From: a virus | DNA: 48,855 nt | Reading direction: 5' to 3' (one strand) | Virus record (IMG/VR): IMGVR_UViG_3300047388_000092 | Coordinates: 1-48,855 of that record | In this document: piece by piece, positions 1-48,855 of the stretch | Layout: every line of letters begins with the position of its first letter | Numbering within the stretch: the first letter of the stretch is position 1 | The notes under the pieces: model-generated | Database searches by the model: none | What the model was told of the DNA's origin: nothing | Seen by the model: only the letters and a program-made list of their open reading frames with translations | Program-made: the position numbers and the translations under genes

Positions 1-127
1 GGGTGGATCTGGTTCGGCAGGTCCAAAATCGACAGCAGAGAAGATTTTTGGTCCGCGCTAGTTGCTAGTTCAGAAAGCTAGTTATGGCAATACTTGGTCT
101 CATTGGTTCGGAGTCGCTTTCGACTTA
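1..127. repeat. 127-bp terminal direct repeat, identical to 48729..48855 (circular-assembly overlap or terminal redundancy)
   Basis: Compared base by base: 1..127 equals 48729..48855. It holds the 3' end of the scaffold-like ORF (stop at 59..61), the GCTAGTT x3 spacer and the first 44 nt of the capsid ORF. Confidence 0.95.
57..83 (+). repeat. Three copies of the heptamer GCTAGTT (57-63, 64-70, 77-83) filling the scaffold-capsid spacer
   Basis: Sequence is cgcGCTAGTTGCTAGTTcagaaaGCTAGTTATG. The last copy abuts the capsid ATG at 84 and the scaffold stop TAG (59-61) lies inside the first copy. Confidence 0.6.
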
Positions 128-1448
128 CCGATTCAAAAATATTCGTCGGAGTGTCTTCTATGACTATCCGAATGGCGTGGCTCCGTTGACGGGGCTGCTT
201 ACGTTGCAGGAGGAAGAATCAACAAACGACCAGCAATTCTTCTGGTGGGAGAAAAGGTTGAAGCAGCAGAGGACTCTCACAATAACTCAAGGTGGTGCTA
301 AGGGGCCATTCTTGACTGCTGCTGGAGCCGATCTTGGTGATGCTGGTCCCGGAGCGACGATGGTGGTTCAAACGAACTACCGCGTGAATGTGACTTCCTC
401 GGCTCAATTTCGCGTTGGTCATGTGATTCGTATTCCAGTCACCTGCGAAGCGGCAACTGTTAATGATACAGTTTTTGGTGTTATTAACCAAATCGTATCA
501 GCCACGATTATCCAATTTCAGTGCTTGAAGGGGATGAATGTGGCAAGCTTGAACCGGGTGGATAATGGAACTGGTGGTGCAGGAGAAAACGTGGGAGTTG
601 AAGTTCTCGCAGTTGGTTCCGCAGCACAGGAAGGACAAGTTGGAGCAGGATTAGCGGTTTATAATCCCCCAGTGCAAATTGGGAATTATACCCAAATCTT
701 CCGCACAGCCTTCCAAATCACTGGTTCGGCGCTCAAGACCTCGTTGAAATATGACGAGACTGGGGCTTACAAGGACCAAGCGAAGGAGGCTTCGTTGGAC
801 CATATGCGAGGTATGGAGTTCGCACAATTGTTTGGTGAAAAAACGGTCAACATTGACCCAGTCACCAACTTGCCAACTTACACCACAGGTGGTCTTCTTT
901 ACTTCCTTAAGCAATGGGAGTTGGGTTCTGGCTATGAAGTTGATGCTTCCTCGCTGGACACTGATGATGGAAAGCGCATCATCACCAACTCGAAGGGCTA
1001 TGTCACCGAGAAGGAATTCGACAACTACCTTGAACGAGTTTTCCGGGTGACAAACAACAAATCCAACGAGAAGTTGATTCTCTGTGGCTCCGGGGCCTTG
1101 AACACGGTCAATCGCATGTATAAGGGCAAATCTGTCCTTCAAGCGGTTGACAAGGTTGACTCTTATGGAATGAACGTGACTATGCAGGTAACTCCGTTTG
1201 GCACGGTCTATTACAAGACTCATCCTTTGTTCAACCAGAATCCCACGCTTCGGTTCAACATGCTGTTTATTGAAATCGGTAACCTCCGCTATCGCTACTT
1301 GGATGGCCGGGACACTGAACTTCTCGATGAACGTCAACCAAACAACGCGGACTACAAGGAATCAGAATGGATCACTGAAGCTGGCCTTGAAGTGGAAAAG
1401 CCGGAGTCCATGATGTATATTCAAAACATGCAGGATTGGGCTCCCTAA
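84..1448 (+). CDS. Major capsid protein (by synteny)
   Basis: 454-aa ORF directly after the portal (45719..47710) and the Gln/Gly-rich scaffold-like ORF across the circular junction. This is the canonical portal-scaffold-capsid order. The call rests on order and size, not on a recognised motif. Confidence 0.75.
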   Translation: MAILGLIGSESLSTYRFKNIRRSVFYDYPNGVAPLTGLLTLQEEESTNDQQFFWWEKRLKQQRTLTITQGGAKGPFLTAAGADLGDAGPGATMVVQTNYRVNVTSSAQFRVGHVIRIPVTCEAATVNDTVFGVINQIVSATIIQFQCLKGMNVASLNRVDNGTGGAGENVGVEVLAVGSAAQEGQVGAGLAVYNPPVQIGNYTQIFRTAFQITGSALKTSLKYDETGAYKDQAKEASLDHMRGMEFAQLFGEKTVNIDPVTNLPTYTTGGLLYFLKQWELGSGYEVDASSLDTDDGKRIITNSKGYVTEKEFDNYLERVFRVTNNKSNEKLILCGSGALNTVNRMYKGKSVLQAVDKVDSYGMNVTMQVTPFGTVYYKTHPLFNQNPTLRFNMLFIEIGNLRYRYLDGRDTELLDERQPNNADYKESEWITEAGLEVEKPESMMYIQNMQDWAP

Positions 1449-1449
1449 G

Positions 1450-1472
1450 ACAAATTCAACGATTGAAAATGT
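1450..1472 (+). repeat. Start-associated palindromic motif, copy 1 (ACAAATTCAA CGA TTGAAAATGT)
   Basis: Fills the capsid-stop (TAA 1446-1448) to next-ATG (1473) spacer almost exactly. Confidence 0.9.
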
Positions 1473-1841
1473 ATGGCAGCAATTCCTTCTAGTTATATCA
1501 CCTATACACGACGTTGGTCGGAGGGAGGTCAAGCGAGGAAAGACCGAACGGTCAACCTCATTGTGATCACTGTTCCGAAATCCGATGCCACGGCATATGG
1601 TGATGCGACAAATACGGTTCCAGCAACGATCTTTGGCCTAAAAGTGCTGGAAGAATGTGATGGTGCGGTGGATAACTTGAATAATCTTGTTATTTGCTCA
1701 CCATCTTTTGACGGAGTCAACGTCTTAACCTATGACATAACGAACGCTACTGATGCAACTCGGAATGCGCCCGCGGCCATGTTTAAGAGGATTGACATAA
1801 ACACACCGGGAGTCTTTTATCTTCAAATAAAAGGCTACTAA
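1473..1841 (+). CDS. Hypothetical virion protein (head accessory/decoration candidate)
   Basis: 122-aa ORF starting 1 nt after motif copy 1. The role is suggested only by its position after the capsid gene. No motif recognised. Confidence 0.5.
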   Translation: MAAIPSSYITYTRRWSEGGQARKDRTVNLIVITVPKSDATAYGDATNTVPATIFGLKVLEECDGAVDNLNNLVICSPSFDGVNVLTYDITNATDATRNAPAAMFKRIDINTPGVFYLQIKGY

Positions 1842-1854
1842 CAAAAGGAAACAA

Positions 1855-2043
1855 ATGAAAATACCGAACCTTCGAAAACAAGTTATCACTTCCACAGATG
1901 GAAAGCGGGTGACTGAAACTTCTCAACTCTCTGGTGAAGCAAAGCGCTCGCCAGTTGAAAACGAGAAGAACCAAACGGTTCAGGAATTCACCGGCAAGGG
2001 CAAAGGCTCTGGTCCGTGGGGCGGTGAAAATACTGGAAGCTGA
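1855..2043 (+). CDS. Small hypothetical protein
   Basis: 62-aa Lys/Gly-rich ORF filling the 1842..2045 gap, with AAGGAA a few nt upstream of the ATG. Weak evidence. Confidence 0.3.
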   Translation: MKIPNLRKQVITSTDGKRVTETSQLSGEAKRSPVENEKNQTVQEFTGKGKGSGPWGGENTGS

Positions 2044-2045
2044 AC

Positions 2046-2972
2046 ATGCTCCTTGCAGACTTCAAGCAGCTTGTCCAAGACCACTTGAATCGAGCTGGTG
2101 CTACGTTCGACGTAGATACGCCCGGTCGTGTGGACAAGGTCATAGCGGCAATTAACAATGCGAGATCGTTCGCACAGAAGTTGCTCAAGTTTGAGGCTGC
2201 AAGGTGCTATTGTCAGCTTTCAGTGGACAAAGAAAACGGGGGTAATCTCTCGACGGCAGTGCTTGCGTCTGATGGGATTACCCCCGTTAAGATTAGAAAT
2301 ATCGAACATGGATTCGTGGCCCCGGTTGGAACGACGAATTACTTTCCCATTGCGGTAGCACAAAGGAACAATCAGCTTGAGAGGTTTCGTAAGGGTCATA
2401 TTGACTATCGAGCTTATGAAACTGGGCGCGGGGTAAGAATTGGTTTTCCTCCAGAGGTCATCAAGGATGGAAACACAATTTGGCTCCAACCTTGGCCAAA
2501 TGAATTTGGTGATTTTGCAACCACAGTAAAGCTTCGCGTGGTTCAATGGATGCCTGACCTTTCTCAAGGGGTGACAGGAATCGTCCAAGACATCTTCCCG
2601 GGTGGCTTTGTTGACACGAACGCTCAATTCCTCACTAATGGAATCCGAGTTGGCGATCTTGTCACCAATAACACCACCGGGGCACAATCAAGGATTTATG
2701 GTCTCGATGAAACATTTTTGGTTTTCTCTCCGCTTGGTAATACGAGTGTTTTTAGTCCTGGTGATACTTATACCACTGGAGTGGATTCGGACTTCTTTTT
2801 GGAAGAGTGCAGGGATTGGCTTATGTTCCGCACGATTCAAGAACTTAATTTCTTCATTAAGGAGGACCAGAGAGTTCAACTTTCACAAGCAATAGTCCAG
2901 CAAGCTTGGGAAGCGGTGAAGTCTTGGAATGCGGAGAATCAGTATACCGAGCAGGATTCGGACTTGGATTGA
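2046..2972 (+). CDS. Virion structural protein (adaptor/tail-tube-like by position)
   Basis: 308-aa ORF in the head-tail module. No motif recognised. Confidence 0.45.
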   Translation: MLLADFKQLVQDHLNRAGATFDVDTPGRVDKVIAAINNARSFAQKLLKFEAARCYCQLSVDKENGGNLSTAVLASDGITPVKIRNIEHGFVAPVGTTNYFPIAVAQRNNQLERFRKGHIDYRAYETGRGVRIGFPPEVIKDGNTIWLQPWPNEFGDFATTVKLRVVQWMPDLSQGVTGIVQDIFPGGFVDTNAQFLTNGIRVGDLVTNNTTGAQSRIYGLDETFLVFSPLGNTSVFSPGDTYTTGVDSDFFLEECRDWLMFRTIQELNFFIKEDQRVQLSQAIVQQAWEAVKSWNAENQYTEQDSDLD

Positions 2973-2973
2973 T

Positions 2974-3195
2974 ATGAAAGACGAAGATAGAAAAAAACTT
3001 GAGGCTTATTTGAAACAGGAAGCCTTCCTTGCAGACAAGTCTTATCACGAGTGGAACCAAGCTTATCCTAATTGCACAGAAGCAGCTTATCGTTCTGGGA
3101 TGTGGTTCGCATTTCATGAAGTTGAGAATTTTTTAGCACGAATTCCTAAATATGGCAAACTATCCAACAACTCCCCTCAAGTTAAGCACGATTGA
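2974..3195 (+). CDS. Hypothetical protein
   Basis: ATG at 2974 lies 2 nt after the previous stop and is the in-frame part of track ORF 2929..3195. 73 aa, and it overlaps the next gene by 44 nt. Confidence 0.35.
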   Translation: MKDEDRKKLEAYLKQEAFLADKSYHEWNQAYPNCTEAAYRSGMWFAFHEVENFLARIPKYGKLSNNSPQVKHD

Positions 3196-4453
3196 TCCAA
3201 CTTTGCCAGCGCCAACTGAGGATGCTTCCAAGATTGACGATGCGCTGAGGCAAACAAGGGCAATCTTCAAAGGTCTTTTGGCGCTCATTATGGACGATAA
3301 TGGGGTGCTTTTAGCAGCACCAACCGTTGCGGATAATTCTGTTGGAACCACAGCATTACAAGACCTCGCGGTAACCGGCGCTAAGATTGCTGCGGCCACG
3401 ATCCCCGCGGGAAAGTTTGTAGCAAAAGCTATAGTTGGAGCGGATATTGCGAACGATGCGGCGGTGGATGCGAACAGGGCTATTGGAGGCGATCACATCA
3501 AAGACAATGCCATAGCCCTTCGTCACATTCCTGATGGAACAATCACAGCAGCCAAACTAGCCGCGCTTACAATCACTGGTTCTCAAATCCTCAACGACGC
3601 AGCAGTCGACGCAAACCGCGCGATTGGTTCGAATCATATCAAGAACTCTGCTGTGATTGAACGTTGCATCGCGGATGGTGTGATTGGATTTGCTAAACTA
3701 AAAACGGCGGGGGCTTCAACTGCTGGTCGGTATCTTGTGGACATTGCAGGAGCTTTTGGACTTTATGAGGTGGATACCACTCTTTCTCAAATTCTAACCA
3801 CAATTGTTGGCGGGAAGCTGGTCATGTCCCTCAATGCCATCAACCCAAACGCAATCAACACAGCGTTAATCAAAGAAATTGGAACTGATGGAGGAACTCT
3901 TGGAACCCATTCTGTTGGTGGAGGAGCCTATGGAACTGAATGGATTCAGCGTCCTTTCCGAGCCACAGTTGCCCAAGCTGCGGGAACTGGAGCTTATGCC
4001 GTTCCAGGAACTTATAACCATGTTTTTGTTGATGGGGATTCCAACCTCTCAGAAATCTATGACCCAAATGGGTTAATCACTTTTGTAGTCGATTCGTCCT
4101 CTGGAGCCAACGTAACCCAAATCAAATTTGCACAAGCAGGGAAATACTATGTCGAACTCACCGCTGTTGCTTGGAGTGCAAGTCCGGATTATCCGATGAC
4201 ACATGCCGCGCGGCTTTTGAAGGTTACAGGAGGGGCGTCAACTGTGCTCTTAGAAACATCTCCCCGCGTGCAATTACAAAATCAGGATGCCACGGTTGGG
4301 TGTGGGATTATTGACACTGTTTCAAATGAATTAGTCATAATCCAGCACCAATGCCGCTATCAGAATTCGGTTCCTATTGCGAGCCTTGGAACTCCTCTTG
4401 GAATCTTGACCAACGAAACTCTCTGCACTTTGTTCATTCAAAAGATTGGGTAA
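3152..4453 (+). CDS. Tail fibre-like protein with internal tandem repeats
   Basis: 433 aa. It carries a 47-aa tandem duplication with identical NDAAVDANRAIG cores (nt 3452-3592 and 3593-~3700). The surrounding Ala/Ile/Gly-rich short periodicity is typical of fibre shafts. Confidence 0.55.
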   Translation: MANYPTTPLKLSTIDPTLPAPTEDASKIDDALRQTRAIFKGLLALIMDDNGVLLAAPTVADNSVGTTALQDLAVTGAKIAAATIPAGKFVAKAIVGADIANDAAVDANRAIGGDHIKDNAIALRHIPDGTITAAKLAALTITGSQILNDAAVDANRAIGSNHIKNSAVIERCIADGVIGFAKLKTAGASTAGRYLVDIAGAFGLYEVDTTLSQILTTIVGGKLVMSLNAINPNAINTALIKEIGTDGGTLGTHSVGGGAYGTEWIQRPFRATVAQAAGTGAYAVPGTYNHVFVDGDSNLSEIYDPNGLITFVVDSSSGANVTQIKFAQAGKYYVELTAVAWSASPDYPMTHAARLLKVTGGASTVLLETSPRVQLQNQDATVGCGIIDTVSNELVIIQHQCRYQNSVPIASLGTPLGILTNETLCTLFIQKIG

Positions 4454-4456
4454 TCT

Positions 4457-4738
4457 GTGAAATTACCACAAAACAAATTATTTTGGTTTATTTTAACCAC
4501 TATTTTGTTTATGGAAATTCCAATGACGTGTGTTCCCCAAATTGTTCGAATGTTTCAGACTGGTTCTAGTAGAGATGTGTCAATTATGGCTTGGTTATCT
4601 GCCTCCTTTTTTTCGTTGCTTTGGGTAATGTTGGGTTTGAAGGACATGAATAGACTAAGAATTTGGGCTAGTGTTCTTTTTATGGTTTCTGAATTTATCG
4701 TGGCCACTTTTGCAATAATTTTACGTGTTTTGAAGTAG
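4457..4738 (+). CDS. PQ-loop / SemiSWEET-like three-helix membrane protein
   Basis: 93 aa with a GTG start 4 nt after the previous stop. It has three hydrophobic helices and the PQ-loop signature CVPQIVRMFQTGSSRDVSIMAWL. Confidence 0.6.
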   Translation: MKLPQNKLFWFILTTILFMEIPMTCVPQIVRMFQTGSSRDVSIMAWLSASFFSLLWVMLGLKDMNRLRIWASVLFMVSEFIVATFAIILRVLK

Positions 4739-4778
4739 CTTACTCTTAAGGATCAAATAACATGTCCTCAACCAAAGA

Positions 4779-4801
4779 ACAAATTCAACACTTGAATATG
4801 T
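4779..4801 (+). repeat. Start-associated palindromic motif, copy 2 (ACAAATTCAA CAC TTGAATATGT)
   Basis: The ATG inside the right arm (4798-4800) is in frame with the 4762..6393 ORF. Confidence 0.9.
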
Positions 4802-6393
4802 TTGGGGGGATGAATCAGTCTCTTGCTTCGCATCTAACTCCTGAGGATGCTTGGTGGGTTCAGTTTGGAATGAGGAGACAGGTTCAGAAGGGTTTGGTTC
4901 AAGTTCCGAGAAAAAAAATTCTAACCACAAACGCTGCTTTTGCACCAATTTCCGCGATTGCAATTGTGCCAACTAGCCTTGGTCGACGCCATCGGATTTT
5001 TGTTTTTGGCTCCCAAGTTGGTGAATTGAAAGCGGATAACACCATTGCTTTGCTTCCCTTGGTTGGCCCTGATGGAAGCACGGTTCAAACTTCTGAGTTT
5101 GGAATGTCCGAAGGAGACCGATGGGCAACGGTGGTTTTTGATGGAAATATTTACTTCACTAGCCTCCAAAACCAACTCCACAAACTCACAGGTCATCCTC
5201 AAGTTGAACGCATGGGTGGGCAGAATGTCCTTGTTGCTCCTTCTAAGACATATCCTGCGGCGCGTTATTTGGAGGTTTTCTTTGACCATTTGGTTTTTGG
5301 AAATGTCAATTTCAATGGAATCTTCCCAAACCGCGTGCTTTGGTCTGGATTGAGGGACTTTGGGGATTATGTTCCTCGAAAGGAGTCTGAGACAGATTAC
5401 TTTGACTTCCTTGAAAAAGAATCACCAACTTGTGATGGAATGACTGGCCTTAAGAGGTATGGGGATATTTTGGTTGGTTATACAGCCACAGGAATTTGGA
5501 TGACTCGCTATGTGGGGCTTCCAAGTGTGTTCAAATGGGAGGAAATTGTGATGGATGTTGGAAATGACTTCCCCTATGCTCTTGTGGCGAATGATAAGCA
5601 CCATATTTTCATCTCCGATAAGTGGCAGAATTTCCTCTACTTTAATGGGTCAAACACTCCAGAACCCATTGGTGACCCCATTGCCCAGTATTTCTTTGAT
5701 ACCTTAACAGATGAACCCGATGACCGCTATTCCCTCTTTGGCTACGTCAACACCCGTTACCGCGAACTTTGCTGGGCTTACATCTCCAAGGATAGCGATG
5801 GTGTCTTCGATAAAGAGGTTGTATTTTCCATTCGAGACAAGAAATGGCATGTTCGTTCGCTTGAGGATTGCGCCGCGTTTTCTCCGGAAGTATTTGGAAT
5901 CCAAACCATTGATGATTTAACAGGGACGATTGAAAATTTAACTGGAACAATCAATTCCCTTGGTGATGGCCAAATTCACACTTTCCTCTGGGCAAGACTA
6001 GATGGGTCTCTTTTGACAGAAGCTGCGGTGGGGGATTCCAACGTGGTTGCTCAGCCGATTCCTTACTTGGAAACAGGGGATTACTTCTATGGCGATCTTG
6101 AGTCAATGAAGGAGATGGAAACGATGCTTGTCCAAGCGGTTCTTGGGACGGCTTCTGCGGTTCAGGTTCTCTATTCAACAAGAGCTAATCTTGGGGACGA
6201 AATAAAGTGGACCACGTTGCCGCAGCTTTGGACTCCTGAAATCCGGGAAGGTCGGCTGAGCCTTCCAAGAGTTAATGGGAGGATTTTCCGCTTTCGTTTC
6301 CAGCCTTACACCACAGAGGAAGATGGCGTTGACGGTTTTTCTTGGCAAGGTTTTGTGGAGAATGTTTATGGAACCAAACAAGTGGAGAAGTAG
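4798..6393 (+). CDS. Virion structural protein (tail/nozzle candidate by position)
   Basis: Track ORF is 4762..6393. Starting at 4798 removes the motif-encoded residues EQIQHLN and gives 531 aa. No motif recognised. Confidence 0.5.
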   Translation: MFGGMNQSLASHLTPEDAWWVQFGMRRQVQKGLVQVPRKKILTTNAAFAPISAIAIVPTSLGRRHRIFVFGSQVGELKADNTIALLPLVGPDGSTVQTSEFGMSEGDRWATVVFDGNIYFTSLQNQLHKLTGHPQVERMGGQNVLVAPSKTYPAARYLEVFFDHLVFGNVNFNGIFPNRVLWSGLRDFGDYVPRKESETDYFDFLEKESPTCDGMTGLKRYGDILVGYTATGIWMTRYVGLPSVFKWEEIVMDVGNDFPYALVANDKHHIFISDKWQNFLYFNGSNTPEPIGDPIAQYFFDTLTDEPDDRYSLFGYVNTRYRELCWAYISKDSDGVFDKEVVFSIRDKKWHVRSLEDCAAFSPEVFGIQTIDDLTGTIENLTGTINSLGDGQIHTFLWARLDGSLLTEAAVGDSNVVAQPIPYLETGDYFYGDLESMKEMETMLVQAVLGTASAVQVLYSTRANLGDEIKWTTLPQLWTPEIREGRLSLPRVNGRIFRFRFQPYTTEEDGVDGFSWQGFVENVYGTKQVEK

Positions 6394-6451
6394 TCAGAGT
6401 TCGCAGGGAAATTATGTGACCCAGACTTTGGGATATGACAAGTTCCTCGAA

Positions 6452-6868
6452 ATGTGGCCTCTTTTTCTTGAGAGTTTTGATTCCTTGATTGCACCAAAGG
6501 GGGCCAATATGACAAATCTCACGGTGGACGAGTTGTTCAAGACTTTACTTCATCTTGCAGTTTATCCCGAGAATGGTTTCTTAGGATGCCTCTACAATAA
6601 AAATGGAGGATTTCTTGGTTACGTAGCAGCTATTTCAACTTCAATCGCTTTTCGTCCTTCTGCGTTGCAGATGTTCGCAATTTATTCTAACGAGAAATGT
6701 CCTTCCACACCTAAAGAGCTAATTTACGAACTTAAAGAGTGGGCAAGGAAGCATGGGTTTTCCAAGCTCCATGCAACAATGTTTCGTAAATCTGGAACAG
6801 CACGTAATTTCTTCAAGTTTAAACTTGGGATGAAGGAAAATGGTTTTAATTTCGAGGTCGAACTATGA
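6452..6868 (+). CDS. GNAT-like acetyltransferase fold protein (start uncertain)
   Basis: This is the downstream part of track ORF 6275..6868, whose upstream part overlaps the previous gene. Start is ATG 6452, with GTG 6416 also possible. The segment FAIYSNEK...ELKEWARKHGFSKLH resembles the GNAT beta4-alpha3 core. Confidence 0.4.
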   Translation: MWPLFLESFDSLIAPKGANMTNLTVDELFKTLLHLAVYPENGFLGCLYNKNGGFLGYVAAISTSIAFRPSALQMFAIYSNEKCPSTPKELIYELKEWARKHGFSKLHATMFRKSGTARNFFKFKLGMKENGFNFEVEL

Positions 6869-7305
6869 TGGGGCGAGATGCCACTATTCATGATCTTGGT
6901 GAACTCTATGAAATCACAGTGGCCTTTCTTGACGAAATGCTTTGGAAGTATGAGCCAGAGAGAATTGTCAAATTCTTCTCGAACCGAATTGGAATCGAGA
7001 AAAATGTGGTTCGCATTGTGGAAGCGAATAACAAAATCGTTGGTATCTTTGTGGCCTTCGTTGACACTAATGTTTTCTCTGGTGAGAAATTTGGCCATGA
7101 CAATTTCTTCTATGTTGATCCAGATTTCCGCAACTCCGAAGTGGCCATTTGTCTCTATCGCGAATACCTTGACTGGGCTAGGTCAAAGGGGTGCAAAGAG
7201 TCATTGTGGAATGTTTATGGCCGAACCTCCAAAGATCGACTTCTTCGGGTCCTTGAAAAAATGGGACAGGAGAGGATTGGTTATATTGTAAAAGAAACAC
7301 TTTGA
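6865..7305 (+). CDS. GNAT-family acetyltransferase-like protein
   Basis: 146 aa. FFYVDPDFRNSEVAICLYREYLDWARSKG resembles the GNAT acetyl-CoA-binding segment. The start overlaps the previous stop. Confidence 0.5.
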   Translation: MMGRDATIHDLGELYEITVAFLDEMLWKYEPERIVKFFSNRIGIEKNVVRIVEANNKIVGIFVAFVDTNVFSGEKFGHDNFFYVDPDFRNSEVAICLYREYLDWARSKGCKESLWNVYGRTSKDRLLRVLEKMGQERIGYIVKETL

Positions 7306-7308
7306 TTT

Positions 7309-8379
7309 ATGGGAAGTTATTCTGACAGCAATTCAAGTCAATACTTTTCAAGAACAGGGTCAAATACACAGGTTGCAACTACGGATGTTGACCCTTTCTT
7401 TTCCTCGTTGCTTAGAAAGAACGCAACTGATGCGGATGTTCCGACGCAGCTTACGACAGATGCGAATACCTTTTTGGGAGGTTTGGTAAATAGAAACAAT
7501 GCGGCACCCCCAGGAGTTGGTTATTTGAACACTTCGTTGAATGACGTTGACCCGAACAATTTCCAAGGTCGCCCGGGGCTTGTCAATCAAGCAGGAAAAG
7601 ACCCATTTACTTCAACTTATGAAGATGCCACTAGTGCCAAATATCTTGATCGCGTGAGACAAGGAATTGCCCAAGTTAACACAGGGCCTGATGTGGTTCG
7701 TGGAGGAACTGCGCGTAGTGCCTTAGCGTCTGGTGAGGCAATTAACCGCATGGCCCTTGAACGAGCAGATGAAGTTCGCCGCGCGCAATTACAAGATGCT
7801 ACGATTCAACAACAAGCAACTCAAATGTTGAATGCAATCGAATCTGGTCGGAGAGCCACGCTCCTTACTGGACAAGGCCAACTCGCACAACAATTTCTTG
7901 GAGGTGCGCAACAAGGGCTTGGTGCGGCGGAGCAAGTCCACCATCGGAATGTGGACCAAACAAGCCAAACTGCGATGACAGCAAAACTTCTTGGTGGGGC
8001 TAAACAGCTAGTCACGGAAGCCATGCAAGGTTATGGTTCTGGAACAACCTCAGGCTTCAACGCAGGCGTGAATTGCTGCTTTGTTTTTCTCGAAGCGTAT
8101 GACGGAGTGCTTCCCTGGTATGTTCGCCGAGCTAGGGACATATTCTACGCGGAGAGACCTTCACGGAAGATCGGATACGTTCGCATGAGTTCGTGGCTCG
8201 TTCCCATGATGAAACGCTGGCCTTTCGTGAAAGCTTTGGTTCGAGCAGTTTTGATTAAACCTCTCTCGAAATATGGTGCTTGGTTCTTTGGTGAATCGGG
8301 AGCCAAACCACGCTGGAAGTTCTACGAACCTTACGTAAAAGCGTGGTTCAAACTTTGGGAGTTAGGAGGAAGGATTTAG
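7309..8379 (+). CDS. Internal virion protein candidate
   Basis: 356 aa. The N-terminal two thirds are Gln/Ala-rich and the C-terminus is a Cys-Cys/aromatic-basic segment (NCCFVFLEAYDGVLPWYVRRARD). It lies upstream of the giant internal protein. Confidence 0.4.
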   Translation: MGSYSDSNSSQYFSRTGSNTQVATTDVDPFFSSLLRKNATDADVPTQLTTDANTFLGGLVNRNNAAPPGVGYLNTSLNDVDPNNFQGRPGLVNQAGKDPFTSTYEDATSAKYLDRVRQGIAQVNTGPDVVRGGTARSALASGEAINRMALERADEVRRAQLQDATIQQQATQMLNAIESGRRATLLTGQGQLAQQFLGGAQQGLGAAEQVHHRNVDQTSQTAMTAKLLGGAKQLVTEAMQGYGSGTTSGFNAGVNCCFVFLEAYDGVLPWYVRRARDIFYAERPSRKIGYVRMSSWLVPMMKRWPFVKALVRAVLIKPLSKYGAWFFGESGAKPRWKFYEPYVKAWFKLWELGGRI

Positions 8380-8380
8380 T

Positions 8381-9544
8381 ATGCCTGATGACAATATGGT
8401 CCCCGGTGGTGGAGAGTTGACGAGTGGGTTCAACATAATCCAATCCCTCAAGAACAATAAGCACCTCAAGCAGTTGTCGCAGACTCCAATGTGGCAACAG
8501 CATATGAAGGACATTGGATTTGATGGAGTCTCTGCAAATGATTATCACGCGCATATGGCGATGTTCAATAACATCATGGAGCAAGCGCGTCAGAAAGCTG
8601 GGGAAACTAGAACCGCGGGGGAATTTGAAAAGTTGGGCGGGTTCACTCCACAAGGAGCCGCAGTTCATGAGCAGCAGTTGAGGACTCCTAGCGACATTGA
8701 GGAAGCCAAAGCACGCGCAAGCTTGAACACTGAGCAAGGAAAAACTCTAGGCTTCAAGCGTGGTCAAGAAGAAGCCTATAGTCAAACTCCGATGGGTCTT
8801 CCTGACTTGGCTAGGATGCCACGTGAGGCTGAGAAGCTTCGTGAGGTGGAAACAGGAACTCAAAGACTTCAAGGAGTCGGTGCGATGACCCAAGGACTAG
8901 CTTTCCTTCCTCCAGACCTCCAGCAAAATGCTCGTTCTTTCCTTGGTGGTTTGGTTAAAGGAGTTCCCGGAATTGATGAGTCAGCCTTTGCTCCGGGACC
9001 GGATAAGAATGCTGCGACTCTAAAAGCGATTGAGGATGCTGTGAGGGGAGGACAAAAACCTAATGCTTCAAGAGTTCCTCCTCAAGAACAATCTAATCCT
9101 TTTGTCCCCGAGCCACTTCGAGGAGTCCAAGGGATTGGTGATGTTCCTCCAGAGCAAGCTGCACAATATGCGGAGAAACATATCAATGAAATCACTCAGA
9201 GATTGCAGAAGTATGGACATGGATTAACTCCACAAGGACAAATTATTCCTCCAACTACTCAAACAATCGTTCCTCCTGCAACCACTGGAAGCCCCGGAAT
9301 GATGGGTTGGAATCCTCAAATGTTGCCGCAGACTACTCCAACCACAGCAAATCAAAGGCAAAATGTCCAGATGCAAGCTCAACCACTTCTTCAAGAACTC
9401 CAGAAAAGCATTCAAGGTTTGCAAAGCTTTGGTCAACAACCTTCTCAGCGTGGGCCTCAACCAGATCAGCTTCTTGAACTTCTCATGAATTCCGGTCTCC
9501 CAATCAACGAAATAATGCAACAACTGCTAAGGGGGCAAAAGTAA
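8381..9544 (+). CDS. Internal virion protein candidate (Gln/Pro-rich)
   Basis: 387 aa with a strong Shine-Dalgarno sequence (AGGAGGAAGG) upstream. Low-complexity Gln/Pro/Gly composition. The role is inferred from position only. Confidence 0.4.
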   Translation: MPDDNMVPGGGELTSGFNIIQSLKNNKHLKQLSQTPMWQQHMKDIGFDGVSANDYHAHMAMFNNIMEQARQKAGETRTAGEFEKLGGFTPQGAAVHEQQLRTPSDIEEAKARASLNTEQGKTLGFKRGQEEAYSQTPMGLPDLARMPREAEKLREVETGTQRLQGVGAMTQGLAFLPPDLQQNARSFLGGLVKGVPGIDESAFAPGPDKNAATLKAIEDAVRGGQKPNASRVPPQEQSNPFVPEPLRGVQGIGDVPPEQAAQYAEKHINEITQRLQKYGHGLTPQGQIIPPTTQTIVPPATTGSPGMMGWNPQMLPQTTPTTANQRQNVQMQAQPLLQELQKSIQGLQSFGQQPSQRGPQPDQLLELLMNSGLPINEIMQQLLRGQK

Positions 9545-9993
9545 TGGGACAGATGGTTGGAGGGGCTGCGCAGGGTTTTAGTGAGGCACAGAAACCTTTT
9601 GATTTGACCTCAATCATGTCAATGGGAGGGAACGTGGCAACTATGGCTCCAACTCCTAGTGCTTCTCAACAGCAATCTTCGGTTCCTCAACTAAATCAAC
9701 AGGCTACAGTTGAGGGAGATAATCCTTACCTAAAGCAAATGGACCAAACGAATGGGATGGTTCAGGATTCGCTTAACCAAGCCAAACCGGGAGCACTAAC
9801 CCAAGGAATTCGCAAGGGAGTTAACCAAGCGGAGAACATGTCCCAAATGGGAGCAGGACAGCTAATCGACCATGTGGGCCAAATGTTTGGTGCAAAGCCT
9901 CTCCAACCAAACCTCGTTAGCCTCGGTAACGCCGCGGGTTCTGGTGATGCAATGGCTGGTATCACCCAACTCCTGGGTCTCTTTGGCCTCTAA
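9544..9993 (+). CDS. Internal virion protein candidate (Gln/Met/Gly-rich)
   Basis: 149 aa. The start overlaps the previous stop (TAATG). Confidence 0.4.
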   Translation: MGQMVGGAAQGFSEAQKPFDLTSIMSMGGNVATMAPTPSASQQQSSVPQLNQQATVEGDNPYLKQMDQTNGMVQDSLNQAKPGALTQGIRKGVNQAENMSQMGAGQLIDHVGQMFGAKPLQPNLVSLGNAAGSGDAMAGITQLLGLFGL

Positions 9994-9994
9994 A

Positions 9995-10017
9995 ACAATT
10001 TCAATCATTGAAAATGT
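9995..10017 (+). repeat. Start-associated palindromic motif, copy 3 (ACAATTTCAA TCA TTGAAAATGT)
   Basis: Occupies the spacer between the stop TAA (9991-9993) and the ATG at 10018 of the giant ORF. Confidence 0.9.
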
Positions 10018-13000
10018 ATGGATAATTCTCAAGTTCCAGAAACTGGTATCCAAACCTCCGCACCACCAAAGCCTCTTGACTACGCCGGAGTCATGGACCT
10101 GTGGTCAAGGATTAAGGACAATCCAGCCATCAAGCAACAATTCCCGGATATGGGGGCAATGTCTCGTTGGTATGGGCAACAGACGGGTTCACCATTGTTG
10201 GCAGCAGGGGAGAAACCAAGCAAGATTAAGGACATTTCAGTTGGCCTTGACAAGTTGCTTGAAAAGACAGGCTTACCCGCGACGGCTGGTCAGGCAGTTG
10301 GAGGTCTTTATGAGAAGCTTGGACTCAAAAGGGAATCTGGGGAGCAACTAGGCCAAAGCCTCCCTCGTTCCTTCGCAGAAGTTGGTGCCCTTCTTGGTGG
10401 TGCGGCGATGATGGGAACTCCTGCCGCGCCGCTTGGAGCTGGTCTAATGGCCGCTGGTATTGCTTCACCAGCCGCTAAGACCTACGAGGAAACCGGCTCT
10501 CCCGTTGCTGGCCTTATCACAGGTGGGCTTCAAGCCGCACTTCCTGCTTCGGGTAGTCTAGGCCGCGCGGCTTTGGCTCCGGTTGGTCGAGCGTTGCTTG
10601 GTAAGGAAGTTCTCGACCAAGGAGTTAAGCAAATCATTCCAAGGTTCACAGGGAAAGGTGGGGAACTAATGATGAAAGCATTTGACTACCTTGGAGGTCA
10701 AGCGGGGGTTCTTGGGAACATGGAGGCTTCTAATGTGGGGGTTAACCTAGCCATTGGACAAAGTCCAGATTTCTCAGCCGAACATTGGGCAGGTCTAGGT
10801 CTTCAAATGCTTCCCACACTTCCTTTTGAGGTCAAAGCTGCAATTAAAGGACCAGAGCTTTCTCCAACAGGCCAACGGCCGTTCAACAGCTTTCTCGAAC
10901 AAAGCATGGCGGCTAAGAACCTCCAGAATCAATCAGTGGACAAAGCTGCCAAAGCCAAAGCTGTGGTCAATCGAATGCAAACCACAGAGGCAAGCCAGAA
11001 GACTCGTGTGGAAGGCAATGCGTCTGCTTATGATCCTTTTGACCCCTCGCAAGCTTTCGACATTTCCCACGCCTACAGTTCCTTCGGCGATTGGACCCGC
11101 GATGAGAATTCGACTCCTTCGGAAACCACAATGGGGATTAAGTCAGCTCAGCCTGCCCAGACAAGCCCGCGGTGGAAAGTGGGTGACGCGATTGCGATGC
11201 GGAATGGGGACATGAAAGTCACCCGAGTTGAACCCGGAGAAACACCTTATTATGAACTCAAAAACGACAAAGGATTCACACTTGGAATACCAGAGTCAAA
11301 TCTCATCCCTGAACAAGCAGCGAAAGCAATTGTTGCTACTGCAAGCGATCCTGTCAATGTCCCTACCACAGTTGAGAAAATGGCTGCTACGATGGTTGCA
11401 TCTAACGAAGTCAAAGGAGCAACTGGAGAACCTGCGGTTTCTGACCAGACGCTCATTGGTAAGATTGGAGAACAAGTTGATTCAGGAGCGGGACAAGGAG
11501 AAGCGGCGATTAAGGCGTCGAGAGCTATATTGAACGATGCGGTGAATTCGGTTGAGAAGTTAAATTGGGTTCACGAGGAAATGAAAAATCGTGGTTTAGA
11601 CCCTAATCGAACTTTCAACGATATTGACTTAGCCAATCCATCCGTGGTTGATGCAATCAAAAAAGACCCAACTTTAACTGAGGAGCAAAAAAGTCAACTT
11701 CTTAAAACTGGTTCTTTGAAACCTTTTTCAAAATCAACCAAAACTTGGCAAGAGTTGCGTGGTCAAGATGAAAAATTACAACAAAATATATCAAATTGGT
11801 TAGAAGGAACTGGACCAAAACCGGAAGAACCTACCACTTTGTATAGGGGAGTTCCTTCTGGAACTGAGCCAAAAGTCAATGAGAAATATACGCACACTTC
11901 TCCTTGGGGATACGTGGCTTCTCGTGGTGGTAAAGGTGCATTTGGTGATCCACGAGCATATGAAGTCCACGAAGCAAAAGCACAAAAAGGACATTTATAC
12001 TATCGTGGTGGTGCTCTTTCTGAATCACCTTTAGAGTCAACTCGGATAATGAACGCTAAGGGTATGACTTGGAATCAAGTTTTGGATGAGGGAAAAAAAT
12101 TATTTGATAGTAGAGTAACTAGAAGGTTAGCACGTTTGCAAAAAACAAATCCTGATTTTGCTGATTGGTCTGAAGTCGATCTTGAACAAGCAAGAAGTGA
12201 TGCAATTCGAGATGAACGCAATCGTGTTATTCATGATATACAAGTAGCTTCTTTTGAAGCCGACTTGAAAAATAAGCCGGGTCAATGGGCAAGTGGTAAT
12301 TTACCTAAAAAAGCAAATCGTCCGAATCCTGTTCTTCTTACTAGAGATGAAATAGACACTGCTTTGAAGAACAAACCACTTTCTGTCATTGAAGCAGTTT
12401 CCGATGGTGCGGAAAGAGATAAGGCAACAATGAAAGAGAACGCACCTGTTCTTGGTGCCCCAGTCACCCTCGAAGAAGCACAGGTTCACAAACCCAAAAT
12501 CTCCCAAAAAGAACTTGATCGCGTCAACGTTGTCATGGAGCAAATGCTCAACGGGCAGATTCAATGGAGGCTTGACACGAAGAAGAATAAGTGGCAATTC
12601 ACCTATTCCGACTACGCCGCCGAGGATTTGTTCAAGGCTTTTGGAACGAACAAGGATTCTATTGCGAACTGGTTGAGGTTGAATCGTGGTCTGTTACAAA
12701 AAATCATGGGTGACCGCTTGGCCAAAGGTGGCAAGATTGAGGCTTCAGGTGACTTCCAGCCTTTTGGTTCGACTCCGGAGTTGGTTGGGATTCCAACACA
12801 AATGCCACTTAACATTCCTCTTGGAGCTTCGGCTAGGTTATTCTTCCGCGACTACTTCCTCCGAAAAGGATATGGTGCAGAGAATGCCGAGCACTTGGCA
12901 GAAATTTCACAAAGAGTGGGTTCTTTGTTTCCAGAAATTGACAATATCCATCTGGCCAAGTTGACGACCTCAGAGTTCCTCCAAGGGAAGCTTTTTGGTA

Positions 13001-16000
13001 TTTTCCAACACACCGAACAAGGCTTGATTGGGATTTCTGATACCGAGGCTATTCGTGGAAACCGACCTTTCAATCAGTTCTTCAAGCTAGCCACCTTTGG
13101 TCATGAAGCCTCGCATGGACTCATTCGCGCCTACAACGAAGGCAAGCTTGACCCTGAGCGTGCACAGATGATGAGGAATGTCATTGATACCGTTTCCAAC
13201 TATAATGGAATCGAGAGACAAACCATCATGAACGACCTCTTCAAAATGGTTGTTCCCAAGGAAATCCAAAACGATCCTAATGTCAAAGACTTCATCAATC
13301 GCGCGGTGATCTCATCCTCAGAAACCCCCGCGGAGTTTGTGGCGGAATATGGGGCACTCATGGCGCTTGGATTGTCTAGTCCTGCGGAGTTCAAGGGGAC
13401 AGCAAGCGATTTGCGTCAATATATTCTCTTTTCACCTAAGCACCTTGGAGAGTTCGCCGCAGGCAACTTCCTTGACATGGCGAATATGGCTGAGGCTGTG
13501 GGGCATTATTTGAATGTTTATGGGGGGAGATCGAACGCAATGGCTGTGGATGTGACAAATATGTCCAAAGCGTTTCAGAGGCTTGCAAGAACCAAGCAAG
13601 AGATGGAACAAATTGAAAGACAGTTGGTCAAGTTCAACAACAACCTCGAAGGCGGCATGCCTAGTTTCTACGGCCAAATCTACGCGCAGGAGGTTCGCAC
13701 TCGTAATGCTTTTGGTGGGAAGATGGATGAGACATTGAGGGACATGGATGCGCAGTTCATTGCAGCAGCTAAGAGTCCCAACTTTGGTCTTGAACCAAAC
13801 TTCTATGAAAGGAACTTCCTTCCGGCAGCACAATTTGCCGAGAGGTTTCCAATTTGCAAACCAATCATCGATGTGGCCTATGGTTTTCGTAGCCTTGCAA
13901 ACCAATTCGGAATGAACCTTCTTCGTCCATTCATGGGAGCGGACAAGAAAGGGAAGCTCACCCTTGACCCGGAGCATTCAGGTTTGACTAGAATCCTCCA
14001 AGACCCCAAGCTCCAAGATGCTATCAGTGCAGTTTTCCTTGAGCAGAACGCCCGGATGAAAGAAGGGAAGGTTCAAGAGCCAATGACTCCTCAGGAAATC
14101 TCTGACGTAGCCTCGCGGTTTGGAGTTGGCAAGAATGATGCGGACATAATTGTGAATCAATTTGGAGCCACAATGCAAGCAATGCAACAAGCTAGGGAGA
14201 CTAGACTCCGCGCGGGAATTCAAAGAGTTGGAGTTACTGTGGCTCATCGTTTTTTGGGAGTCAATGGACTTGATGCAACCTCCGCACATTATTATGGCAC
14301 TCAACTTTCAGAGGCCATGTGGGAGAAGTCTTTGGCCACTCAAGAAGGGAATTTGGTTGCTGCTCAACAAGCTGATTTGCAACTTCAATCTATTGCCAAA
14401 GTTGTTGGTCCTGAACCTTTTCAAAATGCGGTTAATGATGCTACGGATTTACACAAGATTTTAGCCACTCAAAAAACCGCCGATGACGCTCAACCCTTTT
14501 ACACCCCCGAGGTTCGTCTTGGGCGCTATTTTGTTCGCTACACCTTCACAGACAACGAGAAGCCCTTTGTGATGGGTTACAAGACTAGAGCTGAGATGGA
14601 AGCTCAAGTTCAGAAAGCGCAAGGAATGGCTAACGTCAACTCGGATTCTATCAATGTCTGGGACGCGGCAGATAAGAGGTCAGATAGCAATTTGTTGAAC
14701 TCCAACGCAGCTAGAGCTTATACCCAGTTGGAGAAGGCTGCTTTTGACAAAGCCAAAGCAATCTCACTTTCCCGCGATCCTGAGTTGGAATCAGTGTTCG
14801 ACAAGCTTAGCTATCAACCGGGTGAAGCAGTTTACAAAGAAATGCTTGCTCGTGGTATGGGAAAGCACACTCTCCAGCGCTCCTTAACACCCGGCCGAGA
14901 ACAGTTGAATATGATGGAAGGAGTGGTTAGCTATCTCAATGGACTAGGGGCTGGCTTGTCCAAGAATTATACCAAAGACCTTGCGATGCTTCACTTGTCC
15001 GATCCTTCCATGACAGAGAACCCCAAGGTTCGTAATTTGATGAGAGATTACATTTCCCAAGTGGTGGACCCTCCCGCGAAGGAATGGGGGAAAGTCAAGA
15101 TGGGAATTTTCCTGTCCACGCTTGGGATGAACTTTTCCTCGATTGTGGTCGAAAGGCTGCAACCCTTATTTTCTTTGGTTCCTTACCTCACCCAAAACGG
15201 TTCTGGAATAATGGGGAGTTACAAATATATGGGAAAGGCTTGGGGACTTCTCTCCAAGCTCAAAGTTGAGCAAGGAAAGATGTCGGGGATTGACCCTGAA
15301 CTTTCCAATGCTCTCTCTAAAGCTGTCGAGAACAAAGTTGTTGACTATGGAATCTATGACGAACTCCCACATCAAAGTGACCTCCAAATTACCAATCTGC
15401 GCAACCTCGCAACTAATTCACCAAATGTCATCAAGTCAGCTGCCAGCCTCGCAACAAAGCCTCTCGCTGCTTACGCAAGCTTTGCTAGAAACCTATACAC
15501 AAATCAGGCTTCGACAAGTTCAAGAACTGCTTTCTTGGCCTCGTATTTACTTGGAAAAGACAAGGGAATGTCACCTGATGCAGCTTACAACTTTGCCACC
15601 CAAGCAACACGAGCAACCATGCATGGTGGAGGTTCTGCTGCCCGTCCCATTGGGGCCTTTAATAACTTGGGAAAGCTTTATGGTGCTGCCAGTGCCCTCT
15701 ACTGCCTCCAGCATTATACCACAAGTTCCATTGGAATGTTATACCGCATGGCAATGGACGGATTTTCTTCTAAGAGACAAGAGGGCATGTCGAGTGAGCA
15801 GATTAGCAACATGAAGAAAGGGTTCACGCAGATGTTTGTGACGCAGGTTGCGGCATCTGGTGCAATGGGACTTCCTTTTCTTGGTTTTGCCGCAGCAGGG
15901 TTAGAGCAGCTTTTGCCGAACGCTCAGATTAAAGCTAACCTTCGTGAAGGATTGGCGTCCCTTGGAGGTGACGACCAAGAAACTGGCCAAGCAATCTCCG

Positions 16001-16914
16001 ACGCGGTCATGAATGGCTTCGCAACCAAAGCCCTTGGACTTGGCGCGATTGATGTCTCTGGAAGATTTGGACTAGGCCAAATGCTTGGTGTGGACAATAC
16101 AACCGGATTCAACGCGGCTGGTTTCTTTGGCGCTGGTGCGAGCGTGCTCCAGAACTTTGCACGTGGGATTCAGTTGGCCTCGGAGGGAAAGTATGCCCTA
16201 GGAGCTGCTGCTGCTGCACCATCAGCTTTCAAACAACTCATCAAAATGGTCCACAATGATTGGGACATTAGGGATGAACATGGTGCCCTAATTTACCACC
16301 CGTCAGACTTTGAAAAAGTAGCCTCAGTGCTTGGATTTCATCCCAAGAAAATGTCTGAGATTCGCGAGCAAACAGAATTATCTCAACGTGCATCGGATAT
16401 TGCATCGCGACAACTTCGAGATTTTCACGAAGAGCTTTCAGTCCAACTACAAAACGGAGAGATTCCTCGAGTCCGTGCGGAGTTGTTGGAAAAGCATAAG
16501 CAAGACCCAACCTACGACCCTGCCGCTGGATTAGCTGAAGTGGTTCAAATGTGGCAAGACCGGATGACCCCGAAGGTGCCGGGTCAACAAGGGTCCAAGG
16601 GTTCATTATTCCAGAGGGAACAGATTGGTCAGACATTTGAACAACAAGCTCCGTTATCCGCGACGCAACTCTATCTTCAACGAAAGCAAATGGAAGCTAA
16701 GTTTGGCCTCCCCGGAACAGGAAGTCCAAGTCATCGGGAGTTGACTCAAGCGGAGATGGTTGACCGTTTGCGCCAGATGCACCCTGGCCTTTCTCTCCAG
16801 CACGCGCAAGCAGTTGTTGAACAGCAGATGGGACAAACTCGGTCAATGCGAGCATCTCCTTTTGTCCCGATTTCCACCGAACCAGGCGTCCGGACTGGTG
16901 CAGGTGGTCCCTAG
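10018..16914 (+). CDS. Giant internal virion / DNA-ejection protein with zincin-like HExxH motif
   Basis: Uninterrupted 2,298-aa ORF at the end of the structural arm. It has Gly/Ala-rich hydrophobic stretches near both ends, e.g. GALLGGAAMMGTPAAPLGAGLMAAGIA and VAASGAMGLPFLGFAAAGL. An HEASH motif lies at nt 13102-13116 (aa 1029-1033) with a downstream AEFVAEYG. Confidence 0.7.
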   Translation: MDNSQVPETGIQTSAPPKPLDYAGVMDLWSRIKDNPAIKQQFPDMGAMSRWYGQQTGSPLLAAGEKPSKIKDISVGLDKLLEKTGLPATAGQAVGGLYEKLGLKRESGEQLGQSLPRSFAEVGALLGGAAMMGTPAAPLGAGLMAAGIASPAAKTYEETGSPVAGLITGGLQAALPASGSLGRAALAPVGRALLGKEVLDQGVKQIIPRFTGKGGELMMKAFDYLGGQAGVLGNMEASNVGVNLAIGQSPDFSAEHWAGLGLQMLPTLPFEVKAAIKGPELSPTGQRPFNSFLEQSMAAKNLQNQSVDKAAKAKAVVNRMQTTEASQKTRVEGNASAYDPFDPSQAFDISHAYSSFGDWTRDENSTPSETTMGIKSAQPAQTSPRWKVGDAIAMRNGDMKVTRVEPGETPYYELKNDKGFTLGIPESNLIPEQAAKAIVATASDPVNVPTTVEKMAATMVASNEVKGATGEPAVSDQTLIGKIGEQVDSGAGQGEAAIKASRAILNDAVNSVEKLNWVHEEMKNRGLDPNRTFNDIDLANPSVVDAIKKDPTLTEEQKSQLLKTGSLKPFSKSTKTWQELRGQDEKLQQNISNWLEGTGPKPEEPTTLYRGVPSGTEPKVNEKYTHTSPWGYVASRGGKGAFGDPRAYEVHEAKAQKGHLYYRGGALSESPLESTRIMNAKGMTWNQVLDEGKKLFDSRVTRRLARLQKTNPDFADWSEVDLEQARSDAIRDERNRVIHDIQVASFEADLKNKPGQWASGNLPKKANRPNPVLLTRDEIDTALKNKPLSVIEAVSDGAERDKATMKENAPVLGAPVTLEEAQVHKPKISQKELDRVNVVMEQMLNGQIQWRLDTKKNKWQFTYSDYAAEDLFKAFGTNKDSIANWLRLNRGLLQKIMGDRLAKGGKIEASGDFQPFGSTPELVGIPTQMPLNIPLGASARLFFRDYFLRKGYGAENAEHLAEISQRVGSLFPEIDNIHLAKLTTSEFLQGKLFGIFQHTEQGLIGISDTEAIRGNRPFNQFFKLATFGHEASHGLIRAYNEGKLDPERAQMMRNVIDTVSNYNGIERQTIMNDLFKMVVPKEIQNDPNVKDFINRAVISSSETPAEFVAEYGALMALGLSSPAEFKGTASDLRQYILFSPKHLGEFAAGNFLDMANMAEAVGHYLNVYGGRSNAMAVDVTNMSKAFQRLARTKQEMEQIERQLVKFNNNLEGGMPSFYGQIYAQEVRTRNAFGGKMDETLRDMDAQFIAAAKSPNFGLEPNFYERNFLPAAQFAERFPICKPIIDVAYGFRSLANQFGMNLLRPFMGADKKGKLTLDPEHSGLTRILQDPKLQDAISAVFLEQNARMKEGKVQEPMTPQEISDVASRFGVGKNDADIIVNQFGATMQAMQQARETRLRAGIQRVGVTVAHRFLGVNGLDATSAHYYGTQLSEAMWEKSLATQEGNLVAAQQADLQLQSIAKVVGPEPFQNAVNDATDLHKILATQKTADDAQPFYTPEVRLGRYFVRYTFTDNEKPFVMGYKTRAEMEAQVQKAQGMANVNSDSINVWDAADKRSDSNLLNSNAARAYTQLEKAAFDKAKAISLSRDPELESVFDKLSYQPGEAVYKEMLARGMGKHTLQRSLTPGREQLNMMEGVVSYLNGLGAGLSKNYTKDLAMLHLSDPSMTENPKVRNLMRDYISQVVDPPAKEWGKVKMGIFLSTLGMNFSSIVVERLQPLFSLVPYLTQNGSGIMGSYKYMGKAWGLLSKLKVEQGKMSGIDPELSNALSKAVENKVVDYGIYDELPHQSDLQITNLRNLATNSPNVIKSAASLATKPLAAYASFARNLYTNQASTSSRTAFLASYLLGKDKGMSPDAAYNFATQATRATMHGGGSAARPIGAFNNLGKLYGAASALYCLQHYTTSSIGMLYRMAMDGFSSKRQEGMSSEQISNMKKGFTQMFVTQVAASGAMGLPFLGFAAAGLEQLLPNAQIKANLREGLASLGGDDQETGQAISDAVMNGFATKALGLGAIDVSGRFGLGQMLGVDNTTGFNAAGFFGAGASVLQNFARGIQLASEGKYALGAAAAAPSAFKQLIKMVHNDWDIRDEHGALIYHPSDFEKVASVLGFHPKKMSEIREQTELSQRASDIASRQLRDFHEELSVQLQNGEIPRVRAELLEKHKQDPTYDPAAGLAEVVQMWQDRMTPKVPGQQGSKGSLFQREQIGQTFEQQAPLSATQLYLQRKQMEAKFGLPGTGSPSHRELTQAEMVDRLRQMHPGLSLQHAQAVVEQQMGQTRSMRASPFVPISTEPGVRTGAGGP

Positions 16915-17977
16915 CATTGTTGTAGTCCTGCTCATTGGCGTCGTTCCAAAGGATTGAACGGAGCTGCTTCTCGGACATTTCCGCGCGGTGCATTTCGAGG
17001 ACTTGGATCATTTTGTTGGTGACTTGGGTTAGCTCGTTCCGTCCGATGCCTTGAAACACTTGAGGCAACTTCTTCTCAACAGAGCCTAGCAAGTCCAGAG
17101 CTGTCCTCAAGTGCGCCTCCTCGATCATTAGGCTAGTTCCCTCGCTAAGAGCCACAAGCATGGAAATCTTGAGAACAAGAACGTGCTTGGAATCATAGTA
17201 TCCTTGAAGGGAAATATCCTTCGTTTCCTCCATTTCCAAATACCATTTTTCGAAGAACGCTTTGGCATTTGGTGCCCATAGGAATTGGCCGACGACTCCT
17301 TTCAGTCTCCTTCCATGCTGCACGCATCTATCCCATGCGTCTTTTTGTTCTGGTGTAACCTTCGGAAATGGGACTCTCCTAGCTTTGGTCGTTTCAAATA
17401 CGAACAAATTACGACGACTAAAACCACCAGATAGCACATCGTCACGTAGATGACGAGTAATCCATTCCGGAGTGTCGCAAGCAAGGATGCAGAGGAACGG
17501 GTTGGTGATGATGATGTCTTCTTTATTCCGGGTTTTGTAGTCATAGTAATCTTGGTCCCAAACTGCTACGGTGAAGGAGATCATGTTTTGGAGAGAGACT
17601 CCAAGGAAGTCTTTGAGTTCTCCCACGCAAACCGTCATTGGCATATAGGTCTTTGGTTGGCCGTTGACAAGATAAGCGATTTCGTTGGAGGACATTTGTT
17701 TGATTAGGCCTTCGCGGGACTCAAGCTGCGCGGCGAAATGTGTATCTCCAATCTGTCGCATCATATCTTTCGAGAGAAACATAGCAGTAGATTTACGATT
17801 GCCAGCTGGACCAACCAACACAACATAGATGTTCGGATATATCCATTGATGACCATAATCAATCCACACCCGACGACCAACAGTTGAAGCAAGAGCAACA
17901 AAAGCGCTCCAGACGTGATAGTTTGTATGGGCTTCATTACATTCGTTGAAGAAAAGGTAGTCTCGAAGAAAAGACAT
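16697..17977 (-). CDS. P-loop NTPase, replicative helicase candidate (SF3 / VirE-D5-like)
   Basis: Walker A GPAGNRKST lies about 60 aa from the N-terminus, followed by an acidic strand VCVGE. The track start (TTG at 18004) only translates motif copy 4, so the ATG at 17977 inside the motif is preferred. The 3' end overlaps the giant ORF by 218 nt. Confidence 0.6.
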   Translation of the reverse strand: MSFLRDYLFFNECNEAHTNYHVWSAFVALASTVGRRVWIDYGHQWIYPNIYVVLVGPAGNRKSTAMFLSKDMMRQIGDTHFAAQLESREGLIKQMSSNEIAYLVNGQPKTYMPMTVCVGELKDFLGVSLQNMISFTVAVWDQDYYDYKTRNKEDIIITNPFLCILACDTPEWITRHLRDDVLSGGFSRRNLFVFETTKARRVPFPKVTPEQKDAWDRCVQHGRRLKGVVGQFLWAPNAKAFFEKWYLEMEETKDISLQGYYDSKHVLVLKISMLVALSEGTSLMIEEAHLRTALDLLGSVEKKLPQVFQGIGRNELTQVTNKMIQVLEMHRAEMSEKQLRSILWNDANEQDYNNARDHLHQSGRLVRWKSGQKEMLALTEFVPSAVQQLLARAGEKGQGASGANGQPSPLESTPDDLDFLFRGGQT

Positions 17978-17996
17978 ATTCAATCGTTGAATTTGT
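17974..17996 (-). repeat. Start-associated palindromic motif, copy 4 (minus strand: ACAAATTCAA CGA TTGAATATGT)
   Basis: Abuts the polymerase stop codon (TGA, 17997-17999). Its internal ATG (17977-17975) is in frame with the helicase-like ORF. Confidence 0.9.
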
Positions 17997-20543
17997 TCAT
18001 TCAATCACTCCTGTCTTTTCTCCCCAACTTGGACCATAGGTCCCCTCATAAGGAATTACAATCCTTTGCCCCGCAATCATCACAGGATTATTAAAGAACT
18101 CCTTGCATTTGGCTAGTGCCCACTCGCGGATTTCTGTCCTCCACTGAACACAAAGCTGATCGTGAACTTGATGGCATGGCCAGACTTTCAAGCGGTTGTT
18201 TGAGTCTAAGTTATCTGGGTCATACCAAAGCCTTTTCAGCGCGGTATTTGTCACCCAGGTTGTATTGTGTTGAGGCTCTTCCGAGCACGCATCACCAACA
18301 GTCTCCTCGACTGCAACTTCGACACCCCGAACCACCTGTTTCTTCCTTCCGAAGAACTTACGCTTATGTCCTGAGGCGCAGACAATAGCGCCATTTGCAA
18401 GGAGCTGTTCACGAATCCAGTCTTGCCAGAGGAGAACTCCAGGATAACGCAACAAATATAATCGTTGGATTCTTTGTCCCATTTCGACCGGAATGTCAAT
18501 TTCTCCATCTGTGTCAAGATAGATTTGGTCAACAAGTTTTTGAGCACCCATTCGATAGTTAGTTCCGTGTTGGGCTCGCTTACAGGTGAAGTAAAGATAG
18601 TGGGGTTCTTTGATTCTGTCAGATTCTGCATTTATGTCCTTTCCAAGAAGCTTGAGTTCGCTTCGACTTTTTTGGTTTGTTTGTTCGCCATACAAATACA
18701 TTAGGGCCACGTTCTTTGCGGGTTTAAGACCATAGAGATAGTCTTCAAGCATTGTTGAATCTCCGAGTTTGGCGCAATGACAGGCAACGGTCCAACCATC
18801 TGCTCCGGCCAAGTCCATTTGTCCGAAATCGTGACCAGAATCGGCGAGGAACAAATCTTTGTCGTCGTCGCGAATAGTGTGTAAATTTGTTCCGTTACCT
18901 GTAGGAGCTGCTGACGAACTTGTTCGTCCTGTAACTGTTCCAGTAATAAATGTTGATGACCGTATTCGTCCATCAGGATCGCAACTTGCAGCTTCAATGT
19001 CGGAAGTTCTTTTTCGGATGCGTCGAACTTTAATGCACTGATTAAGAGTTTCATTTTTGTATTTCTTTCCAAGGAAAAGCAGAGTTTCAAAATCTGCGGT
19101 TAAGGTTTCACTTCCATCGGCTCTTTCTTTGTATTGTGGAGGAAGCTTGAGTTTATCATAAAGAAATTTCACCATCTGTTGATTGGACCCTGTATTCAAA
19201 TGATGGCCAACCATTTGTTCTAATTGTAACTGTTCCGTGCCAGACGAGAGCTTCTTCTTAGCGTCAACTTTGGCCAAGAAACCTAGCTGCTGAATCCGTT
19301 GCTCTCGCTTGATTTGGTCAAGGAGCATCCCCTTGCGTTCGATGTAGAGGAATGCAGGGTAGACGTCCATGTTGAAGCGATAATGACTAAGCCCGCCGCC
19401 ATTTAGGGCTTTGGTTTGGACTTGGTTGATTTGGTTGGTGATGGCGGAATCCTTACAGCAGTAAGACCAAAATGTTTTTTGATCACCTGCTTTTCGCTCA
19501 TCTTTGTAATACGCATGTTCGGTGTAAATAGAAGTTTGCGTATCCAAACCTTGGGGCAACTCACAAAAGAGTTCCCAATGTTTGAGCATGATGTCATCCA
19601 CGATATTGCGAATGAGAGTTTTGTAGGAATATGAAAAGACAAAGTTATCATACATTGCATTCATTAAGGTCTTGGGAACACCATAGTCCTCCAAGACCGC
19701 AGCTAACTCCCCCCAAAGCTCAACTTCCTCATCTAATGTCCAGAAGTTTCCACCACCTCTTTCGGTGAACGGAATGATAAAAGCCTCGCGTTCAGTTGGG
19801 CTAATTGACAAGCAAGACATACCTTCGACAACGCCACCCTCAATATCAATGGTGAACGGGATGCGATGTTCTCGGATAAGTCTAAGTCGCTGAATAATTG
19901 TTGGCAAGTGTGGTTCAATGTCGAGGTGAAGGTCAGCTTCGGGAAGTTCAGGAAACTGACCGTGCTTTCTAGCTCTTTTAAGATGGAAGCGAACGAAGGT
20001 TGTGTTGACATATTTTCGGAATAGGTTTGCTGGGTGATAGGTGACTAGACATTTGAGACCAAAGAAAGGGGATTCTGGGAGGTCGGAGATAAAGAGGGAA
20101 CCCTTCCAATCATCGAGTGAGAATTGGGTTTCCTTACCCTTAGCATTGAGATAGGTTCCCTTCGCTGCACGAAGTGCGGTCTTTCCCATGAGGACACAAA
20201 GGTTTGGTTTCCACTTCTGTAGGTCAACTCGAAGCTGAGCAAGTCCGCTTTGGATTTCCTGTCCATTCCAAGCAAACTTCCAGAGTTGATTCTGAGGTGG
20301 CCGGATTTGACAACAATTGCCAATAAAGCATGCTTCTCGTTTAATGTTTGAGTCAGCGAGAAGCGATGTGAGGAAGCGACCCGAAGCTCCAACGAAAGGT
20401 TTACCTTCCACTTCTTCGTCTTTGCCCGGGGCTTCACCAATGATTGCGATTTTATATGGTTCATTATTATTTGTTGGGAACGTGTTTGGGATGATTCGAC
20501 CAGCAGGAGATTGGATGAATTCTGTGAGGTCTATTTGGTCCAT
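17997..20543 (-). CDS. Family A DNA polymerase with 3'-5' exonuclease and an N-terminal family-4 UDG-like domain
   Basis: UDG family 4 motifs are GEAPGKDEEVEGKPFVGASGRFL, CCQIRPP and YHPANL. Exo I is FTIDIEG. Pol motif A is MDLAGADGW, motif B is KRAQHGTNYRMG and motif C is QVHDQL. Confidence 0.9.
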   Translation of the reverse strand: MDQIDLTEFIQSPAGRIIPNTFPTNNNEPYKIAIIGEAPGKDEEVEGKPFVGASGRFLTSLLADSNIKREACFIGNCCQIRPPQNQLWKFAWNGQEIQSGLAQLRVDLQKWKPNLCVLMGKTALRAAKGTYLNAKGKETQFSLDDWKGSLFISDLPESPFFGLKCLVTYHPANLFRKYVNTTFVRFHLKRARKHGQFPELPEADLHLDIEPHLPTIIQRLRLIREHRIPFTIDIEGGVVEGMSCLSISPTEREAFIIPFTERGGGNFWTLDEEVELWGELAAVLEDYGVPKTLMNAMYDNFVFSYSYKTLIRNIVDDIMLKHWELFCELPQGLDTQTSIYTEHAYYKDERKAGDQKTFWSYCCKDSAITNQINQVQTKALNGGGLSHYRFNMDVYPAFLYIERKGMLLDQIKREQRIQQLGFLAKVDAKKKLSSGTEQLQLEQMVGHHLNTGSNQQMVKFLYDKLKLPPQYKERADGSETLTADFETLLFLGKKYKNETLNQCIKVRRIRKRTSDIEAASCDPDGRIRSSTFITGTVTGRTSSSAAPTGNGTNLHTIRDDDKDLFLADSGHDFGQMDLAGADGWTVACHCAKLGDSTMLEDYLYGLKPAKNVALMYLYGEQTNQKSRSELKLLGKDINAESDRIKEPHYLYFTCKRAQHGTNYRMGAQKLVDQIYLDTDGEIDIPVEMGQRIQRLYLLRYPGVLLWQDWIREQLLANGAIVCASGHKRKFFGRKKQVVRGVEVAVEETVGDACSEEPQHNTTWVTNTALKRLWYDPDNLDSNNRLKVWPCHQVHDQLCVQWRTEIREWALAKCKEFFNNPVMIAGQRIVIPYEGTYGPSWGEKTGVIE

Positions 20544-20899
20544 GTTGAATGTCCCTTCATGCGATAGAAACTGGCAGGATTAGTTGATAGAATTGTCCAA
20601 TCTCCATTAGTTGATGGAGGCCAAACTAAGTTAGTTGCTAAGGTTATCCATGGTCCACGAAGGGATGTTGAAGTTTGAATATCCCAGAAATAGTTTGAAG
20701 CATTTGTAGGATACTTAAAAGGAAGAGGACGAGAGCTTCGTGGCGGAGCAGGAACTAAAGCTTTGCTTTTTGCGAGTGCCATTAGGGTTTGCCCACCTTT
20801 TAGTGGAGCAACAAATTTTCTATGTGGTTTGGGATTAGGTGGATTTGGGGGGATTGGTGTGCTTAGAACAAGAGCAATGATTAGAAGTTGAAGTTTCAT
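20531..20899 (-). CDS. Secreted Pro-rich protein with beta-rich C-terminal domain
   Basis: 122 aa. N-terminal signal-like helix MKLQLLIIALVLS followed by PNPPNPKP. The C-terminus reads QTSTSLRGPWITLATN...SFYRMK. ATGA overlap with the upstream gene. Confidence 0.5.
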   Translation of the reverse strand: MKLQLLIIALVLSTPIPPNPPNPKPHRKFVAPLKGGQTLMALAKSKALVPAPPRSSRPLPFKYPTNASNYFWDIQTSTSLRGPWITLATNLVWPPSTNGDWTILSTNPASFYRMKGHSTWTK

Positions 20900-21234
20900 T
20901 TTTCTGGAAGAGGAATTAGTTGTGCTCCGTTTAGTTGAAATGGGCCTTTGTTGGTGTTCTCATATTCGTTCAAAAGAATCTTTTGTAACTCATAATGCTT
21001 TGCCACATAGGAAACCAGATTGGTTTCAGAAACATCTGGCCACTTGTGGCCTTCGATTGTCACAGAGAGCGTCTTCACTTCCGTTATGATTGTTGCTTCA
21101 ACTAAATGTCGAGGCCCGGCAACCGCGTTGGTAGACTTTCCATATCGAATAGTCCAACCCGGGGTGTGCTGAGTTACGACATTTGTGGTTAGCATGGTTT
21201 GGATTGAGAAGGCTACTAATAGGGCGTTTGTCAT
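20896..21234 (-). CDS. Hypothetical protein with hydrophobic N-terminus
   Basis: 112 aa with N-terminus MTNALLVAFSIQTMLTT. Translationally coupled to its neighbours. Confidence 0.45.
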   Translation of the reverse strand: MTNALLVAFSIQTMLTTNVVTQHTPGWTIRYGKSTNAVAGPRHLVEATIITEVKTLSVTIEGHKWPDVSETNLVSYVAKHYELQKILLNEYENTNKGPFQLNGAQLIPLPEK

Positions 21235-21425
21235 GGTTTTGTTTTACAATGGATAATTTTGTTAATCATTAGTTCGACTACTTCAAGAGGCAAATCTTTC
21301 ACATCCAGAGCTTGTGGTGGCCTAGAGCAGTTGTCCCTTGACACGGAGCAAGAGATTGGACCTCCGGTGTCATTAAGAACAATTTCATATAGGTCTCCGA
21401 AGCAGGGGATGTAGAGAGTTTTCAA
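21231..21425 (-). CDS. Small Cys-containing hypothetical protein
   Basis: 64 aa. TTG start overlapping the upstream stop (TTGA). Confidence 0.35.
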   Translation of the reverse strand: MKTLYIPCFGDLYEIVLNDTGGPISCSVSRDNCSRPPQALDVKDLPLEVVELMINKIIHCKTKP

Positions 21426-21733
21426 GAAACGTAGAATATATCTACTCGTTGGTGTAATAAAGCAAACTCAAAAACAATTTTTTCGTCTCCATATTTCAAA
21501 TGTTGGCATTCTCTAGTTAGAATTAGACCAAGTGCTTCTAACGATTTGTTTACTTCTTCAAAGGACTTTGTCGATGGTTCTCCTTTTTTGTGGGGATAGA
21601 AAAATAAGTCTAGGTCCTTCAAGGATGACCCCTTTAATAAAGTTCCTCCGCCTATTGCGACGTGGTAGCCAAGAGGTTCAAGGTGAACTTCAAGTCTTTT
21701 TGCGAACTCAATTCCTTCAAGTAATGTCCACAT
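21422..21733 (-). CDS. Minimal nucleotidyltransferase-fold protein (Pol-beta superfamily-like)
   Basis: 103 aa. IGGGTLLKGSSLKDLDLFFYP matches the G-[GS]...D-x-D pattern of minimal NTases. Confidence 0.4.
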   Translation of the reverse strand: MWTLLEGIEFAKRLEVHLEPLGYHVAIGGGTLLKGSSLKDLDLFFYPHKKGEPSTKSFEEVNKSLEALGLILTRECQHLKYGDEKIVFEFALLHQRVDIFYVS

Positions 21734-21734
21734 A

Positions 21735-23228
21735 TTAAGTAAAAACTAAATCATGTGTCTTAGCATACCACCCTTCAAAGAGCTTCTTGAACTCCAAGAG
21801 GCTTCGATTGTAGTGAAGCTCATTGCACTCTGAGCCGCGCGGCATGTAGCCTGCTTTAGCCGCTGCAAGTGTGCATGTTCCAACTCCATTAAAAGGGTCG
21901 TAAATGATTTGGTCCTTTTTGGCAACTGCTTGAAAAATCCAACGCCAGAGTCCTTCGGGCTTCACAAAGGGATGCCCATACTTTGCCTTATCTTCCTCGT
22001 TGGAGCCAATCCAATAGTTCACACCCTGCGGTGTTAATAGCGTCGCATTGCCTTTACGACAAACCATTGCAACCTCGGTGGCTTTGGTGAAGTTATATTG
22101 AGCGGCTTGATTCTTGCACTTGTGGGTTTTTACCCAAACTAAAGGCCAGCGGCAAACTGAGAATCCAGCACCCTCGGCTTCTAGTTTTAGCCATTCGTGA
22201 TGTTCGAGATCATACCAGAGAACTAAGAATCCGCAATCCCGCATGACCTTGAAAGCACGTGGAAAGAATTCCTTCATGGTTAGGATGTTATCCGCAACAT
22301 CATGCTCCTTGGCCACGCGGCTCATGTCCATTGTTGCTTCTCCTGATTGTTCGAACTGCTCCATATCAACCGCATAGGGTGAATCAGTGATAATATGATC
22401 GACCGAACTTTCTGGCATTGTCTCCATATGTCGATTGCAATTCCCGAACTGGAAATACTTCGACAACTCAATCATCATCTGAGGTCGCTCAAGAGGTTTA
22501 TTATCAACCACTTTGCCATCAGATGTGGTGACCGAGCCTTGGGCAACTGCTTGGAGAATAGAATCAACTTCAGAAGTTCCCTGTCGAATAAGTCGATCAA
22601 TCGACAACGCAACTTGGCCAGGCACTGAGCCTCCTTTTGAAGTTGAGATAAGTTCTCGTGCGAATTGGGATTCATATTTGTTGACTTCATCTTCTTTGAG
22701 TTGGATAAGGATGCGGAACGCTTCTGCCATCGAGTCCGCTTTCTGGATTGGATGCTGTGGGTCGCGGAGATATTTTTCAAGTTCAACGCAGTAGTTGACA
22801 TTTCCTATGGAGATGTTGAGGAGTTCGCCAGTTTTTTCTTGTGTCCAACGGATGAATTTTTCTTGGTTGGCTGCTTCTTGTTGGTGGAGTTTATGAACTT
22901 CCGCGACGCATTTGACCATCTCTTTCCATGTCATTTCCTTGCGGCGAATGTTGGCTTCGAGTTCCATGATACGAAGATGGGCGCTTGAAGTGCAATTTTT
23001 GACGTAGCAAGGAATGGTTTCCCATTTGAGGTGGGAAGTGATGGCAGCGAAGCGTCGACCTCCGTCGATGAGGTTGTAGTCTTTGTCGATGGTTAGAGGA
23101 TGAATAAGCCCTTGCTCACCAATGGAGTCCGCAAGTTCCTTAAGGTCTCCAAGGTCAGAACGCATTCGAGTTCCAACACGGATTTCTTGATGAGGGATGG
23201 TTATAGTTTGGCCGATGGTGTCATTCAT
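21735..23228 (-). CDS. ParB-like N-terminal domain fused to a beta-class N6-adenine/N4-cytosine DNA methyltransferase
   Basis: ParB box is GLIHPLTIDKDYNLIDGGRRFAA. Methyltransferase motif IV (ITDSPYA) precedes motif I (IYDPFNGVGTCTLAAAKAG), which is the beta-class order. Confidence 0.8.
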   Translation of the reverse strand: MNDTIGQTITIPHQEIRVGTRMRSDLGDLKELADSIGEQGLIHPLTIDKDYNLIDGGRRFAAITSHLKWETIPCYVKNCTSSAHLRIMELEANIRRKEMTWKEMVKCVAEVHKLHQQEAANQEKFIRWTQEKTGELLNISIGNVNYCVELEKYLRDPQHPIQKADSMAEAFRILIQLKEDEVNKYESQFARELISTSKGGSVPGQVALSIDRLIRQGTSEVDSILQAVAQGSVTTSDGKVVDNKPLERPQMMIELSKYFQFGNCNRHMETMPESSVDHIITDSPYAVDMEQFEQSGEATMDMSRVAKEHDVADNILTMKEFFPRAFKVMRDCGFLVLWYDLEHHEWLKLEAEGAGFSVCRWPLVWVKTHKCKNQAAQYNFTKATEVAMVCRKGNATLLTPQGVNYWIGSNEEDKAKYGHPFVKPEGLWRWIFQAVAKKDQIIYDPFNGVGTCTLAAAKAGYMPRGSECNELHYNRSLLEFKKLFEGWYAKTHDLVFT

Positions 23229-23412
23229 AGGGGAGGAGGTAATCCGCGAGGTTTTGTCTTTGGAGTTTAGGAATGTTTATAATATGTTCGAACTCAAAAT
23301 CGGTATTGTCCTTTTTATGGTAAACTTGGGTAAGAACAATATTACCCTTTTCAGTTTCCTCAACTCGAAGATACCTCTCAGGTGAGAGTTGCAAATTCTT
23401 AGATGGTTTCAT
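23221..23412 (-). CDS. Hypothetical protein
   Basis: ATG-initiated part (63 aa) of track ORF 23221..23511, whose own start is TTG and overlaps the upstream gene. Confidence 0.35.
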   Translation of the reverse strand: MKPSKNLQLSPERYLRVEETEKGNIVLTQVYHKKDNTDFEFEHIINIPKLQRQNLADYLLPYE

Positions 23413-23459
23413 AAATAGTTGGGGCTTTTTAACCTCACCCCAAGGTTCATTCCCCACCC

Positions 23460-23951
23460 TTACAAGGTCCCAAGGCCACCTGCTCCACCAACTGGTGCGA
23501 GCTTGACCCAACGAGCAACTCGATGTTGCCGTCCATATTCAGTGGATTCCTCCACTTTCAATTTGAAGACTCCTTTGCGTCCGACGTAGTCGGAGAGCTT
23601 GAAGCCTTTCCTTTGTTCTCCGAGCAAACACAACTGAATATCCGCGAGGGTGGTCGCGGGGTTGTATTTGTCCGTGGGGACAAGGGAGACGTTGGTTTGA
23701 ATTGGGAAACCAGCATTGAGCTTTCGTCCGTCCTCGGTCTCCACTTCTTGGAGGGTCTTAGTGTGAACGATGAGGTTGGTGCCAGTCTTTGCTTTGTTCT
23801 TCTTGGTCTCGAATTTGGTCAACTCGAAAGCATAGGTTCCTTCCTTGATAACCGGGAAGGAGCGGTCTACGCTGGTCAGGTCGATGTTGTCGAGGTGTTC
23901 AAGGAGGTCAACTCCTTCTTGGATTGGTGCTGTTTGTTCAGCTGTTTCCAT
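23460..23951 (-). CDS. Single-strand DNA-binding protein candidate (DUF669-like)
   Basis: ATG at 23951 (METAEQ...). KEGTYAFELTKFETKKNKAKTGTNLIVHTK resembles the DUF669 proteins that accompany Sak4-type recombinases. This is recognition from memory only. Confidence 0.45.
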   Translation of the reverse strand: METAEQTAPIQEGVDLLEHLDNIDLTSVDRSFPVIKEGTYAFELTKFETKKNKAKTGTNLIVHTKTLQEVETEDGRKLNAGFPIQTNVSLVPTDKYNPATTLADIQLCLLGEQRKGFKLSDYVGRKGVFKLKVEESTEYGRQHRVARWVKLAPVGGAGGLGTL

Positions 23952-23984
23952 TTGTTTTTGTTTTGTTTGTTTTTGTTTTGTTTG
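23952..23984 (-). repeat. CAA-rich leader: 15-nt unit CAAAACAAAAACAAA x2 plus CAAA, immediately 5' of the ATG at 23951
   Basis: Plus strand reads tttgtttttgttttg twice (23951-23965 and 23966-23980), then tttg. Confidence 0.7.
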
Positions 23985-24014
23985 GTTATCCTCCAAGCAC
24001 AAGCGTGGAGAAAT

Positions 24015-24167
24015 TTAGTTTGATTTCTTAGGCTGGTCGGGTTTATTTGTAACCGGAGCTTTTGGGTTTCTGGAATTATATATCTTGGCCGCTTTAGTTT
24101 TAGCGTCCGCTTCGGACATTCCCTGCCTGATAAAGTGATCCCTCATATGTTCATAGGCTTTAGGCAT
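24015..24167 (-). CDS. Small basic hypothetical protein (50 aa, below the ORF-track cutoff)
   Basis: Hand-translated as MPKAYEHMRDHFIRQGMSEADAKTKAAKIYNSRNPKAPVTNKPDQPKKSN. AAGGAGG lies 7 nt upstream of the ATG, and motif copy 5 lies 19 nt upstream. Confidence 0.45.
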   Translation of the reverse strand: MPKAYEHMRDHFIRQGMSEADAKTKAAKIYNSRNPKAPVTNKPDQPKKSN

Positions 24168-24185
24168 AACTTCACCTCCTTTCAA

Positions 24186-24208
24186 ACATTTTCAATCATT
24201 GAATTTGT
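24186..24208 (-). repeat. Start-associated palindromic motif, copy 5 (minus strand: ACAAATTCAA TGA TTGAAAATGT)
   Basis: The 3-nt spacer TGA is the stop codon of the PLD-like gene (24196-24198). Confidence 0.9.
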
Positions 24209-24666
24209 TTCCTCTCTCCTTGAAGCCATAAGTCCTCAAAGATTTGTTTTAACGTTTTAAGTTGAGTTTTGTCCCAAACTTCCACCGCGCATTCGACTTG
24301 TCCAGAGTAGACAAAGTTCATGCTTCCCACGATGGCTAGATTTGGTTTCTTCATTTGATCGTCTGGATAGAGAAGGTAGACTTTGGCATGAAGATACCTA
24401 AGAAAGCGCGCTTCGGTTGGTTTGGGCACGCGGTAAGAGTTCATCCTCTCGTTTCCACGAAGGCCAATGATGATTCGTTTAGGCCATCGACGAATACAGC
24501 CGAAGTCTGCGCCATAGGTGATAGCTTCATAGAACTTGAAGTTCAAAAGGCGCTCGGCTATGGTGTGGAAGCCTGTGTGCACTCGGCAAGCATTCCAGTG
24601 TTGGATGTGTGGAGACTCTGCTTGGGGTGAGAGTCGAGGAATTTGGATAGAGAGTTCGGTTTCCAT
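24196..24666 (-). CDS. Phospholipase D-superfamily (HKD) nuclease-like protein
   Basis: 156 aa with a single HKD motif: HAKVYLLYPDD...AIVGSMNF (HxK...D...GSxN). Confidence 0.65.
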   Translation of the reverse strand: METELSIQIPRLSPQAESPHIQHWNACRVHTGFHTIAERLLNFKFYEAITYGADFGCIRRWPKRIIIGLRGNERMNSYRVPKPTEARFLRYLHAKVYLLYPDDQMKKPNLAIVGSMNFVYSGQVECAVEVWDKTQLKTLKQIFEDLWLQGERKQIQ

Positions 24667-24667
24667 G

Positions 24668-25621
24668 TTAATCCAAGTCAGGCCGGAAGCGAACTAAGGA
24701 ACCGATGCGAGGTTTGTCCATGGTGCCGTGGGGCATGAATTTGAACTCAACATGCTTGCCAACTAACTGGGTTGGCTTTTGCTGAAACCATTTCCACCAC
24801 ATACGACAAATTTCATGGTCATGTCCTTTGCCGGGTTTCACATCAAAGACCACACCGTCCGTTCGTTTTATTGTAAAGGCCCCGACTTTGTCATCCAATT
24901 CATAGTCATCATTCTTATAGCTTCTTGCGAGACCACCGACTTCGTTCGTGGTCCGATTAACGTTACTTTTAAGTTTCCTCCTTTGGATAACATCTTGGAT
25001 AACGCCATCCATTGTGAGAAATTCCTTGAATTTGAACATTTGCGATTCTTTTTGTGTATAGCGTCCATGCTTGTATTTTGATTGAGGGTGAACTAAGATG
25101 ATTCCTTCGTGCTCCGCTTCGATTTCTTTGTTGAACATTTCTTCTGCTTCTTGGGGATTGTAAACCAAGTGCTGCATGACTGGGATAACTCCCGAAAAGT
25201 TCTGCGCTGCAAGAAAACCATTATACCAGTTGAAACGATTCTCAAATGGCGCAAGGGGAACTTTCCCATCCCATTCTTTCTCGTCCATCCAATCAAAGAT
25301 GTAATAGCTCACCGAGTCAGGGATTGGACGGAGACCAGAGCGAATTATTGATTGGAGTTCTTGAAAGGTTAGCTCAGGAGACCAAATCTCTCCGTCGGTG
25401 ACGGTTCTATTCGCCTGACACCAGCGCCGGAAGTCCTTGAATTTGAGGTGGAAGTTGGCGTTGGGAATTGGTTTCATTGCAGGGGACATGAATTGCTCCC
25501 CACAGAAGTTGATGCAACGAAACCCGTCGTATTTCTGTGAGGCAAGCATGGGATAACGGATGAAAGGAGAGTTGAATGGAAGTATCTCGTTGGGGGCTTT
25601 ACGTGGAGGTTGGAGTTTCAT
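24668..25621 (-). CDS. ATP-dependent DNA ligase
   Basis: Motif I is KYDGFR, motif IV is EGIILV and motif V is FKFK. Start moved to ATG 25621 because the upstream part of the track ORF overlaps the DUF736-like gene. Confidence 0.8.
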   Translation of the reverse strand: MKLQPPRKAPNEILPFNSPFIRYPMLASQKYDGFRCINFCGEQFMSPAMKPIPNANFHLKFKDFRRWCQANRTVTDGEIWSPELTFQELQSIIRSGLRPIPDSVSYYIFDWMDEKEWDGKVPLAPFENRFNWYNGFLAAQNFSGVIPVMQHLVYNPQEAEEMFNKEIEAEHEGIILVHPQSKYKHGRYTQKESQMFKFKEFLTMDGVIQDVIQRRKLKSNVNRTTNEVGGLARSYKNDDYELDDKVGAFTIKRTDGVVFDVKPGKGHDHEICRMWWKWFQQKPTQLVGKHVEFKFMPHGTMDKPRIGSLVRFRPDLD

Positions 25622-25796
25622 TTTCAGTTCTAGGAAAAAGGTTAACGACAATGTTTGGATCGTTTGGAAAAATACAACAAAGATCGAGGACGAGTGAAAT
25701 GGAACCATTGTCATTTTTCCATGCTGCACCAATCGTGTTTTTCTTGTTGGTTTCTTTATGGAGAACTCTAATATTGTAATCAGGTTTTCGGTTCAC
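25599..25796 (-). CDS. DUF736-like small protein
   Basis: 65 aa. IGAAWKNDNGSISLVLD...PNIVVNLF resembles the DUF736 pattern (IG..W....G..y.s..LD.P......ANLF). Confidence 0.45.
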   Translation of the reverse strand: MNRKPDYNIRVLHKETNKKNTIGAAWKNDNGSISLVLDLCCIFPNDPNIVVNLFPRTENETPTST

Positions 25797-26557
25797 TTTG
25801 TTCCTTTCTTCATAACCTCATTGAACTTCGCCATTCGTTCTGCGAAGGCATCCCATTTGAACTCGAAGGTTGGAGGAAGGTCGAGGGAGGCTCCCATTGA
25901 ACGCTTTGGTTCTGGAACTGTTTTTACGTAGCGAGTTATGATTCCTTTTTGTTCTTCTGCACAGCAGAGCCACTCATCAGAGAAGAAACCACCAAGATGG
26001 TCCTTAAGGTTTGAGGGAATTGCTGGTTTGATTCCAATAATGCCACCAGAATCCTCATCTTGAACCACGATTTCATGCGCAGTCATGATGAAGAACTTGT
26101 TGCAAGAGCGGAAGGTTGTGATGAATTTGGTCAACATGTTCCGAAAAGGAATCCAGTCCTTTATGGTCATCTTGTCCTTTTCCTTATCGTTGGAGTTTGC
26201 TTTCTCGGCAACAATGTAGTCAGTGAGATAAGTGGTTAGGCTTCCCGCTGTATCCACAATGAGAGTTTTCACCCACTCATCTTTTGCAGCAGCCTTAAGC
26301 ATCTCAACTGCCAGTGGCCAACGCTTAGCTGGTTCAGTTGGTTTTCCATCCTCTCCCACATTGGGAGTGTCATAGCGGAATTCTTTGTTTCCAAATTTCT
26401 CCCTGAACAATCTTACCGCACCTCCAAGGTTGTTGTCGCAGTCGAGGATATAGGGGTTAGGGAACATGAGGCTAAGAGTGGTCTTGCCACTTTTAGGTGG
26501 TCCTTTAAGGAGGAGACCAAAGGAAAGATTTGGACGATAATCGTCGGAGTTTTTCAT
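25793..26557 (-). CDS. Sak4-like RecA-superfamily ATPase (AAA_24-type recombination protein)
   Basis: Walker A LLKGPPKSGKTT is followed by PYILDCDNNLGG. Start set at ATG 26557, directly after the Zn-ribbon gene stop. Confidence 0.7.
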   Translation of the reverse strand: MKNSDDYRPNLSFGLLLKGPPKSGKTTLSLMFPNPYILDCDNNLGGAVRLFREKFGNKEFRYDTPNVGEDGKPTEPAKRWPLAVEMLKAAAKDEWVKTLIVDTAGSLTTYLTDYIVAEKANSNDKEKDKMTIKDWIPFRNMLTKFITTFRSCNKFFIMTAHEIVVQDEDSGGIIGIKPAIPSNLKDHLGGFFSDEWLCCAEEQKGIITRYVKTVPEPKRSMGASLDLPPTFEFKWDAFAERMAKFNEVMKKGTK

Positions 26558-26559
26558 TG

Positions 26560-26862
26560 TTAGAATTGATTGCTCTCGTGTGGAACTATTGCTTTGGTTG
26601 CCCTTGATGGAGCCACCGGGACCATCTTCGCCGCGCGCTTTGTCTTCTGCTGCTCTTTCACAAAGGACGCCGTCTCTGTGGCTTGGTTGAAAACCTTCTC
26701 CATCATGGCAGGTCCGGATGCGCCGGATAGGACGAGGTTCAAGGCCCATTTGGTGCAGCGTTCGCATAGGTTTAAGGTTCGCAATCCAAAGACTGCGGAG
26801 GAAGTTTCACATTCAAAAAGAATGTTACTATATTTGGTGCAACGGGAACATTTAGCTTTCAT
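26560..26862 (-). CDS. Zinc-ribbon protein
   Basis: 100 aa with two CxxC pairs (CSRC ... CERC). Confidence 0.45.
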   Translation of the reverse strand: MKAKCSRCTKYSNILFECETSSAVFGLRTLNLCERCTKWALNLVLSGASGPAMMEKVFNQATETASFVKEQQKTKRAAKMVPVAPSRATKAIVPHESNQF

Positions 26863-27977
26863 GGTTTTATCATCATTAACGCACTACGCGGTGGAACCGC
26901 ATTTGCTTGGTCAAGGATTTCGCTTATCATTTTTGTTGGATCAACTGACAGGTCGGCTTCTGGGACAGCAGAAGCAACCTTTTCTAGCTGCTCTTGTGTG
27001 ACAGGTGCAGCTAAAATCTGTTCAAGGTCCACTCGGTCCTTGTGCATTGGGGAGAACTCATCATTGGCAAAATCACCAGAATAAAGATAGTTAAGGCGCG
27101 CGGAGGGACAGAGTTGACAAACCTTAATATATTCACAGGGGCCAAATTTCGTGATGCACTGTGGCGTGTGCATGGGAAAGTAACCGCGTGCATGGTGATA
27201 GAGGAAATCTGACGCGATGTTGAGGATGTTCTCTTGCCATGCATCAAGGACTTCGGGGTCATAGGGGACTCGAAAACGGGAGAATTCGTTTCCCTTCCCT
27301 TTGATTTTGGCTGGTTTGCGACAAATAAGAGCGTTGATTTCCACGCCGGAAACTGGCTTGCCAAGAACTCGTTGAAGGGAGAAGCAATAACCTTGCATCT
27401 GGCTAGAAGTTGGATAAGGCTCAGCCATGTAGTCTCCGCCAACTGAGGAGGTCTTATGGTCCATAACAAAAATGCGACCATCTTGGAGTTGGATGCCAAG
27501 GTCAATGCGGCCTATCCAAACAATTTTCACGGCCCCAACTTGCCCAAGCTGAATTGCGAAGGAACGTTCAACCAAGGGCTTACCTTCATGTTGGATAAGC
27601 TTGAACGATTCTTGCGGCCATTGGAGGTTGTAGCCGCTAATGACATTCTTGGCGAAGGCTCTGGTTCGATATTCGTCAACCTTAAGCCGCGATTCCATTG
27701 GTGCATAGCAGAGGTCAATGATCTGGTGCTGTTTCACCACGCACTCAGGAGGAAGGGATTGGTCTAGGGGATAGTAGAGATAGCGGAACTTCATGCAGAG
27801 ATGGATGACTTCACCCATGAAGAAGGCGGAGTTGAAGGTTCCTACTCGTTTTCGAACTACAGCATACTCTGCTTTACGAGGACAAACGGTGAAGTTTTCG
27901 AGCCTCGAATTGTCTATGAACAAGGTGTTATCTATCAGTTGGAGTGCTGGAAGTTGTTGAATTGTTTGTTCATTCAT
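26859..27977 (-). CDS. PD-(D/E)XK exonuclease of the Cas4/RecB type with a four-Cys cluster
   Basis: N-terminal CPRKAEY. GRIDL...VMDHKTS is the D...DxK motif. QMQGY is present, and the C-terminus carries CITKFGPCEYIKVCQLC. Confidence 0.7.
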   Translation of the reverse strand: MNEQTIQQLPALQLIDNTLFIDNSRLENFTVCPRKAEYAVVRKRVGTFNSAFFMGEVIHLCMKFRYLYYPLDQSLPPECVVKQHQIIDLCYAPMESRLKVDEYRTRAFAKNVISGYNLQWPQESFKLIQHEGKPLVERSFAIQLGQVGAVKIVWIGRIDLGIQLQDGRIFVMDHKTSSVGGDYMAEPYPTSSQMQGYCFSLQRVLGKPVSGVEINALICRKPAKIKGKGNEFSRFRVPYDPEVLDAWQENILNIASDFLYHHARGYFPMHTPQCITKFGPCEYIKVCQLCPSARLNYLYSGDFANDEFSPMHKDRVDLEQILAAPVTQEQLEKVASAVPEADLSVDPTKMISEILDQANAVPPRSALMMIKP

Positions 27978-28333
27978 AATGGGTCATTGAAATAGAGGAC
28001 CACTCGTCCATGTTTTTGTGGAACAGAAAGTTGAAGGTCAGGATACCAAACGGTTGCTTCAATGGTTCTATCTGGTAGATTCATGACAGGAAATCTCTTC
28101 ACAAACCATTGTGGCATACAGTCTCGTTTGAAATGTTGCCACCATGAACGTGGAGTTCCTTTGATGGTTATTGTTTTTTGTCGTTCTCCAAGGACAAGAG
28201 CACGAAGTTGGAAAACTAAATCATCGGTGAAGTTCTCGGCATATTGGTAAAAATCTGCTTGGTAAGTTGCAAGATGCTTACGAAGCTTGCCTTGCATCAT
28301 TAGTGGAATTATTTCCAAGTCTACTTTGGTCAT
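27974..28333 (-). CDS. Hypothetical protein
   Basis: 119 aa. The ATG is preceded directly by the half site ACAAATTCAAC (28334-28344). Confidence 0.5.
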   Translation of the reverse strand: MTKVDLEIIPLMMQGKLRKHLATYQADFYQYAENFTDDLVFQLRALVLGERQKTITIKGTPRSWWQHFKRDCMPQWFVKRFPVMNLPDRTIEATVWYPDLQLSVPQKHGRVVLYFNDPL

Positions 28334-28496
28334 GTTGAATTTGTTTTTGTTGACAAGTTGGACAAAGTCCTGTGGTTTGGTAAGTTTTTGATGATTGGAG
28401 AGTTGGAAAATGGCCTACATCTTGTCCGCAGCCGTGTGGAGATGGGAGACAGAGGCCGCGTTCAATGTAAATCTTCTTTAGGTGGAATGGGTGCAT
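28278..28496 (-). CDS. Hypothetical Cys-rich protein
   Basis: 72 aa. The ATG overlaps the upstream stop (TAATG). The 3' end overlaps the next gene by 56 nt. Confidence 0.3.
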   Translation of the reverse strand: MHPFHLKKIYIERGLCLPSPHGCGQDVGHFPTLQSSKTYQTTGLCPTCQQKQIQHDQSRLGNNSTNDARQAS

Positions 28497-28672
28497 TATG
28501 GTTTACTATAATTAACTTCCACAACTTTATAACTTCTCTTACCACATCGAGAACAAGTTCTAAAATTCACACGAACACCTTGAAATTGACCATTATCTAG
28601 TCCATGTGGATATCCTTTCTTGTCATGGACACCAACAGCACAGAGAAGCTTTAGTAATTTTTGTTTAATCAT
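28496..28672 (-). CDS. Small Cys-containing protein (58 aa, below the ORF-track cutoff)
   Basis: Hand-translated as MIKQKLLKLLCAVGVHDKKGYPHGLDNGQFQGVRVNFRTCSRCGKRSYKVVEVNYSKP. ATGA overlap with the upstream ORF. Confidence 0.4.
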   Translation of the reverse strand: MIKQKLLKLLCAVGVHDKKGYPHGLDNGQFQGVRVNFRTCSRCGKRSYKVVEVNYSKP

Positions 28673-28851
28673 AACTTTAGATATTCTCCCACATCAACTT
28701 TCGCCACAACTTCCTTCTTCACCTTCGCTCCCTTCGTCTCCTTCACCAACTTAGCCCTTAGACTTTGCTGGCTTAACCTTAGCGTTTGCAGCTCCCTTAC
28801 GAACTCTCTCCTTTGCTCCACTGTCATCTGTCCCACCGTTACTCCCAGCAT
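28669..28851 (-). CDS. Hypothetical helical protein (or frameshift extension of 28751..29191)
   Basis: ATG-initiated C-terminal part of track ORF 28669..28995 (MLGVTVGQMTVEQRREFVRELQTL...). It overlaps the 146-aa ORF by 101 nt in another frame. Confidence 0.35.
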   Translation of the reverse strand: MLGVTVGQMTVEQRREFVRELQTLRLSQQSLRAKLVKETKGAKVKKEVVAKVDVGEYLKL

Positions 28852-29191
28852 CTCTAACAATGGTAGGTCGTTCGGTGTCTGAGTCGAGGACGAAGGAATT
28901 TCTGCGTTCAATGATGGCTGTGAATCGGGCGAGGTTTTCGGGGCTGTAGTAGTTGATTCCTTTTGATCTGAGTTCATCGGCAAGGGATTTGACATAAGAT
29001 GCGATTAAGCGTTGTTTGGTTGAAATTCCGGGACTAACGGATTGGATTGTGTTAATGTCATCAAGGAAGACGCGAGCGAAGAGTTGGACGCTAGGTTTGT
29101 AGATGGAGTTTTCATGGGGATCGGGGAGACCAATTTTTGGTTCCTCTTGTTTGGTTTCAGGGGGCGAAGGGAGTTCGTTTGGTTTTGTCAT
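28751..29191 (-). CDS. Hypothetical protein
   Basis: 146 aa. The N-terminal ~105 aa look globular and the tail is low complexity. Confidence 0.5.
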   Translation of the reverse strand: MTKPNELPSPPETKQEEPKIGLPDPHENSIYKPSVQLFARVFLDDINTIQSVSPGISTKQRLIASYVKSLADELRSKGINYYSPENLARFTAIIERRNSFVLDSDTERPTIVRDAGSNGGTDDSGAKERVRKGAANAKVKPAKSKG

Positions 29192-29709
29192 AGCATTATT
29201 ATGAACCCTCGATCATCGTTGGTGACTCCAACGTCGAAGGTTTTGGTAAGGTTGAGAACCTCCTCGATTGGAAAGTTCTTAATTTTCACTGGTTTGTTAA
29301 CTACTTTGGTGTGGATAAGGATTGCACAGGCGACGATTTGTTGAGGGATGGGGCGGTCAAGGGTGCAGAGGAAGTTGTCTTTGTCGCCTTGGACGTCTTG
29401 TGGACCTTGGACCGCTTCGAGAGCCTTGGTGCCTTTCTGACGAACCACAACCATACCTGCTTTGGTTGTAACTTCCAATTCGGGCCAAATTGTTTTAAGT
29501 CTTTCAAGGTCAACTGGAGAAGTCCAGTTATATTCGATGAGGGAGGAAACTGCATCTCGTAGGCGACATGAAAAAGTTGTTGAGGCAAGGCCAACTTCTT
29601 GCGGGTCAAAAGAACACGCTTGCGGATAGTGCGCGACGATTGCTTGAAGTGCTTTTTCATAACGGCGGAACATTTTTTCGGATTTGTGAGGGGGAGGTTG
29701 AGGGTTCAT
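29188..29709 (-). CDS. Hypothetical protein
   Basis: 173 aa, preceded by a 126-nt non-coding spacer (29710-29835). Confidence 0.55.
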   Translation of the reverse strand: MNPQPPPHKSEKMFRRYEKALQAIVAHYPQACSFDPQEVGLASTTFSCRLRDAVSSLIEYNWTSPVDLERLKTIWPELEVTTKAGMVVVRQKGTKALEAVQGPQDVQGDKDNFLCTLDRPIPQQIVACAILIHTKVVNKPVKIKNFPIEEVLNLTKTFDVGVTNDDRGFIIML

Positions 29710-29835
29710 ATTAGAAAGACCAACACAAGGGAGCTAGGCATTTCACATCAATGGCTTATATTACCGAATTTATACGGCATGTCGTCAACCAGTCCTTTGG
29801 TTCATGGTGAGCCACGCGGAGTGTTGGTCCAAAGT

Positions 29836-30111
29836 TCATTCAAATTTCAGTTGTGCGTCTGGAAAAACCAACGTCTCACCATCACTAGCCCTCTCTGCCA
29901 CCAAGAATCTTGGCGTTGTCGAATGACGGATTGAACTAGCTTGGATTTGAATTTTCGTGTCATTATTCGGGTCCCAAATCCACCAAGTCAAGTAGCGAAT
30001 ATGCGATTTGCTTGGCTTGGCGACGTTCGGCGCGGTTTGGTCCTGTTCTTGCTTTTGGCTTTGGTTGTCCTTTGCGAGGACTTTTCCCAACTCCACATTC
30101 AATGCGCTCAT
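29836..30111 (-). CDS. Hypothetical protein (ambiguous pair with 29963..30235)
   Basis: ATG-initiated part (MSALNVELG...) of track ORF 29836..30288. The C-terminal half looks beta-rich and protein-like. Confidence 0.35.
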   Translation of the reverse strand: MSALNVELGKVLAKDNQSQKQEQDQTAPNVAKPSKSHIRYLTWWIWDPNNDTKIQIQASSIRHSTTPRFLVAERASDGETLVFPDAQLKFE

Positions 30112-30235
30112 ATGTTGATTGTTGTGTTTTGTAATAGACGTTTGGGTCAAGAGAAACTTTTGGATTGTAGCTCCTTGGTTTAGGGTCAAGCTGGTCAAAG
30201 CTTGGAGGGGCAGTGATGGTTTGGTAAGGAGCCAT
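29963..30235 (-). CDS. Hypothetical basic protein (ambiguous pair with 29836..30111)
   Basis: 90 aa. The ATG at 30235 lies 3 nt downstream of motif copy 6. It overlaps the other frame by ~150 nt. Confidence 0.35.
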   Translation of the reverse strand: MAPYQTITAPPSFDQLDPKPRSYNPKVSLDPNVYYKTQQSTYERIECGVGKSPRKGQPKPKARTGPNRAERRQAKQIAYSLLDLVDLGPE

Positions 30236-30238
30236 AAG

Positions 30239-30261
30239 ACAAATTCAATGATTGAAAATGT
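30239..30261 (+). repeat. Start-associated palindromic motif, copy 6 (plus strand: ACAAATTCAA TGA TTGAAAATGT), the only copy oriented against its flanking genes
   Basis: The flanking genes are on the minus strand. The ACAAATTCAA arm points toward the gene-free segment 30262-30406. Confidence 0.9.
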
Positions 30262-30400
30262 GCTGCTTGGCTCGAATGTAGCTCCCACAAGCCGACGCGG
30301 GAGCTAAGCAATAAGCGTCAAACGCTGGTCGGTCTCCGCTATTCTTATTGCTTATGTGCTTCATTCAATTCCTGCACTTCGGAGTTCACCAAGCAGCACA
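30259..30400 (+). ncRNA. Candidate structured RNA or inverted-repeat-bounded element (strand uncertain)
   Basis: A perfect 12-bp inverted repeat (TGTGCTGCTTGG at 30259-30270 and CCAAGCAGCACA at 30389-30400) encloses two 8-bp hairpins. These are TAGCTCCC/GGGAGCTA (30279-30286 / 30299-30306) and GCAATAAG/CTTATTGC (30308-30315 / 30344-30351). No plausible ORF, and no U-tract after the hairpins on either strand. Confidence 0.3.
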
Positions 30401-30406
30401 AATGGT

Positions 30407-30658
30407 TTAGGTTATTTGAAGGACTTCAAGCAAATGACAGCCGGTGTTGCTCAACTTGTCGTTGATTTCACTCAGATCATAGGTGTCAATATGAGAGTCC
30501 AACTTATCTTCTTCAATATCGTCTTGCAATGCGTCATCTCGTAAGAGTTCACGCACCTTCTCAATTTGAAGTGCCGCCAAGCTTTCGTTCTTTGCTTCAA
30601 CTTGACGTAAGGTGAGGCTATCGTCGCCTTCTTCTGCCCAACCAACTACGTATTTCAT
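30407..30658 (-). CDS. Small strongly acidic protein
   Basis: 83 aa from ATG 30658, preceded by GAACAAATT. About 21 Asp/Glu against 8 Lys/Arg. Confidence 0.5.
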   Translation of the reverse strand: MKYVVGWAEEGDDSLTLRQVEAKNESLAALQIEKVRELLRDDALQDDIEEDKLDSHIDTYDLSEINDKLSNTGCHLLEVLQIT

Positions 30659-30671
30659 AATTTGTTCTTTC

Positions 30672-30704
30672 AAAAGGCTAGGTGGACATGTGGCTCCCAC
30701 CTAG
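30672..30704 (-). terminator. Intrinsic terminator candidate downstream of 30762..31433
   Basis: Minus strand reads CTAGGTGG-11 nt-CCACCTAG followed by CCTTTTG. Confidence 0.5.
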
Positions 30705-30761
30705 ATTGGGCCGAAAGATAACCAGAGTTAACTAGCCCCGCCACAACACCCAAGGTTTTTC

Positions 30762-31433
30762 TTAGGCTTCCACCATTGCGGTATATTGTCCCGCAAGCTT
30801 CTTGTTTTCCTCCGCGCGTTTGCGAGCCTCGTTCAAGCTGATTGCCTTGCCAAGAGACTCCCGCGTAGCTTCGACAACAATACCTTTGTTGCCAGCTTCT
30901 GTGAGAATCTTTTGGAGTGCAGCGGCGACAGCGGTGGCTTTGTCCGCACCAGCTGCAATAATCTGGTCCGCAGCGTCCAAGTAAGCCTTCGCGGTCTTCT
31001 TTGGCTGCATTGGTCCGCGCTCCGAGGCCGATGCGTCGAACGGAATTTGAGCGGCGACTTGGTCAGCCAGTTCCTTGAAGGAGCTTGGTTCCTGGCCGAG
31101 CTTGGCACAGACGCGAGCGAAATAGTCGCCTTCGGTTTCTGTGTATTTCTCGACCACGCCATCCTTGTCCTTGGTGGCTTCGCGTTCGATTCCAGTTTCT
31201 TCCTCGATACCTTTGATCGCGGGGATGTTGTTCGCAGGGTCTGCATCCTGTCCATGCAGGAACACAGGACGAAAGACCGCGAGCCAACTGCGATAGACTA
31301 CATTGTTAATCGCTTCGCGGAGACAGGCATCAACGTTTGCGTCGCCTTTTGCGTTTTCGTTGAATTCTTCATGCGTTGCAGGAACAGGAACTTGGATTTC
31401 AATTCCAAGTGATTTGAACGGTTTTGTTGTCAT
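30762..31433 (-). CDS. Hypothetical protein (223 aa), apparently its own expression unit
   Basis: Clean ORF that looks visibly GC-richer than its neighbours. The antisense track ORFs here look spurious. It is flanked by a 96-nt upstream spacer and a downstream hairpin plus T-tract. Confidence 0.6.
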   Translation of the reverse strand: MTTKPFKSLGIEIQVPVPATHEEFNENAKGDANVDACLREAINNVVYRSWLAVFRPVFLHGQDADPANNIPAIKGIEEETGIEREATKDKDGVVEKYTETEGDYFARVCAKLGQEPSSFKELADQVAAQIPFDASASERGPMQPKKTAKAYLDAADQIIAAGADKATAVAAALQKILTEAGNKGIVVEATRESLGKAISLNEARKRAEENKKLAGQYTAMVEA

Positions 31434-31529
31434 AACTATTTGAATCCAGTCGGGAGGAAACGAACCCTTTGCTGAGCTTTTGGTTCAGGAAGCCGCATCC
31501 TGTTTCGTTGAAATTTGAGTCAACGAGTC

Positions 31530-31892
31530 TCATTTTGGTTCTACGCCAAAAGTTTTAAATTTGTTAGGAAACAAAACGCGACAAAGCTTCTCGCAACGTT
31601 TAGTTGAAGATGAATGAGCTACTTCAAAGTCATCCAACAATGCACTTATTTTGTATTTAGGATGTAATAATTTTACATATTCCTGTCGTTGTTCCGGAGT
31701 TAGCTTCTTCTCCAACTCATGCACCGCGTTGAGGTCGTTAGGGTAGTCGGGAATATAGTCAACCCATTTTAGTGACTGTTGCCCCATTGCGCCAAGCATG
31801 TGGTGAGGCCCGCCAGTTTTCCACACTTCTTGTGAAGTGTGCATCCACCCATCCCACTCCGCCAACGCAATCCGCTGTTCTTTTTGTGTCAT
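31530..31892 (-). CDS. Hypothetical protein (possibly phage ABA-sandwich-like)
   Basis: 120 aa. RIALAEWDGW...IPDYPNDLNAVHELEKKL resembles a common phage domain. Recalled from memory only. Confidence 0.45.
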   Translation of the reverse strand: MTQKEQRIALAEWDGWMHTSQEVWKTGGPHHMLGAMGQQSLKWVDYIPDYPNDLNAVHELEKKLTPEQRQEYVKLLHPKYKISALLDDFEVAHSSSTKRCEKLCRVLFPNKFKTFGVEPK

Positions 31893-31893
31893 A

Positions 31894-32361
31894 TTAGGTT
31901 AAAGTGATTCCATTGACAAGCGTCGCGGTCCTACCGAGCGCATCGGAATAGACTATATCGTAGGTTCCTGCTGCGATGGTTCCGGGATATTCAAAGGTGA
32001 TGTTGGTGCTTGAGTCAACCTTGGCAAGCATGTCAATGGAGTTGATTTTAATGACTGCTGTGGGATCAAAACGAGTGCCGATTAGTTTGCAAGCAAGGAT
32101 TGTTGCGTGAGCGATTGACGCATGGTTGATGCTGGTGATTGTGGGAGCAAGCATGGTGATTGAGGAAATGTCACCAACGTCAAACATTCCTTTGATTGCG
32201 TTGAATTGGGTTGTCGCATCAGCAGCATTGTCGTAGGTTTTGACAACATCTTGTCCAGGATAGGTGAAGATTAGCTTGTTGCTCTCTTGACGGACTTGGA
32301 GGACAAGATAGAGGTTGATGACATTAAGCTTGTCATCGAGGATGTATTTGGGAGTGGCCAT
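31894..32361 (-). CDS. Hypothetical protein with Ig-like (IPT/TIG-like) C-terminal half
   Basis: 155 aa. PTITSINHASIAHATILACKLIGTRF...GTYDIVYSDALGRTATLVNGITL has an IPT-like beta-sandwich pattern. Confidence 0.45.
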   Translation of the reverse strand: MATPKYILDDKLNVINLYLVLQVRQESNKLIFTYPGQDVVKTYDNAADATTQFNAIKGMFDVGDISSITMLAPTITSINHASIAHATILACKLIGTRFDPTAVIKINSIDMLAKVDSSTNITFEYPGTIAAGTYDIVYSDALGRTATLVNGITLT

Positions 32362-32364
32362 AGG

Positions 32365-32460
32365 TTAATGTGTTGCAAGCCAGCCAAGAATCAATACTCC
32401 GCAGAACAAAGCTGAGCAAATGAACCAGAAGTAGATGAGTTTGAGTTGTGGTTTCATCAT
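32365..32460 (-). CDS. Tiny single-pass membrane protein (31 aa, below the ORF-track cutoff)
   Basis: Hand-translated as MMKPQLKLIYFWFICSALFCGVLILGWLATH. ATGA overlap with the upstream ORF. Confidence 0.35.
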   Translation of the reverse strand: MMKPQLKLIYFWFICSALFCGVLILGWLATH

Positions 32461-32627
32461 AAGTTATTTGGTTTTGAATCCATTTGAACTTCAACAAAAT
32501 TTGGAGTTGAATCGTCAACTCCAAAGCCAACGAGATAATAAGTCTCATTGAAAACTGGGTTATATGCTCCAACTTGTGCATCCATTGGAAAATGTTGCAA
32601 TGCTTCAATTGTTTCTTTAACAGTCAT
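32457..32627 (-). CDS. Hypothetical protein
   Basis: ATG-initiated part (MTVKETIEALQHF...) of track ORF 32457..32834. The start could lie further upstream. Confidence 0.4.
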   Translation of the reverse strand: MTVKETIEALQHFPMDAQVGAYNPVFNETYYLVGFGVDDSTPNFVEVQMDSKPNNL

Positions 32628-32710
32628 AAGTTTTTCAAATTCGACCCGCAGGGAACTTCCTTGAGGAACGAGCACCTCTCCCTGCGGGTCTTGGTTAGCA
32701 TGACGGCTCG

Positions 32711-32965
32711 TTAGATTGTTACTTGATGGAACGTATGCGTAGTGCTCGAAAACACAAGCATCGTTGGTTTTGGTTGAACAACCTTCTTGCTCCAAGAGCG
32801 GAGTTCTTTGTGAACTTCTTGGAAGGCTTGACAAACTACGCGGTTGGCATTAGCTGCCACGAAACGGCGAACTTCGTCTCGGGTGAATTTGAGTTTGCGT
32901 CCATTTCCAGTTCCATCGCACTTCGTAGCTCGAGGAACAATTTCAATGGTTGAATTTGTTTTCAT
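32711..32965 (-). CDS. Hypothetical protein
   Basis: 84 aa. ATGA overlap with the upstream gene. Codons 2-9 (KTNSTIEI) are motif copy 7. Confidence 0.45.
   Translation of the reverse strand: MKTNSTIEIVPRATKCDGTGNGRKLKFTRDEVRRFVAANANRVVCQAFQEVHKELRSWSKKVVQPKPTMLVFSSTTHTFHQVTI
32937..32959 (-). repeat. Start-associated palindromic motif, copy 7 (minus strand: ACAAATTCAA CCA TTGAAATTGT)
   Basis: Begins 3 nt after the ATG at 32965. This is one of the two copies whose right arm lacks an ATG. Confidence 0.9.
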
Positions 32966-33303
32966 ATTTCAAGTTCAATTAGAAGTTTAGCAACGTCAAT
33001 TGTTCTTCCTTTCTTTTGACTCTCTTTAACAGGCGTGCCGTCTGTGAAGGAGACAACGGCATCTTGTTGCTCTGGATTAAACCAATCAAAATGTCCTTGA
33101 CAGATTTCGCCTCGTTCGTTCTCAAGGTAACAGAGAATTCCATTGGTGGCAAGAACGAAACCTCTAAGGTTCGGCAGGCCATTGATGGAACCAAGGCAGG
33201 GCTTGGTGAGTCGCCAGTTGTCGAATTGGCGATGTTGGAGCTTGTGCGCGAGGAAGAATTCGTGCACGGAGTGGTATGGATTTTGTCCAAGTTGGATTTG
33301 CAT
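32962..33303 (-). CDS. Hypothetical protein
   Basis: 113 aa, preceded by a 146-nt non-coding spacer. Confidence 0.5.
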   Translation of the reverse strand: MQIQLGQNPYHSVHEFFLAHKLQHRQFDNWRLTKPCLGSINGLPNLRGFVLATNGILCYLENERGEICQGHFDWFNPEQQDAVVSFTDGTPVKESQKKGRTIDVAKLLIELEI

Positions 33304-33340
33304 GTCATGCTATTTCTTTCTAGTTTGGCCACCAAGGATA

Positions 33341-33368
33341 AGCTCGCAAGCTGATTAGCTCGCCAGCT
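33341..33368. promoter_or_regulatory. Two tandem 12-mers AGCTCGCAAGCT / AGCTCGCCAGCT, 16-nt period (operator-like)
   Basis: They differ at one base, and each is bounded by AGCT...AGCT. They sit in the 33304-33449 spacer upstream of 32962..33303. Confidence 0.35.
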
Positions 33369-33449
33369 TTCCACCACTATAAACGAAAAGCGGACCAGAA
33401 GCAAGCAAGCTTTTCTGCTTTGGAGCTTTCCTTAGTTGGCTTTGTTTGC

Positions 33450-33656
33450 TTAAAGATTGATATAGTTCGCATCTTGCCCACCTTCCGGAACACAAAGAGT
33501 CAACTTAATCTCTCTAGTTCCAACTGGAAGATGTCGACGATCGACATAGATACTCGATGCGATTCCAAACTCATCCTGCGACGAGAGGACCGGCTCAAAC
33601 ACTACTAAGTGCTTGCAGTCTTTTTTGAATTTGAAAGTTTGAGTTATTTGTTTCAT
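33450..33656 (-). CDS. Hypothetical protein
   Basis: ATG-initiated 68-aa part of track ORF 33450..33785. ATGA overlap with the upstream gene. Confidence 0.4.
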   Translation of the reverse strand: MKQITQTFKFKKDCKHLVVFEPVLSSQDEFGIASSIYVDRRHLPVGTREIKLTLCVPEGGQDANYINL

Positions 33657-33973
33657 GCTAACTCCATCATTGATGCAACCAAGTTCGCGATTGGAACCCT
33701 GCTCGCCCTTGGCTTGCGTTTGTTGTTGTTTTGCTTTGTTCCCCCATCCGCTCGACGCGGAAGATGACGCCCGGTTTCCTCCCAATGGATTTGGTCGAGT
33801 TCATCGAAGTATTTGACTCGAAGAGCTTTCCAATGGTCGGATGCGGGTGAGAAGTAGCCGTGGCCCCCGAAGGTCGCTAAGCCATCTAACACACCAGCCA
33901 AGGCCGAGTTGCCTGTTGAGGCAACTGGACCTTGGAGATGCTGGCTATGAGTGATTTGCCAGATTTTGTTCAT
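33653..33973 (-). CDS. Hypothetical protein
   Basis: 106 aa. ATGA overlap with the upstream gene. Confidence 0.45.
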   Translation of the reverse strand: MNKIWQITHSQHLQGPVASTGNSALAGVLDGLATFGGHGYFSPASDHWKALRVKYFDELDQIHWEETGRHLPRRADGGTKQNNNKRKPRASRVPIANLVASMMELA

Positions 33974-34155
33974 GCTTCGGAAATGATTGCGTCTGGGAAA
34001 ATTGTATGCACATGTTTGATTTTACGTTCAGCTTCGTTCAAATCCATGTGCCACGCGGTTTTCCTATTTGGGGTGAATTCGTAATTACTACCGTCGAAAG
34101 AGTCTAAGTAAAACTCCTCGTCGAGACTTAACTGAATTAGGAACTTTGAATTCAT
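33970..34155 (-). CDS. Hypothetical protein
   Basis: 61-aa ORF. Confidence 0.45.
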   Translation of the reverse strand: MNSKFLIQLSLDEEFYLDSFDGSNYEFTPNRKTAWHMDLNEAERKIKHVHTIFPDAIISEA

Positions 34156-34189
34156 AACTATGCTAACCTTTCTTTTAATTGTTCAACTC

Positions 34190-34351
34190 TCATGCTAACT
34201 CAACCAAACTGGCCCTTTTTCTGGCCTGCCTCAATATATCACAAATCAAGCCACATGCAAGCATTAGTTGGCCTTTGTGAGCGATTGTTGGCTCCGAGGC
34301 CCAAGCTGGCCGCGCTCCCAAACAATCCCCAACTCTCCCAAACCTTGGCAT
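34190..34351 (-). CDS. Small hypothetical protein
   Basis: 53 aa from ATG 34351, 19 nt downstream of motif copy 8. The longer track ORF merely translates the motif (KTNSIIEIV). Confidence 0.3.
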   Translation of the reverse strand: MPRFGRVGDCLGARPAWASEPTIAHKGQLMLACGLICDILRQARKRASLVELA

Positions 34352-34370
34352 GAGTCTTGCTTCCCTGAAA

Positions 34371-34393
34371 ACAATTTCAATGATTGAATTTGT
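34371..34393 (-). repeat. Start-associated palindromic motif, copy 8 (minus strand: ACAAATTCAA TCA TTGAAATTGT)
   Basis: Lies in the spacer between the HNH gene stop (34436) and the ATG at 34351. Confidence 0.9.
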
Positions 34394-34435
34394 TTTGCTA
34401 GAGCTGAATGACAATCCATGCGGTGATCTTGGCGA

Positions 34436-34921
34436 TTAGTTGTGAGGCTTAATAATCTCTATCCTTGGTTCAAGCGAAACTTGAACTGGCTCTTGGGCGC
34501 TAGGTTGTCTCGCTTCGCTCGCGGTGATTTCTTGTTTAACTCCATTGATGTAACAAAATTGGACTTTTGGTTTCTTTGACCAATTATCTTGCCAATCTTT
34601 TACATTCTCTCCTTGAGTTCCTGCGTAAATATGGCTTGGGTTCACGCATCTAATATCATCACAAGTGTGACAGTGCCAATATGGATGTTTAATCTTTCCT
34701 TTGTATATTGTGAACAAAAGATTAGCGACTTTCCAAAACTTGCCACGAAAGGTTGTTGTTGGATAATGGTTTCTTTCCATCGATGGTTTGTAATACCAGC
34801 AACCATTTTCTTGAACTTCAAGCTTATTTCTTAACTTCATTCCTTCCTCTAATGTTGGTTCAATCTTTTCATTCCACTCTATCCTATTTGTTTGATCTGG
34901 TATTTGTTCTTCATTTCTCAT
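34436..34921 (-). CDS. HNH homing-type endonuclease
   Basis: CHTCDDIRCVNPSHIYAGTQGENVKD matches the CxxCDN..C.NP.HL..GT...N pattern of phage HNH_3 endonucleases. Confidence 0.75.
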   Translation of the reverse strand: MRNEEQIPDQTNRIEWNEKIEPTLEEGMKLRNKLEVQENGCWYYKPSMERNHYPTTTFRGKFWKVANLLFTIYKGKIKHPYWHCHTCDDIRCVNPSHIYAGTQGENVKDWQDNWSKKPKVQFCYINGVKQEITASEARQPSAQEPVQVSLEPRIEIIKPHN

Positions 34922-35395
34922 AACTCATTATTTCATTGATTGATTGATCTGGTCGGTTGATTGATGCGTCGAAGCAGCCTGCGAAGGGAGGGAGAATATT
35001 ATGAGACCGGGTTCCATATGTATATGAAAAAAAAAAAATTAACAATAACAAAGGGTTCCACCCTTCTGTTCCTTTTCATTTGTCAAATTAAAATTGTCAT
35101 AAGAATATTCATAAGCTTCTCAGCACCTAAGCTTGACGCATTCATGCACCAACCTTGCATATCTATCTATGAATGTCAATAAGCTTCTAAGCTTGACAAC
35201 TTGGGAGCTGGTTAGCTTGGCTGCTTTCTAGCTTATCCTTTGAAGCCAAGGTTAGCACTTGAGGCACGTTAACGGGTAGCGACGCCTTTGTTCGAGCCGC
35301 GTGCCTGTCATCCAGCTTATAGCGGAACTTAAAATCCTTGGTTGAAGTTGAGCGGAACTAGAAGCCATTTTATAGCGATTAACAAATAGGCCACA

Positions 35396-35438
35396 AAACA
35401 AAAAAGGGGAGTCAGGAGCCACTTGGCTCCCAACTCCC
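35396..35438 (-). terminator. Rho-independent terminator after 35449..35730
   Basis: Minus strand reads GGGAGT-TG-GGAGCC-AAGT-GGCTCC-TG-ACTCCC followed by CTTTTTTGTTTTG. Confidence 0.8.
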
Positions 35439-35448
35439 GCTTTGCTCT

Positions 35449-35730
35449 CTATTGGACGCTGGCCATCAGGTTGGCCGCGAGCGCCGTAGCTTTGGTCTTC
35501 TTCTCGCTGAACTTGGCCTGCTTCCGCGCGGAGCTGTTGCTCCCATACGCGCAGCACTCTTGCATTGCGGCCAAGTCCTTGGGATCAGCCTTTTGGATTT
35601 TCAGCATGGTCGTGGCCGTGATTGCACCACAAACATTCTGGTCCCACTTTGGCTCCGTGATCTCGTTCTTTTCACAGATTTGATCACAAACCGAATCCCA
35701 CAAACCACGAACTGCTTCCTTTGTCATCAT
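35449..35730 (-). CDS. Cys-rich hypothetical protein, monocistronic leftward unit
   Basis: 93 aa from ATGATG at 35730 (MMTKEAVRGLWDSVCDQICEK...). It has its own terminator. Confidence 0.5.
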   Translation of the reverse strand: MMTKEAVRGLWDSVCDQICEKNEITEPKWDQNVCGAITATTMLKIQKADPKDLAAMQECCAYGSNSSARKQAKFSEKKTKATALAANLMASVQ

Positions 35731-36006
35731 AATGCTAACCTTTCTCTCTCCCTCGCAGAGCGGGCGATTGCCCACAATTCCCGCGAGGAAATCGCATGAC
35801 GCAGAAGCTTTTGTCAAAGCGCGGCGAGAGGCATGAATCCCCTCAACCATAGCCCGAAGCGCCCTATCCTGCCTTGCCGACCCTTCCCCTGCCAAAAGGG
35901 GTTCCCTTCCCCAAGGGGGTTCGAGTTGGCCTTTTTTATCTCCTTAACCAGATTTTTCAAATTCAACTTCCACTTGTCATGGAGAAAGGAGAAGCTGGGA
36001 AGCTGG

Positions 36007-36035
36007 TTGACGTTGGACTAGGGCTATGCTATGTT
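36007..36035 (+). promoter_or_regulatory. Sigma-70-like promoter candidate for the late arm
   Basis: TTGACG (36007-36012), 17-nt spacer, TATGTT (36030-36035). Tandem GAAGCTGG boxes lie just upstream. The host is unknown, so this is weak. Confidence 0.2.
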
Positions 36036-36222
36036 GCTTTATGGTTGAAGTGCGGGAGAGCTTGGGAGCGGGTGAGCTGGAGAGCTTGCGCTTGGTTGAG
36101 AAACTAGAGCCAAGTTTTCAAGTTCAACTGAGGGGTGTGGTTAAGGTTTCCTTGGCGAACGAGAGCCAAGGGGAGCTTGGTCCACGCGCGATTCTTGTCA
36201 TGAAGCAAGCGGAGTTGACCCA

Positions 36223-36915
36223 ATGTCCGAAGAAATAACATTGCTTAAAGTGATGAGTGAGGGAAGTTCCCGTGACGGGCGCGCGGCGAATACGCGTCGT
36301 GAGAATCAGGGTGGTTTGGTTAATGGCCGACCAAACCCTCAAGCTTTTGTGAACGACTCGATTAGTCAAAGCTTGGCGGACCAATACATGAGGGACGCAC
36401 AAGCCCTCCATGGCCCAAAAGTTCCAAATCTTGCCATTGACCATGAGAAAGCGGAACATCGGCTGATTCTCATGTATAAACTTCGCGGGGATTCAAACCG
36501 CGAAATCGCCCAAAAAACTGGTTACTCCGAATCTTGGATTAGCCAAGTTACCCGCCAACCTTGGTTTCAGCAAAGGTTGGTTAACTCCCTTGAAGAAGTT
36601 GAAGGTGAAATTCTGGATGAAATCGTCAAAGTCGAAGCAAAGAACTCGGTATTCAAGCTGGTCCAACTTCGAGACACAGCGAAATCAGAGCAAGTCCAAC
36701 TTGGCTCCGCTATTGAACTCCTTAATCGTCACCTTGGAAAGCCTGTGCAAAGAACTGAAACCACTGCTAATGTCTTCCATGTCTCTGCAAAACTTGGAGA
36801 CATTGACAAACAGCTTGCGGAAGTTGAAGCGGAGGAACAAAGGCTTTTGAGAAATGGTTCCACGATTGAGCCGACCCGCGAGGCCGCCGAGGCCGAGTTG
36901 CCAATCCCCCGTTAA
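36223..36915 (+). CDS. Terminase small subunit candidate (HTH protein; a late regulator is an alternative)
   Basis: 230 aa directly upstream of terL. Helix-turn-helix NREIAQKTGYSESWISQVTRQ, and a later AIELLNRHLGKP segment as in small terminases. Confidence 0.5.
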   Translation: MSEEITLLKVMSEGSSRDGRAANTRRENQGGLVNGRPNPQAFVNDSISQSLADQYMRDAQALHGPKVPNLAIDHEKAEHRLILMYKLRGDSNREIAQKTGYSESWISQVTRQPWFQQRLVNSLEEVEGEILDEIVKVEAKNSVFKLVQLRDTAKSEQVQLGSAIELLNRHLGKPVQRTETTANVFHVSAKLGDIDKQLAEVEAEEQRLLRNGSTIEPTREAAEAELPIPR

Positions 36916-36928
36916 TTCTAATGCTAGA

Positions 36929-36951
36929 ACAAATTCAATCGTTGAATATGT
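36929..36951 (+). repeat. Start-associated palindromic motif, copy 9 (ACAAATTCAA TCG TTGAATATGT)
   Basis: The internal ATG (36948-36950) is in frame with terL. Confidence 0.9.
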
Positions 36952-38441
36952 CCCAGGGGGAGATGGCGGCGTTGAAGTTGCGCAAGCTCAGACTAAAGCA
37001 AGCGCGGGTTGAACTTCTCCGTAGATTCGGTCTTCTCTCTTACAAACCACATGCAAAGCAGGACAAATTTCACGCGGCTGGTTCATTTCGTCGTCGTATG
37101 GTCCGCGCCGGGAATCGTTTTGGAAAGAGTCTTATGGGCTGCGCCGAGGACATTTCATGGGCACTTGGTCATCGCCCTTGGTATCCTGATGGTGATGTTC
37201 GGCGCACAGTGGGCATTCCGCAAGGACGGCCGACTAAGGGATTGATAATCACTACCGATTTTGATGTGGTCGATGAGGTCTGGACTTCTCAACGTCGAAC
37301 GCCTCCGGGTAAAATTTGGCAGTTAATCCCGCCAGATTTTGTGAAGCGTGCCGAGCGTAACTCATCTGGAACCATCGACCACCTCTATTGTCAAAATGGT
37401 TCCTCGATCACTTGGAACACTTGTAAAAGCTGGCAGAACGATCCGCAATCTCTCGAATCCACTGACTGGGATTGGATTCATGTTGATGAGCCATGTCCTC
37501 AAGACATGTGGAAAGCCGCTTCACGTGGCCTTATTGACCGTGATGGATACGCTTGGTTCACCCTAACTCCCCTCCGCGAGGTTTGGATCAATGACATGTT
37601 CTTCCCTCGACGTTACAAAGAATCCCCGGACAAAGAAGTTCAGAAAGGAAACAAATGGGCAATTCAGGGAACGATCTATGACAACCCCTACCTATCCAAA
37701 GATGCCATTGCAGAGTATGCCGATTCGCTCACTAATGATGAGAAGCAATGTCGCCTTTTTGGACTCCCTCTTGAACTTTCAGGCCTCATCTACAAAGAAT
37801 TCGACTATGACCGTCACGTCCTTTCTCAGGTGCCCAAGGAGTGGAAGGACTATAATCTTCCGCCGGACAATTATTGCTTATATTACGCAATCGATCCACA
37901 CCCGCAAACTCCCCACGCGGTTCTTTTCTGCGCAGTTTCCCCTTTTGGTCAGAAATTCTTCTGGTCAGAGATTTTTGAACACACGGTGATTTCGAATTTG
38001 TCTCGAATGATTCACAACCGCATTGACCTTCGCAATGTTCGCGTGGCCCTTTGTGACCCCCTTGCTTATATCAAGGACCCAATTACGGACACCACAATTG
38101 CTTCTGAGTTTGAGAAGAATGGCATCTTCTTTGACAAAGCCACCAAGGATTTGTCCACGGGAATCCTCAAGGTCAAAGAAGAACTCACCAAGGAAAACAA
38201 CCTCTACTTCTCCCCTCGACTTGAAGAAACCCTTTGGGAGTTCGAACGCTACATGTGGGACGAGAAGGAGAACAAGCCGATGGACAAGGATGACCATATG
38301 ATGGAAAACCTTTATCGCATTCTCTTGTGCGAGCCTCGTTGGGTTGATCGAGCCGCGATGACAAATATTGCGGTGGACGATGTTGAGGTTGGTAATGAGT
38401 ATCAGGACGACTATTCCTATCTCAACGATCGCAAACTATGA
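36948..38441 (+). CDS. terL: Terminase large subunit
   Basis: Walker A-like RAGNRFGKS and Walker B WIHVDEP. Nuclease-domain acidic motifs are AIDPH and KDDHMMENLYR. The track start at 36921 adds only motif-encoded LEQIQSLN. Confidence 0.85.
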   Translation: MSQGEMAALKLRKLRLKQARVELLRRFGLLSYKPHAKQDKFHAAGSFRRRMVRAGNRFGKSLMGCAEDISWALGHRPWYPDGDVRRTVGIPQGRPTKGLIITTDFDVVDEVWTSQRRTPPGKIWQLIPPDFVKRAERNSSGTIDHLYCQNGSSITWNTCKSWQNDPQSLESTDWDWIHVDEPCPQDMWKAASRGLIDRDGYAWFTLTPLREVWINDMFFPRRYKESPDKEVQKGNKWAIQGTIYDNPYLSKDAIAEYADSLTNDEKQCRLFGLPLELSGLIYKEFDYDRHVLSQVPKEWKDYNLPPDNYCLYYAIDPHPQTPHAVLFCAVSPFGQKFFWSEIFEHTVISNLSRMIHNRIDLRNVRVALCDPLAYIKDPITDTTIASEFEKNGIFFDKATKDLSTGILKVKEELTKENNLYFSPRLEETLWEFERYMWDEKENKPMDKDDHMMENLYRILLCEPRWVDRAAMTNIAVDDVEVGNEYQDDYSYLNDRKL

Positions 38442-38758
38442 GTGCCTATATCTCAACCTCCACAGTTTCCCTTCCTCTCAACAAATGGACAAAGGTCACC
38501 TTGAATCTAGCTGGTGACAACTCGCCGCAAGCTTTTGGTCTAGCGGCCGTTCATGCACAGATAATTTTGGTTCGTGCGGATGATGCTAACACTAAGGATG
38601 TGTATTTTGGTCCAAATTCAAATGCGGACTTTGAACACATTGGACCTGGTGGGACTTATCGAATTGACGCTCCGCATCTCCAAAAGATCAGTCTTGGAGA
38701 CTGGTTTGCTCGATCGAATGATCTAGTTGCGGTCAACCTAACCTTGACATATGTTTAA
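38438..38758 (+). CDS. Hypothetical virion protein
   Basis: 106 aa. ATGA overlap with terL. Confidence 0.5.
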   Translation: MSAYISTSTVSLPLNKWTKVTLNLAGDNSPQAFGLAAVHAQIILVRADDANTKDVYFGPNSNADFEHIGPGGTYRIDAPHLQKISLGDWFARSNDLVAVNLTLTYV

Positions 38759-39209
38759 GAAATTCAATACAATAGTGGCCACCTTGCTTGTCTTGGTGGG
38801 TGTTTCAGTGTTCGTTTATGCGCAGAACTCGCATAATTCAGCAACATATATTCCGCAGAGTTCTGGCTCAATCACCGCGCAGCAACTTCCGCCGAACACC
38901 GCGATGGTGGACGTTCAAAATACTTTCACTCTTGGTTTGGGTTCAAGCTTGAGCAACGGCCTTGCTCCCCAAACAATTACTGGAGGTTCGGCAAGCGCAG
39001 GTGGTTTAAATGGATGGGCGTGGACAAATACTGCGGCGTATAATGTCAATGTTTATGTTGCACCAACTAATGCCCTTGTGAATGCTATAGTTGGCTTGAT
39101 GGGAAGCACTTGCATTATGTCGAACACGACTACAGTTCCATACAATCTTCAACCCGGTGAATGGCTTGGTCTCTCAAATGTGGTCCGAATCGTAGTCAAA
39201 CCCTGGTAA
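38751..39209 (+). CDS. Hypothetical protein with signal-peptide-like N-terminus
   Basis: 152 aa with N-terminus MFKKFNTIVATLLVLVGVSVFVYAQ. Confidence 0.5.
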   Translation: MFKKFNTIVATLLVLVGVSVFVYAQNSHNSATYIPQSSGSITAQQLPPNTAMVDVQNTFTLGLGSSLSNGLAPQTITGGSASAGGLNGWAWTNTAAYNVNVYVAPTNALVNAIVGLMGSTCIMSNTTTVPYNLQPGEWLGLSNVVRIVVKPW

Positions 39210-39212
39210 CAC

Positions 39213-39461
39213 ATGCTCGCTACCGCACCACAATCTCTTGCTCTTGGTCAGCTTGGGTCATTGTTCATCAATGATACGAGTGCACAAACTGGTCGTTGGG
39301 GACGGATTTATTGCATTTCTGCTTGTGGTTTCACTTTGTTAACTTCCTCAACAATGAGTGGAACCTTAAACGCACTAACCCTCGCGGCTGGTATGGAAAT
39401 CCAAGGAATCTTCACCGCGATCACCCTCAACGGTGGCTCGGTCATCGCTTACAACGCATGA
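39213..39461 (+). CDS. Hypothetical protein
   Basis: 82-aa ORF. Confidence 0.45.
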   Translation: MLATAPQSLALGQLGSLFINDTSAQTGRWGRIYCISACGFTLLTSSTMSGTLNALTLAAGMEIQGIFTAITLNGGSVIAYNA

Positions 39462-39607
39462 TTCTTTTCGTGGGTTCAATTGTGGTTATTCGGGCTGGTG
39501 GAGGAGCGGGAAGTGAACCTCCTCCACCACCGACAAATTATCTTCTTGATGAGGATGGTAACCCCATTTTGGACTCCGATGGACATAAAATTGTGGTGCC
39601 TCAATGA
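39458..39607 (+). CDS. Small hypothetical protein (49 aa)
   Basis: ATGA overlaps at both ends. Sequence is MILFVGSIVVIRAGGGAGSEPPPPPTNYLLDEDGNPILDSDGHKIVVPQ. It is the in-frame tail of track ORF 39296..39607. Confidence 0.4.
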   Translation: MILFVGSIVVIRAGGGAGSEPPPPPTNYLLDEDGNPILDSDGHKIVVPQ

Positions 39608-40836
39608 AAAAACTATTTCTTCTTTTCTGGGTTCCCACGGCGTTTGGTGCGGATATTGTGATCACAAATATCCCTCATTCGACTTCGGTGGCTCCTACTG
39701 ACTACGTGCTTGGCTTGACAAATGGCGCGGCCGGAAAAACGCGTCTTATCCCTGTTTCCCAACTTCTAGGAGGTGTTACAAATGGGTTTGTGAAAAAAGC
39801 TGGGGATACAATGACTGGGCCATTAAACATAAACACTATAAACCTTGCAGACGGAAGTTCGTTTATTAGTCTTTCTGGAAAACGTTTTGATGATGGTAAT
39901 GGAAATACTTTACTTGATATCGGGCAGAAGTTATTAAACGATGCGAGTGCAACCACTTCTATTGATTGGCAAAGTCGCACGTTGAAAGACCAAACTGGAG
40001 CAACTGTTTTAGATTGGAATAATGGGATAAGTGGACTAGGACAGCCAACGTTTGGGACTCAATTTACAACGGATGGCACAAAGACTAATTTAGCGAACCT
40101 ATTGTTGCTTACAACAGTTAATGCGACAACCGCAAACTTGACAAGTGTTGTTTTTCAATCTCTATCTCCATCGACAATTTTAGGTTTGAACGGAAGTAAG
40201 CAAGCGATAGGTTTAGTAATTGGTAGCGGACTTTCCTCTGATGGCACGACGTTAACTGCGACAAGTGGCGGCGGCTCTGGTATCGCTACGACGAATGGCT
40301 TTGGCACTAACACGACATTTTACAGCACGGGCGGTAATGCTGCGATCACGACTACAGGCGGAACGTCTAACTATCTAGGCGGGACAACCGTTATAGCAGC
40401 ACTGGTTGGGCAAGGCAGCAACTACGCTTCTTATGCGGTGGGAAACCCCGGCCCCACCCTTGGTAATTCTGGTGTCGCGCTTGTGTGGCCGACGACGACC
40501 CCAACCGTAGTATTGGCCCAAACAGGAACATACGCGCTTCGATCTTGCGTCACGGCGAAATACACGGGAGTCACATATGCCGGGGCGCAAACAATGCAAT
40601 TTTATTTGGTGAAGACAAACGGGGGTGGAACAAGTCCGCTTGGTTCGAGCACTCGAAATATAGAAGTTCCTGTGCTCACGACCTTCACTGGCGGCGACAC
40701 GGTTCCACTGCCGGAGATAATTTACAACGCTACGGCAGGTGATGGCATATCGCTATTTGGTGACGTGAGCGCCACGCCAAGCGCAGGCAGCATCGTAGTC
40801 ACCGATGCTGAAATAATTGCCATTAAGCTTCACTGA
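39604..40836 (+). CDS. Tail fibre protein
   Basis: 410 aa. KKAGDTMTGPLNI is the widespread tail-fibre GDTMTGPL motif. The distal half is Gly/Thr/Ser-rich. The N-terminus MKKLFLLFWVPTAFGA looks like a signal peptide. Confidence 0.6.
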   Translation: MKKLFLLFWVPTAFGADIVITNIPHSTSVAPTDYVLGLTNGAAGKTRLIPVSQLLGGVTNGFVKKAGDTMTGPLNINTINLADGSSFISLSGKRFDDGNGNTLLDIGQKLLNDASATTSIDWQSRTLKDQTGATVLDWNNGISGLGQPTFGTQFTTDGTKTNLANLLLLTTVNATTANLTSVVFQSLSPSTILGLNGSKQAIGLVIGSGLSSDGTTLTATSGGGSGIATTNGFGTNTTFYSTGGNAAITTTGGTSNYLGGTTVIAALVGQGSNYASYAVGNPGPTLGNSGVALVWPTTTPTVVLAQTGTYALRSCVTAKYTGVTYAGAQTMQFYLVKTNGGGTSPLGSSTRNIEVPVLTTFTGGDTVPLPEIIYNATAGDGISLFGDVSATPSAGSIVVTDAEIIAIKLH

Positions 40837-41462
40837 TGAGACGCCGTGAGTCCATAATAAAATCCGTCAAGATCATCACGGGCCTAATCTTCGTGCCGAA
40901 GTTGATTCGTGCTCAGGTTCAACTCAGCAACGCGCAGTTGTCGAATACGCAAGTATTGCCAGTGAGTAGTGGTGGTTCGCCTTGCACAACGCTACGGGAT
41001 ACGTTTGGCACTAGCAGCGGCAACTTGTGGGATAACACGACCTATCTCTATTTTGCGTCGTCGTTCGATGCCTCTGCGTCCTACCCAAATTGCACGCAGA
41101 TATGGAGCTTCAAACGCACGGGCAATCCCCCCGGAACGGTCAAGGGGGCTATTTACGACAACGCTACCGACCGGCCCGGAAGCATCGTGGGGACGGCTGG
41201 CGACACAGTGAACGTCTCAACGATAGGCACGTCTCAGGGCGACATTACGTTGCCAAACATTGCAGCCAGCCTGACGAACGGAACGCACTATTGGGCGATG
41301 GCGATATTCAGTGTGGCGGGCATGGACGCCAGCAACAAGATTGAGGGCTACTACGGATTTGATGGGATTGCGACTCATGAGGATTGGGTATCTACAAACG
41401 GCAGCACATGGGCCAAACTGGAAGGCAGTTCGGGGTTCAAGGGAGCGGCTTATTCAACATGA
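40836..41462 (+). CDS. Hypothetical tail-associated protein
   Basis: 208 aa within the GC-rich segment. The start overlaps the previous stop. Confidence 0.5.
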   Translation: MRRRESIIKSVKIITGLIFVPKLIRAQVQLSNAQLSNTQVLPVSSGGSPCTTLRDTFGTSSGNLWDNTTYLYFASSFDASASYPNCTQIWSFKRTGNPPGTVKGAIYDNATDRPGSIVGTAGDTVNVSTIGTSQGDITLPNIAASLTNGTHYWAMAIFSVAGMDASNKIEGYYGFDGIATHEDWVSTNGSTWAKLEGSSGFKGAAYST

Positions 41463-42322
41463 GATTCGCGCTTTTACTCCTACTCCCGATGGTCGCCAGC
41501 GCGCAATACAACGTGACGCACTATCAGACTTTCAGCGGCGGCACTCAGGGCGCGGCGGTTACGGCGGCGACGCTGACCAATGGCCTTGTCGGGGCTTCAA
41601 TGGCGTGGGCGGTTGTGAATCAGAACAGCGGCATGACGTTCGACACAAACCATTTCGTGCCGATGATCGGGGCTATCACGGTTAACGGGGTGACGACGAA
41701 CGCGATGGTGAACGGGTTTGCCATGAAGGTGAACAGCGCAGAGACGCCAAGCGTTTACTTCACAGCGACGCCGCAGTATCAGACAACCTCGATGTCTATA
41801 GGCTGCTGGCTAGTTACGGACTTTCCCGACGACGTGCTAGAGAATCACGATTTCTTTACCGTCCAAGGCGGTGGGGTGGGACAGAACTCTTTCGTCAACC
41901 CGCCGTGGTATGGGGATCAGGCGACCACCCTCAAACTGCTTTGGGAGGCGTGCCCCGGCTCGCCGGTTGTCAGTGACTCGATTCTATTTCACGGCGGGCT
42001 AACGAATCGCTACTGGATAACCGAGGGATACAACATCGGAAGCACTAATTGGAATTTCGTGTCGATATACCTCAACGGCACGAATCTCGTAGGCACGATG
42101 AAGACCAACTACAACATGCCGCAACTTGCGCTCTATGGGGTTGTCGGCTCACATTCGACAGGAAGTTATCCATCGAGCACAAATCACTTTTGGTTCAGCA
42201 ACTTCGTGATGAACACGAACGGCGTGTTTCCATTGTTGCCGGGAACTCCTAGTGTGGCGGCAAGCACAACGCTGAACGTGACGACGTTGAATGTGGATAG
42301 GATAACATCTCAGCAGCCATGA
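41459..42322 (+). CDS. Hypothetical tail-associated protein with signal-peptide-like N-terminus
   Basis: ATGA overlap. MRFALLLLLPMVASAQ. It is the in-frame part of track ORF 41384..42322. Confidence 0.5.
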   Translation: MRFALLLLLPMVASAQYNVTHYQTFSGGTQGAAVTAATLTNGLVGASMAWAVVNQNSGMTFDTNHFVPMIGAITVNGVTTNAMVNGFAMKVNSAETPSVYFTATPQYQTTSMSIGCWLVTDFPDDVLENHDFFTVQGGGVGQNSFVNPPWYGDQATTLKLLWEACPGSPVVSDSILFHGGLTNRYWITEGYNIGSTNWNFVSIYLNGTNLVGTMKTNYNMPQLALYGVVGSHSTGSYPSSTNHFWFSNFVMNTNGVFPLLPGTPSVAASTTLNVTTLNVDRITSQQP

Positions 42323-42347
42323 CCCTTCATGTCAGCATACTAATAAA

Positions 42348-43637
42348 ATGAAAAAACTAATTCTTCTTTTCCTTCCTTTGGTTGGTTTAGCACAACCAGT
42401 AATTACGCCAACTCCTTTCACATTAAATTGGATTGAACGTTCAAGAGATGCTCAAGTTGCCCGTGCAAGACTTGGTTTTTCGACAAATGCTTTTAATCAG
42501 TTCACAATAATTGCCTCGAATACGTTAGCAGCAAACCTCACAACGTTTTCAGGAGGAACATTTAATCACTATCCTGCTCTTGCAACAGGAAATGCTTATA
42601 CTGCTATGTATGTTCGAGACACCGCAATGGCAATTCGTGGGGCAACTGATTTGGTTTCGGTCAGCTTATTGTCCAACATTTGCGTAACTCTTAAATCTCT
42701 CCAACCAAATCGAAATGGAATGGACGTGGGTTGGGATTCGTTTATTGATTTCACGTCAAGTCTTGGATTTGGTGGGTTTCAGCGAAGTGAGTCCGATCTT
42801 TGCTATGAGTATGTTGATTTAACCTACTCCTATTATCAAAAAACAACTAATCTTTGGGCGTTCACAAATGCTTTTTCTGCAATTACAAATGCTCTTTCGT
42901 TCTACCAAATTTCGAACCATTTAGCTTACACTTATTTGCGTTCTCCAATAACTAATCAAACTGGTTGGGGCTTTGAAGATTCAGTTCTTGAGTATGGTTA
43001 TATTCTAATGCCAAGCGTTCTTCGCTATCGAGCTTACTCTCAAATTGGAGAAATGATGAACGCTTGGGGTAAGGATGGTTCAAGTTATACTAATGAGTTA
43101 CCTTTCATAACAACAAACTTGCAAACATATTTGTGGGATGGCAATGTTGGACTTTTTAAAACCTGCACTATTCCTGCCACGAATGCTTGTCATAATATTC
43201 CGGGAAGTGCCTATGCCGTTGTGGTTGGTTGCGTTCAATCAAACGTTTCTTATCAAATTAGTCAATGCCTTCTTGACCTCTATGCTGACCGTGAGTTTCG
43301 TCATGGGATGACCCGACATTTGAAAATGCCCGAGTATTTTGGTGCTGGAACAACCAATGCTCAGCCTTTTAGTGCTGGATTAAGTCCAAACGACACTTAT
43401 CAATCAGGTGGCTATTGGCCTCTTTTTACTCCTTGGGTGGCTCGTGCAATGGCAAATTTAGTTCCGGAAGCTGGAGATCGGTTCATGCAGGAGCTTGCGA
43501 GACGGGAAACTTTGATGGGTCCGCTTGAGGATGAGAGTCCTTTGACATGGGCGGGAACTTCCGCGACGGTTGGTTCCGCGAGTTATCTTGCTTCTGCTTG
43601 TTGTCCACGTTCCTATTGGACATGCACGAATCGATGA
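42348..43637 (+). CDS. Possible (alpha/alpha)6-barrel glycoside-hydrolase-like protein with signal peptide
   Basis: 429 aa with N-terminus MKKLILLFLPLVGLAQP. YTAMYVRDTAMAI, GWGFED and YQSGGYWPLFTPW are reminiscent of six-hairpin glycosidases. Weak. Confidence 0.35.
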   Translation: MKKLILLFLPLVGLAQPVITPTPFTLNWIERSRDAQVARARLGFSTNAFNQFTIIASNTLAANLTTFSGGTFNHYPALATGNAYTAMYVRDTAMAIRGATDLVSVSLLSNICVTLKSLQPNRNGMDVGWDSFIDFTSSLGFGGFQRSESDLCYEYVDLTYSYYQKTTNLWAFTNAFSAITNALSFYQISNHLAYTYLRSPITNQTGWGFEDSVLEYGYILMPSVLRYRAYSQIGEMMNAWGKDGSSYTNELPFITTNLQTYLWDGNVGLFKTCTIPATNACHNIPGSAYAVVVGCVQSNVSYQISQCLLDLYADREFRHGMTRHLKMPEYFGAGTTNAQPFSAGLSPNDTYQSGGYWPLFTPWVARAMANLVPEAGDRFMQELARRETLMGPLEDESPLTWAGTSATVGSASYLASACCPRSYWTCTNR

Positions 43638-43660
43638 ACAAATTCAACCGTTGAAAATGT
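43638..43660 (+). repeat. Start-associated palindromic motif, copy 10 (ACAAATTCAA CCG TTGAAAATGT)
   Basis: Abuts the stop TGA (43635-43637). The next ATG is at 43662. Confidence 0.9.
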
Positions 43661-43661
43661 T

Positions 43662-43874
43662 ATGAGTGATGCTGTAACAATCCAAGCCATGATGTCAGTT
43701 CAAGCAGTCTTGCTTGGTTGGATTGGCTATAAACAGTTCAGAAATGCACAAAACATCAAAAAAATCGAAATTGCCACAAACTCCATGAAAGACGCTCTGG
43801 TGAAAAAAACGGACGAAGAAGCTTTTGCTCGCGGTGCAAAGTCGGAAACTGATAAAAATGAGACAATTCTTTGA
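43662..43874 (+). CDS. Small single-pass membrane protein (lysis-cassette candidate)
   Basis: 70 aa with one hydrophobic helix (MMSVQAVLLGWIGY) and a charged tail. Confidence 0.4.
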   Translation: MSDAVTIQAMMSVQAVLLGWIGYKQFRNAQNIKKIEIATNSMKDALVKKTDEEAFARGAKSETDKNETIL

Positions 43875-44094
43875 AACTAAAAATTGGAAGACCACCTCGG
43901 CTGGTCTCCTATCCTGTTCGGGAGCACTTGTTCATCTTGGTTTTGCAATCGCGCATGGGACTCTAACAGAAACAATGGTTATTAGCGAAATCACCACTTT
44001 TATTATAGGAATTGGTTTTATCTTCTCGCGTGACGGGAACAAATCTGACGAGCAAGTTGGCGCAGGAAATAAACCCAACAATAATGGACTCTAG
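43858..44094 (+). CDS. Two-helix membrane protein (holin candidate)
   Basis: 78 aa from ATG 43858. NWKTTSAGLLSCSGALVHLGFAI and ISEITTFIIGIGFIF are the two hydrophobic segments. Confidence 0.4.
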   Translation: MRQFFETKNWKTTSAGLLSCSGALVHLGFAIAHGTLTETMVISEITTFIIGIGFIFSRDGNKSDEQVGAGNKPNNNGL

Positions 44095-44096
44095 TT

Positions 44097-44351
44097 ATGC
44101 ATGAACTTAATGACGCAATTTTCTCCCTTATTGCTGAACTAAAAAGCGACAGGGACCAGAGAAGAATCGAGTTTGAATGGTGGAAGGCTCATTCAATACT
44201 TGCAACCAAACAAGACCTTCAAAACACAGAACGACGGATTCTGGATGCAATAGCTGGTGTTGGAGGGAAAGATTTGTCAAAACTCACAAATGAGTTGAAA
44301 GCATCTGCTGACCCTTTAATTGCCGCGCTTGCAGAACAAAAAAAAACATAG
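44097..44351 (+). CDS. Hypothetical protein
   Basis: 84 aa, helical-looking. Confidence 0.45.
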   Translation: MHELNDAIFSLIAELKSDRDQRRIEFEWWKAHSILATKQDLQNTERRILDAIAGVGGKDLSKLTNELKASADPLIAALAEQKKT

Positions 44352-44353
44352 TT

Positions 44354-44593
44354 ATGGCAAATCCAACATTAGATGCCCTCGCGGCACAAGTGAAAACGAA
44401 CACCGACGCGGAAGCTTCGGCAGTTATTGTCCTTAATGGAATCGCAGGTCGGATTCAGGCAGCGGTTGACGCAGCGATTGCTGGTGGTGCAACTGCGGCC
44501 GATTTGGCTCCGGTTCAAACCGAAATCGACTCAATGAAAGCTTCAAGTGATGCTTTGAGTGCAGCGATTGTGGCGGCGACTCCGGCAGCTTAA
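44354..44593 (+). CDS. Hypothetical Ala-rich protein
   Basis: 79-aa ORF. Confidence 0.45.
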   Translation: MANPTLDALAAQVKTNTDAEASAVIVLNGIAGRIQAAVDAAIAGGATAADLAPVQTEIDSMKASSDALSAAIVAATPAA

Positions 44594-44605
44594 AACAATC
44601 AAATT

Positions 44606-44881
44606 ATGCCAACACCAACAAGTCCAACGTCGACTCCAACCTCTGTTGTAGCGACAACTGCTCCAGTTAAACCAGCGACTCCCGCAGCGGCACCGGTGCC
44701 TCCTCCGGGAACAAACATCAAAGAGGAAGTTCATCATGTTCTGAGGACCCTTTCTGAACAACTCACTATTGTCGAAGGCGAAGCAAACAAGCCTACGATT
44801 ATCCAAGCTGAGTTGCAGAAGGCAATCCATGTCCTTCGTGCGGAACTCACGGACTTCCAGAAGAAAATGGTGCCTAAATGA
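44606..44881 (+). CDS. Hypothetical Pro/Thr-rich protein
   Basis: 91-aa ORF. Confidence 0.45.
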   Translation: MPTPTSPTSTPTSVVATTAPVKPATPAAAPVPPPGTNIKEEVHHVLRTLSEQLTIVEGEANKPTIIQAELQKAIHVLRAELTDFQKKMVPK

Positions 44882-45276
44882 AAAAACTTAACTTAATCTT
44901 GGTGGCATTGGCCTTGTGCTTGATGCCAGTTCTTGACACGGGATGCAAGGGAACGTTAGCGCCAAATGGAGCTTATAAAGATAAGACCCTTTACAATGCC
45001 GACGTCCTTCTTGCCACATCCTATTACGTTGTTCACAGCTTCGTGACTTACGAACAGCAAAATCGTGAAGCATTGAAGGCTATGCCACAAATCAAAATCG
45101 CGGCGGACTCGATTCGTCAGAGAGCACCAAGTGCCTTTGCAAGTGCTTTTGCGATTCGAGACAAGTATGAAGTCTCCGCGTCAAGCGCCGATGCAACCGC
45201 GCTCCAGACTGCTCTGGACGTGATTCGTGCAATGGCCGTGGAAGCAACGAAGCAGATGGCAACACAAATCAAATAA
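44878..45276 (+). CDS. Putative lipoprotein
   Basis: 132 aa. MKKLNLILVALALCLMPVLDTGC is a signal helix plus an imperfect lipobox. Confidence 0.45.
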   Translation: MKKLNLILVALALCLMPVLDTGCKGTLAPNGAYKDKTLYNADVLLATSYYVVHSFVTYEQQNREALKAMPQIKIAADSIRQRAPSAFASAFAIRDKYEVSASSADATALQTALDVIRAMAVEATKQMATQIK

Positions 45277-45278
45277 TT

Positions 45279-45467
45279 ATGAGTGCAACTTTAGTTGTAA
45301 CATTGGTCGACGCAGCGGTGGGGCTGCTCGAAAAACTCATTCCTTCCCTCAAAACTGCCTTCTCAAGCGGTGAGATTAGCGTGGCGGACCAGCAGGCTTT
45401 GAAGGACAGAATTAACAAACTCCGGTCCTCGGAGGCTTTCACTGGGCCTGAGTGGAACGTGGAGTAA
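45279..45467 (+). CDS. Hypothetical protein
   Basis: 62-aa ORF. Confidence 0.4.
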   Translation: MSATLVVTLVDAAVGLLEKLIPSLKTAFSSGEISVADQQALKDRINKLRSSEAFTGPEWNVE

Positions 45468-45469
45468 TT

Positions 45470-45697
45470 ATGTTCGCCGACATTTCATTGCACACAAGTT
45501 CAAACAGTGGAGGGAATTTAGTTAACTCCCTTATTTGGCTTGTGGCAGTTGGAATTGTTTGTTGGCTTCTTTGGTGGTTCATTGACTACGCCAAAGTTCC
45601 TGAGCCATTTAACAAAGTCGCGCGGGTGATTGTGGCCTTGGTCGCAGTCATTTTTCTAATCCGCCTTGTGATGAACATTGCGGGTTCACCTTGGTAA
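45470..45697 (+). CDS. Small membrane protein
   Basis: ATG at 45470, 2 nt after the previous stop. Two hydrophobic helices (LIWLVAVGIVCWLLWWFI and VIVALVAVIFLIRLV). Confidence 0.45.
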   Translation: MFADISLHTSSNSGGNLVNSLIWLVAVGIVCWLLWWFIDYAKVPEPFNKVARVIVALVAVIFLIRLVMNIAGSPW

Positions 45698-45718
45698 TCA
45701 CGGTCAAGTCGAACCATT

Positions 45719-47710
45719 ATGATGCCTTCATATGACGAATTGAAGAAGAAGGAAATCTCACAAGATCACCTTCAACTCCTGAATCATGTGAAGGAGATGG
45801 TTCGCCTTTCTCGTGAACACATGCAGAAGAAATACTCTGATTGGGACCATTATGACGAAATCTACCGCGGGATTCGTATGATGGATACGGAGGACAAGAA
45901 AGCGAATGAGAAGAAGGAACCAATTAAGATGGTGGTTCCGCTTGGATATGCACAATTGCAAACTTTTGTTGCTTTTTGCTTCACCTTGTTTACCCAAAGA
46001 GAATACTTTTATAATTTGATTGGTTCCTCTCCAGAGGACTTTAAGGCTGCGGAGATTGGTGAGGCTCTCCTTCAACGTGATCTTGACCATAACAAGTTTG
46101 GAAATTTGCTCTACCAATGGCTTCTCGACATTGGACGATTTGGTTTGGGGATTATGAAAGACCATTGGGTTGAAGAAACTCAAATGATCGAGCAAAACCT
46201 TCCACCAAAGACCTTAAGTTTTCTTGGCCTTTCTATGACTCTTCGTTCAGCTAAGACCCAAAAGGTTCCCGCAATCAAGTTTCAAGGTAACAAACTCCAG
46301 AATGTCTCCCCTTACCGCTTCTTTCCGGACCCAAGGATTCCTCTTTCTCGGTTTCAGGAAGGGGAATGGGTGGCTAGTGAGGAGGAATATTCGTCTGTAG
46401 ATTTGAAACAAATGGAAGCGGAGGGAGTGGTTGCTGGAGTGGATTACATTCAACAATTTCGTAACCCTGATGTTCTTCGACGAACGGCAAGGAATGGATT
46501 TGTGGATGTTATGACGCAAATGACCTCGGCAATCCGCTCGAATGTCAAGCCGGCAATTATTAACACAGAGATTGTGGCTAAGATTATTCCGTCGAAGTTC
46601 AAATTGGACAACAAGCCAATCGGTGAAGAGGATTATCCTGTCAAGTATTTGATCTGGTATGCCAATGATTCACGAATTATTCGTTGCGAACCATTTTCTT
46701 ATCTCCATGACCAGTTTCCTTATACCCTTGGTGAAATGTCCCCGGATATGAACCATTTCCTCAATTCTGGTCTACTTGAATCCATTGACGAGCTTCAAGA
46801 TGTGATTTCTTGGTTCATCAATTCTCATGTGCGCTCAGTTCGCCGCACGATTGACAATCAGCTAATCGTGGACCCCGTAGGAATTGTCATGGATGACCTT
46901 AAGAACCATCGTCCTGTGATTCGTCTCCAGCCCGATGCCTCACGCTCAGGAGTTGAACGTTGGATTAAACAACTTGAGGTTCGAGATGTGACAGGAAACC
47001 ACGTCCAAGACGCGGCTTTTCTACAAAAGATGATTGAAACCGTAACAGGAATCAACGACAATCTCCTTGGCCAATTTCATGGTGGGAGGCGCTCGGCCAC
47101 AGAAGCACGAAACGTAACAGCTTCTGCTGGAAGTCGACTTAAAGTAATTTCGTCCATCCTCTGGACTGGTGCTTTGGAGCCGCTTGGTCGACAGATGCTT
47201 TCCAACCTTCGCGACGGTTTGACGGTTCAAACATATGTGCGCATATTTGGAAGTGCAGCTGAGGGCGGCTCCTTTCAACAATTTAAGCAGATTAGTAGGC
47301 AGGATTTGGTTGGGGATTACGATTTTGCGGTTTTTGATGGGACTTTACCATCGGAGAAGGAATATAAGGCTGACATCCTTATGCAGCTTGTGGAGATGCT
47401 TTTTGGTAATCCAATGGCCATGCAACTCCTTGGCCTTGACCCAAGGATGATTGTTATGGACATTCTCCGAATGAAAGGTATCAAATATCCTGAACGTTAT
47501 TCAATCCAAAACAACCCTCAAGCAATGGCCCAAATGTTGCAAATGCAACAAATGACTCAACAAAATGGACAACAAAATGGACAACCAAACGGAAACCAAG
47601 CCCCAGTTCGGGGAAATGGAAACGTTGGAAAAGCTCCGGCTTCTCAACGAATGGATGCGGCACCCGGTAACGATTTACTTGCTGGCCTCGTTAGAGGCGG
47701 TGGCGAGTAG
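45719..47710 (+). CDS. Portal protein
   Basis: 663-aa ORF immediately upstream of the scaffold-like and capsid genes, with a Gln/Asn/Gly-rich C-terminal tail. The call rests on size and synteny. Confidence 0.75.
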   Translation: MMPSYDELKKKEISQDHLQLLNHVKEMVRLSREHMQKKYSDWDHYDEIYRGIRMMDTEDKKANEKKEPIKMVVPLGYAQLQTFVAFCFTLFTQREYFYNLIGSSPEDFKAAEIGEALLQRDLDHNKFGNLLYQWLLDIGRFGLGIMKDHWVEETQMIEQNLPPKTLSFLGLSMTLRSAKTQKVPAIKFQGNKLQNVSPYRFFPDPRIPLSRFQEGEWVASEEEYSSVDLKQMEAEGVVAGVDYIQQFRNPDVLRRTARNGFVDVMTQMTSAIRSNVKPAIINTEIVAKIIPSKFKLDNKPIGEEDYPVKYLIWYANDSRIIRCEPFSYLHDQFPYTLGEMSPDMNHFLNSGLLESIDELQDVISWFINSHVRSVRRTIDNQLIVDPVGIVMDDLKNHRPVIRLQPDASRSGVERWIKQLEVRDVTGNHVQDAAFLQKMIETVTGINDNLLGQFHGGRRSATEARNVTASAGSRLKVISSILWTGALEPLGRQMLSNLRDGLTVQTYVRIFGSAAEGGSFQQFKQISRQDLVGDYDFAVFDGTLPSEKEYKADILMQLVEMLFGNPMAMQLLGLDPRMIVMDILRMKGIKYPERYSIQNNPQAMAQMLQMQQMTQQNGQQNGQPNGNQAPVRGNGNVGKAPASQRMDAAPGNDLLAGLVRGGGE

Positions 47711-47714
47711 TGGA

Positions 47715-47909
47715 ATGACTTTGGTCTTTGATGGAGAGATTCCGGGATTACTTGATGAAAAATTTTTACTTCGCGAACAAATCATTGGTGAGGTTCGCGG
47801 GCAACGTTGGTTGATTCGACGAGTCAATAGCGAGATAACAAAACTCACCGAGCAAATAAAAGAACCAAATGCTAAACGAACTGACACAGAGGCTGTTGAG
47901 GAGTCCTGA
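47715..47909 (+). CDS. Hypothetical protein
   Basis: ATG at 47715, 5 nt after the portal stop. It is the in-frame part of track ORF 47565..47909. Confidence 0.4.
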   Translation: MTLVFDGEIPGLLDEKFLLREQIIGEVRGQRWLIRRVNSEITKLTEQIKEPNAKRTDTEAVEES

Positions 47910-48789
47910 CAGCCAAGAAGGTCAAGGCGCTGGTGGCGGACAAAGCCAAGGTGCCGGGGCACAAGAAGGACAGCAATCACAAACGGCTCAAGAGATTTTT
48001 GGTCAAGAGGGCCAAGGTAAAGCTGGAGAACAAGGCCAGCAAGGGAAGGAAGGACAGGCTACTGGAGGTCAACAGCAGCAAGTTCCGGGTCAGCAAGGAG
48101 GTGGTGCTGGAGGACAGGCCACGCCACCTCCTGCGATTTCGTTAGACGCCGTAAAAGCACTGATGCAAGAGATGCGTCAAGCTCCGCAAGGGCAACCACA
48201 ACAGCAACAGCTTAGTGAAGAAGAATTCAATAAGATGTTCAATGTTGTCAAGCCCACAGCGGAGCAGTGGCAGGCGGTTCGTGGTGACGATCCAGAAGCT
48301 GCTCTCCGAGCACTCACAGACCTCCTTCATGGTTCCGCGAAGCAAGCTGCCACGTTAGCAGCCTTCCACACTATGCAAGAGGTTCAAAAGATTCAACAGA
48401 TGCTACAGCCTGCGTTGAAAATGGCGCAAGCACAGGAACTCAACCAAATGAAAGAAGAGTTCTTCGTAGCCTACCCAAATTTGAAGGGACTAGAGCCATT
48501 ACTGATGCAAATTCGTGATAGCTTCATTGTTCAGAAGCGCATATTTGACACCAAGGAAGCCGCCTTCAAAGCCGTTGCCGAAGAAGCTCAGAACTTGCTA
48601 AGCAAGATTCCGGGTTACCAACAAGGCGGCAACTCAAATGGTGCGGGAGGTCAAAGTGGCCAACCGCAAAAACAGCAACAAGGCCGTCAAATGCCTACCC
48701 TTTCGGGTAAGGGCCAAGGCGGTGGTGCGGGTGGATCTGGTTCGGCAGGTCCAAAATCGACAGCAGAGAAGATTTTTGGTCCGCGCTAG
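47869..48789 (+). CDS. Scaffolding protein candidate
   Basis: 306 aa. Gln/Gly-rich low-complexity ends flank a helical core. It lies between the portal and capsid genes. Confidence 0.6.
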   Translation: MLNELTQRLLRSPDSQEGQGAGGGQSQGAGAQEGQQSQTAQEIFGQEGQGKAGEQGQQGKEGQATGGQQQQVPGQQGGGAGGQATPPPAISLDAVKALMQEMRQAPQGQPQQQQLSEEEFNKMFNVVKPTAEQWQAVRGDDPEAALRALTDLLHGSAKQAATLAAFHTMQEVQKIQQMLQPALKMAQAQELNQMKEEFFVAYPNLKGLEPLLMQIRDSFIVQKRIFDTKEAAFKAVAEEAQNLLSKIPGYQQGGNSNGAGGQSGQPQKQQQGRQMPTLSGKGQGGGAGGSGSAGPKSTAEKIFGPR

Positions 48790-48855
48790 TTGCTAGTTCA
48801 GAAAGCTAGTTATGGCAATACTTGGTCTCATTGGTTCGGAGTCGCTTTCGACTTA
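48729..48855. repeat. Second copy of the 127-bp terminal repeat (equals 1..127)
   Basis: Identical base for base to 1..127. Confidence 0.95.

Follow-up and report, generated by a model that had tools for sequence, protein, structure and literature searches.

A ten-copy palindrome in an SU10-type metagenomic podovirus as a candidate operator-type site

Genome organisation

The window, i.e. the whole stretch of 48,855 nucleotides analysed here (IMG/VR record IMGVR_UViG_3300047388_000092), represents a circular metagenomic podovirus of roughly 48.7 kb with two divergent gene arms, whose capsid and portal are of the SU10 type. SD-like sequences have been identified in only about 11 of 53 genes, which indicates that start selection is unconventional, and the window shows no enrichment of sigma-70-type promoters. 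A giant protein of 2,298 residues possesses an invariant HExxH motif and has no match in Pfam, PHROG or PDB, a three-sequence profile included; neither this protein nor the rest of the window yielded motifs of, or homology to, a T7-like RNA polymerase.

The palindrome in the window

The pattern ACAAWTTCAANNNTTGAAWWTGT is present at exactly ten sites, starting at 1450, 4779, 9995, 17974, 24186, 30239, 32937, 34371, 36929 and 43638, all of which had been listed in an earlier note on this DNA. The palindrome has no match in 100 dinucleotide-preserving shuffles, and allowing up to three mismatches adds no site in the window. Its 11-base core, TCAA-N3-TTGA, occurs 11 times, ten of them within the palindromes. 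The element has the following features: (i) a left arm reading ACAAATTCAA in nine of the ten copies; (ii) a right arm in three variants (AA in five copies, TA in three and AT in two); (iii) a variable 3-nt centre, with eight different spacers among the ten copies; (iv) one or two uncompensated A:A mismatches in each copy; (v) a spacing of 1.4-8 kb, the first 1-1.5 kb or so of each gene arm being free of the motif. The arm composition and the ten spacers match the earlier description, as does the position of the ACAAATTCAA arm, 5' relative to gene direction in 9/10 copies (the exception is 30239). The palindrome is tied to the upstream stop codon at least as tightly as to the start codon, and no promoter elements are conserved beside the sites. 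The element is a dyad of non-coding type, for which the note had rightly asked whether it is a hairpin stem or a dimeric binding site.

Several copies make up nearly the whole junction in which they lie. Copy 1 (1450..1472, plus strand; ACAAATTCAA-CGA-TTGAAAATGT) fills the gap between the major capsid stop codon (1446-1448) and ATG 1473, a start with which the orthologue N-termini (MAA or MAN) agree; this junction also has a site in lineages L256 and L259. Copy 3 (9995..10017, plus; ACAATTTCAA-TCA-TTGAAAATGT) lies between stop 9991-9993 and ATG 10018 of the 2,298-aa gene, and sites ahead of this gene are found in L256, L257, L259 and L263 as well; in L262 a site precedes an ORF truncated at the contig end that may be the same giant gene. 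The succession of stop, one nucleotide, motif and ATG reported for 1446-1475 and 9991-10020 has thus been recovered at both places. Copy 10 (43638..43660, plus) directly abuts TGA 43635-43637, and the ATG of the next gene (43662) follows 1 nt past the motif. Copy 4 (17974..17996, minus) abuts the DNA polymerase stop (17997-17999), with orthologous sites at L261 13007 and L260 12246; both abutments were already on record. The same applies to copy 5 (24186..24208, minus), whose spacer TGA (24196-24198) is itself the stop of a PLD-like ORF. The gene after copy 5 has its own AAGGAGG and starts 19 nt past the motif; at the orthologous site, L260 6499, the PLD-like stop is likewise overlapped, but the half sites come in the opposite order.

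The remaining copies are placed more loosely. Copy 6 (30239..30261, plus), the sole copy inverted with respect to its gene arm, lies 3 nt before the minus-strand ATG 30235, within a 145-nt intergenic region and after terminator-like hairpins; its orthologue L260 1070 has the same orientation. Copies 7 (32937..32959) and 8 (34371..34393), both on the minus strand, have the right arm TTGAAATTGT; the former starts 2 nt past the stop of ORF 32962-33303, the latter begins a stretch of 42 nt past the stop of a His-Me/HNH endonuclease ORF and ends 19 nt short of the following ATG. Copy 9 (36929..36951, plus) is located 13 nt past the stop of the small-terminase-like ORF. An isolated left arm ACAAATTCAA (28335..28344, minus) is followed by C and the ATG of ORF 27974-28333. 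Of the isolated half sites said to precede starts, this one (ACAAATTCAAC-ATG) is convincing and the rest are not, the number of one-mismatch half sites outside full copies being close to chance expectation.

Start codons and copy 2

Copy 2 (4779..4801, plus; centre CAC, right arm TTGAATATGT) is located within the 5' end of a virion-protein ORF (start 4762), where it encodes EQIQHLNM. The orthologues begin MASTKIPVPHHSMFGG in L256 and ...IPVKHDNVLGMDRS in L262, compared with MSSTKEQIQHLNMFGG in the window, and both extend upstream of the internal Met; an SD-like AAGGA lies about 9 nt ahead of ATG 4762. These N-termini and the AAGGA indicate that copy 2 encodes codons 6-13 and that 4798, previously put forward as the true start, is an unlikely one. 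Copy 2 is probably intragenic, so the statement that every copy sits at a gene boundary holds for the other copies and probably not for this one. The two further starts proposed within right arms are borne out: ATG 17977 opens the DUF3987 helicase-like gene (orthologues begin MSFLRDYL or MGFLHDYL) and ATG 36948 the large terminase gene (MS..GE). The mini-ORFs opened elsewhere by the internal ATG do span 2-7 codons.

Related phage lineages

Eight related phage lineages have a palindrome of their own at orthologous junctions, namely downstream of the capsid gene, ahead of the giant gene (product of about 2,200 aa) and of the helicase gene, and over the PLD-like stop. Capsid identity among the phages with orthologous sites is 54-69%. 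Absence from syntenic relatives, which the earlier note had named as a point against the element, is therefore not what is observed. Across 53 sites, eight positions of the core TCA(A)-N3-(T)TGA are invariant or nearly so, whereas the outer arms (positions 1-6 and 18-23 of the 23-mer, in some lineages out to 12 bases either side of the centre) are essentially invariant within each genome and lineage-specific between genomes. The centre varies freely, and in L262 five copies have five different spacers. Dyad pairing is found in 80.7% of cells over the 53 sites as against 68.1% in shuffles, and 92 cells are changed on both arms as against 44.8, a value reached by 0/500 shuffles. Symmetry between lineages is kept through changes on both arms.

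A dimer touching two half sites and not the centre would account for fixed arms around a free 3-nt spacer, and copies that are alike within a genome and unlike between genomes point to a trans-acting sequence reader. On this comparative evidence we tentatively read the ten copies as multi-copy operator-type duplex sites for a candidate symmetric, probably dimeric, sequence-specific protein. Sites are also present inside ORFs (window copy 2, L256 21228, L263 14206) and in arm heads without called genes (L265 489; L266 5286 and 6070; L259 130 and 1039; L262 479), which an operator fits better than a signal between cistrons.

An orientation bias relative to transcription stands against this reading, since a purely symmetric duplex site does not predict it. 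The A-type half comes first in 9/10 window copies, and the centre is co-oriented with transcription in L257 (TCA, 10/11), L256 (SCC, 6/6) and L014 (TAA, 5/5); Fisher combination of the four counts gives p ~6e-4. The bias could stem from side constraints on the transcribed strand, namely avoiding a spurious ATG or SD-like run and supplying stops, and the flip of half sites between window 24186 and L260 6499 argues that arm asymmetry has no function. Because of this bias, RNA-level and promoter readings are kept as rivals.

Hairpin strength and the RNA-level reading

According to the RNA-level reading, which we consider unlikely, the element is a hairpin between cistrons that folds after the upstream stop, with the AUG in or just after its 3' arm. 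Such a hairpin might control translation of the following cistron by coupling or gating, the AUG becoming free once a terminating ribosome has melted the stem. Alternatively, it might mark the mRNA for processing or stabilise its 3' end, with a phage RNA-binding protein as a possible reader; the two versions share this low probability. The co-oriented centres in both arms and the scarcity of SD-like sequences agree with it, and so does the geometry: in all lineages most sites have a stop within the motif or 0-7 nt ahead of it, and many have an ATG 0-15 nt past it. In L256 a variant right arm, TTGAGGATGT, maintains pairing by two G:U pairs, and in IMGVR_UViG_3300029781_000006 (L001/L002) one copy tops a GC-clamped hairpin with a T-run, i.e. 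is built into an intrinsic terminator, which also counts against an operator.

The folding data weigh on the other side. Window stems have at most 10 bp, are always mismatched and are marginal, with RNA fold energies of -1.4 to -3.4 kcal/mol and non-significant z-scores, and mean stability ranges between lineages from -1.3 to -8.6 kcal/mol. Sense-strand arm mismatches over 48 sites comprise 25 G:T and 25 A:C, so that there is no signature of RNA wobble, and no Rfam family matches the element. Stems identical within each genome around free loops cannot be explained by a structure-only signal, and the intragenic sites, those in gene-free regions far from starts and the flipped orthologous site tell against it as well. 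The evidence favours the view that pairing is not the selected property in the window.

T7 RNase III sites and intrinsic terminators resemble the window in offering about ten punctuation marks between cistrons of a 40-50-kb podovirus. Compared with RNase III sites, an analogy drawn in the earlier note, the window stems are too short and weak for it to hold; compared with intrinsic terminators, a GC-rich stem and a U tract are both missing from the window copies, the terminator-borne copy belonging to one relative.

Promoter readings

It is somewhat less probable still that host RNA polymerase, redirected by a candidate phage sigma factor or activator, reads the element or its downstream half as a phage-specific promoter, giving a leaderless or very short-leader mRNA for each gene block. 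About ten co-oriented copies heading gene blocks in both arms would suit such promoters, as would the lack of sigma-70-type enrichment, and the motif-free first part of each arm could encode the factor. Window 30239 and L263 4914 both come after terminator-like hairpins, and in L257 most sites have the ATG 14-16 nt from the dyad centre. There is precedent in phiEco32 and 7-11, which belong to a related capsid and portal lineage and whose sigma-dependent promoters use a phage-specific motif that recurs 6-8 times, at conserved positions in the genome, and differs between related phages (PMC8948821). The phiEco32 and 7-11 motifs (tAATGTAtA; GTAAtg-16-aCTA) lack symmetry, have mapped transcription start sites 6-9 bp away and are read by a recognisable phage sigma factor (PMC8948821), whereas the window motif is a dyad for which no sigma factor was found. 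Strong dyad symmetry kept by both-arm changes is not a feature of promoters. Copy 2 is found past the start of its own gene, transcripts from copies 1, 3 and 10 would open with an out-of-frame AUG, and the position of the ATG varies, from within the motif to 70 nt past its end. The flanks are not conserved, in relatives such as L264 the same genes abut with zero spacer, and Pfam, PHROGs and NCBIfam searches reveal no sigma factor or RNA polymerase.

A single-stranded hairpin promoter of the N4 type, suggested earlier, would be used by a virion RNA polymerase within the 2,298-aa protein; it is largely refuted and very improbable. The format of an inverted repeat with a 3-nt centre is present, and the giant gene ends the structural arm with a copy directly upstream. 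In N4 promoters the loop purines must be conserved and the closing pair must be G:C (PMC4496689); they serve early genes only and are read by a T7-like virion polymerase; the window has unconserved loops, an A:T closing pair and sites in both arms, late genes included, and its giant protein has the invariant HExxH instead of T7-like polymerase motifs or a database match.

Search for the reader protein

Pfam, PHROGs and NCBIfam searches over about 70 ORFs gave no repressor, sigma factor or helix-turn-helix regulator, and neither an integrase nor a partition system was found in the window phage. The early genes show no detectable similarity between lineages, and the AlphaFold2 model of a conserved 223-aa protein (pLDDT 85) has no informative structural match. 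The protein encoded at 36223-36915, proposed earlier as an HTH regulator, has been rejected for this role: it resembles a small terminase (PHROG 2538), and its recognition helix hardly changes between lineages with differing motifs.

A variant of the operator model, to which we give little credence, assigns the sites to a global regulator of the host, phages of the same host converging and lineage differences reflecting different hosts. The window and its closest relative, L256, have the half site ACAWWTTCAA in common with the very distant L008 (polymerase 27% identical; GC similar, 45-47%), and this half site is not found in phages of intermediate relatedness. This sharing counts against the operator reading in its phage-encoded form, as it is not predicted by simple vertical co-evolution with a phage protein, and it suits a host factor, as does the failure to detect a phage regulator. 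Host-factor sites in phage genomes have precedents, of which CtrA is an example (PMC9437464). However, when 185,579 species genomes and 241 million metagenome records were scanned for the exact pattern, the only hits were single, isolated sites in unrelated taxa, most of them AT-rich, with no multi-copy genome among them, and orthologous host regulators rarely shift specificity as fast as phages with 60-70% identical capsids would demand.

Comparison with known repeats

By analogy, the palindromes resemble a putative multi-copy operator like the Cluster O mycobacteriophage repeat (Corndog group), a 17-bp TGTTCGG-NNN-CCGAACA (7-3-7) in tens of copies, of unknown function, for which a dimeric DNA-binding protein has been predicted (PMC4351075). 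Both have two inverted arms with a 3-bp gap, fixed arms around a variable centre in each genome, and sites in both transcription directions, mostly intergenic with some in 5' ends of ORFs; both lack an integrase. The window differs in longer arms (10-12 bp), fewer copies (about ten) and a much tighter tie to stops and starts, Cluster O sites not being closely linked to starts according to their authors (PMC4351075). The window and its relatives further differ in forming a comparative series with lineage-specific arms around a constant core, and in sites co-oriented with transcription, which is not seen in Corndog.

Conserved inverted repeats (CIRs) of the Streptomyces phage phiC31 were reportedly described by Ingham et al. 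in 1994. Cluster A stoperators are asymmetric 13-14-mers of temperate phages, with a monomeric repressor (PMC4351075). Like the window, both systems, in which the sites are those of a repressor, have many near-identical sites in short intergenic spaces on both arms, divergent between related phages; the window differs from stoperators in its dyad and in having no detected repressor, integrase or partition system. The start-associated sequences (SAS) of Cluster K are asymmetric and ribosome-binding-site-like. They share with the window a repeated motif right before the start codons of a subset of genes, whereas the window element is a dyad, is linked no less closely to the upstream stop, has a variable distance to the start and includes one intragenic copy. 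SAS have been contrasted with the Cluster O repeats too (PMC4351075).

Proposed role

The element most likely serves a putative DNA-binding regulator that acts as a pair; a signal for start codons is less likely. Since no promoter elements are conserved beside the sites, the effect of binding on transcription is purely inferred. The sites mark block boundaries on both long gene arms, for instance downstream of the capsid gene, ahead of the giant virion protein and helicase genes, and on both sides of the large terminase gene. In so compact a genome a site is the entire spacer from stop to start, its letters being reused as stop codons (spacer TGA, TTGA) and start codons (right-arm ATG). The putative reader, phage-encoded or host-encoded, would gate transcription that passes these junctions or sets out from them, and could do so as a roadblock or an operator near the beginning of each transcription unit, like actinophage repressors at stoperators or CIRs. 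The element is one member of a family, with a common inner core, in a clade of SU10-like metagenomic phages.

Genome organization

The window encodes an SU10-type major capsid protein, a portal, a large terminase (TerL) and a small-terminase-like protein. The replication genes comprise a polymerase (17997-20543, minus strand), in which, as in its homologues, a uracil-DNA glycosylase domain (PF03167) is fused to a family A polymerase domain, a DUF3987 helicase-like protein, a ParB_N-methyltransferase, a ligase, a PD-(D/E)XK nuclease, an AAA_24 ATPase and an HNH/His-Me endonuclease. Nucleotides 1-127 are identical to 48729-48855, and a Logan assembly contains the same contig in circular permutation, from which we conclude that the genome is circular, at about 48,728 bp. 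Owing to this terminal overlap the capsid-gene start at 84 appears again at the window end, and an apparent second motif, AGTTCAGAAAG (67 and 48795), was dismissed as an artefact of the overlap plus chance. All genes, called as ORFs, lie in two divergent arms: a structural arm on the plus strand (~35.8 kb through the origin to 16.9 kb) and a replication arm on the minus strand (~35.9 to 16.7 kb). No close relative was found among GenBank phages, the best polymerase match being 26% identical.

The arms converge on the giant gene (10018-16914), encoding a 2,298-aa virion-type protein, and the helicase-like gene, which overlap by ~220-230 nt on opposite strands (window 16697-16914; 13404-13636 and 14156-14385 in the related-phage loci L260 and L261). 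Since the overlap is kept in three lineages, an ORF-calling artefact is unlikely. Neither a terminator nor the motif is present at this point in the window. The giant protein carries an HExxH signature (H1029, E1030, H1033), invariant in three lineages, which suggests that it is an ejected or internal virion protein with a zincin-like peptidase module. The tRNA-Leu(CAG) called by ARAGORN within the giant ORF (12711-12788, coding strand) is probably spurious.

The minus arm opens with a gene (35452-35733) for a Cys-rich protein of 94 aa, basic at its C-terminus, for which no homologue was found in the relatives. It is directly followed by a strong intrinsic terminator (35407-35438, minus strand; 14-bp stem and T-run), and then by about 0.5 kb lacking a convincing ORF and containing paired AAGCTT-containing repeats (35100-35197); together these look like an immediate-early regulatory module. 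In two related loci the head of the early arm has no called genes over 1.4-1.5 kb and holds palindrome copies (L265, 1-1460; L266, 4835-6305); these stretches may serve as an origin or give rise to non-coding RNA. The L266 locus also contains a (CCAA)n-type repeat, AACCAACCAA, eight times.

The palindrome and its gene junctions

The 23-mer ACAAWTTCAANNNTTGAAWWTGT, built of two inverted arms around a 3-nt centre, occurs exactly ten times, at the places reported in the earlier note (copies 1 to 10, starting at 1450, 4779, 9995, 17974, 24186, 30239, 32937, 34371, 36929 and 43638). None was found in 100 dinucleotide-preserving shuffles, and allowing three mismatches added no further site in the window. 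The arm variants, the ten spacers and the co-orientation of nine of the ten copies with their flanking genes were also as described there. Each gene arm has five copies; nine are at gene boundaries, and the remaining one falls within the 5' end of an ORF. Within a genome the palindrome arms are near-invariant and the centre is free (eight spacers among the ten window copies), and flank conservation ends about 2 nt from the motif, with one or two A's on its 5' side. The isolated half sites proposed to precede other starts were reduced to one convincing example, at 28335-28344.

The junctions are compact. The order stop, 1 nt, motif, ATG holds at 1446-1475 and 9991-10020, the motif abuts a TGA at 17997-17999 and 43635-43637, and the TGA spacer of copy 5 is the stop codon of the PLD-like ORF. 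In all lineages the upstream stop lies mostly 0-7 nt from the motif or inside it, and the start anywhere between a position within the motif and 70 nt beyond it, the element being tied tighter to the upstream stop than to the downstream start. In the window, six copies contain the ATG or precede it by 0-3 nt; at copies 5 and 8 the gap is 19 nt, and at copy 7, where the start is uncertain, it is 20 or 32 nt.

The N-termini of orthologues place the start of the helicase-like gene at the ATG within copy 4 (17977; MSFLRDYL in the window and L261, MGFLHDYL in L260) and that of TerL at the ATG within copy 9 (36948), both as predicted, and those of the genes after copies 1 and 3 at 1473 and 10018. 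The start predicted within copy 2 (4798) had to be given up: this copy sits inside an ORF that begins at 4762. The N-terminus reads MSSTKEQIQHLNMFGG in the window, MASTKIPVPHHSMFGG in L256 and ...IPVKHDNVLGMDRS in L262, where the orthologue has no Met at the internal position, and AAGGA stands upstream of the ATG at 4762; copy 2 is thus translated as EQIQHLNM, taking the place of seven codons with the length unchanged. The palindrome can therefore be overwritten into a coding 5' end, and in practical terms three start-codon calls were corrected.

An SD-like tetramer was found upstream of only about 11 of the 53 window genes. The start contexts TAG-TT-ATG (stop, 2 nt, start) and AACC-N0-3-ATG recur instead (for example at window 79-86, 44092-44099, 44349-44356, the start of 25793-26767, 31892, 32361 and 45719), and TACCT-ATG comes after the palindrome in the L257 phage, which suggests an unusual host-specific initiation or re-initiation context.

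The element in related phages

Capsid and polymerase homologues outline a large family of metagenomic phages of 45-50 kb, with more than 1,000 capsid homologues at E <= 1e-20. The comparison covered parts of eight lineages, the relatives being partial contigs. A search for the element in syntenic relatives, which the earlier note had set as a check, revealed that each of the eight has its own dyad. Ordered by capsid identity to the window, these are ACAWTTTCAA-SCC-TTGAAAWTGT in L256/L260 (69%), RGTAWTTTTCAA-TCA-TTGAAAAWTACY at 11 sites in L257/L261/L265 (63%), TAATCCTCAA-NNN-TTGAGGAAAAC in L262 (61%), RGT-N5-TCAA-NNN-TTGA-N5-ACY in L259 (59%) and TGTTCAA-TWA-TTGAACA in L263 (54%). The lineages reached through other proteins carry AAC-N4-TTCAA-GSS-TTGAA-N4-GTT (L266, by a 47%-identical homologue of a 223-aa early protein), RTCAA-TAA-TTGAY (L014, TerL 49%) and GRACAWWTTCAAAWTTTGAAWWTGTYC (L008/L001/L002, polymerase 27%).

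The sites occupy orthologous junctions. Downstream of a gene, they follow the capsid gene (or the gene that comes after it) and TerL; upstream of a gene, they precede the giant, portal and helicase genes and the orthologue of 29963-30235; a further one overlies the stop of the PLD-like gene. An alignment of 53 sites has an invariant core (T9 C10 A11 and T16 T17 G18 A19, with A12 nearly so), and outer positions that vary between lineages on both arms. These changes are matched across the dyad: pairing cells amount to 80.7% compared to 68.1% in shuffles, and cells changed on both sides to 92 compared to 44.8, neither value being reached in any of 500 shuffles; slid controls pair at 29-48%.

The element is absent from more distant family members, that is, the other TerL relatives and L264. 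Among 64 loci of TerL-based relatives, at most 49% identical, only L014 has a TCAA-N3-TTGA element; the repeats in L060, L065 and L070 are tandem or clustered and of a different kind. L264 joins the same genes with 3-nt spacers. This locus (GCA_019694135.1, JAIBCM010000001.1), at 481-503 kb of a 508-kb Verrucomicrobiae MAG contig and so near its end, encodes a capsid homologue (52% identical) within a full syntenic structural module and may represent either a prophage or a chimeric join. For the wider family this locus supplies the sole clue to a host, and it comes from a member without the TCAA-N3-TTGA element.

Duplex DNA site or RNA structure

Tentatively, and as a reading that we consider quite possible though short of probable, the copies would be operator-type sites in DNA, repeated through the genome, punctuating both arms and recognized by a symmetric protein specific for their sequence. 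The sites, their symmetry, conservation and co-variation are direct observations; that a protein binds them and that transcription may be affected is inferred. Several features are those of a duplex site. Arms are constant while centres are free within one genome, every window copy contains uncompensated A:A mismatches, the half-site order is reversed between the orthologous sites at window 24186 and L260 6499, and sites also occur inside ORFs and in stretches at arm heads where no genes are called.

The rival that the element acts in RNA, as a coupling or processing hairpin, draws on strand specificity, for in both gene arms the arm variants or centres follow the direction of transcription: 9/10 in the window, 10/11 for TCA in the L257 phage, 6/6 for SCC in the L256 phage, 5/5 for TAA in L014 and 4/5 in L008. 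Our Fisher combination gives p about 6e-4, with the 'majority' orientation of each lineage set after the fact. In addition, one L001/L002 copy tops a GC-clamped, T-tailed terminator. Folding speaks against a hairpin: the mismatched window copies reach -1.4 to -3.4 kcal/mol, no better than shuffles, mean stability differs between lineages (-1.3 to -8.6 kcal/mol), and sense-strand mismatches are balanced (G:T 25, A:C 25). We regard an RNA-level role as rather unlikely. The orientation bias may also have a mundane cause: as the element is transcribed just ahead of starts, its sense strand may be kept free of a spurious ATG (TCAATGATTGA) or of G-rich runs resembling an SD, or may be constrained to supply stop codons. 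TAA or TGA centres do act as stops in L263 and at window copy 5.

The analogy with T7-type RNase III sites, raised in the earlier note, does not hold. Such sites have roughly two turns of mostly paired double-stranded RNA, whereas the window stem has at most 10 bp with 1-2 internal mismatches, at the folding energies already mentioned. Intrinsic terminators combine a GC-rich stem and a U tract; the window stems are A/T-rich with no T-run after them, and none of the ten copies appears in a terminator scan of the window. Rfam 15 covariance models gave a single chance-level match, elsewhere in the window. In L001 (~430-500, equal to L002 ~2810-2880) the palindrome copy tops a longer GC-clamped hairpin, CCCCAACTG...CAGTTGGGG, with A/T runs on both sides, located where the two arms converge; the whole resembles a bidirectional intrinsic terminator that incorporates the motif.

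Promoter readings

A phage-specific promoter would account for the copy spacing and the positions at the heads of gene blocks; terminator-like hairpins lie just upstream of window copy 6 and L263 4914, and sigma-70-type promoters are not enriched. The lineage-specific sequence has a parallel in phiEco32 and 7-11, whose phage sigma promoters differ in sequence while their genome positions are kept (PMC8948821). However, the dyad symmetry, the location of copy 2 downstream of its gene's start, the varying distance to the ATG, the out-of-frame AUGs at copies 1, 3 and 10 and the unconserved flanks all oppose this reading, and no sigma factor or RNA polymerase was detectable; it is in our view unlikely. 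Hexamers of -35/-10 type at 16-18-bp spacing next to the sites were neither conserved nor enriched over shuffles.

The N4-type hairpin promoter suggested earlier fails on polymerase, loop, closing pair and site distribution, and is highly improbable. In N4 promoters the purines at loop positions -11 and -10 are conserved and a G:C pair closes the loop (PMC4496689); here the loop varies, the closing pair is A:T, and five copies lie in the structural arm and not in the early region only. A T7-like virion RNA polymerase was matched by neither the 2,298-aa protein nor other ORFs in Pfam, PHROGs or PDB. The motifs RxxxKx7YG and DxDxD are absent from the giant protein, which has the HExxH instead, and a virion RNA polymerase within it was rejected.

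Comparison with known systems

The closest published case is the 7-3-7 palindrome of Cluster O mycobacteriophages. Both have inverted arms, near-invariant per genome, around a short unconserved centre, and many, mostly intergenic copies over both transcription directions. A dimeric DNA-binding protein is predicted to bind the Cluster O palindrome (PMC4351075). Stoperators of Cluster A mycobacteriophages are asymmetric and of 13-14 bp, in contrast to the 23-27-bp dyad described here. Stoperators are oriented with transcription; for the present element, arm variants or centres are mostly co-oriented in the window and in the L257, L256 and L014 phages, and half-site order flips at one orthologous site. 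Stoperators also go with a cognate repressor gene and a temperate lifestyle; no repressor, integrase or ParAB was detected in the window. The start-associated sequences (SAS) of Cluster K phages adjoin start codons; the window copies vary in distance to the ATG, and copy 2 lies downstream of a start. Stoperators, SAS, phiEco32/7-11 promoters and T7 RNase III sites each match some features and fail others; the CIRs of phiC31 likewise have some features in common with the palindrome and others not. The element is a dispersed palindromic operator-like repeat, set apart by its embedded stop and start codons and by a clade-wide series in which the core is invariant and the arms variable.

Search for the reader protein

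No regulator was recognized among the window ORFs with Pfam, PHROGs or NCBIfam, and early genes have no detectable conservation between lineages. The small-terminase-like helix-turn-helix protein, put forward earlier as a candidate to test for binding, is unlikely to be the co-evolving reader, judging from its predicted recognition helix, W(I/V)SQ(V/I)xRQPWFQ, which is nearly invariant while the arms differ. Several other candidates were considered. The conserved 223-aa early/middle protein was examined as a sigma factor or regulator, and its confident AlphaFold2 model (pLDDT 85.2) had no informative PDB/BFVD match. The ParB_N-methyltransferase is conserved in all lineages, but a methylase target would be expected neither to keep to junctions nor to span 23-27 bp. 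A mobile MITE/REP-like element was set aside, the flanks sharing only about 2 nt and a transposase being absent.

A homing-endonuclease target or nick site was considered on account of the ligase and the HNH/His-Me gene beside copy 8; no evidence for it was found, and HNH gene positions, which are not conserved, count against it. Free-standing HNH/His-Me genes lie at differing junctions from lineage to lineage (window 34436-34921, adjoining copy 8; L261 6829-7149, 9675-10004 and 12481-12807, flanking the polymerase in the L257 phage), as is usual for mobile homing endonucleases.

A variant of the operator model, in which the site belongs to a host regulator, seems improbable. The window has exactly the half site of the very distant L008 lineage, which hints at a common host factor or at horizontal transfer of the reader. 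To our knowledge, none of the FNR, CRP, Fur, Zur, CodY, Rex, LexA and parS consensus sequences agrees with the motif in the order and spacing of its half sites. When viral, genome and metagenome collections were scanned for the exact motif, several copies appeared only in IMGVR_UViG_3300029781_000006 and a near-identical relative. No cellular genome with several copies emerged from the whole-collection scans; every genome or metagenome match was a site standing alone, and most came from AT-rich taxa, Gemella among them. The Firmicutes-like contig L223 has two sites and was discarded as unrelated.

Implications for the phage family

As a speculative extension, to which we give little credence, the palindrome and a co-evolving putative reader could form a dual-use junction cassette gating two things at once in a clade of phages largely without Shine-Dalgarno sequences. 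The relative expression of adjacent gene blocks would then depend on whether the reader occupies the site or a terminating ribosome melts it, and the fast divergence of the arms would prevent cross-regulation between co-infecting relatives.

SU10-like phages are abundant in metagenomes, and no regulator is recognizable in them; we know of nothing on their gene regulation. The element offers a handle on it: each genome has about ten sites, their positions are kept across long evolutionary distances, the core is invariant and both arms change together. Such a natural series of specificity variants is the type of data needed to find the reader by co-variation, and would show a regulator and many sites shifting specificity together. 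It also bears on the unexplained palindromes of Cluster O mycobacteriophages: dispersed 'N-3-N' dyads may be a recurrent way for integrase-less phages to punctuate long operons.

Follow-up and report, generated by a model that had tools for sequence, protein, structure and literature searches.

An expanded, strand-biased hairpin fused to a start-associated palindrome at a phage gene boundary: a candidate terminator-like element of the gene-strand mRNA

Tightly packed phage genes leave little room for DNA that encodes no protein, and a gene-free stretch between two co-directional genes raises the question of what it is for. Such a stretch lies between two minus-strand genes, encoding proteins of 83 and 90 amino acids (aa), in a phage sequence of 48,855 nt (IMG/VR virus record IMGVR_UViG_3300047388_000092; this whole stretch of DNA is called the window in the following). 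It is closed by a perfect inverted repeat and abuts a 23-nt motif which recurs in the window and, at this site only, is oriented against its neighbouring genes. Three answers had been offered in an earlier note on this DNA: a plus-strand RNA whose start is set by the motif, a compound processing or attenuation structure formed by the minus-strand mRNA, and a small insertion bounded by inverted repeats. Here, the segment is examined with respect to its fold, the strand on which it folds, its counterparts in relatives, and its relation to the motif.

The phage is novel and belongs to a lineage without cultured relatives. Its proteins comprise an SU10-like capsid and portal, a UDG-PolA fusion, a PD-(D/E)XK exonuclease, a Sak4-like protein and a ligase. 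On the DNA level, both the window and the segment are without a match among 50,697 phage records, in near as well as in distant search modes, and exact copies of the window's proteins are found in one contig only. IMG/VR searches with the protein of the adjacent 223-aa gene and with the exonuclease, each as a single query, retrieved no close relatives; for the former, as modelled by AlphaFold (pLDDT 85), neither PDB nor BFVD yielded an informative match. Concerning the genes at the segment's borders, the downstream 90-aa gene heads the block of replication genes, and a homologue search with its protein found nothing; the upstream 83-aa gene has no PHROG match. A known RNA family is not recognized either, with zero Rfam matches in the whole window at gathering thresholds and, for positions 30100–30550 at E values up to 10, just three eukaryotic miRNA/lncRNA chance matches far below threshold.

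That the gap contains no plausible gene, as previously stated, is borne out. Its single open reading frame (ORF) starts with ATG, spans 39 aa (30245–30364, minus strand), was not called as a gene in the source contig and is missing from the relatives. A coding role was considered and rejected: the 39-aa ORF and a 36-aa ORF within the corresponding element of a relative (locus L006) have just the C-terminal HIFN in common, a stretch for which the motif itself codes.

The segment, 30259–30400, is 142 nt long and adopts a branched fold that is closed by the perfect 12-bp inverted repeat; its parts are compiled in Table 1 along the gene strand, designated P1 to P4 from the closing stem inwards. 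The closing pairing of 30259–30270 with 30389–30400 was found to be complementary at 12 of 12 positions, as claimed, and extends on the minus strand to 13 bp through one added G·U pair. With seven G-C, five A-U and one G·U pair, this stem (P1) ends at 30259, and the last three nucleotides of its 3' arm (ACA) are indeed the first three nucleotides of the motif. Among the inner pairings, the one between 30279–30286 and 30299–30306 is complementary throughout (8/8). A further one had been placed correctly but described as 8 bp long; actually, it is complementary at 11 of 11 positions (30305–30315 / 30344–30354), the outermost bases of this repeat going into P4, not P3, in the minimum-energy fold. 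A gapped-pattern search of IMG/VR with this inner 11-bp repeat retrieved three unrelated AT-rich hairpins, which are taken as chance matches. The proposed short GTGC/GCAC pairing had to be dropped, being absent from the minimum-energy folds of both strands, and a helix of 7 bp had been overlooked, which is formed on the minus strand by 30362–30368 and 30272–30278 and includes one U·G pair (P2).

Table 1. Elements of the segment and its surroundings, in the order of the gene (minus) strand; positions refer to the window. The last row gives a separate element.
Feature	Position	Strand	Description
83-aa gene	30407..30658	-	upstream; stop codon 30409-30407, 6 nt before closing stem; called in source contig
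P1, 5' arm UGUGCUGCUUGGU	30388..30400	-	12/12 inverted repeat plus 13th U·G pair
P1a, weak hairpin	30370..30383	-	3 bp UCC/GGA, 8-nt loop; minimum-energy folds
P2, 5' arm UUGAAUG	30362..30368	-	partner 30272-30278; U·G pair is C·A mismatch on plus strand
P3, hairpin	30307..30352	-	base within 11-bp repeat 30344-30354 / 30305-30315; small apical hairpin on top
P4, hairpin	30279..30306	-	11 bp: 8 Watson-Crick, C-G and two G·U; 6-nt loop
P2, 3' arm CAUUCGA	30272..30278	-	dot-bracket structure
P1, 3' arm GCCAAGCAGCACA	30259..30271	-	inverted repeat and folds
UUUU	30255..30258	-	directly 3' of closing stem; two spacer T's and first two T's of TTCAA
23-nt near-palindromic motif, ACATTTTCAATCATTGAATTTGT on gene strand	30239..30261	-	one of ten copies
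90-aa gene	29963..30235	-	downstream; ATG 30235-30233, 3 nt past motif; without Shine-Dalgarno sequence
Two-part hairpin after 223-aa gene	30667..30717	-	separate element; upper stem 30678-30704

The two sides of the structure differ in their architecture. On the 3' strand, the arms of P4, P2 and P1 adjoin each other without a gap, which makes an uninterrupted run of 31 paired nucleotides; the 5' strand carries two branch points. Altogether, the 118 nt between the arms of P1 fold into up to three branches. The least certain of the helices is the weak hairpin P1a, whose pairing is better on the plus strand. P4, in turn, is reduced on the plus strand to eight Watson-Crick pairs with one isolated pair above. 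The earlier statement that no U-tract follows the hairpins is correct for the inner ones, but not for the closing stem on the minus strand, where the tail reads UUUUCAAU (30258–30251), with five T in eight positions.

The segment is the most strongly folded stretch of the phage genome. Minimum free energies of -61.3 kcal/mol (minus strand, z -6.0) and -55.7 kcal/mol (plus strand, z -4.7) were obtained for it, with none of 200 shuffles equalling the value in either case, and 30251–30400 on the minus strand ranks first of 9742 windows of 150 nt (both strands of the whole window, G+C-corrected). Folding is, thus, far better than in the shuffled controls, a comparison the earlier note had proposed and which leaves its case for a structured segment standing. 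The fold is retained within 281 nt of context, and the interior, taken without the closing stem, yields a z of -3.2. For the adjacent 250-nt gene-free gap (29715–29960), no significant structure was found (z -1.0). The earlier estimate that chance alone would provide about 0.4 such 12-bp repeats (within 150 nt) over a sequence as long as the window is arithmetically correct; therefore, the repeat by itself is no evidence, and it is the whole fold that counts as such.

An inverted repeat can fold on either strand. G·U pairs alone discriminate between the strands, because each of them corresponds to a C·A mismatch on the opposite strand. For the window, the sense (gene-strand) fold has -60.5 kcal/mol and five G·U pairs versus -54.9 kcal/mol and three in antisense. 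Comparable hairpins of relatives give -51.7 versus -37.1 kcal/mol (G·U pairs, 5 versus 1) in L006, -40.7 versus -25.5 kcal/mol (7 versus 0) in L045, -20.3 versus -18.3 kcal/mol (2 versus 0) in L008, -16.3 versus -15.0 kcal/mol (1 versus 0) in L032, and -24.9 versus -23.0 kcal/mol (2 versus 0) in L007. The far better gene-strand folding in L006 and L045 (z -6.6 versus -3.6 and -8.4 versus -5.3, respectively) results from G·U pairs that are specific to that strand. In total, the window and five out of seven relatives with a comparable hairpin favour the gene strand; in the other two, L044 and L042, folding is slightly better in antisense. The margin in the window is modest, lying about one standard deviation from the genome-wide distribution, and the genome-wide bias runs the other way, favouring the plus strand by about 3 kcal/mol on average. 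Strand-asymmetric G·U pairing of this kind points to selection on RNA and not on DNA, and it points to the gene strand as the one on which the structure is under selection. From the earlier proposals, it is thus the compound structure on the minus-strand mRNA which is favoured by strand energies and G·U pairs.

Further information comes from the equivalent boundary in relatives, for which about 40 syntenic loci were collected from Logan, ENA, JGI and IMG/VR via homologues of the 223-aa protein (29–56% identity). Four loci share the TTCAA-N3-TTGAA form of the motif, namely L045, L006, L008 (with its duplicates L009 and L010) and L032, at 47–56% protein identity. In the window and in all four of them, the layout is the same: a TGTG..hairpin..CACA unit is fused to the motif, and an ATG follows within 1–5 nt. 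Downstream of the hairpin, the relatives encode homologues of the 90-aa gene (..YNPKVSMDPxVxYxTQSSxYxRL..). Position and base of the hairpin are, hence, conserved, and what lies in between is free to vary. Total lengths across the five loci are 32, 38, 73, 120 and 142 nt, and nhmmer finds no similarity between the interiors. The elements of L006 and L045 are unbranched, near-continuous rods of 43 and 31 pairs, respectively, the hairpins of L032 and L008 have 13–14 bp, and branching occurs only in the window element. Across the five loci, 96% of the cells of the outer 10 bp are paired, versus 24–56% with a slid partner, and six of the ten outer pairs change on both sides, this count being based on the concatenated outer 10 nt of each arm, with the arms picked from each locus's own fold, in five related sequences. 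As to the stems described in the window, the closing one is, thus, conserved and covaries in relatives, while the inner ones are not conserved.

These data also bear on the possibility that the segment is a DNA-level or functionless feature, be it a MITE-like insertion, a cruciform-forming origin or a neutrally expanded palindrome. The terminal 12-bp inverted repeat, the strong length variation among relatives and the adjoining replication genes would fit such a feature. We consider it very improbable, since the terminal repeat is unique within the window, the segment lacks a match among the phage records, neither a target-site duplication nor a flanking direct repeat is visible, and both the G·U strand asymmetry and the covarying outer stem are at odds with it. 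The relatives do not lack exactly 30259–30400, as an insertion would have it; instead, they carry hairpins of 32–120 nt in the same place and on the same TGTG/CACA base, which leaves little of the MITE proposal.

The motif is an 18/23 palindrome that is present in ten copies in the window, and its orientation is carried by just five of the 23 positions, i.e., two spacer dinucleotides and the central base. Formally, the assignment of the copy next to the hairpin as reversed is right: 30239–30261 (+) and the copy at 24186–24208 (-) are exact reverse complements of each other. The remaining nine copies are co-oriented with their genes and placed between the preceding stop codon and the start region of the next gene, the ATG following 0–9 nt after the motif at some copies and a Shine-Dalgarno-like sequence lying in between at others. 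Only one of the ten copies, 30239–30261, has an abutting hairpin. In gene-strand orientation, this copy has TT as its left spacer, where AA or AT is found in the others. Likewise, motif position 4 is T in five of five hairpin-adjacent copies (window, L006, L045, L032 and L008) and in none of 11 other copies (window and L008), counts which are not phylogenetically independent. According to the simplest reading, the U's that follow the stem come from the T-rich spacer, and the relation of the motif to the ATG on the gene strand is a normal one.

The motif also exists in symmetric lineage variants (ATCAA-N3-TTGAT in L040 and CTCAA-N3-TTGAG in L042), and the exact oriented motif has zero matches in IMG/VR. 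Promoter, operator and RNA signal are candidate roles for it; among 20 of the larger ORFs, Pfam scans revealed neither an RNA polymerase nor a sigma factor. As a side observation, a motif that is almost identical occurs in a second phage group of IMG/VR, where it precedes ribosome-binding sites by about 35 nt.

Against this background, the antisense RNA of the earlier note can be weighed. In that proposal, the reversed motif would be a directional promoter for a plus-strand RNA that is antisense to the end of the 83-aa gene and whose termini pair with each other. The motif copy being the exact reverse complement of a co-oriented one, the recurrence of the reversed-type left spacer at the equivalent site in relatives, and the good folding of the plus strand, too, would be in line with it; so would a variant in L040, situated 5 nt upstream of a tRNA-like RNA (see below), as it is compatible with the motif marking transcript starts. 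Nevertheless, this is the least probable of the explanations considered here. Both energies and G·U pairs speak for the gene strand, not only in the window but also in most of the comparable hairpins, the distance from the motif to the gene-strand ATG is the usual one, and just five positions of the near-palindrome have an orientation at all. Furthermore, the scan of the plus strand reports neither a sigma-70-like promoter nor a terminator at the element, and promoter activity of the motif is itself putative.

The reading we favour, tentatively and at somewhat less than even confidence, is that of a cis-acting, intercistronic, terminator-like hairpin on the minus-strand polycistronic mRNA that would define or protect the 3' end of the upstream message. 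It is based on the strand, the position, the covarying base of the stem, the free interior, the T-rich spacer, and the occurrence of a terminator elsewhere in the window, where a canonical hairpin-plus-U terminator with an 18-bp stem and a long U-rich tail is located at 35462–35403 (-). Mechanistically, the 13-bp, G+C-rich closing stem would stack on two further helices and, together with the UUUU that follows immediately, might act as a leaky, factor-independent, terminator-like signal. The hairpin would, in addition, shield the 3' end of the upstream message from 3'-to-5' exonucleases. With the palindromic motif fused to its 3' arm, in the usual place before the next ATG, downstream expression could resume there. 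What the data show is the fold with its strand and its conserved position, the covarying outer stem and the T-rich spacer; that transcription terminates here, that the upstream message is stabilised and that expression restarts at the motif are putative functions. The "reversal" of the motif would mainly reflect T-rich in place of A-rich sequence in its non-palindromic spacers, supplying U's after the stem, and the 118-nt interior would be a lineage-specific expansion of a hairpin that is simple in some relatives.

Canonical intrinsic terminators are simple hairpins with loops of 3–8 nt. The element resembles them in its G+C-rich stem followed by a short U run on the coding strand, in the combination of a covarying stem with an unconstrained loop, and in its position, beginning 6 nt past a stop codon at the boundary of a gene block. 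It differs from them in its branched 118-nt loop and in having just four U's, which, moreover, belong to a conserved palindromic motif abutting the next start codon. The terminator consensus scan did not call the element, because its loop is 118 nt long and branched; its tail TTTTCAAT, with five T in eight positions, satisfies the tail rule of that scan. Against termination, a stem spanning 118 nt closes more slowly during transcription, the U run is just four long, and the tails of the relatives are weaker (TATTCAAG and TTATTCAA, with 3–4 T in eight). Since the loop is not a short one, the element is filed as a variant of terminators and not as a plain member. It is probably an ordinary kind of element of unusual size.

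A different function of the same gene-strand structure would be that of an RNase III-type processing site, comparable to the R sites of phage T7, with the coaxially stacked P1-P2-P4 rod being cut by the double-strand-specific RNase of the host and the two messages, thereby, being separated. A protective 3' hairpin would be left on the upstream message, and termination would not be needed. [quoted passage not shown] The element and the rods of its relatives would fit these substrate features (PMC1540722), considering its 31 consecutive paired nucleotides on the 3' strand and the near-continuous rods of L045 and L006, with 31 and 43 pairs. The wider family adds to this. The 223-aa gene of more distant relatives is directly followed by a hairpin built as a rod in two parts, in which a small internal loop separates the lower stem from an upper G+C stem capped by a tetraloop, and the pairs add up to 20–26 bp; these rods are more stable on the gene strand and usually lack a U-tract, and, therefore, a processing or stability site fits better there than a terminator. 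The window's counterpart of this rod is the separate two-part hairpin listed in Table 1.

Like the RNase III sites of T7 and other mRNA-stabilising hairpins, the element is intercistronic, is predicted to comprise at least two helical turns stacked with interruptions, is conserved in position but not in sequence, and would leave a protective 3' hairpin (PMC1540722). Unlike them, however, it is branched instead of being a two-stem rod, and some relatives' hairpins, i.e., those of L032 and L008 with their 13–14 bp, are too short on their own. The side branches on the 5' strand may, furthermore, hinder binding of the enzyme, and processing would leave the T-rich motif spacer at all five hairpin-adjacent loci unexplained. 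On balance of these analogies, we regard processing by RNase III as rather unlikely, yet as a serious competitor.

With regard to layout, a further parallel is known from Cluster K mycobacteriophages, in which a short motif (SAS) is repeated many times directly before start codons (PMC3203893). Nearly all SAS copies point one way, a single opposite-strand site is present in some genomes, and the function is unproven (PMC3203893). Some copies are preceded by an imperfect inverted repeat (ESAS) with 17-bp arms and a 4–13-bp spacer (PMC3203893). The succession of inverted repeat, start-associated motif and ATG is similar to that of the element, the likeness being one of layout only (PMC3203893); the sequences are apparently unrelated, the motif described here is palindromic, and the repeat is found at one of ten copies and spans 142 nt. 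The lineages differ as well, as indicated by the SU10-type capsid and portal Pfam matches of the phage.

If the favoured, terminator-like reading is true, the element would mark the boundary of a transcription unit, with early genes upstream and replication genes downstream. A boundary hairpin and a start-associated palindrome would then be fused into one element, the spacer of the motif doubling as the U-tract of the terminator, and the sole "reversed" motif copy would be explained without antisense transcription. It would also mean that boundary hairpins can expand to a branched structure of 142 nt, with constraint remaining at the base of the stem only. The practical value lies in annotation and in the interpretation of the ten-copy motif; a new mechanism is not indicated.

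Finally, the neighbourhood of the 223-aa gene and of the 90-aa homologue harbours RNAs of another kind. In at least nine more distant relatives, branched tRNA-like RNAs of 95–142 nt are encoded there, featuring a 7-bp acceptor-like stem (extendable to 9–10 bp in some of them), a D-arm with the consensus GUGGYGRAW, and a T-arm, with a T-rich tail after most of them. This raises the possibility that the element of the window fills the same slot as a discrete, very stable gene-strand RNA, about 145 nt long and acting in trans. It would originate from the 3' UTR of the 83-aa gene, being set free from the end of the early message with the UUUU as its own 3' end, and might have a function analogous to that of the tRNA-like RNAs, e.g., by serving as a decoy that occupies an RNase or a defence protein of the host. 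Its being the most stable fold of the genome, with an interior that is structured on its own, would suit such an RNA, as would the likeness to the tRNA-like RNAs in neighbourhood, length, branching and long-range closing stem. We nonetheless consider this improbable. The interior varies in sequence, length and topology even among the closest relatives, neither a promoter nor a processing signal is evident at the 5' end, and Rfam as well as the covariance model of the tRNA-like family yield no match.

This covariance model, R1, was built from four of the tRNA-like RNAs and recovers five held-out members with E values of 1.5e-5 to 0.02. When applied to the window, it found nothing, and with filters off, over 29600–30900, its best score inside the element is 4.4 bits (E ~1). 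ARAGORN predicts no tRNA at the element either. Membership of the element in the tRNA-like family was, thus, rejected by R1; in contrast to the family, the element has neither the GUGGYGRAW D-arm nor a T-arm. The family members themselves are missed by ARAGORN and by Rfam at gathering thresholds and default filters, with one of them scoring 31 bits on the tRNA model under permissive filters. In R1, 12 of the 16 modelled pairs change on both sides. This by-product of the analysis, a covariation-supported family of expanded tRNA-like RNAs, may merit more attention than the element itself.

An apparently undescribed family of tRNA-like RNAs, 95–142 nt in size, is carried by related phages whose loci (numbered with the prefix L) were gathered for comparison. 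Each member comprises an acceptor-like stem of 7 bp, extendable to 9–10 bp in some, together with a common D-arm signature (GUGGYGRAW..ACGC) and a T-arm that abuts the 3′ acceptor strand; the position of the anticodon arm is occupied by variable hairpins of 40–90 nt, and a T-rich tail follows most of the RNAs on the 3′ side. The family was detected neither by ARAGORN nor by Rfam at gathering thresholds. A model built from four members recovered the five that had been held out, and 12 of the 16 modelled pairs exhibit changes on both sides. These RNAs may be of greater interest than the branched 142-nt hairpin of the window (30259–30400).

Within the window, the gene-free gap downstream of the 90-aa gene (29963–30235) contains no significant structure (z −1.0) and scored just 4.5 bits with the tRNA-like model (E about 1). 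ARAGORN called a tRNA-Leu(CAG) at 12711–12788 (+), which falls within the 2298-aa ORF and has no tRNA match in Rfam; the call is probably a false positive. This ORF comes after the structural genes; comparison with PHROG to an E of 0.01 gave no match for it.

Features of the window and of related phage loci (strands at L loci are those of the locus)
Feature	Position	Strand	Remark
tRNA-like RNA	L011:2086-2186	+	
tRNA-like RNA	L013:1038-1179	+	
tRNA-like RNA	L014:2342-2441	+	
tRNA-like RNA	L022:1926-2038	+	
tRNA-like RNA	L023:2294-2418	+	
tRNA-like RNA	L024:1701-1822	+	
tRNA-like RNA	L027:916-1037	+	
tRNA-like RNA	L028:5017-5111	+	
tRNA-like RNA	L040:1789-1916	+	
Motif copy	window 1450-1472		
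Motif copy	window 4779-4801		
Motif copy	window 9995-10017		
Motif copy	window 17974-17996		
Motif copy	window 24186-24208		
Motif copy	window 30239-30261		
Motif copy	window 32937-32959		
Motif copy	window 34371-34393		
Motif copy	window 36929-36951		
Motif copy	window 43638-43660		
Second-group motif	L046:452-474		
Second-group motif	L047:2836-2858		
Second-group motif	L054:2796-2818		
Second-group motif	L054:8386-8408		
Second-group motif	L054:10522-10544		
Second-group motif	L054:12371-12393		
Second-group motif	L054:13066-13088		
2298-aa ORF	window 10018-16914	+	starts directly after motif copy
Second gene-free gap	window 29710-29962		~250 nt
Two-part rod hairpin	window 30667-30717	-	directly 3′ of 223-aa gene
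Strong intrinsic terminator	window 35403-35462	-	canonical; hairpin + U-rich tail
Stable 150-nt window	33311-33460	-	genome-wide fold scan
Stable 150-nt window	36051-36200	+	genome-wide fold scan
Stable 150-nt window	45691-45840	-	genome-wide fold scan

The ten-copy motif (consensus ACAWWTTCAA-N3-TTGAAWWTGT, n = 10) separates a stop codon from the start region of the gene that follows; downstream of some copies an ATG follows within 0–9 nt, often without a Shine-Dalgarno sequence. Across lineages its half-sites co-vary symmetrically, as ATCAA/TTGAT in L040 and CTCAA/TTGAG in L042. The motif may be a promoter, an operator or an RNA signal; neither an RNA polymerase nor a sigma factor was found among the ORFs scanned. 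At least six copies of a near-identical motif (ACAnnTTCAAAWTTTGAAnnTGT) occur in a second IMG/VR phage group, whose PolA is 27% identical. Several of these are followed, ~35 nt downstream, by a Shine-Dalgarno sequence and ATG. The copies in L046 and L047 lie inside a terminator-like hairpin, with a run of seven T (T7) after it.

The rod hairpin after the 223-aa gene is conserved across the phage family, with counterparts directly 3′ of the homologous gene in L020, L023, L025, L027, L028, L022, L024 and L014. A tetraloop caps its upper G+C stem, which a small internal loop separates from the lower stem (often UUCAA../..UUGA); together the two parts amount to 20–26 bp, and the hairpin resembles T7-type RNase III sites. 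Most rods lack a U-tract, and they are more stable on the gene strand.

At the start of the 90-aa gene, UGGCUCCUU (30226–30234, −), a stretch that takes in the UG of the AUG, is perfectly complementary to AAGGAGCUA (30168–30176, −), located ~50 nt inside the gene; the start codon could be masked by this pairing. P4 and P2, two helices of the 142-nt element, also have the sequence GGAGCUACAWUC in their 3′ arms.

Regarding the host, the sole match among 185,579 species genomes was L063 (CAYIIH010000050.1), a 30.7-kb contig matching the 223-aa protein with 35% identity. This contig is binned into an uncultured Verrucomicrobiota MAG, a weak hint that members of the wider phage family infect hosts of that phylum.

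The terminator, situated in a small-gene region near divergent early genes, has an 18-bp stem with a core of 14 contiguous G+C-rich pairs, and its U-rich tail is long. The three listed 150-nt windows are the next most stable in the fold scan after that of the 142-nt element, with G+C-adjusted z values of −3.4 to −3.75.
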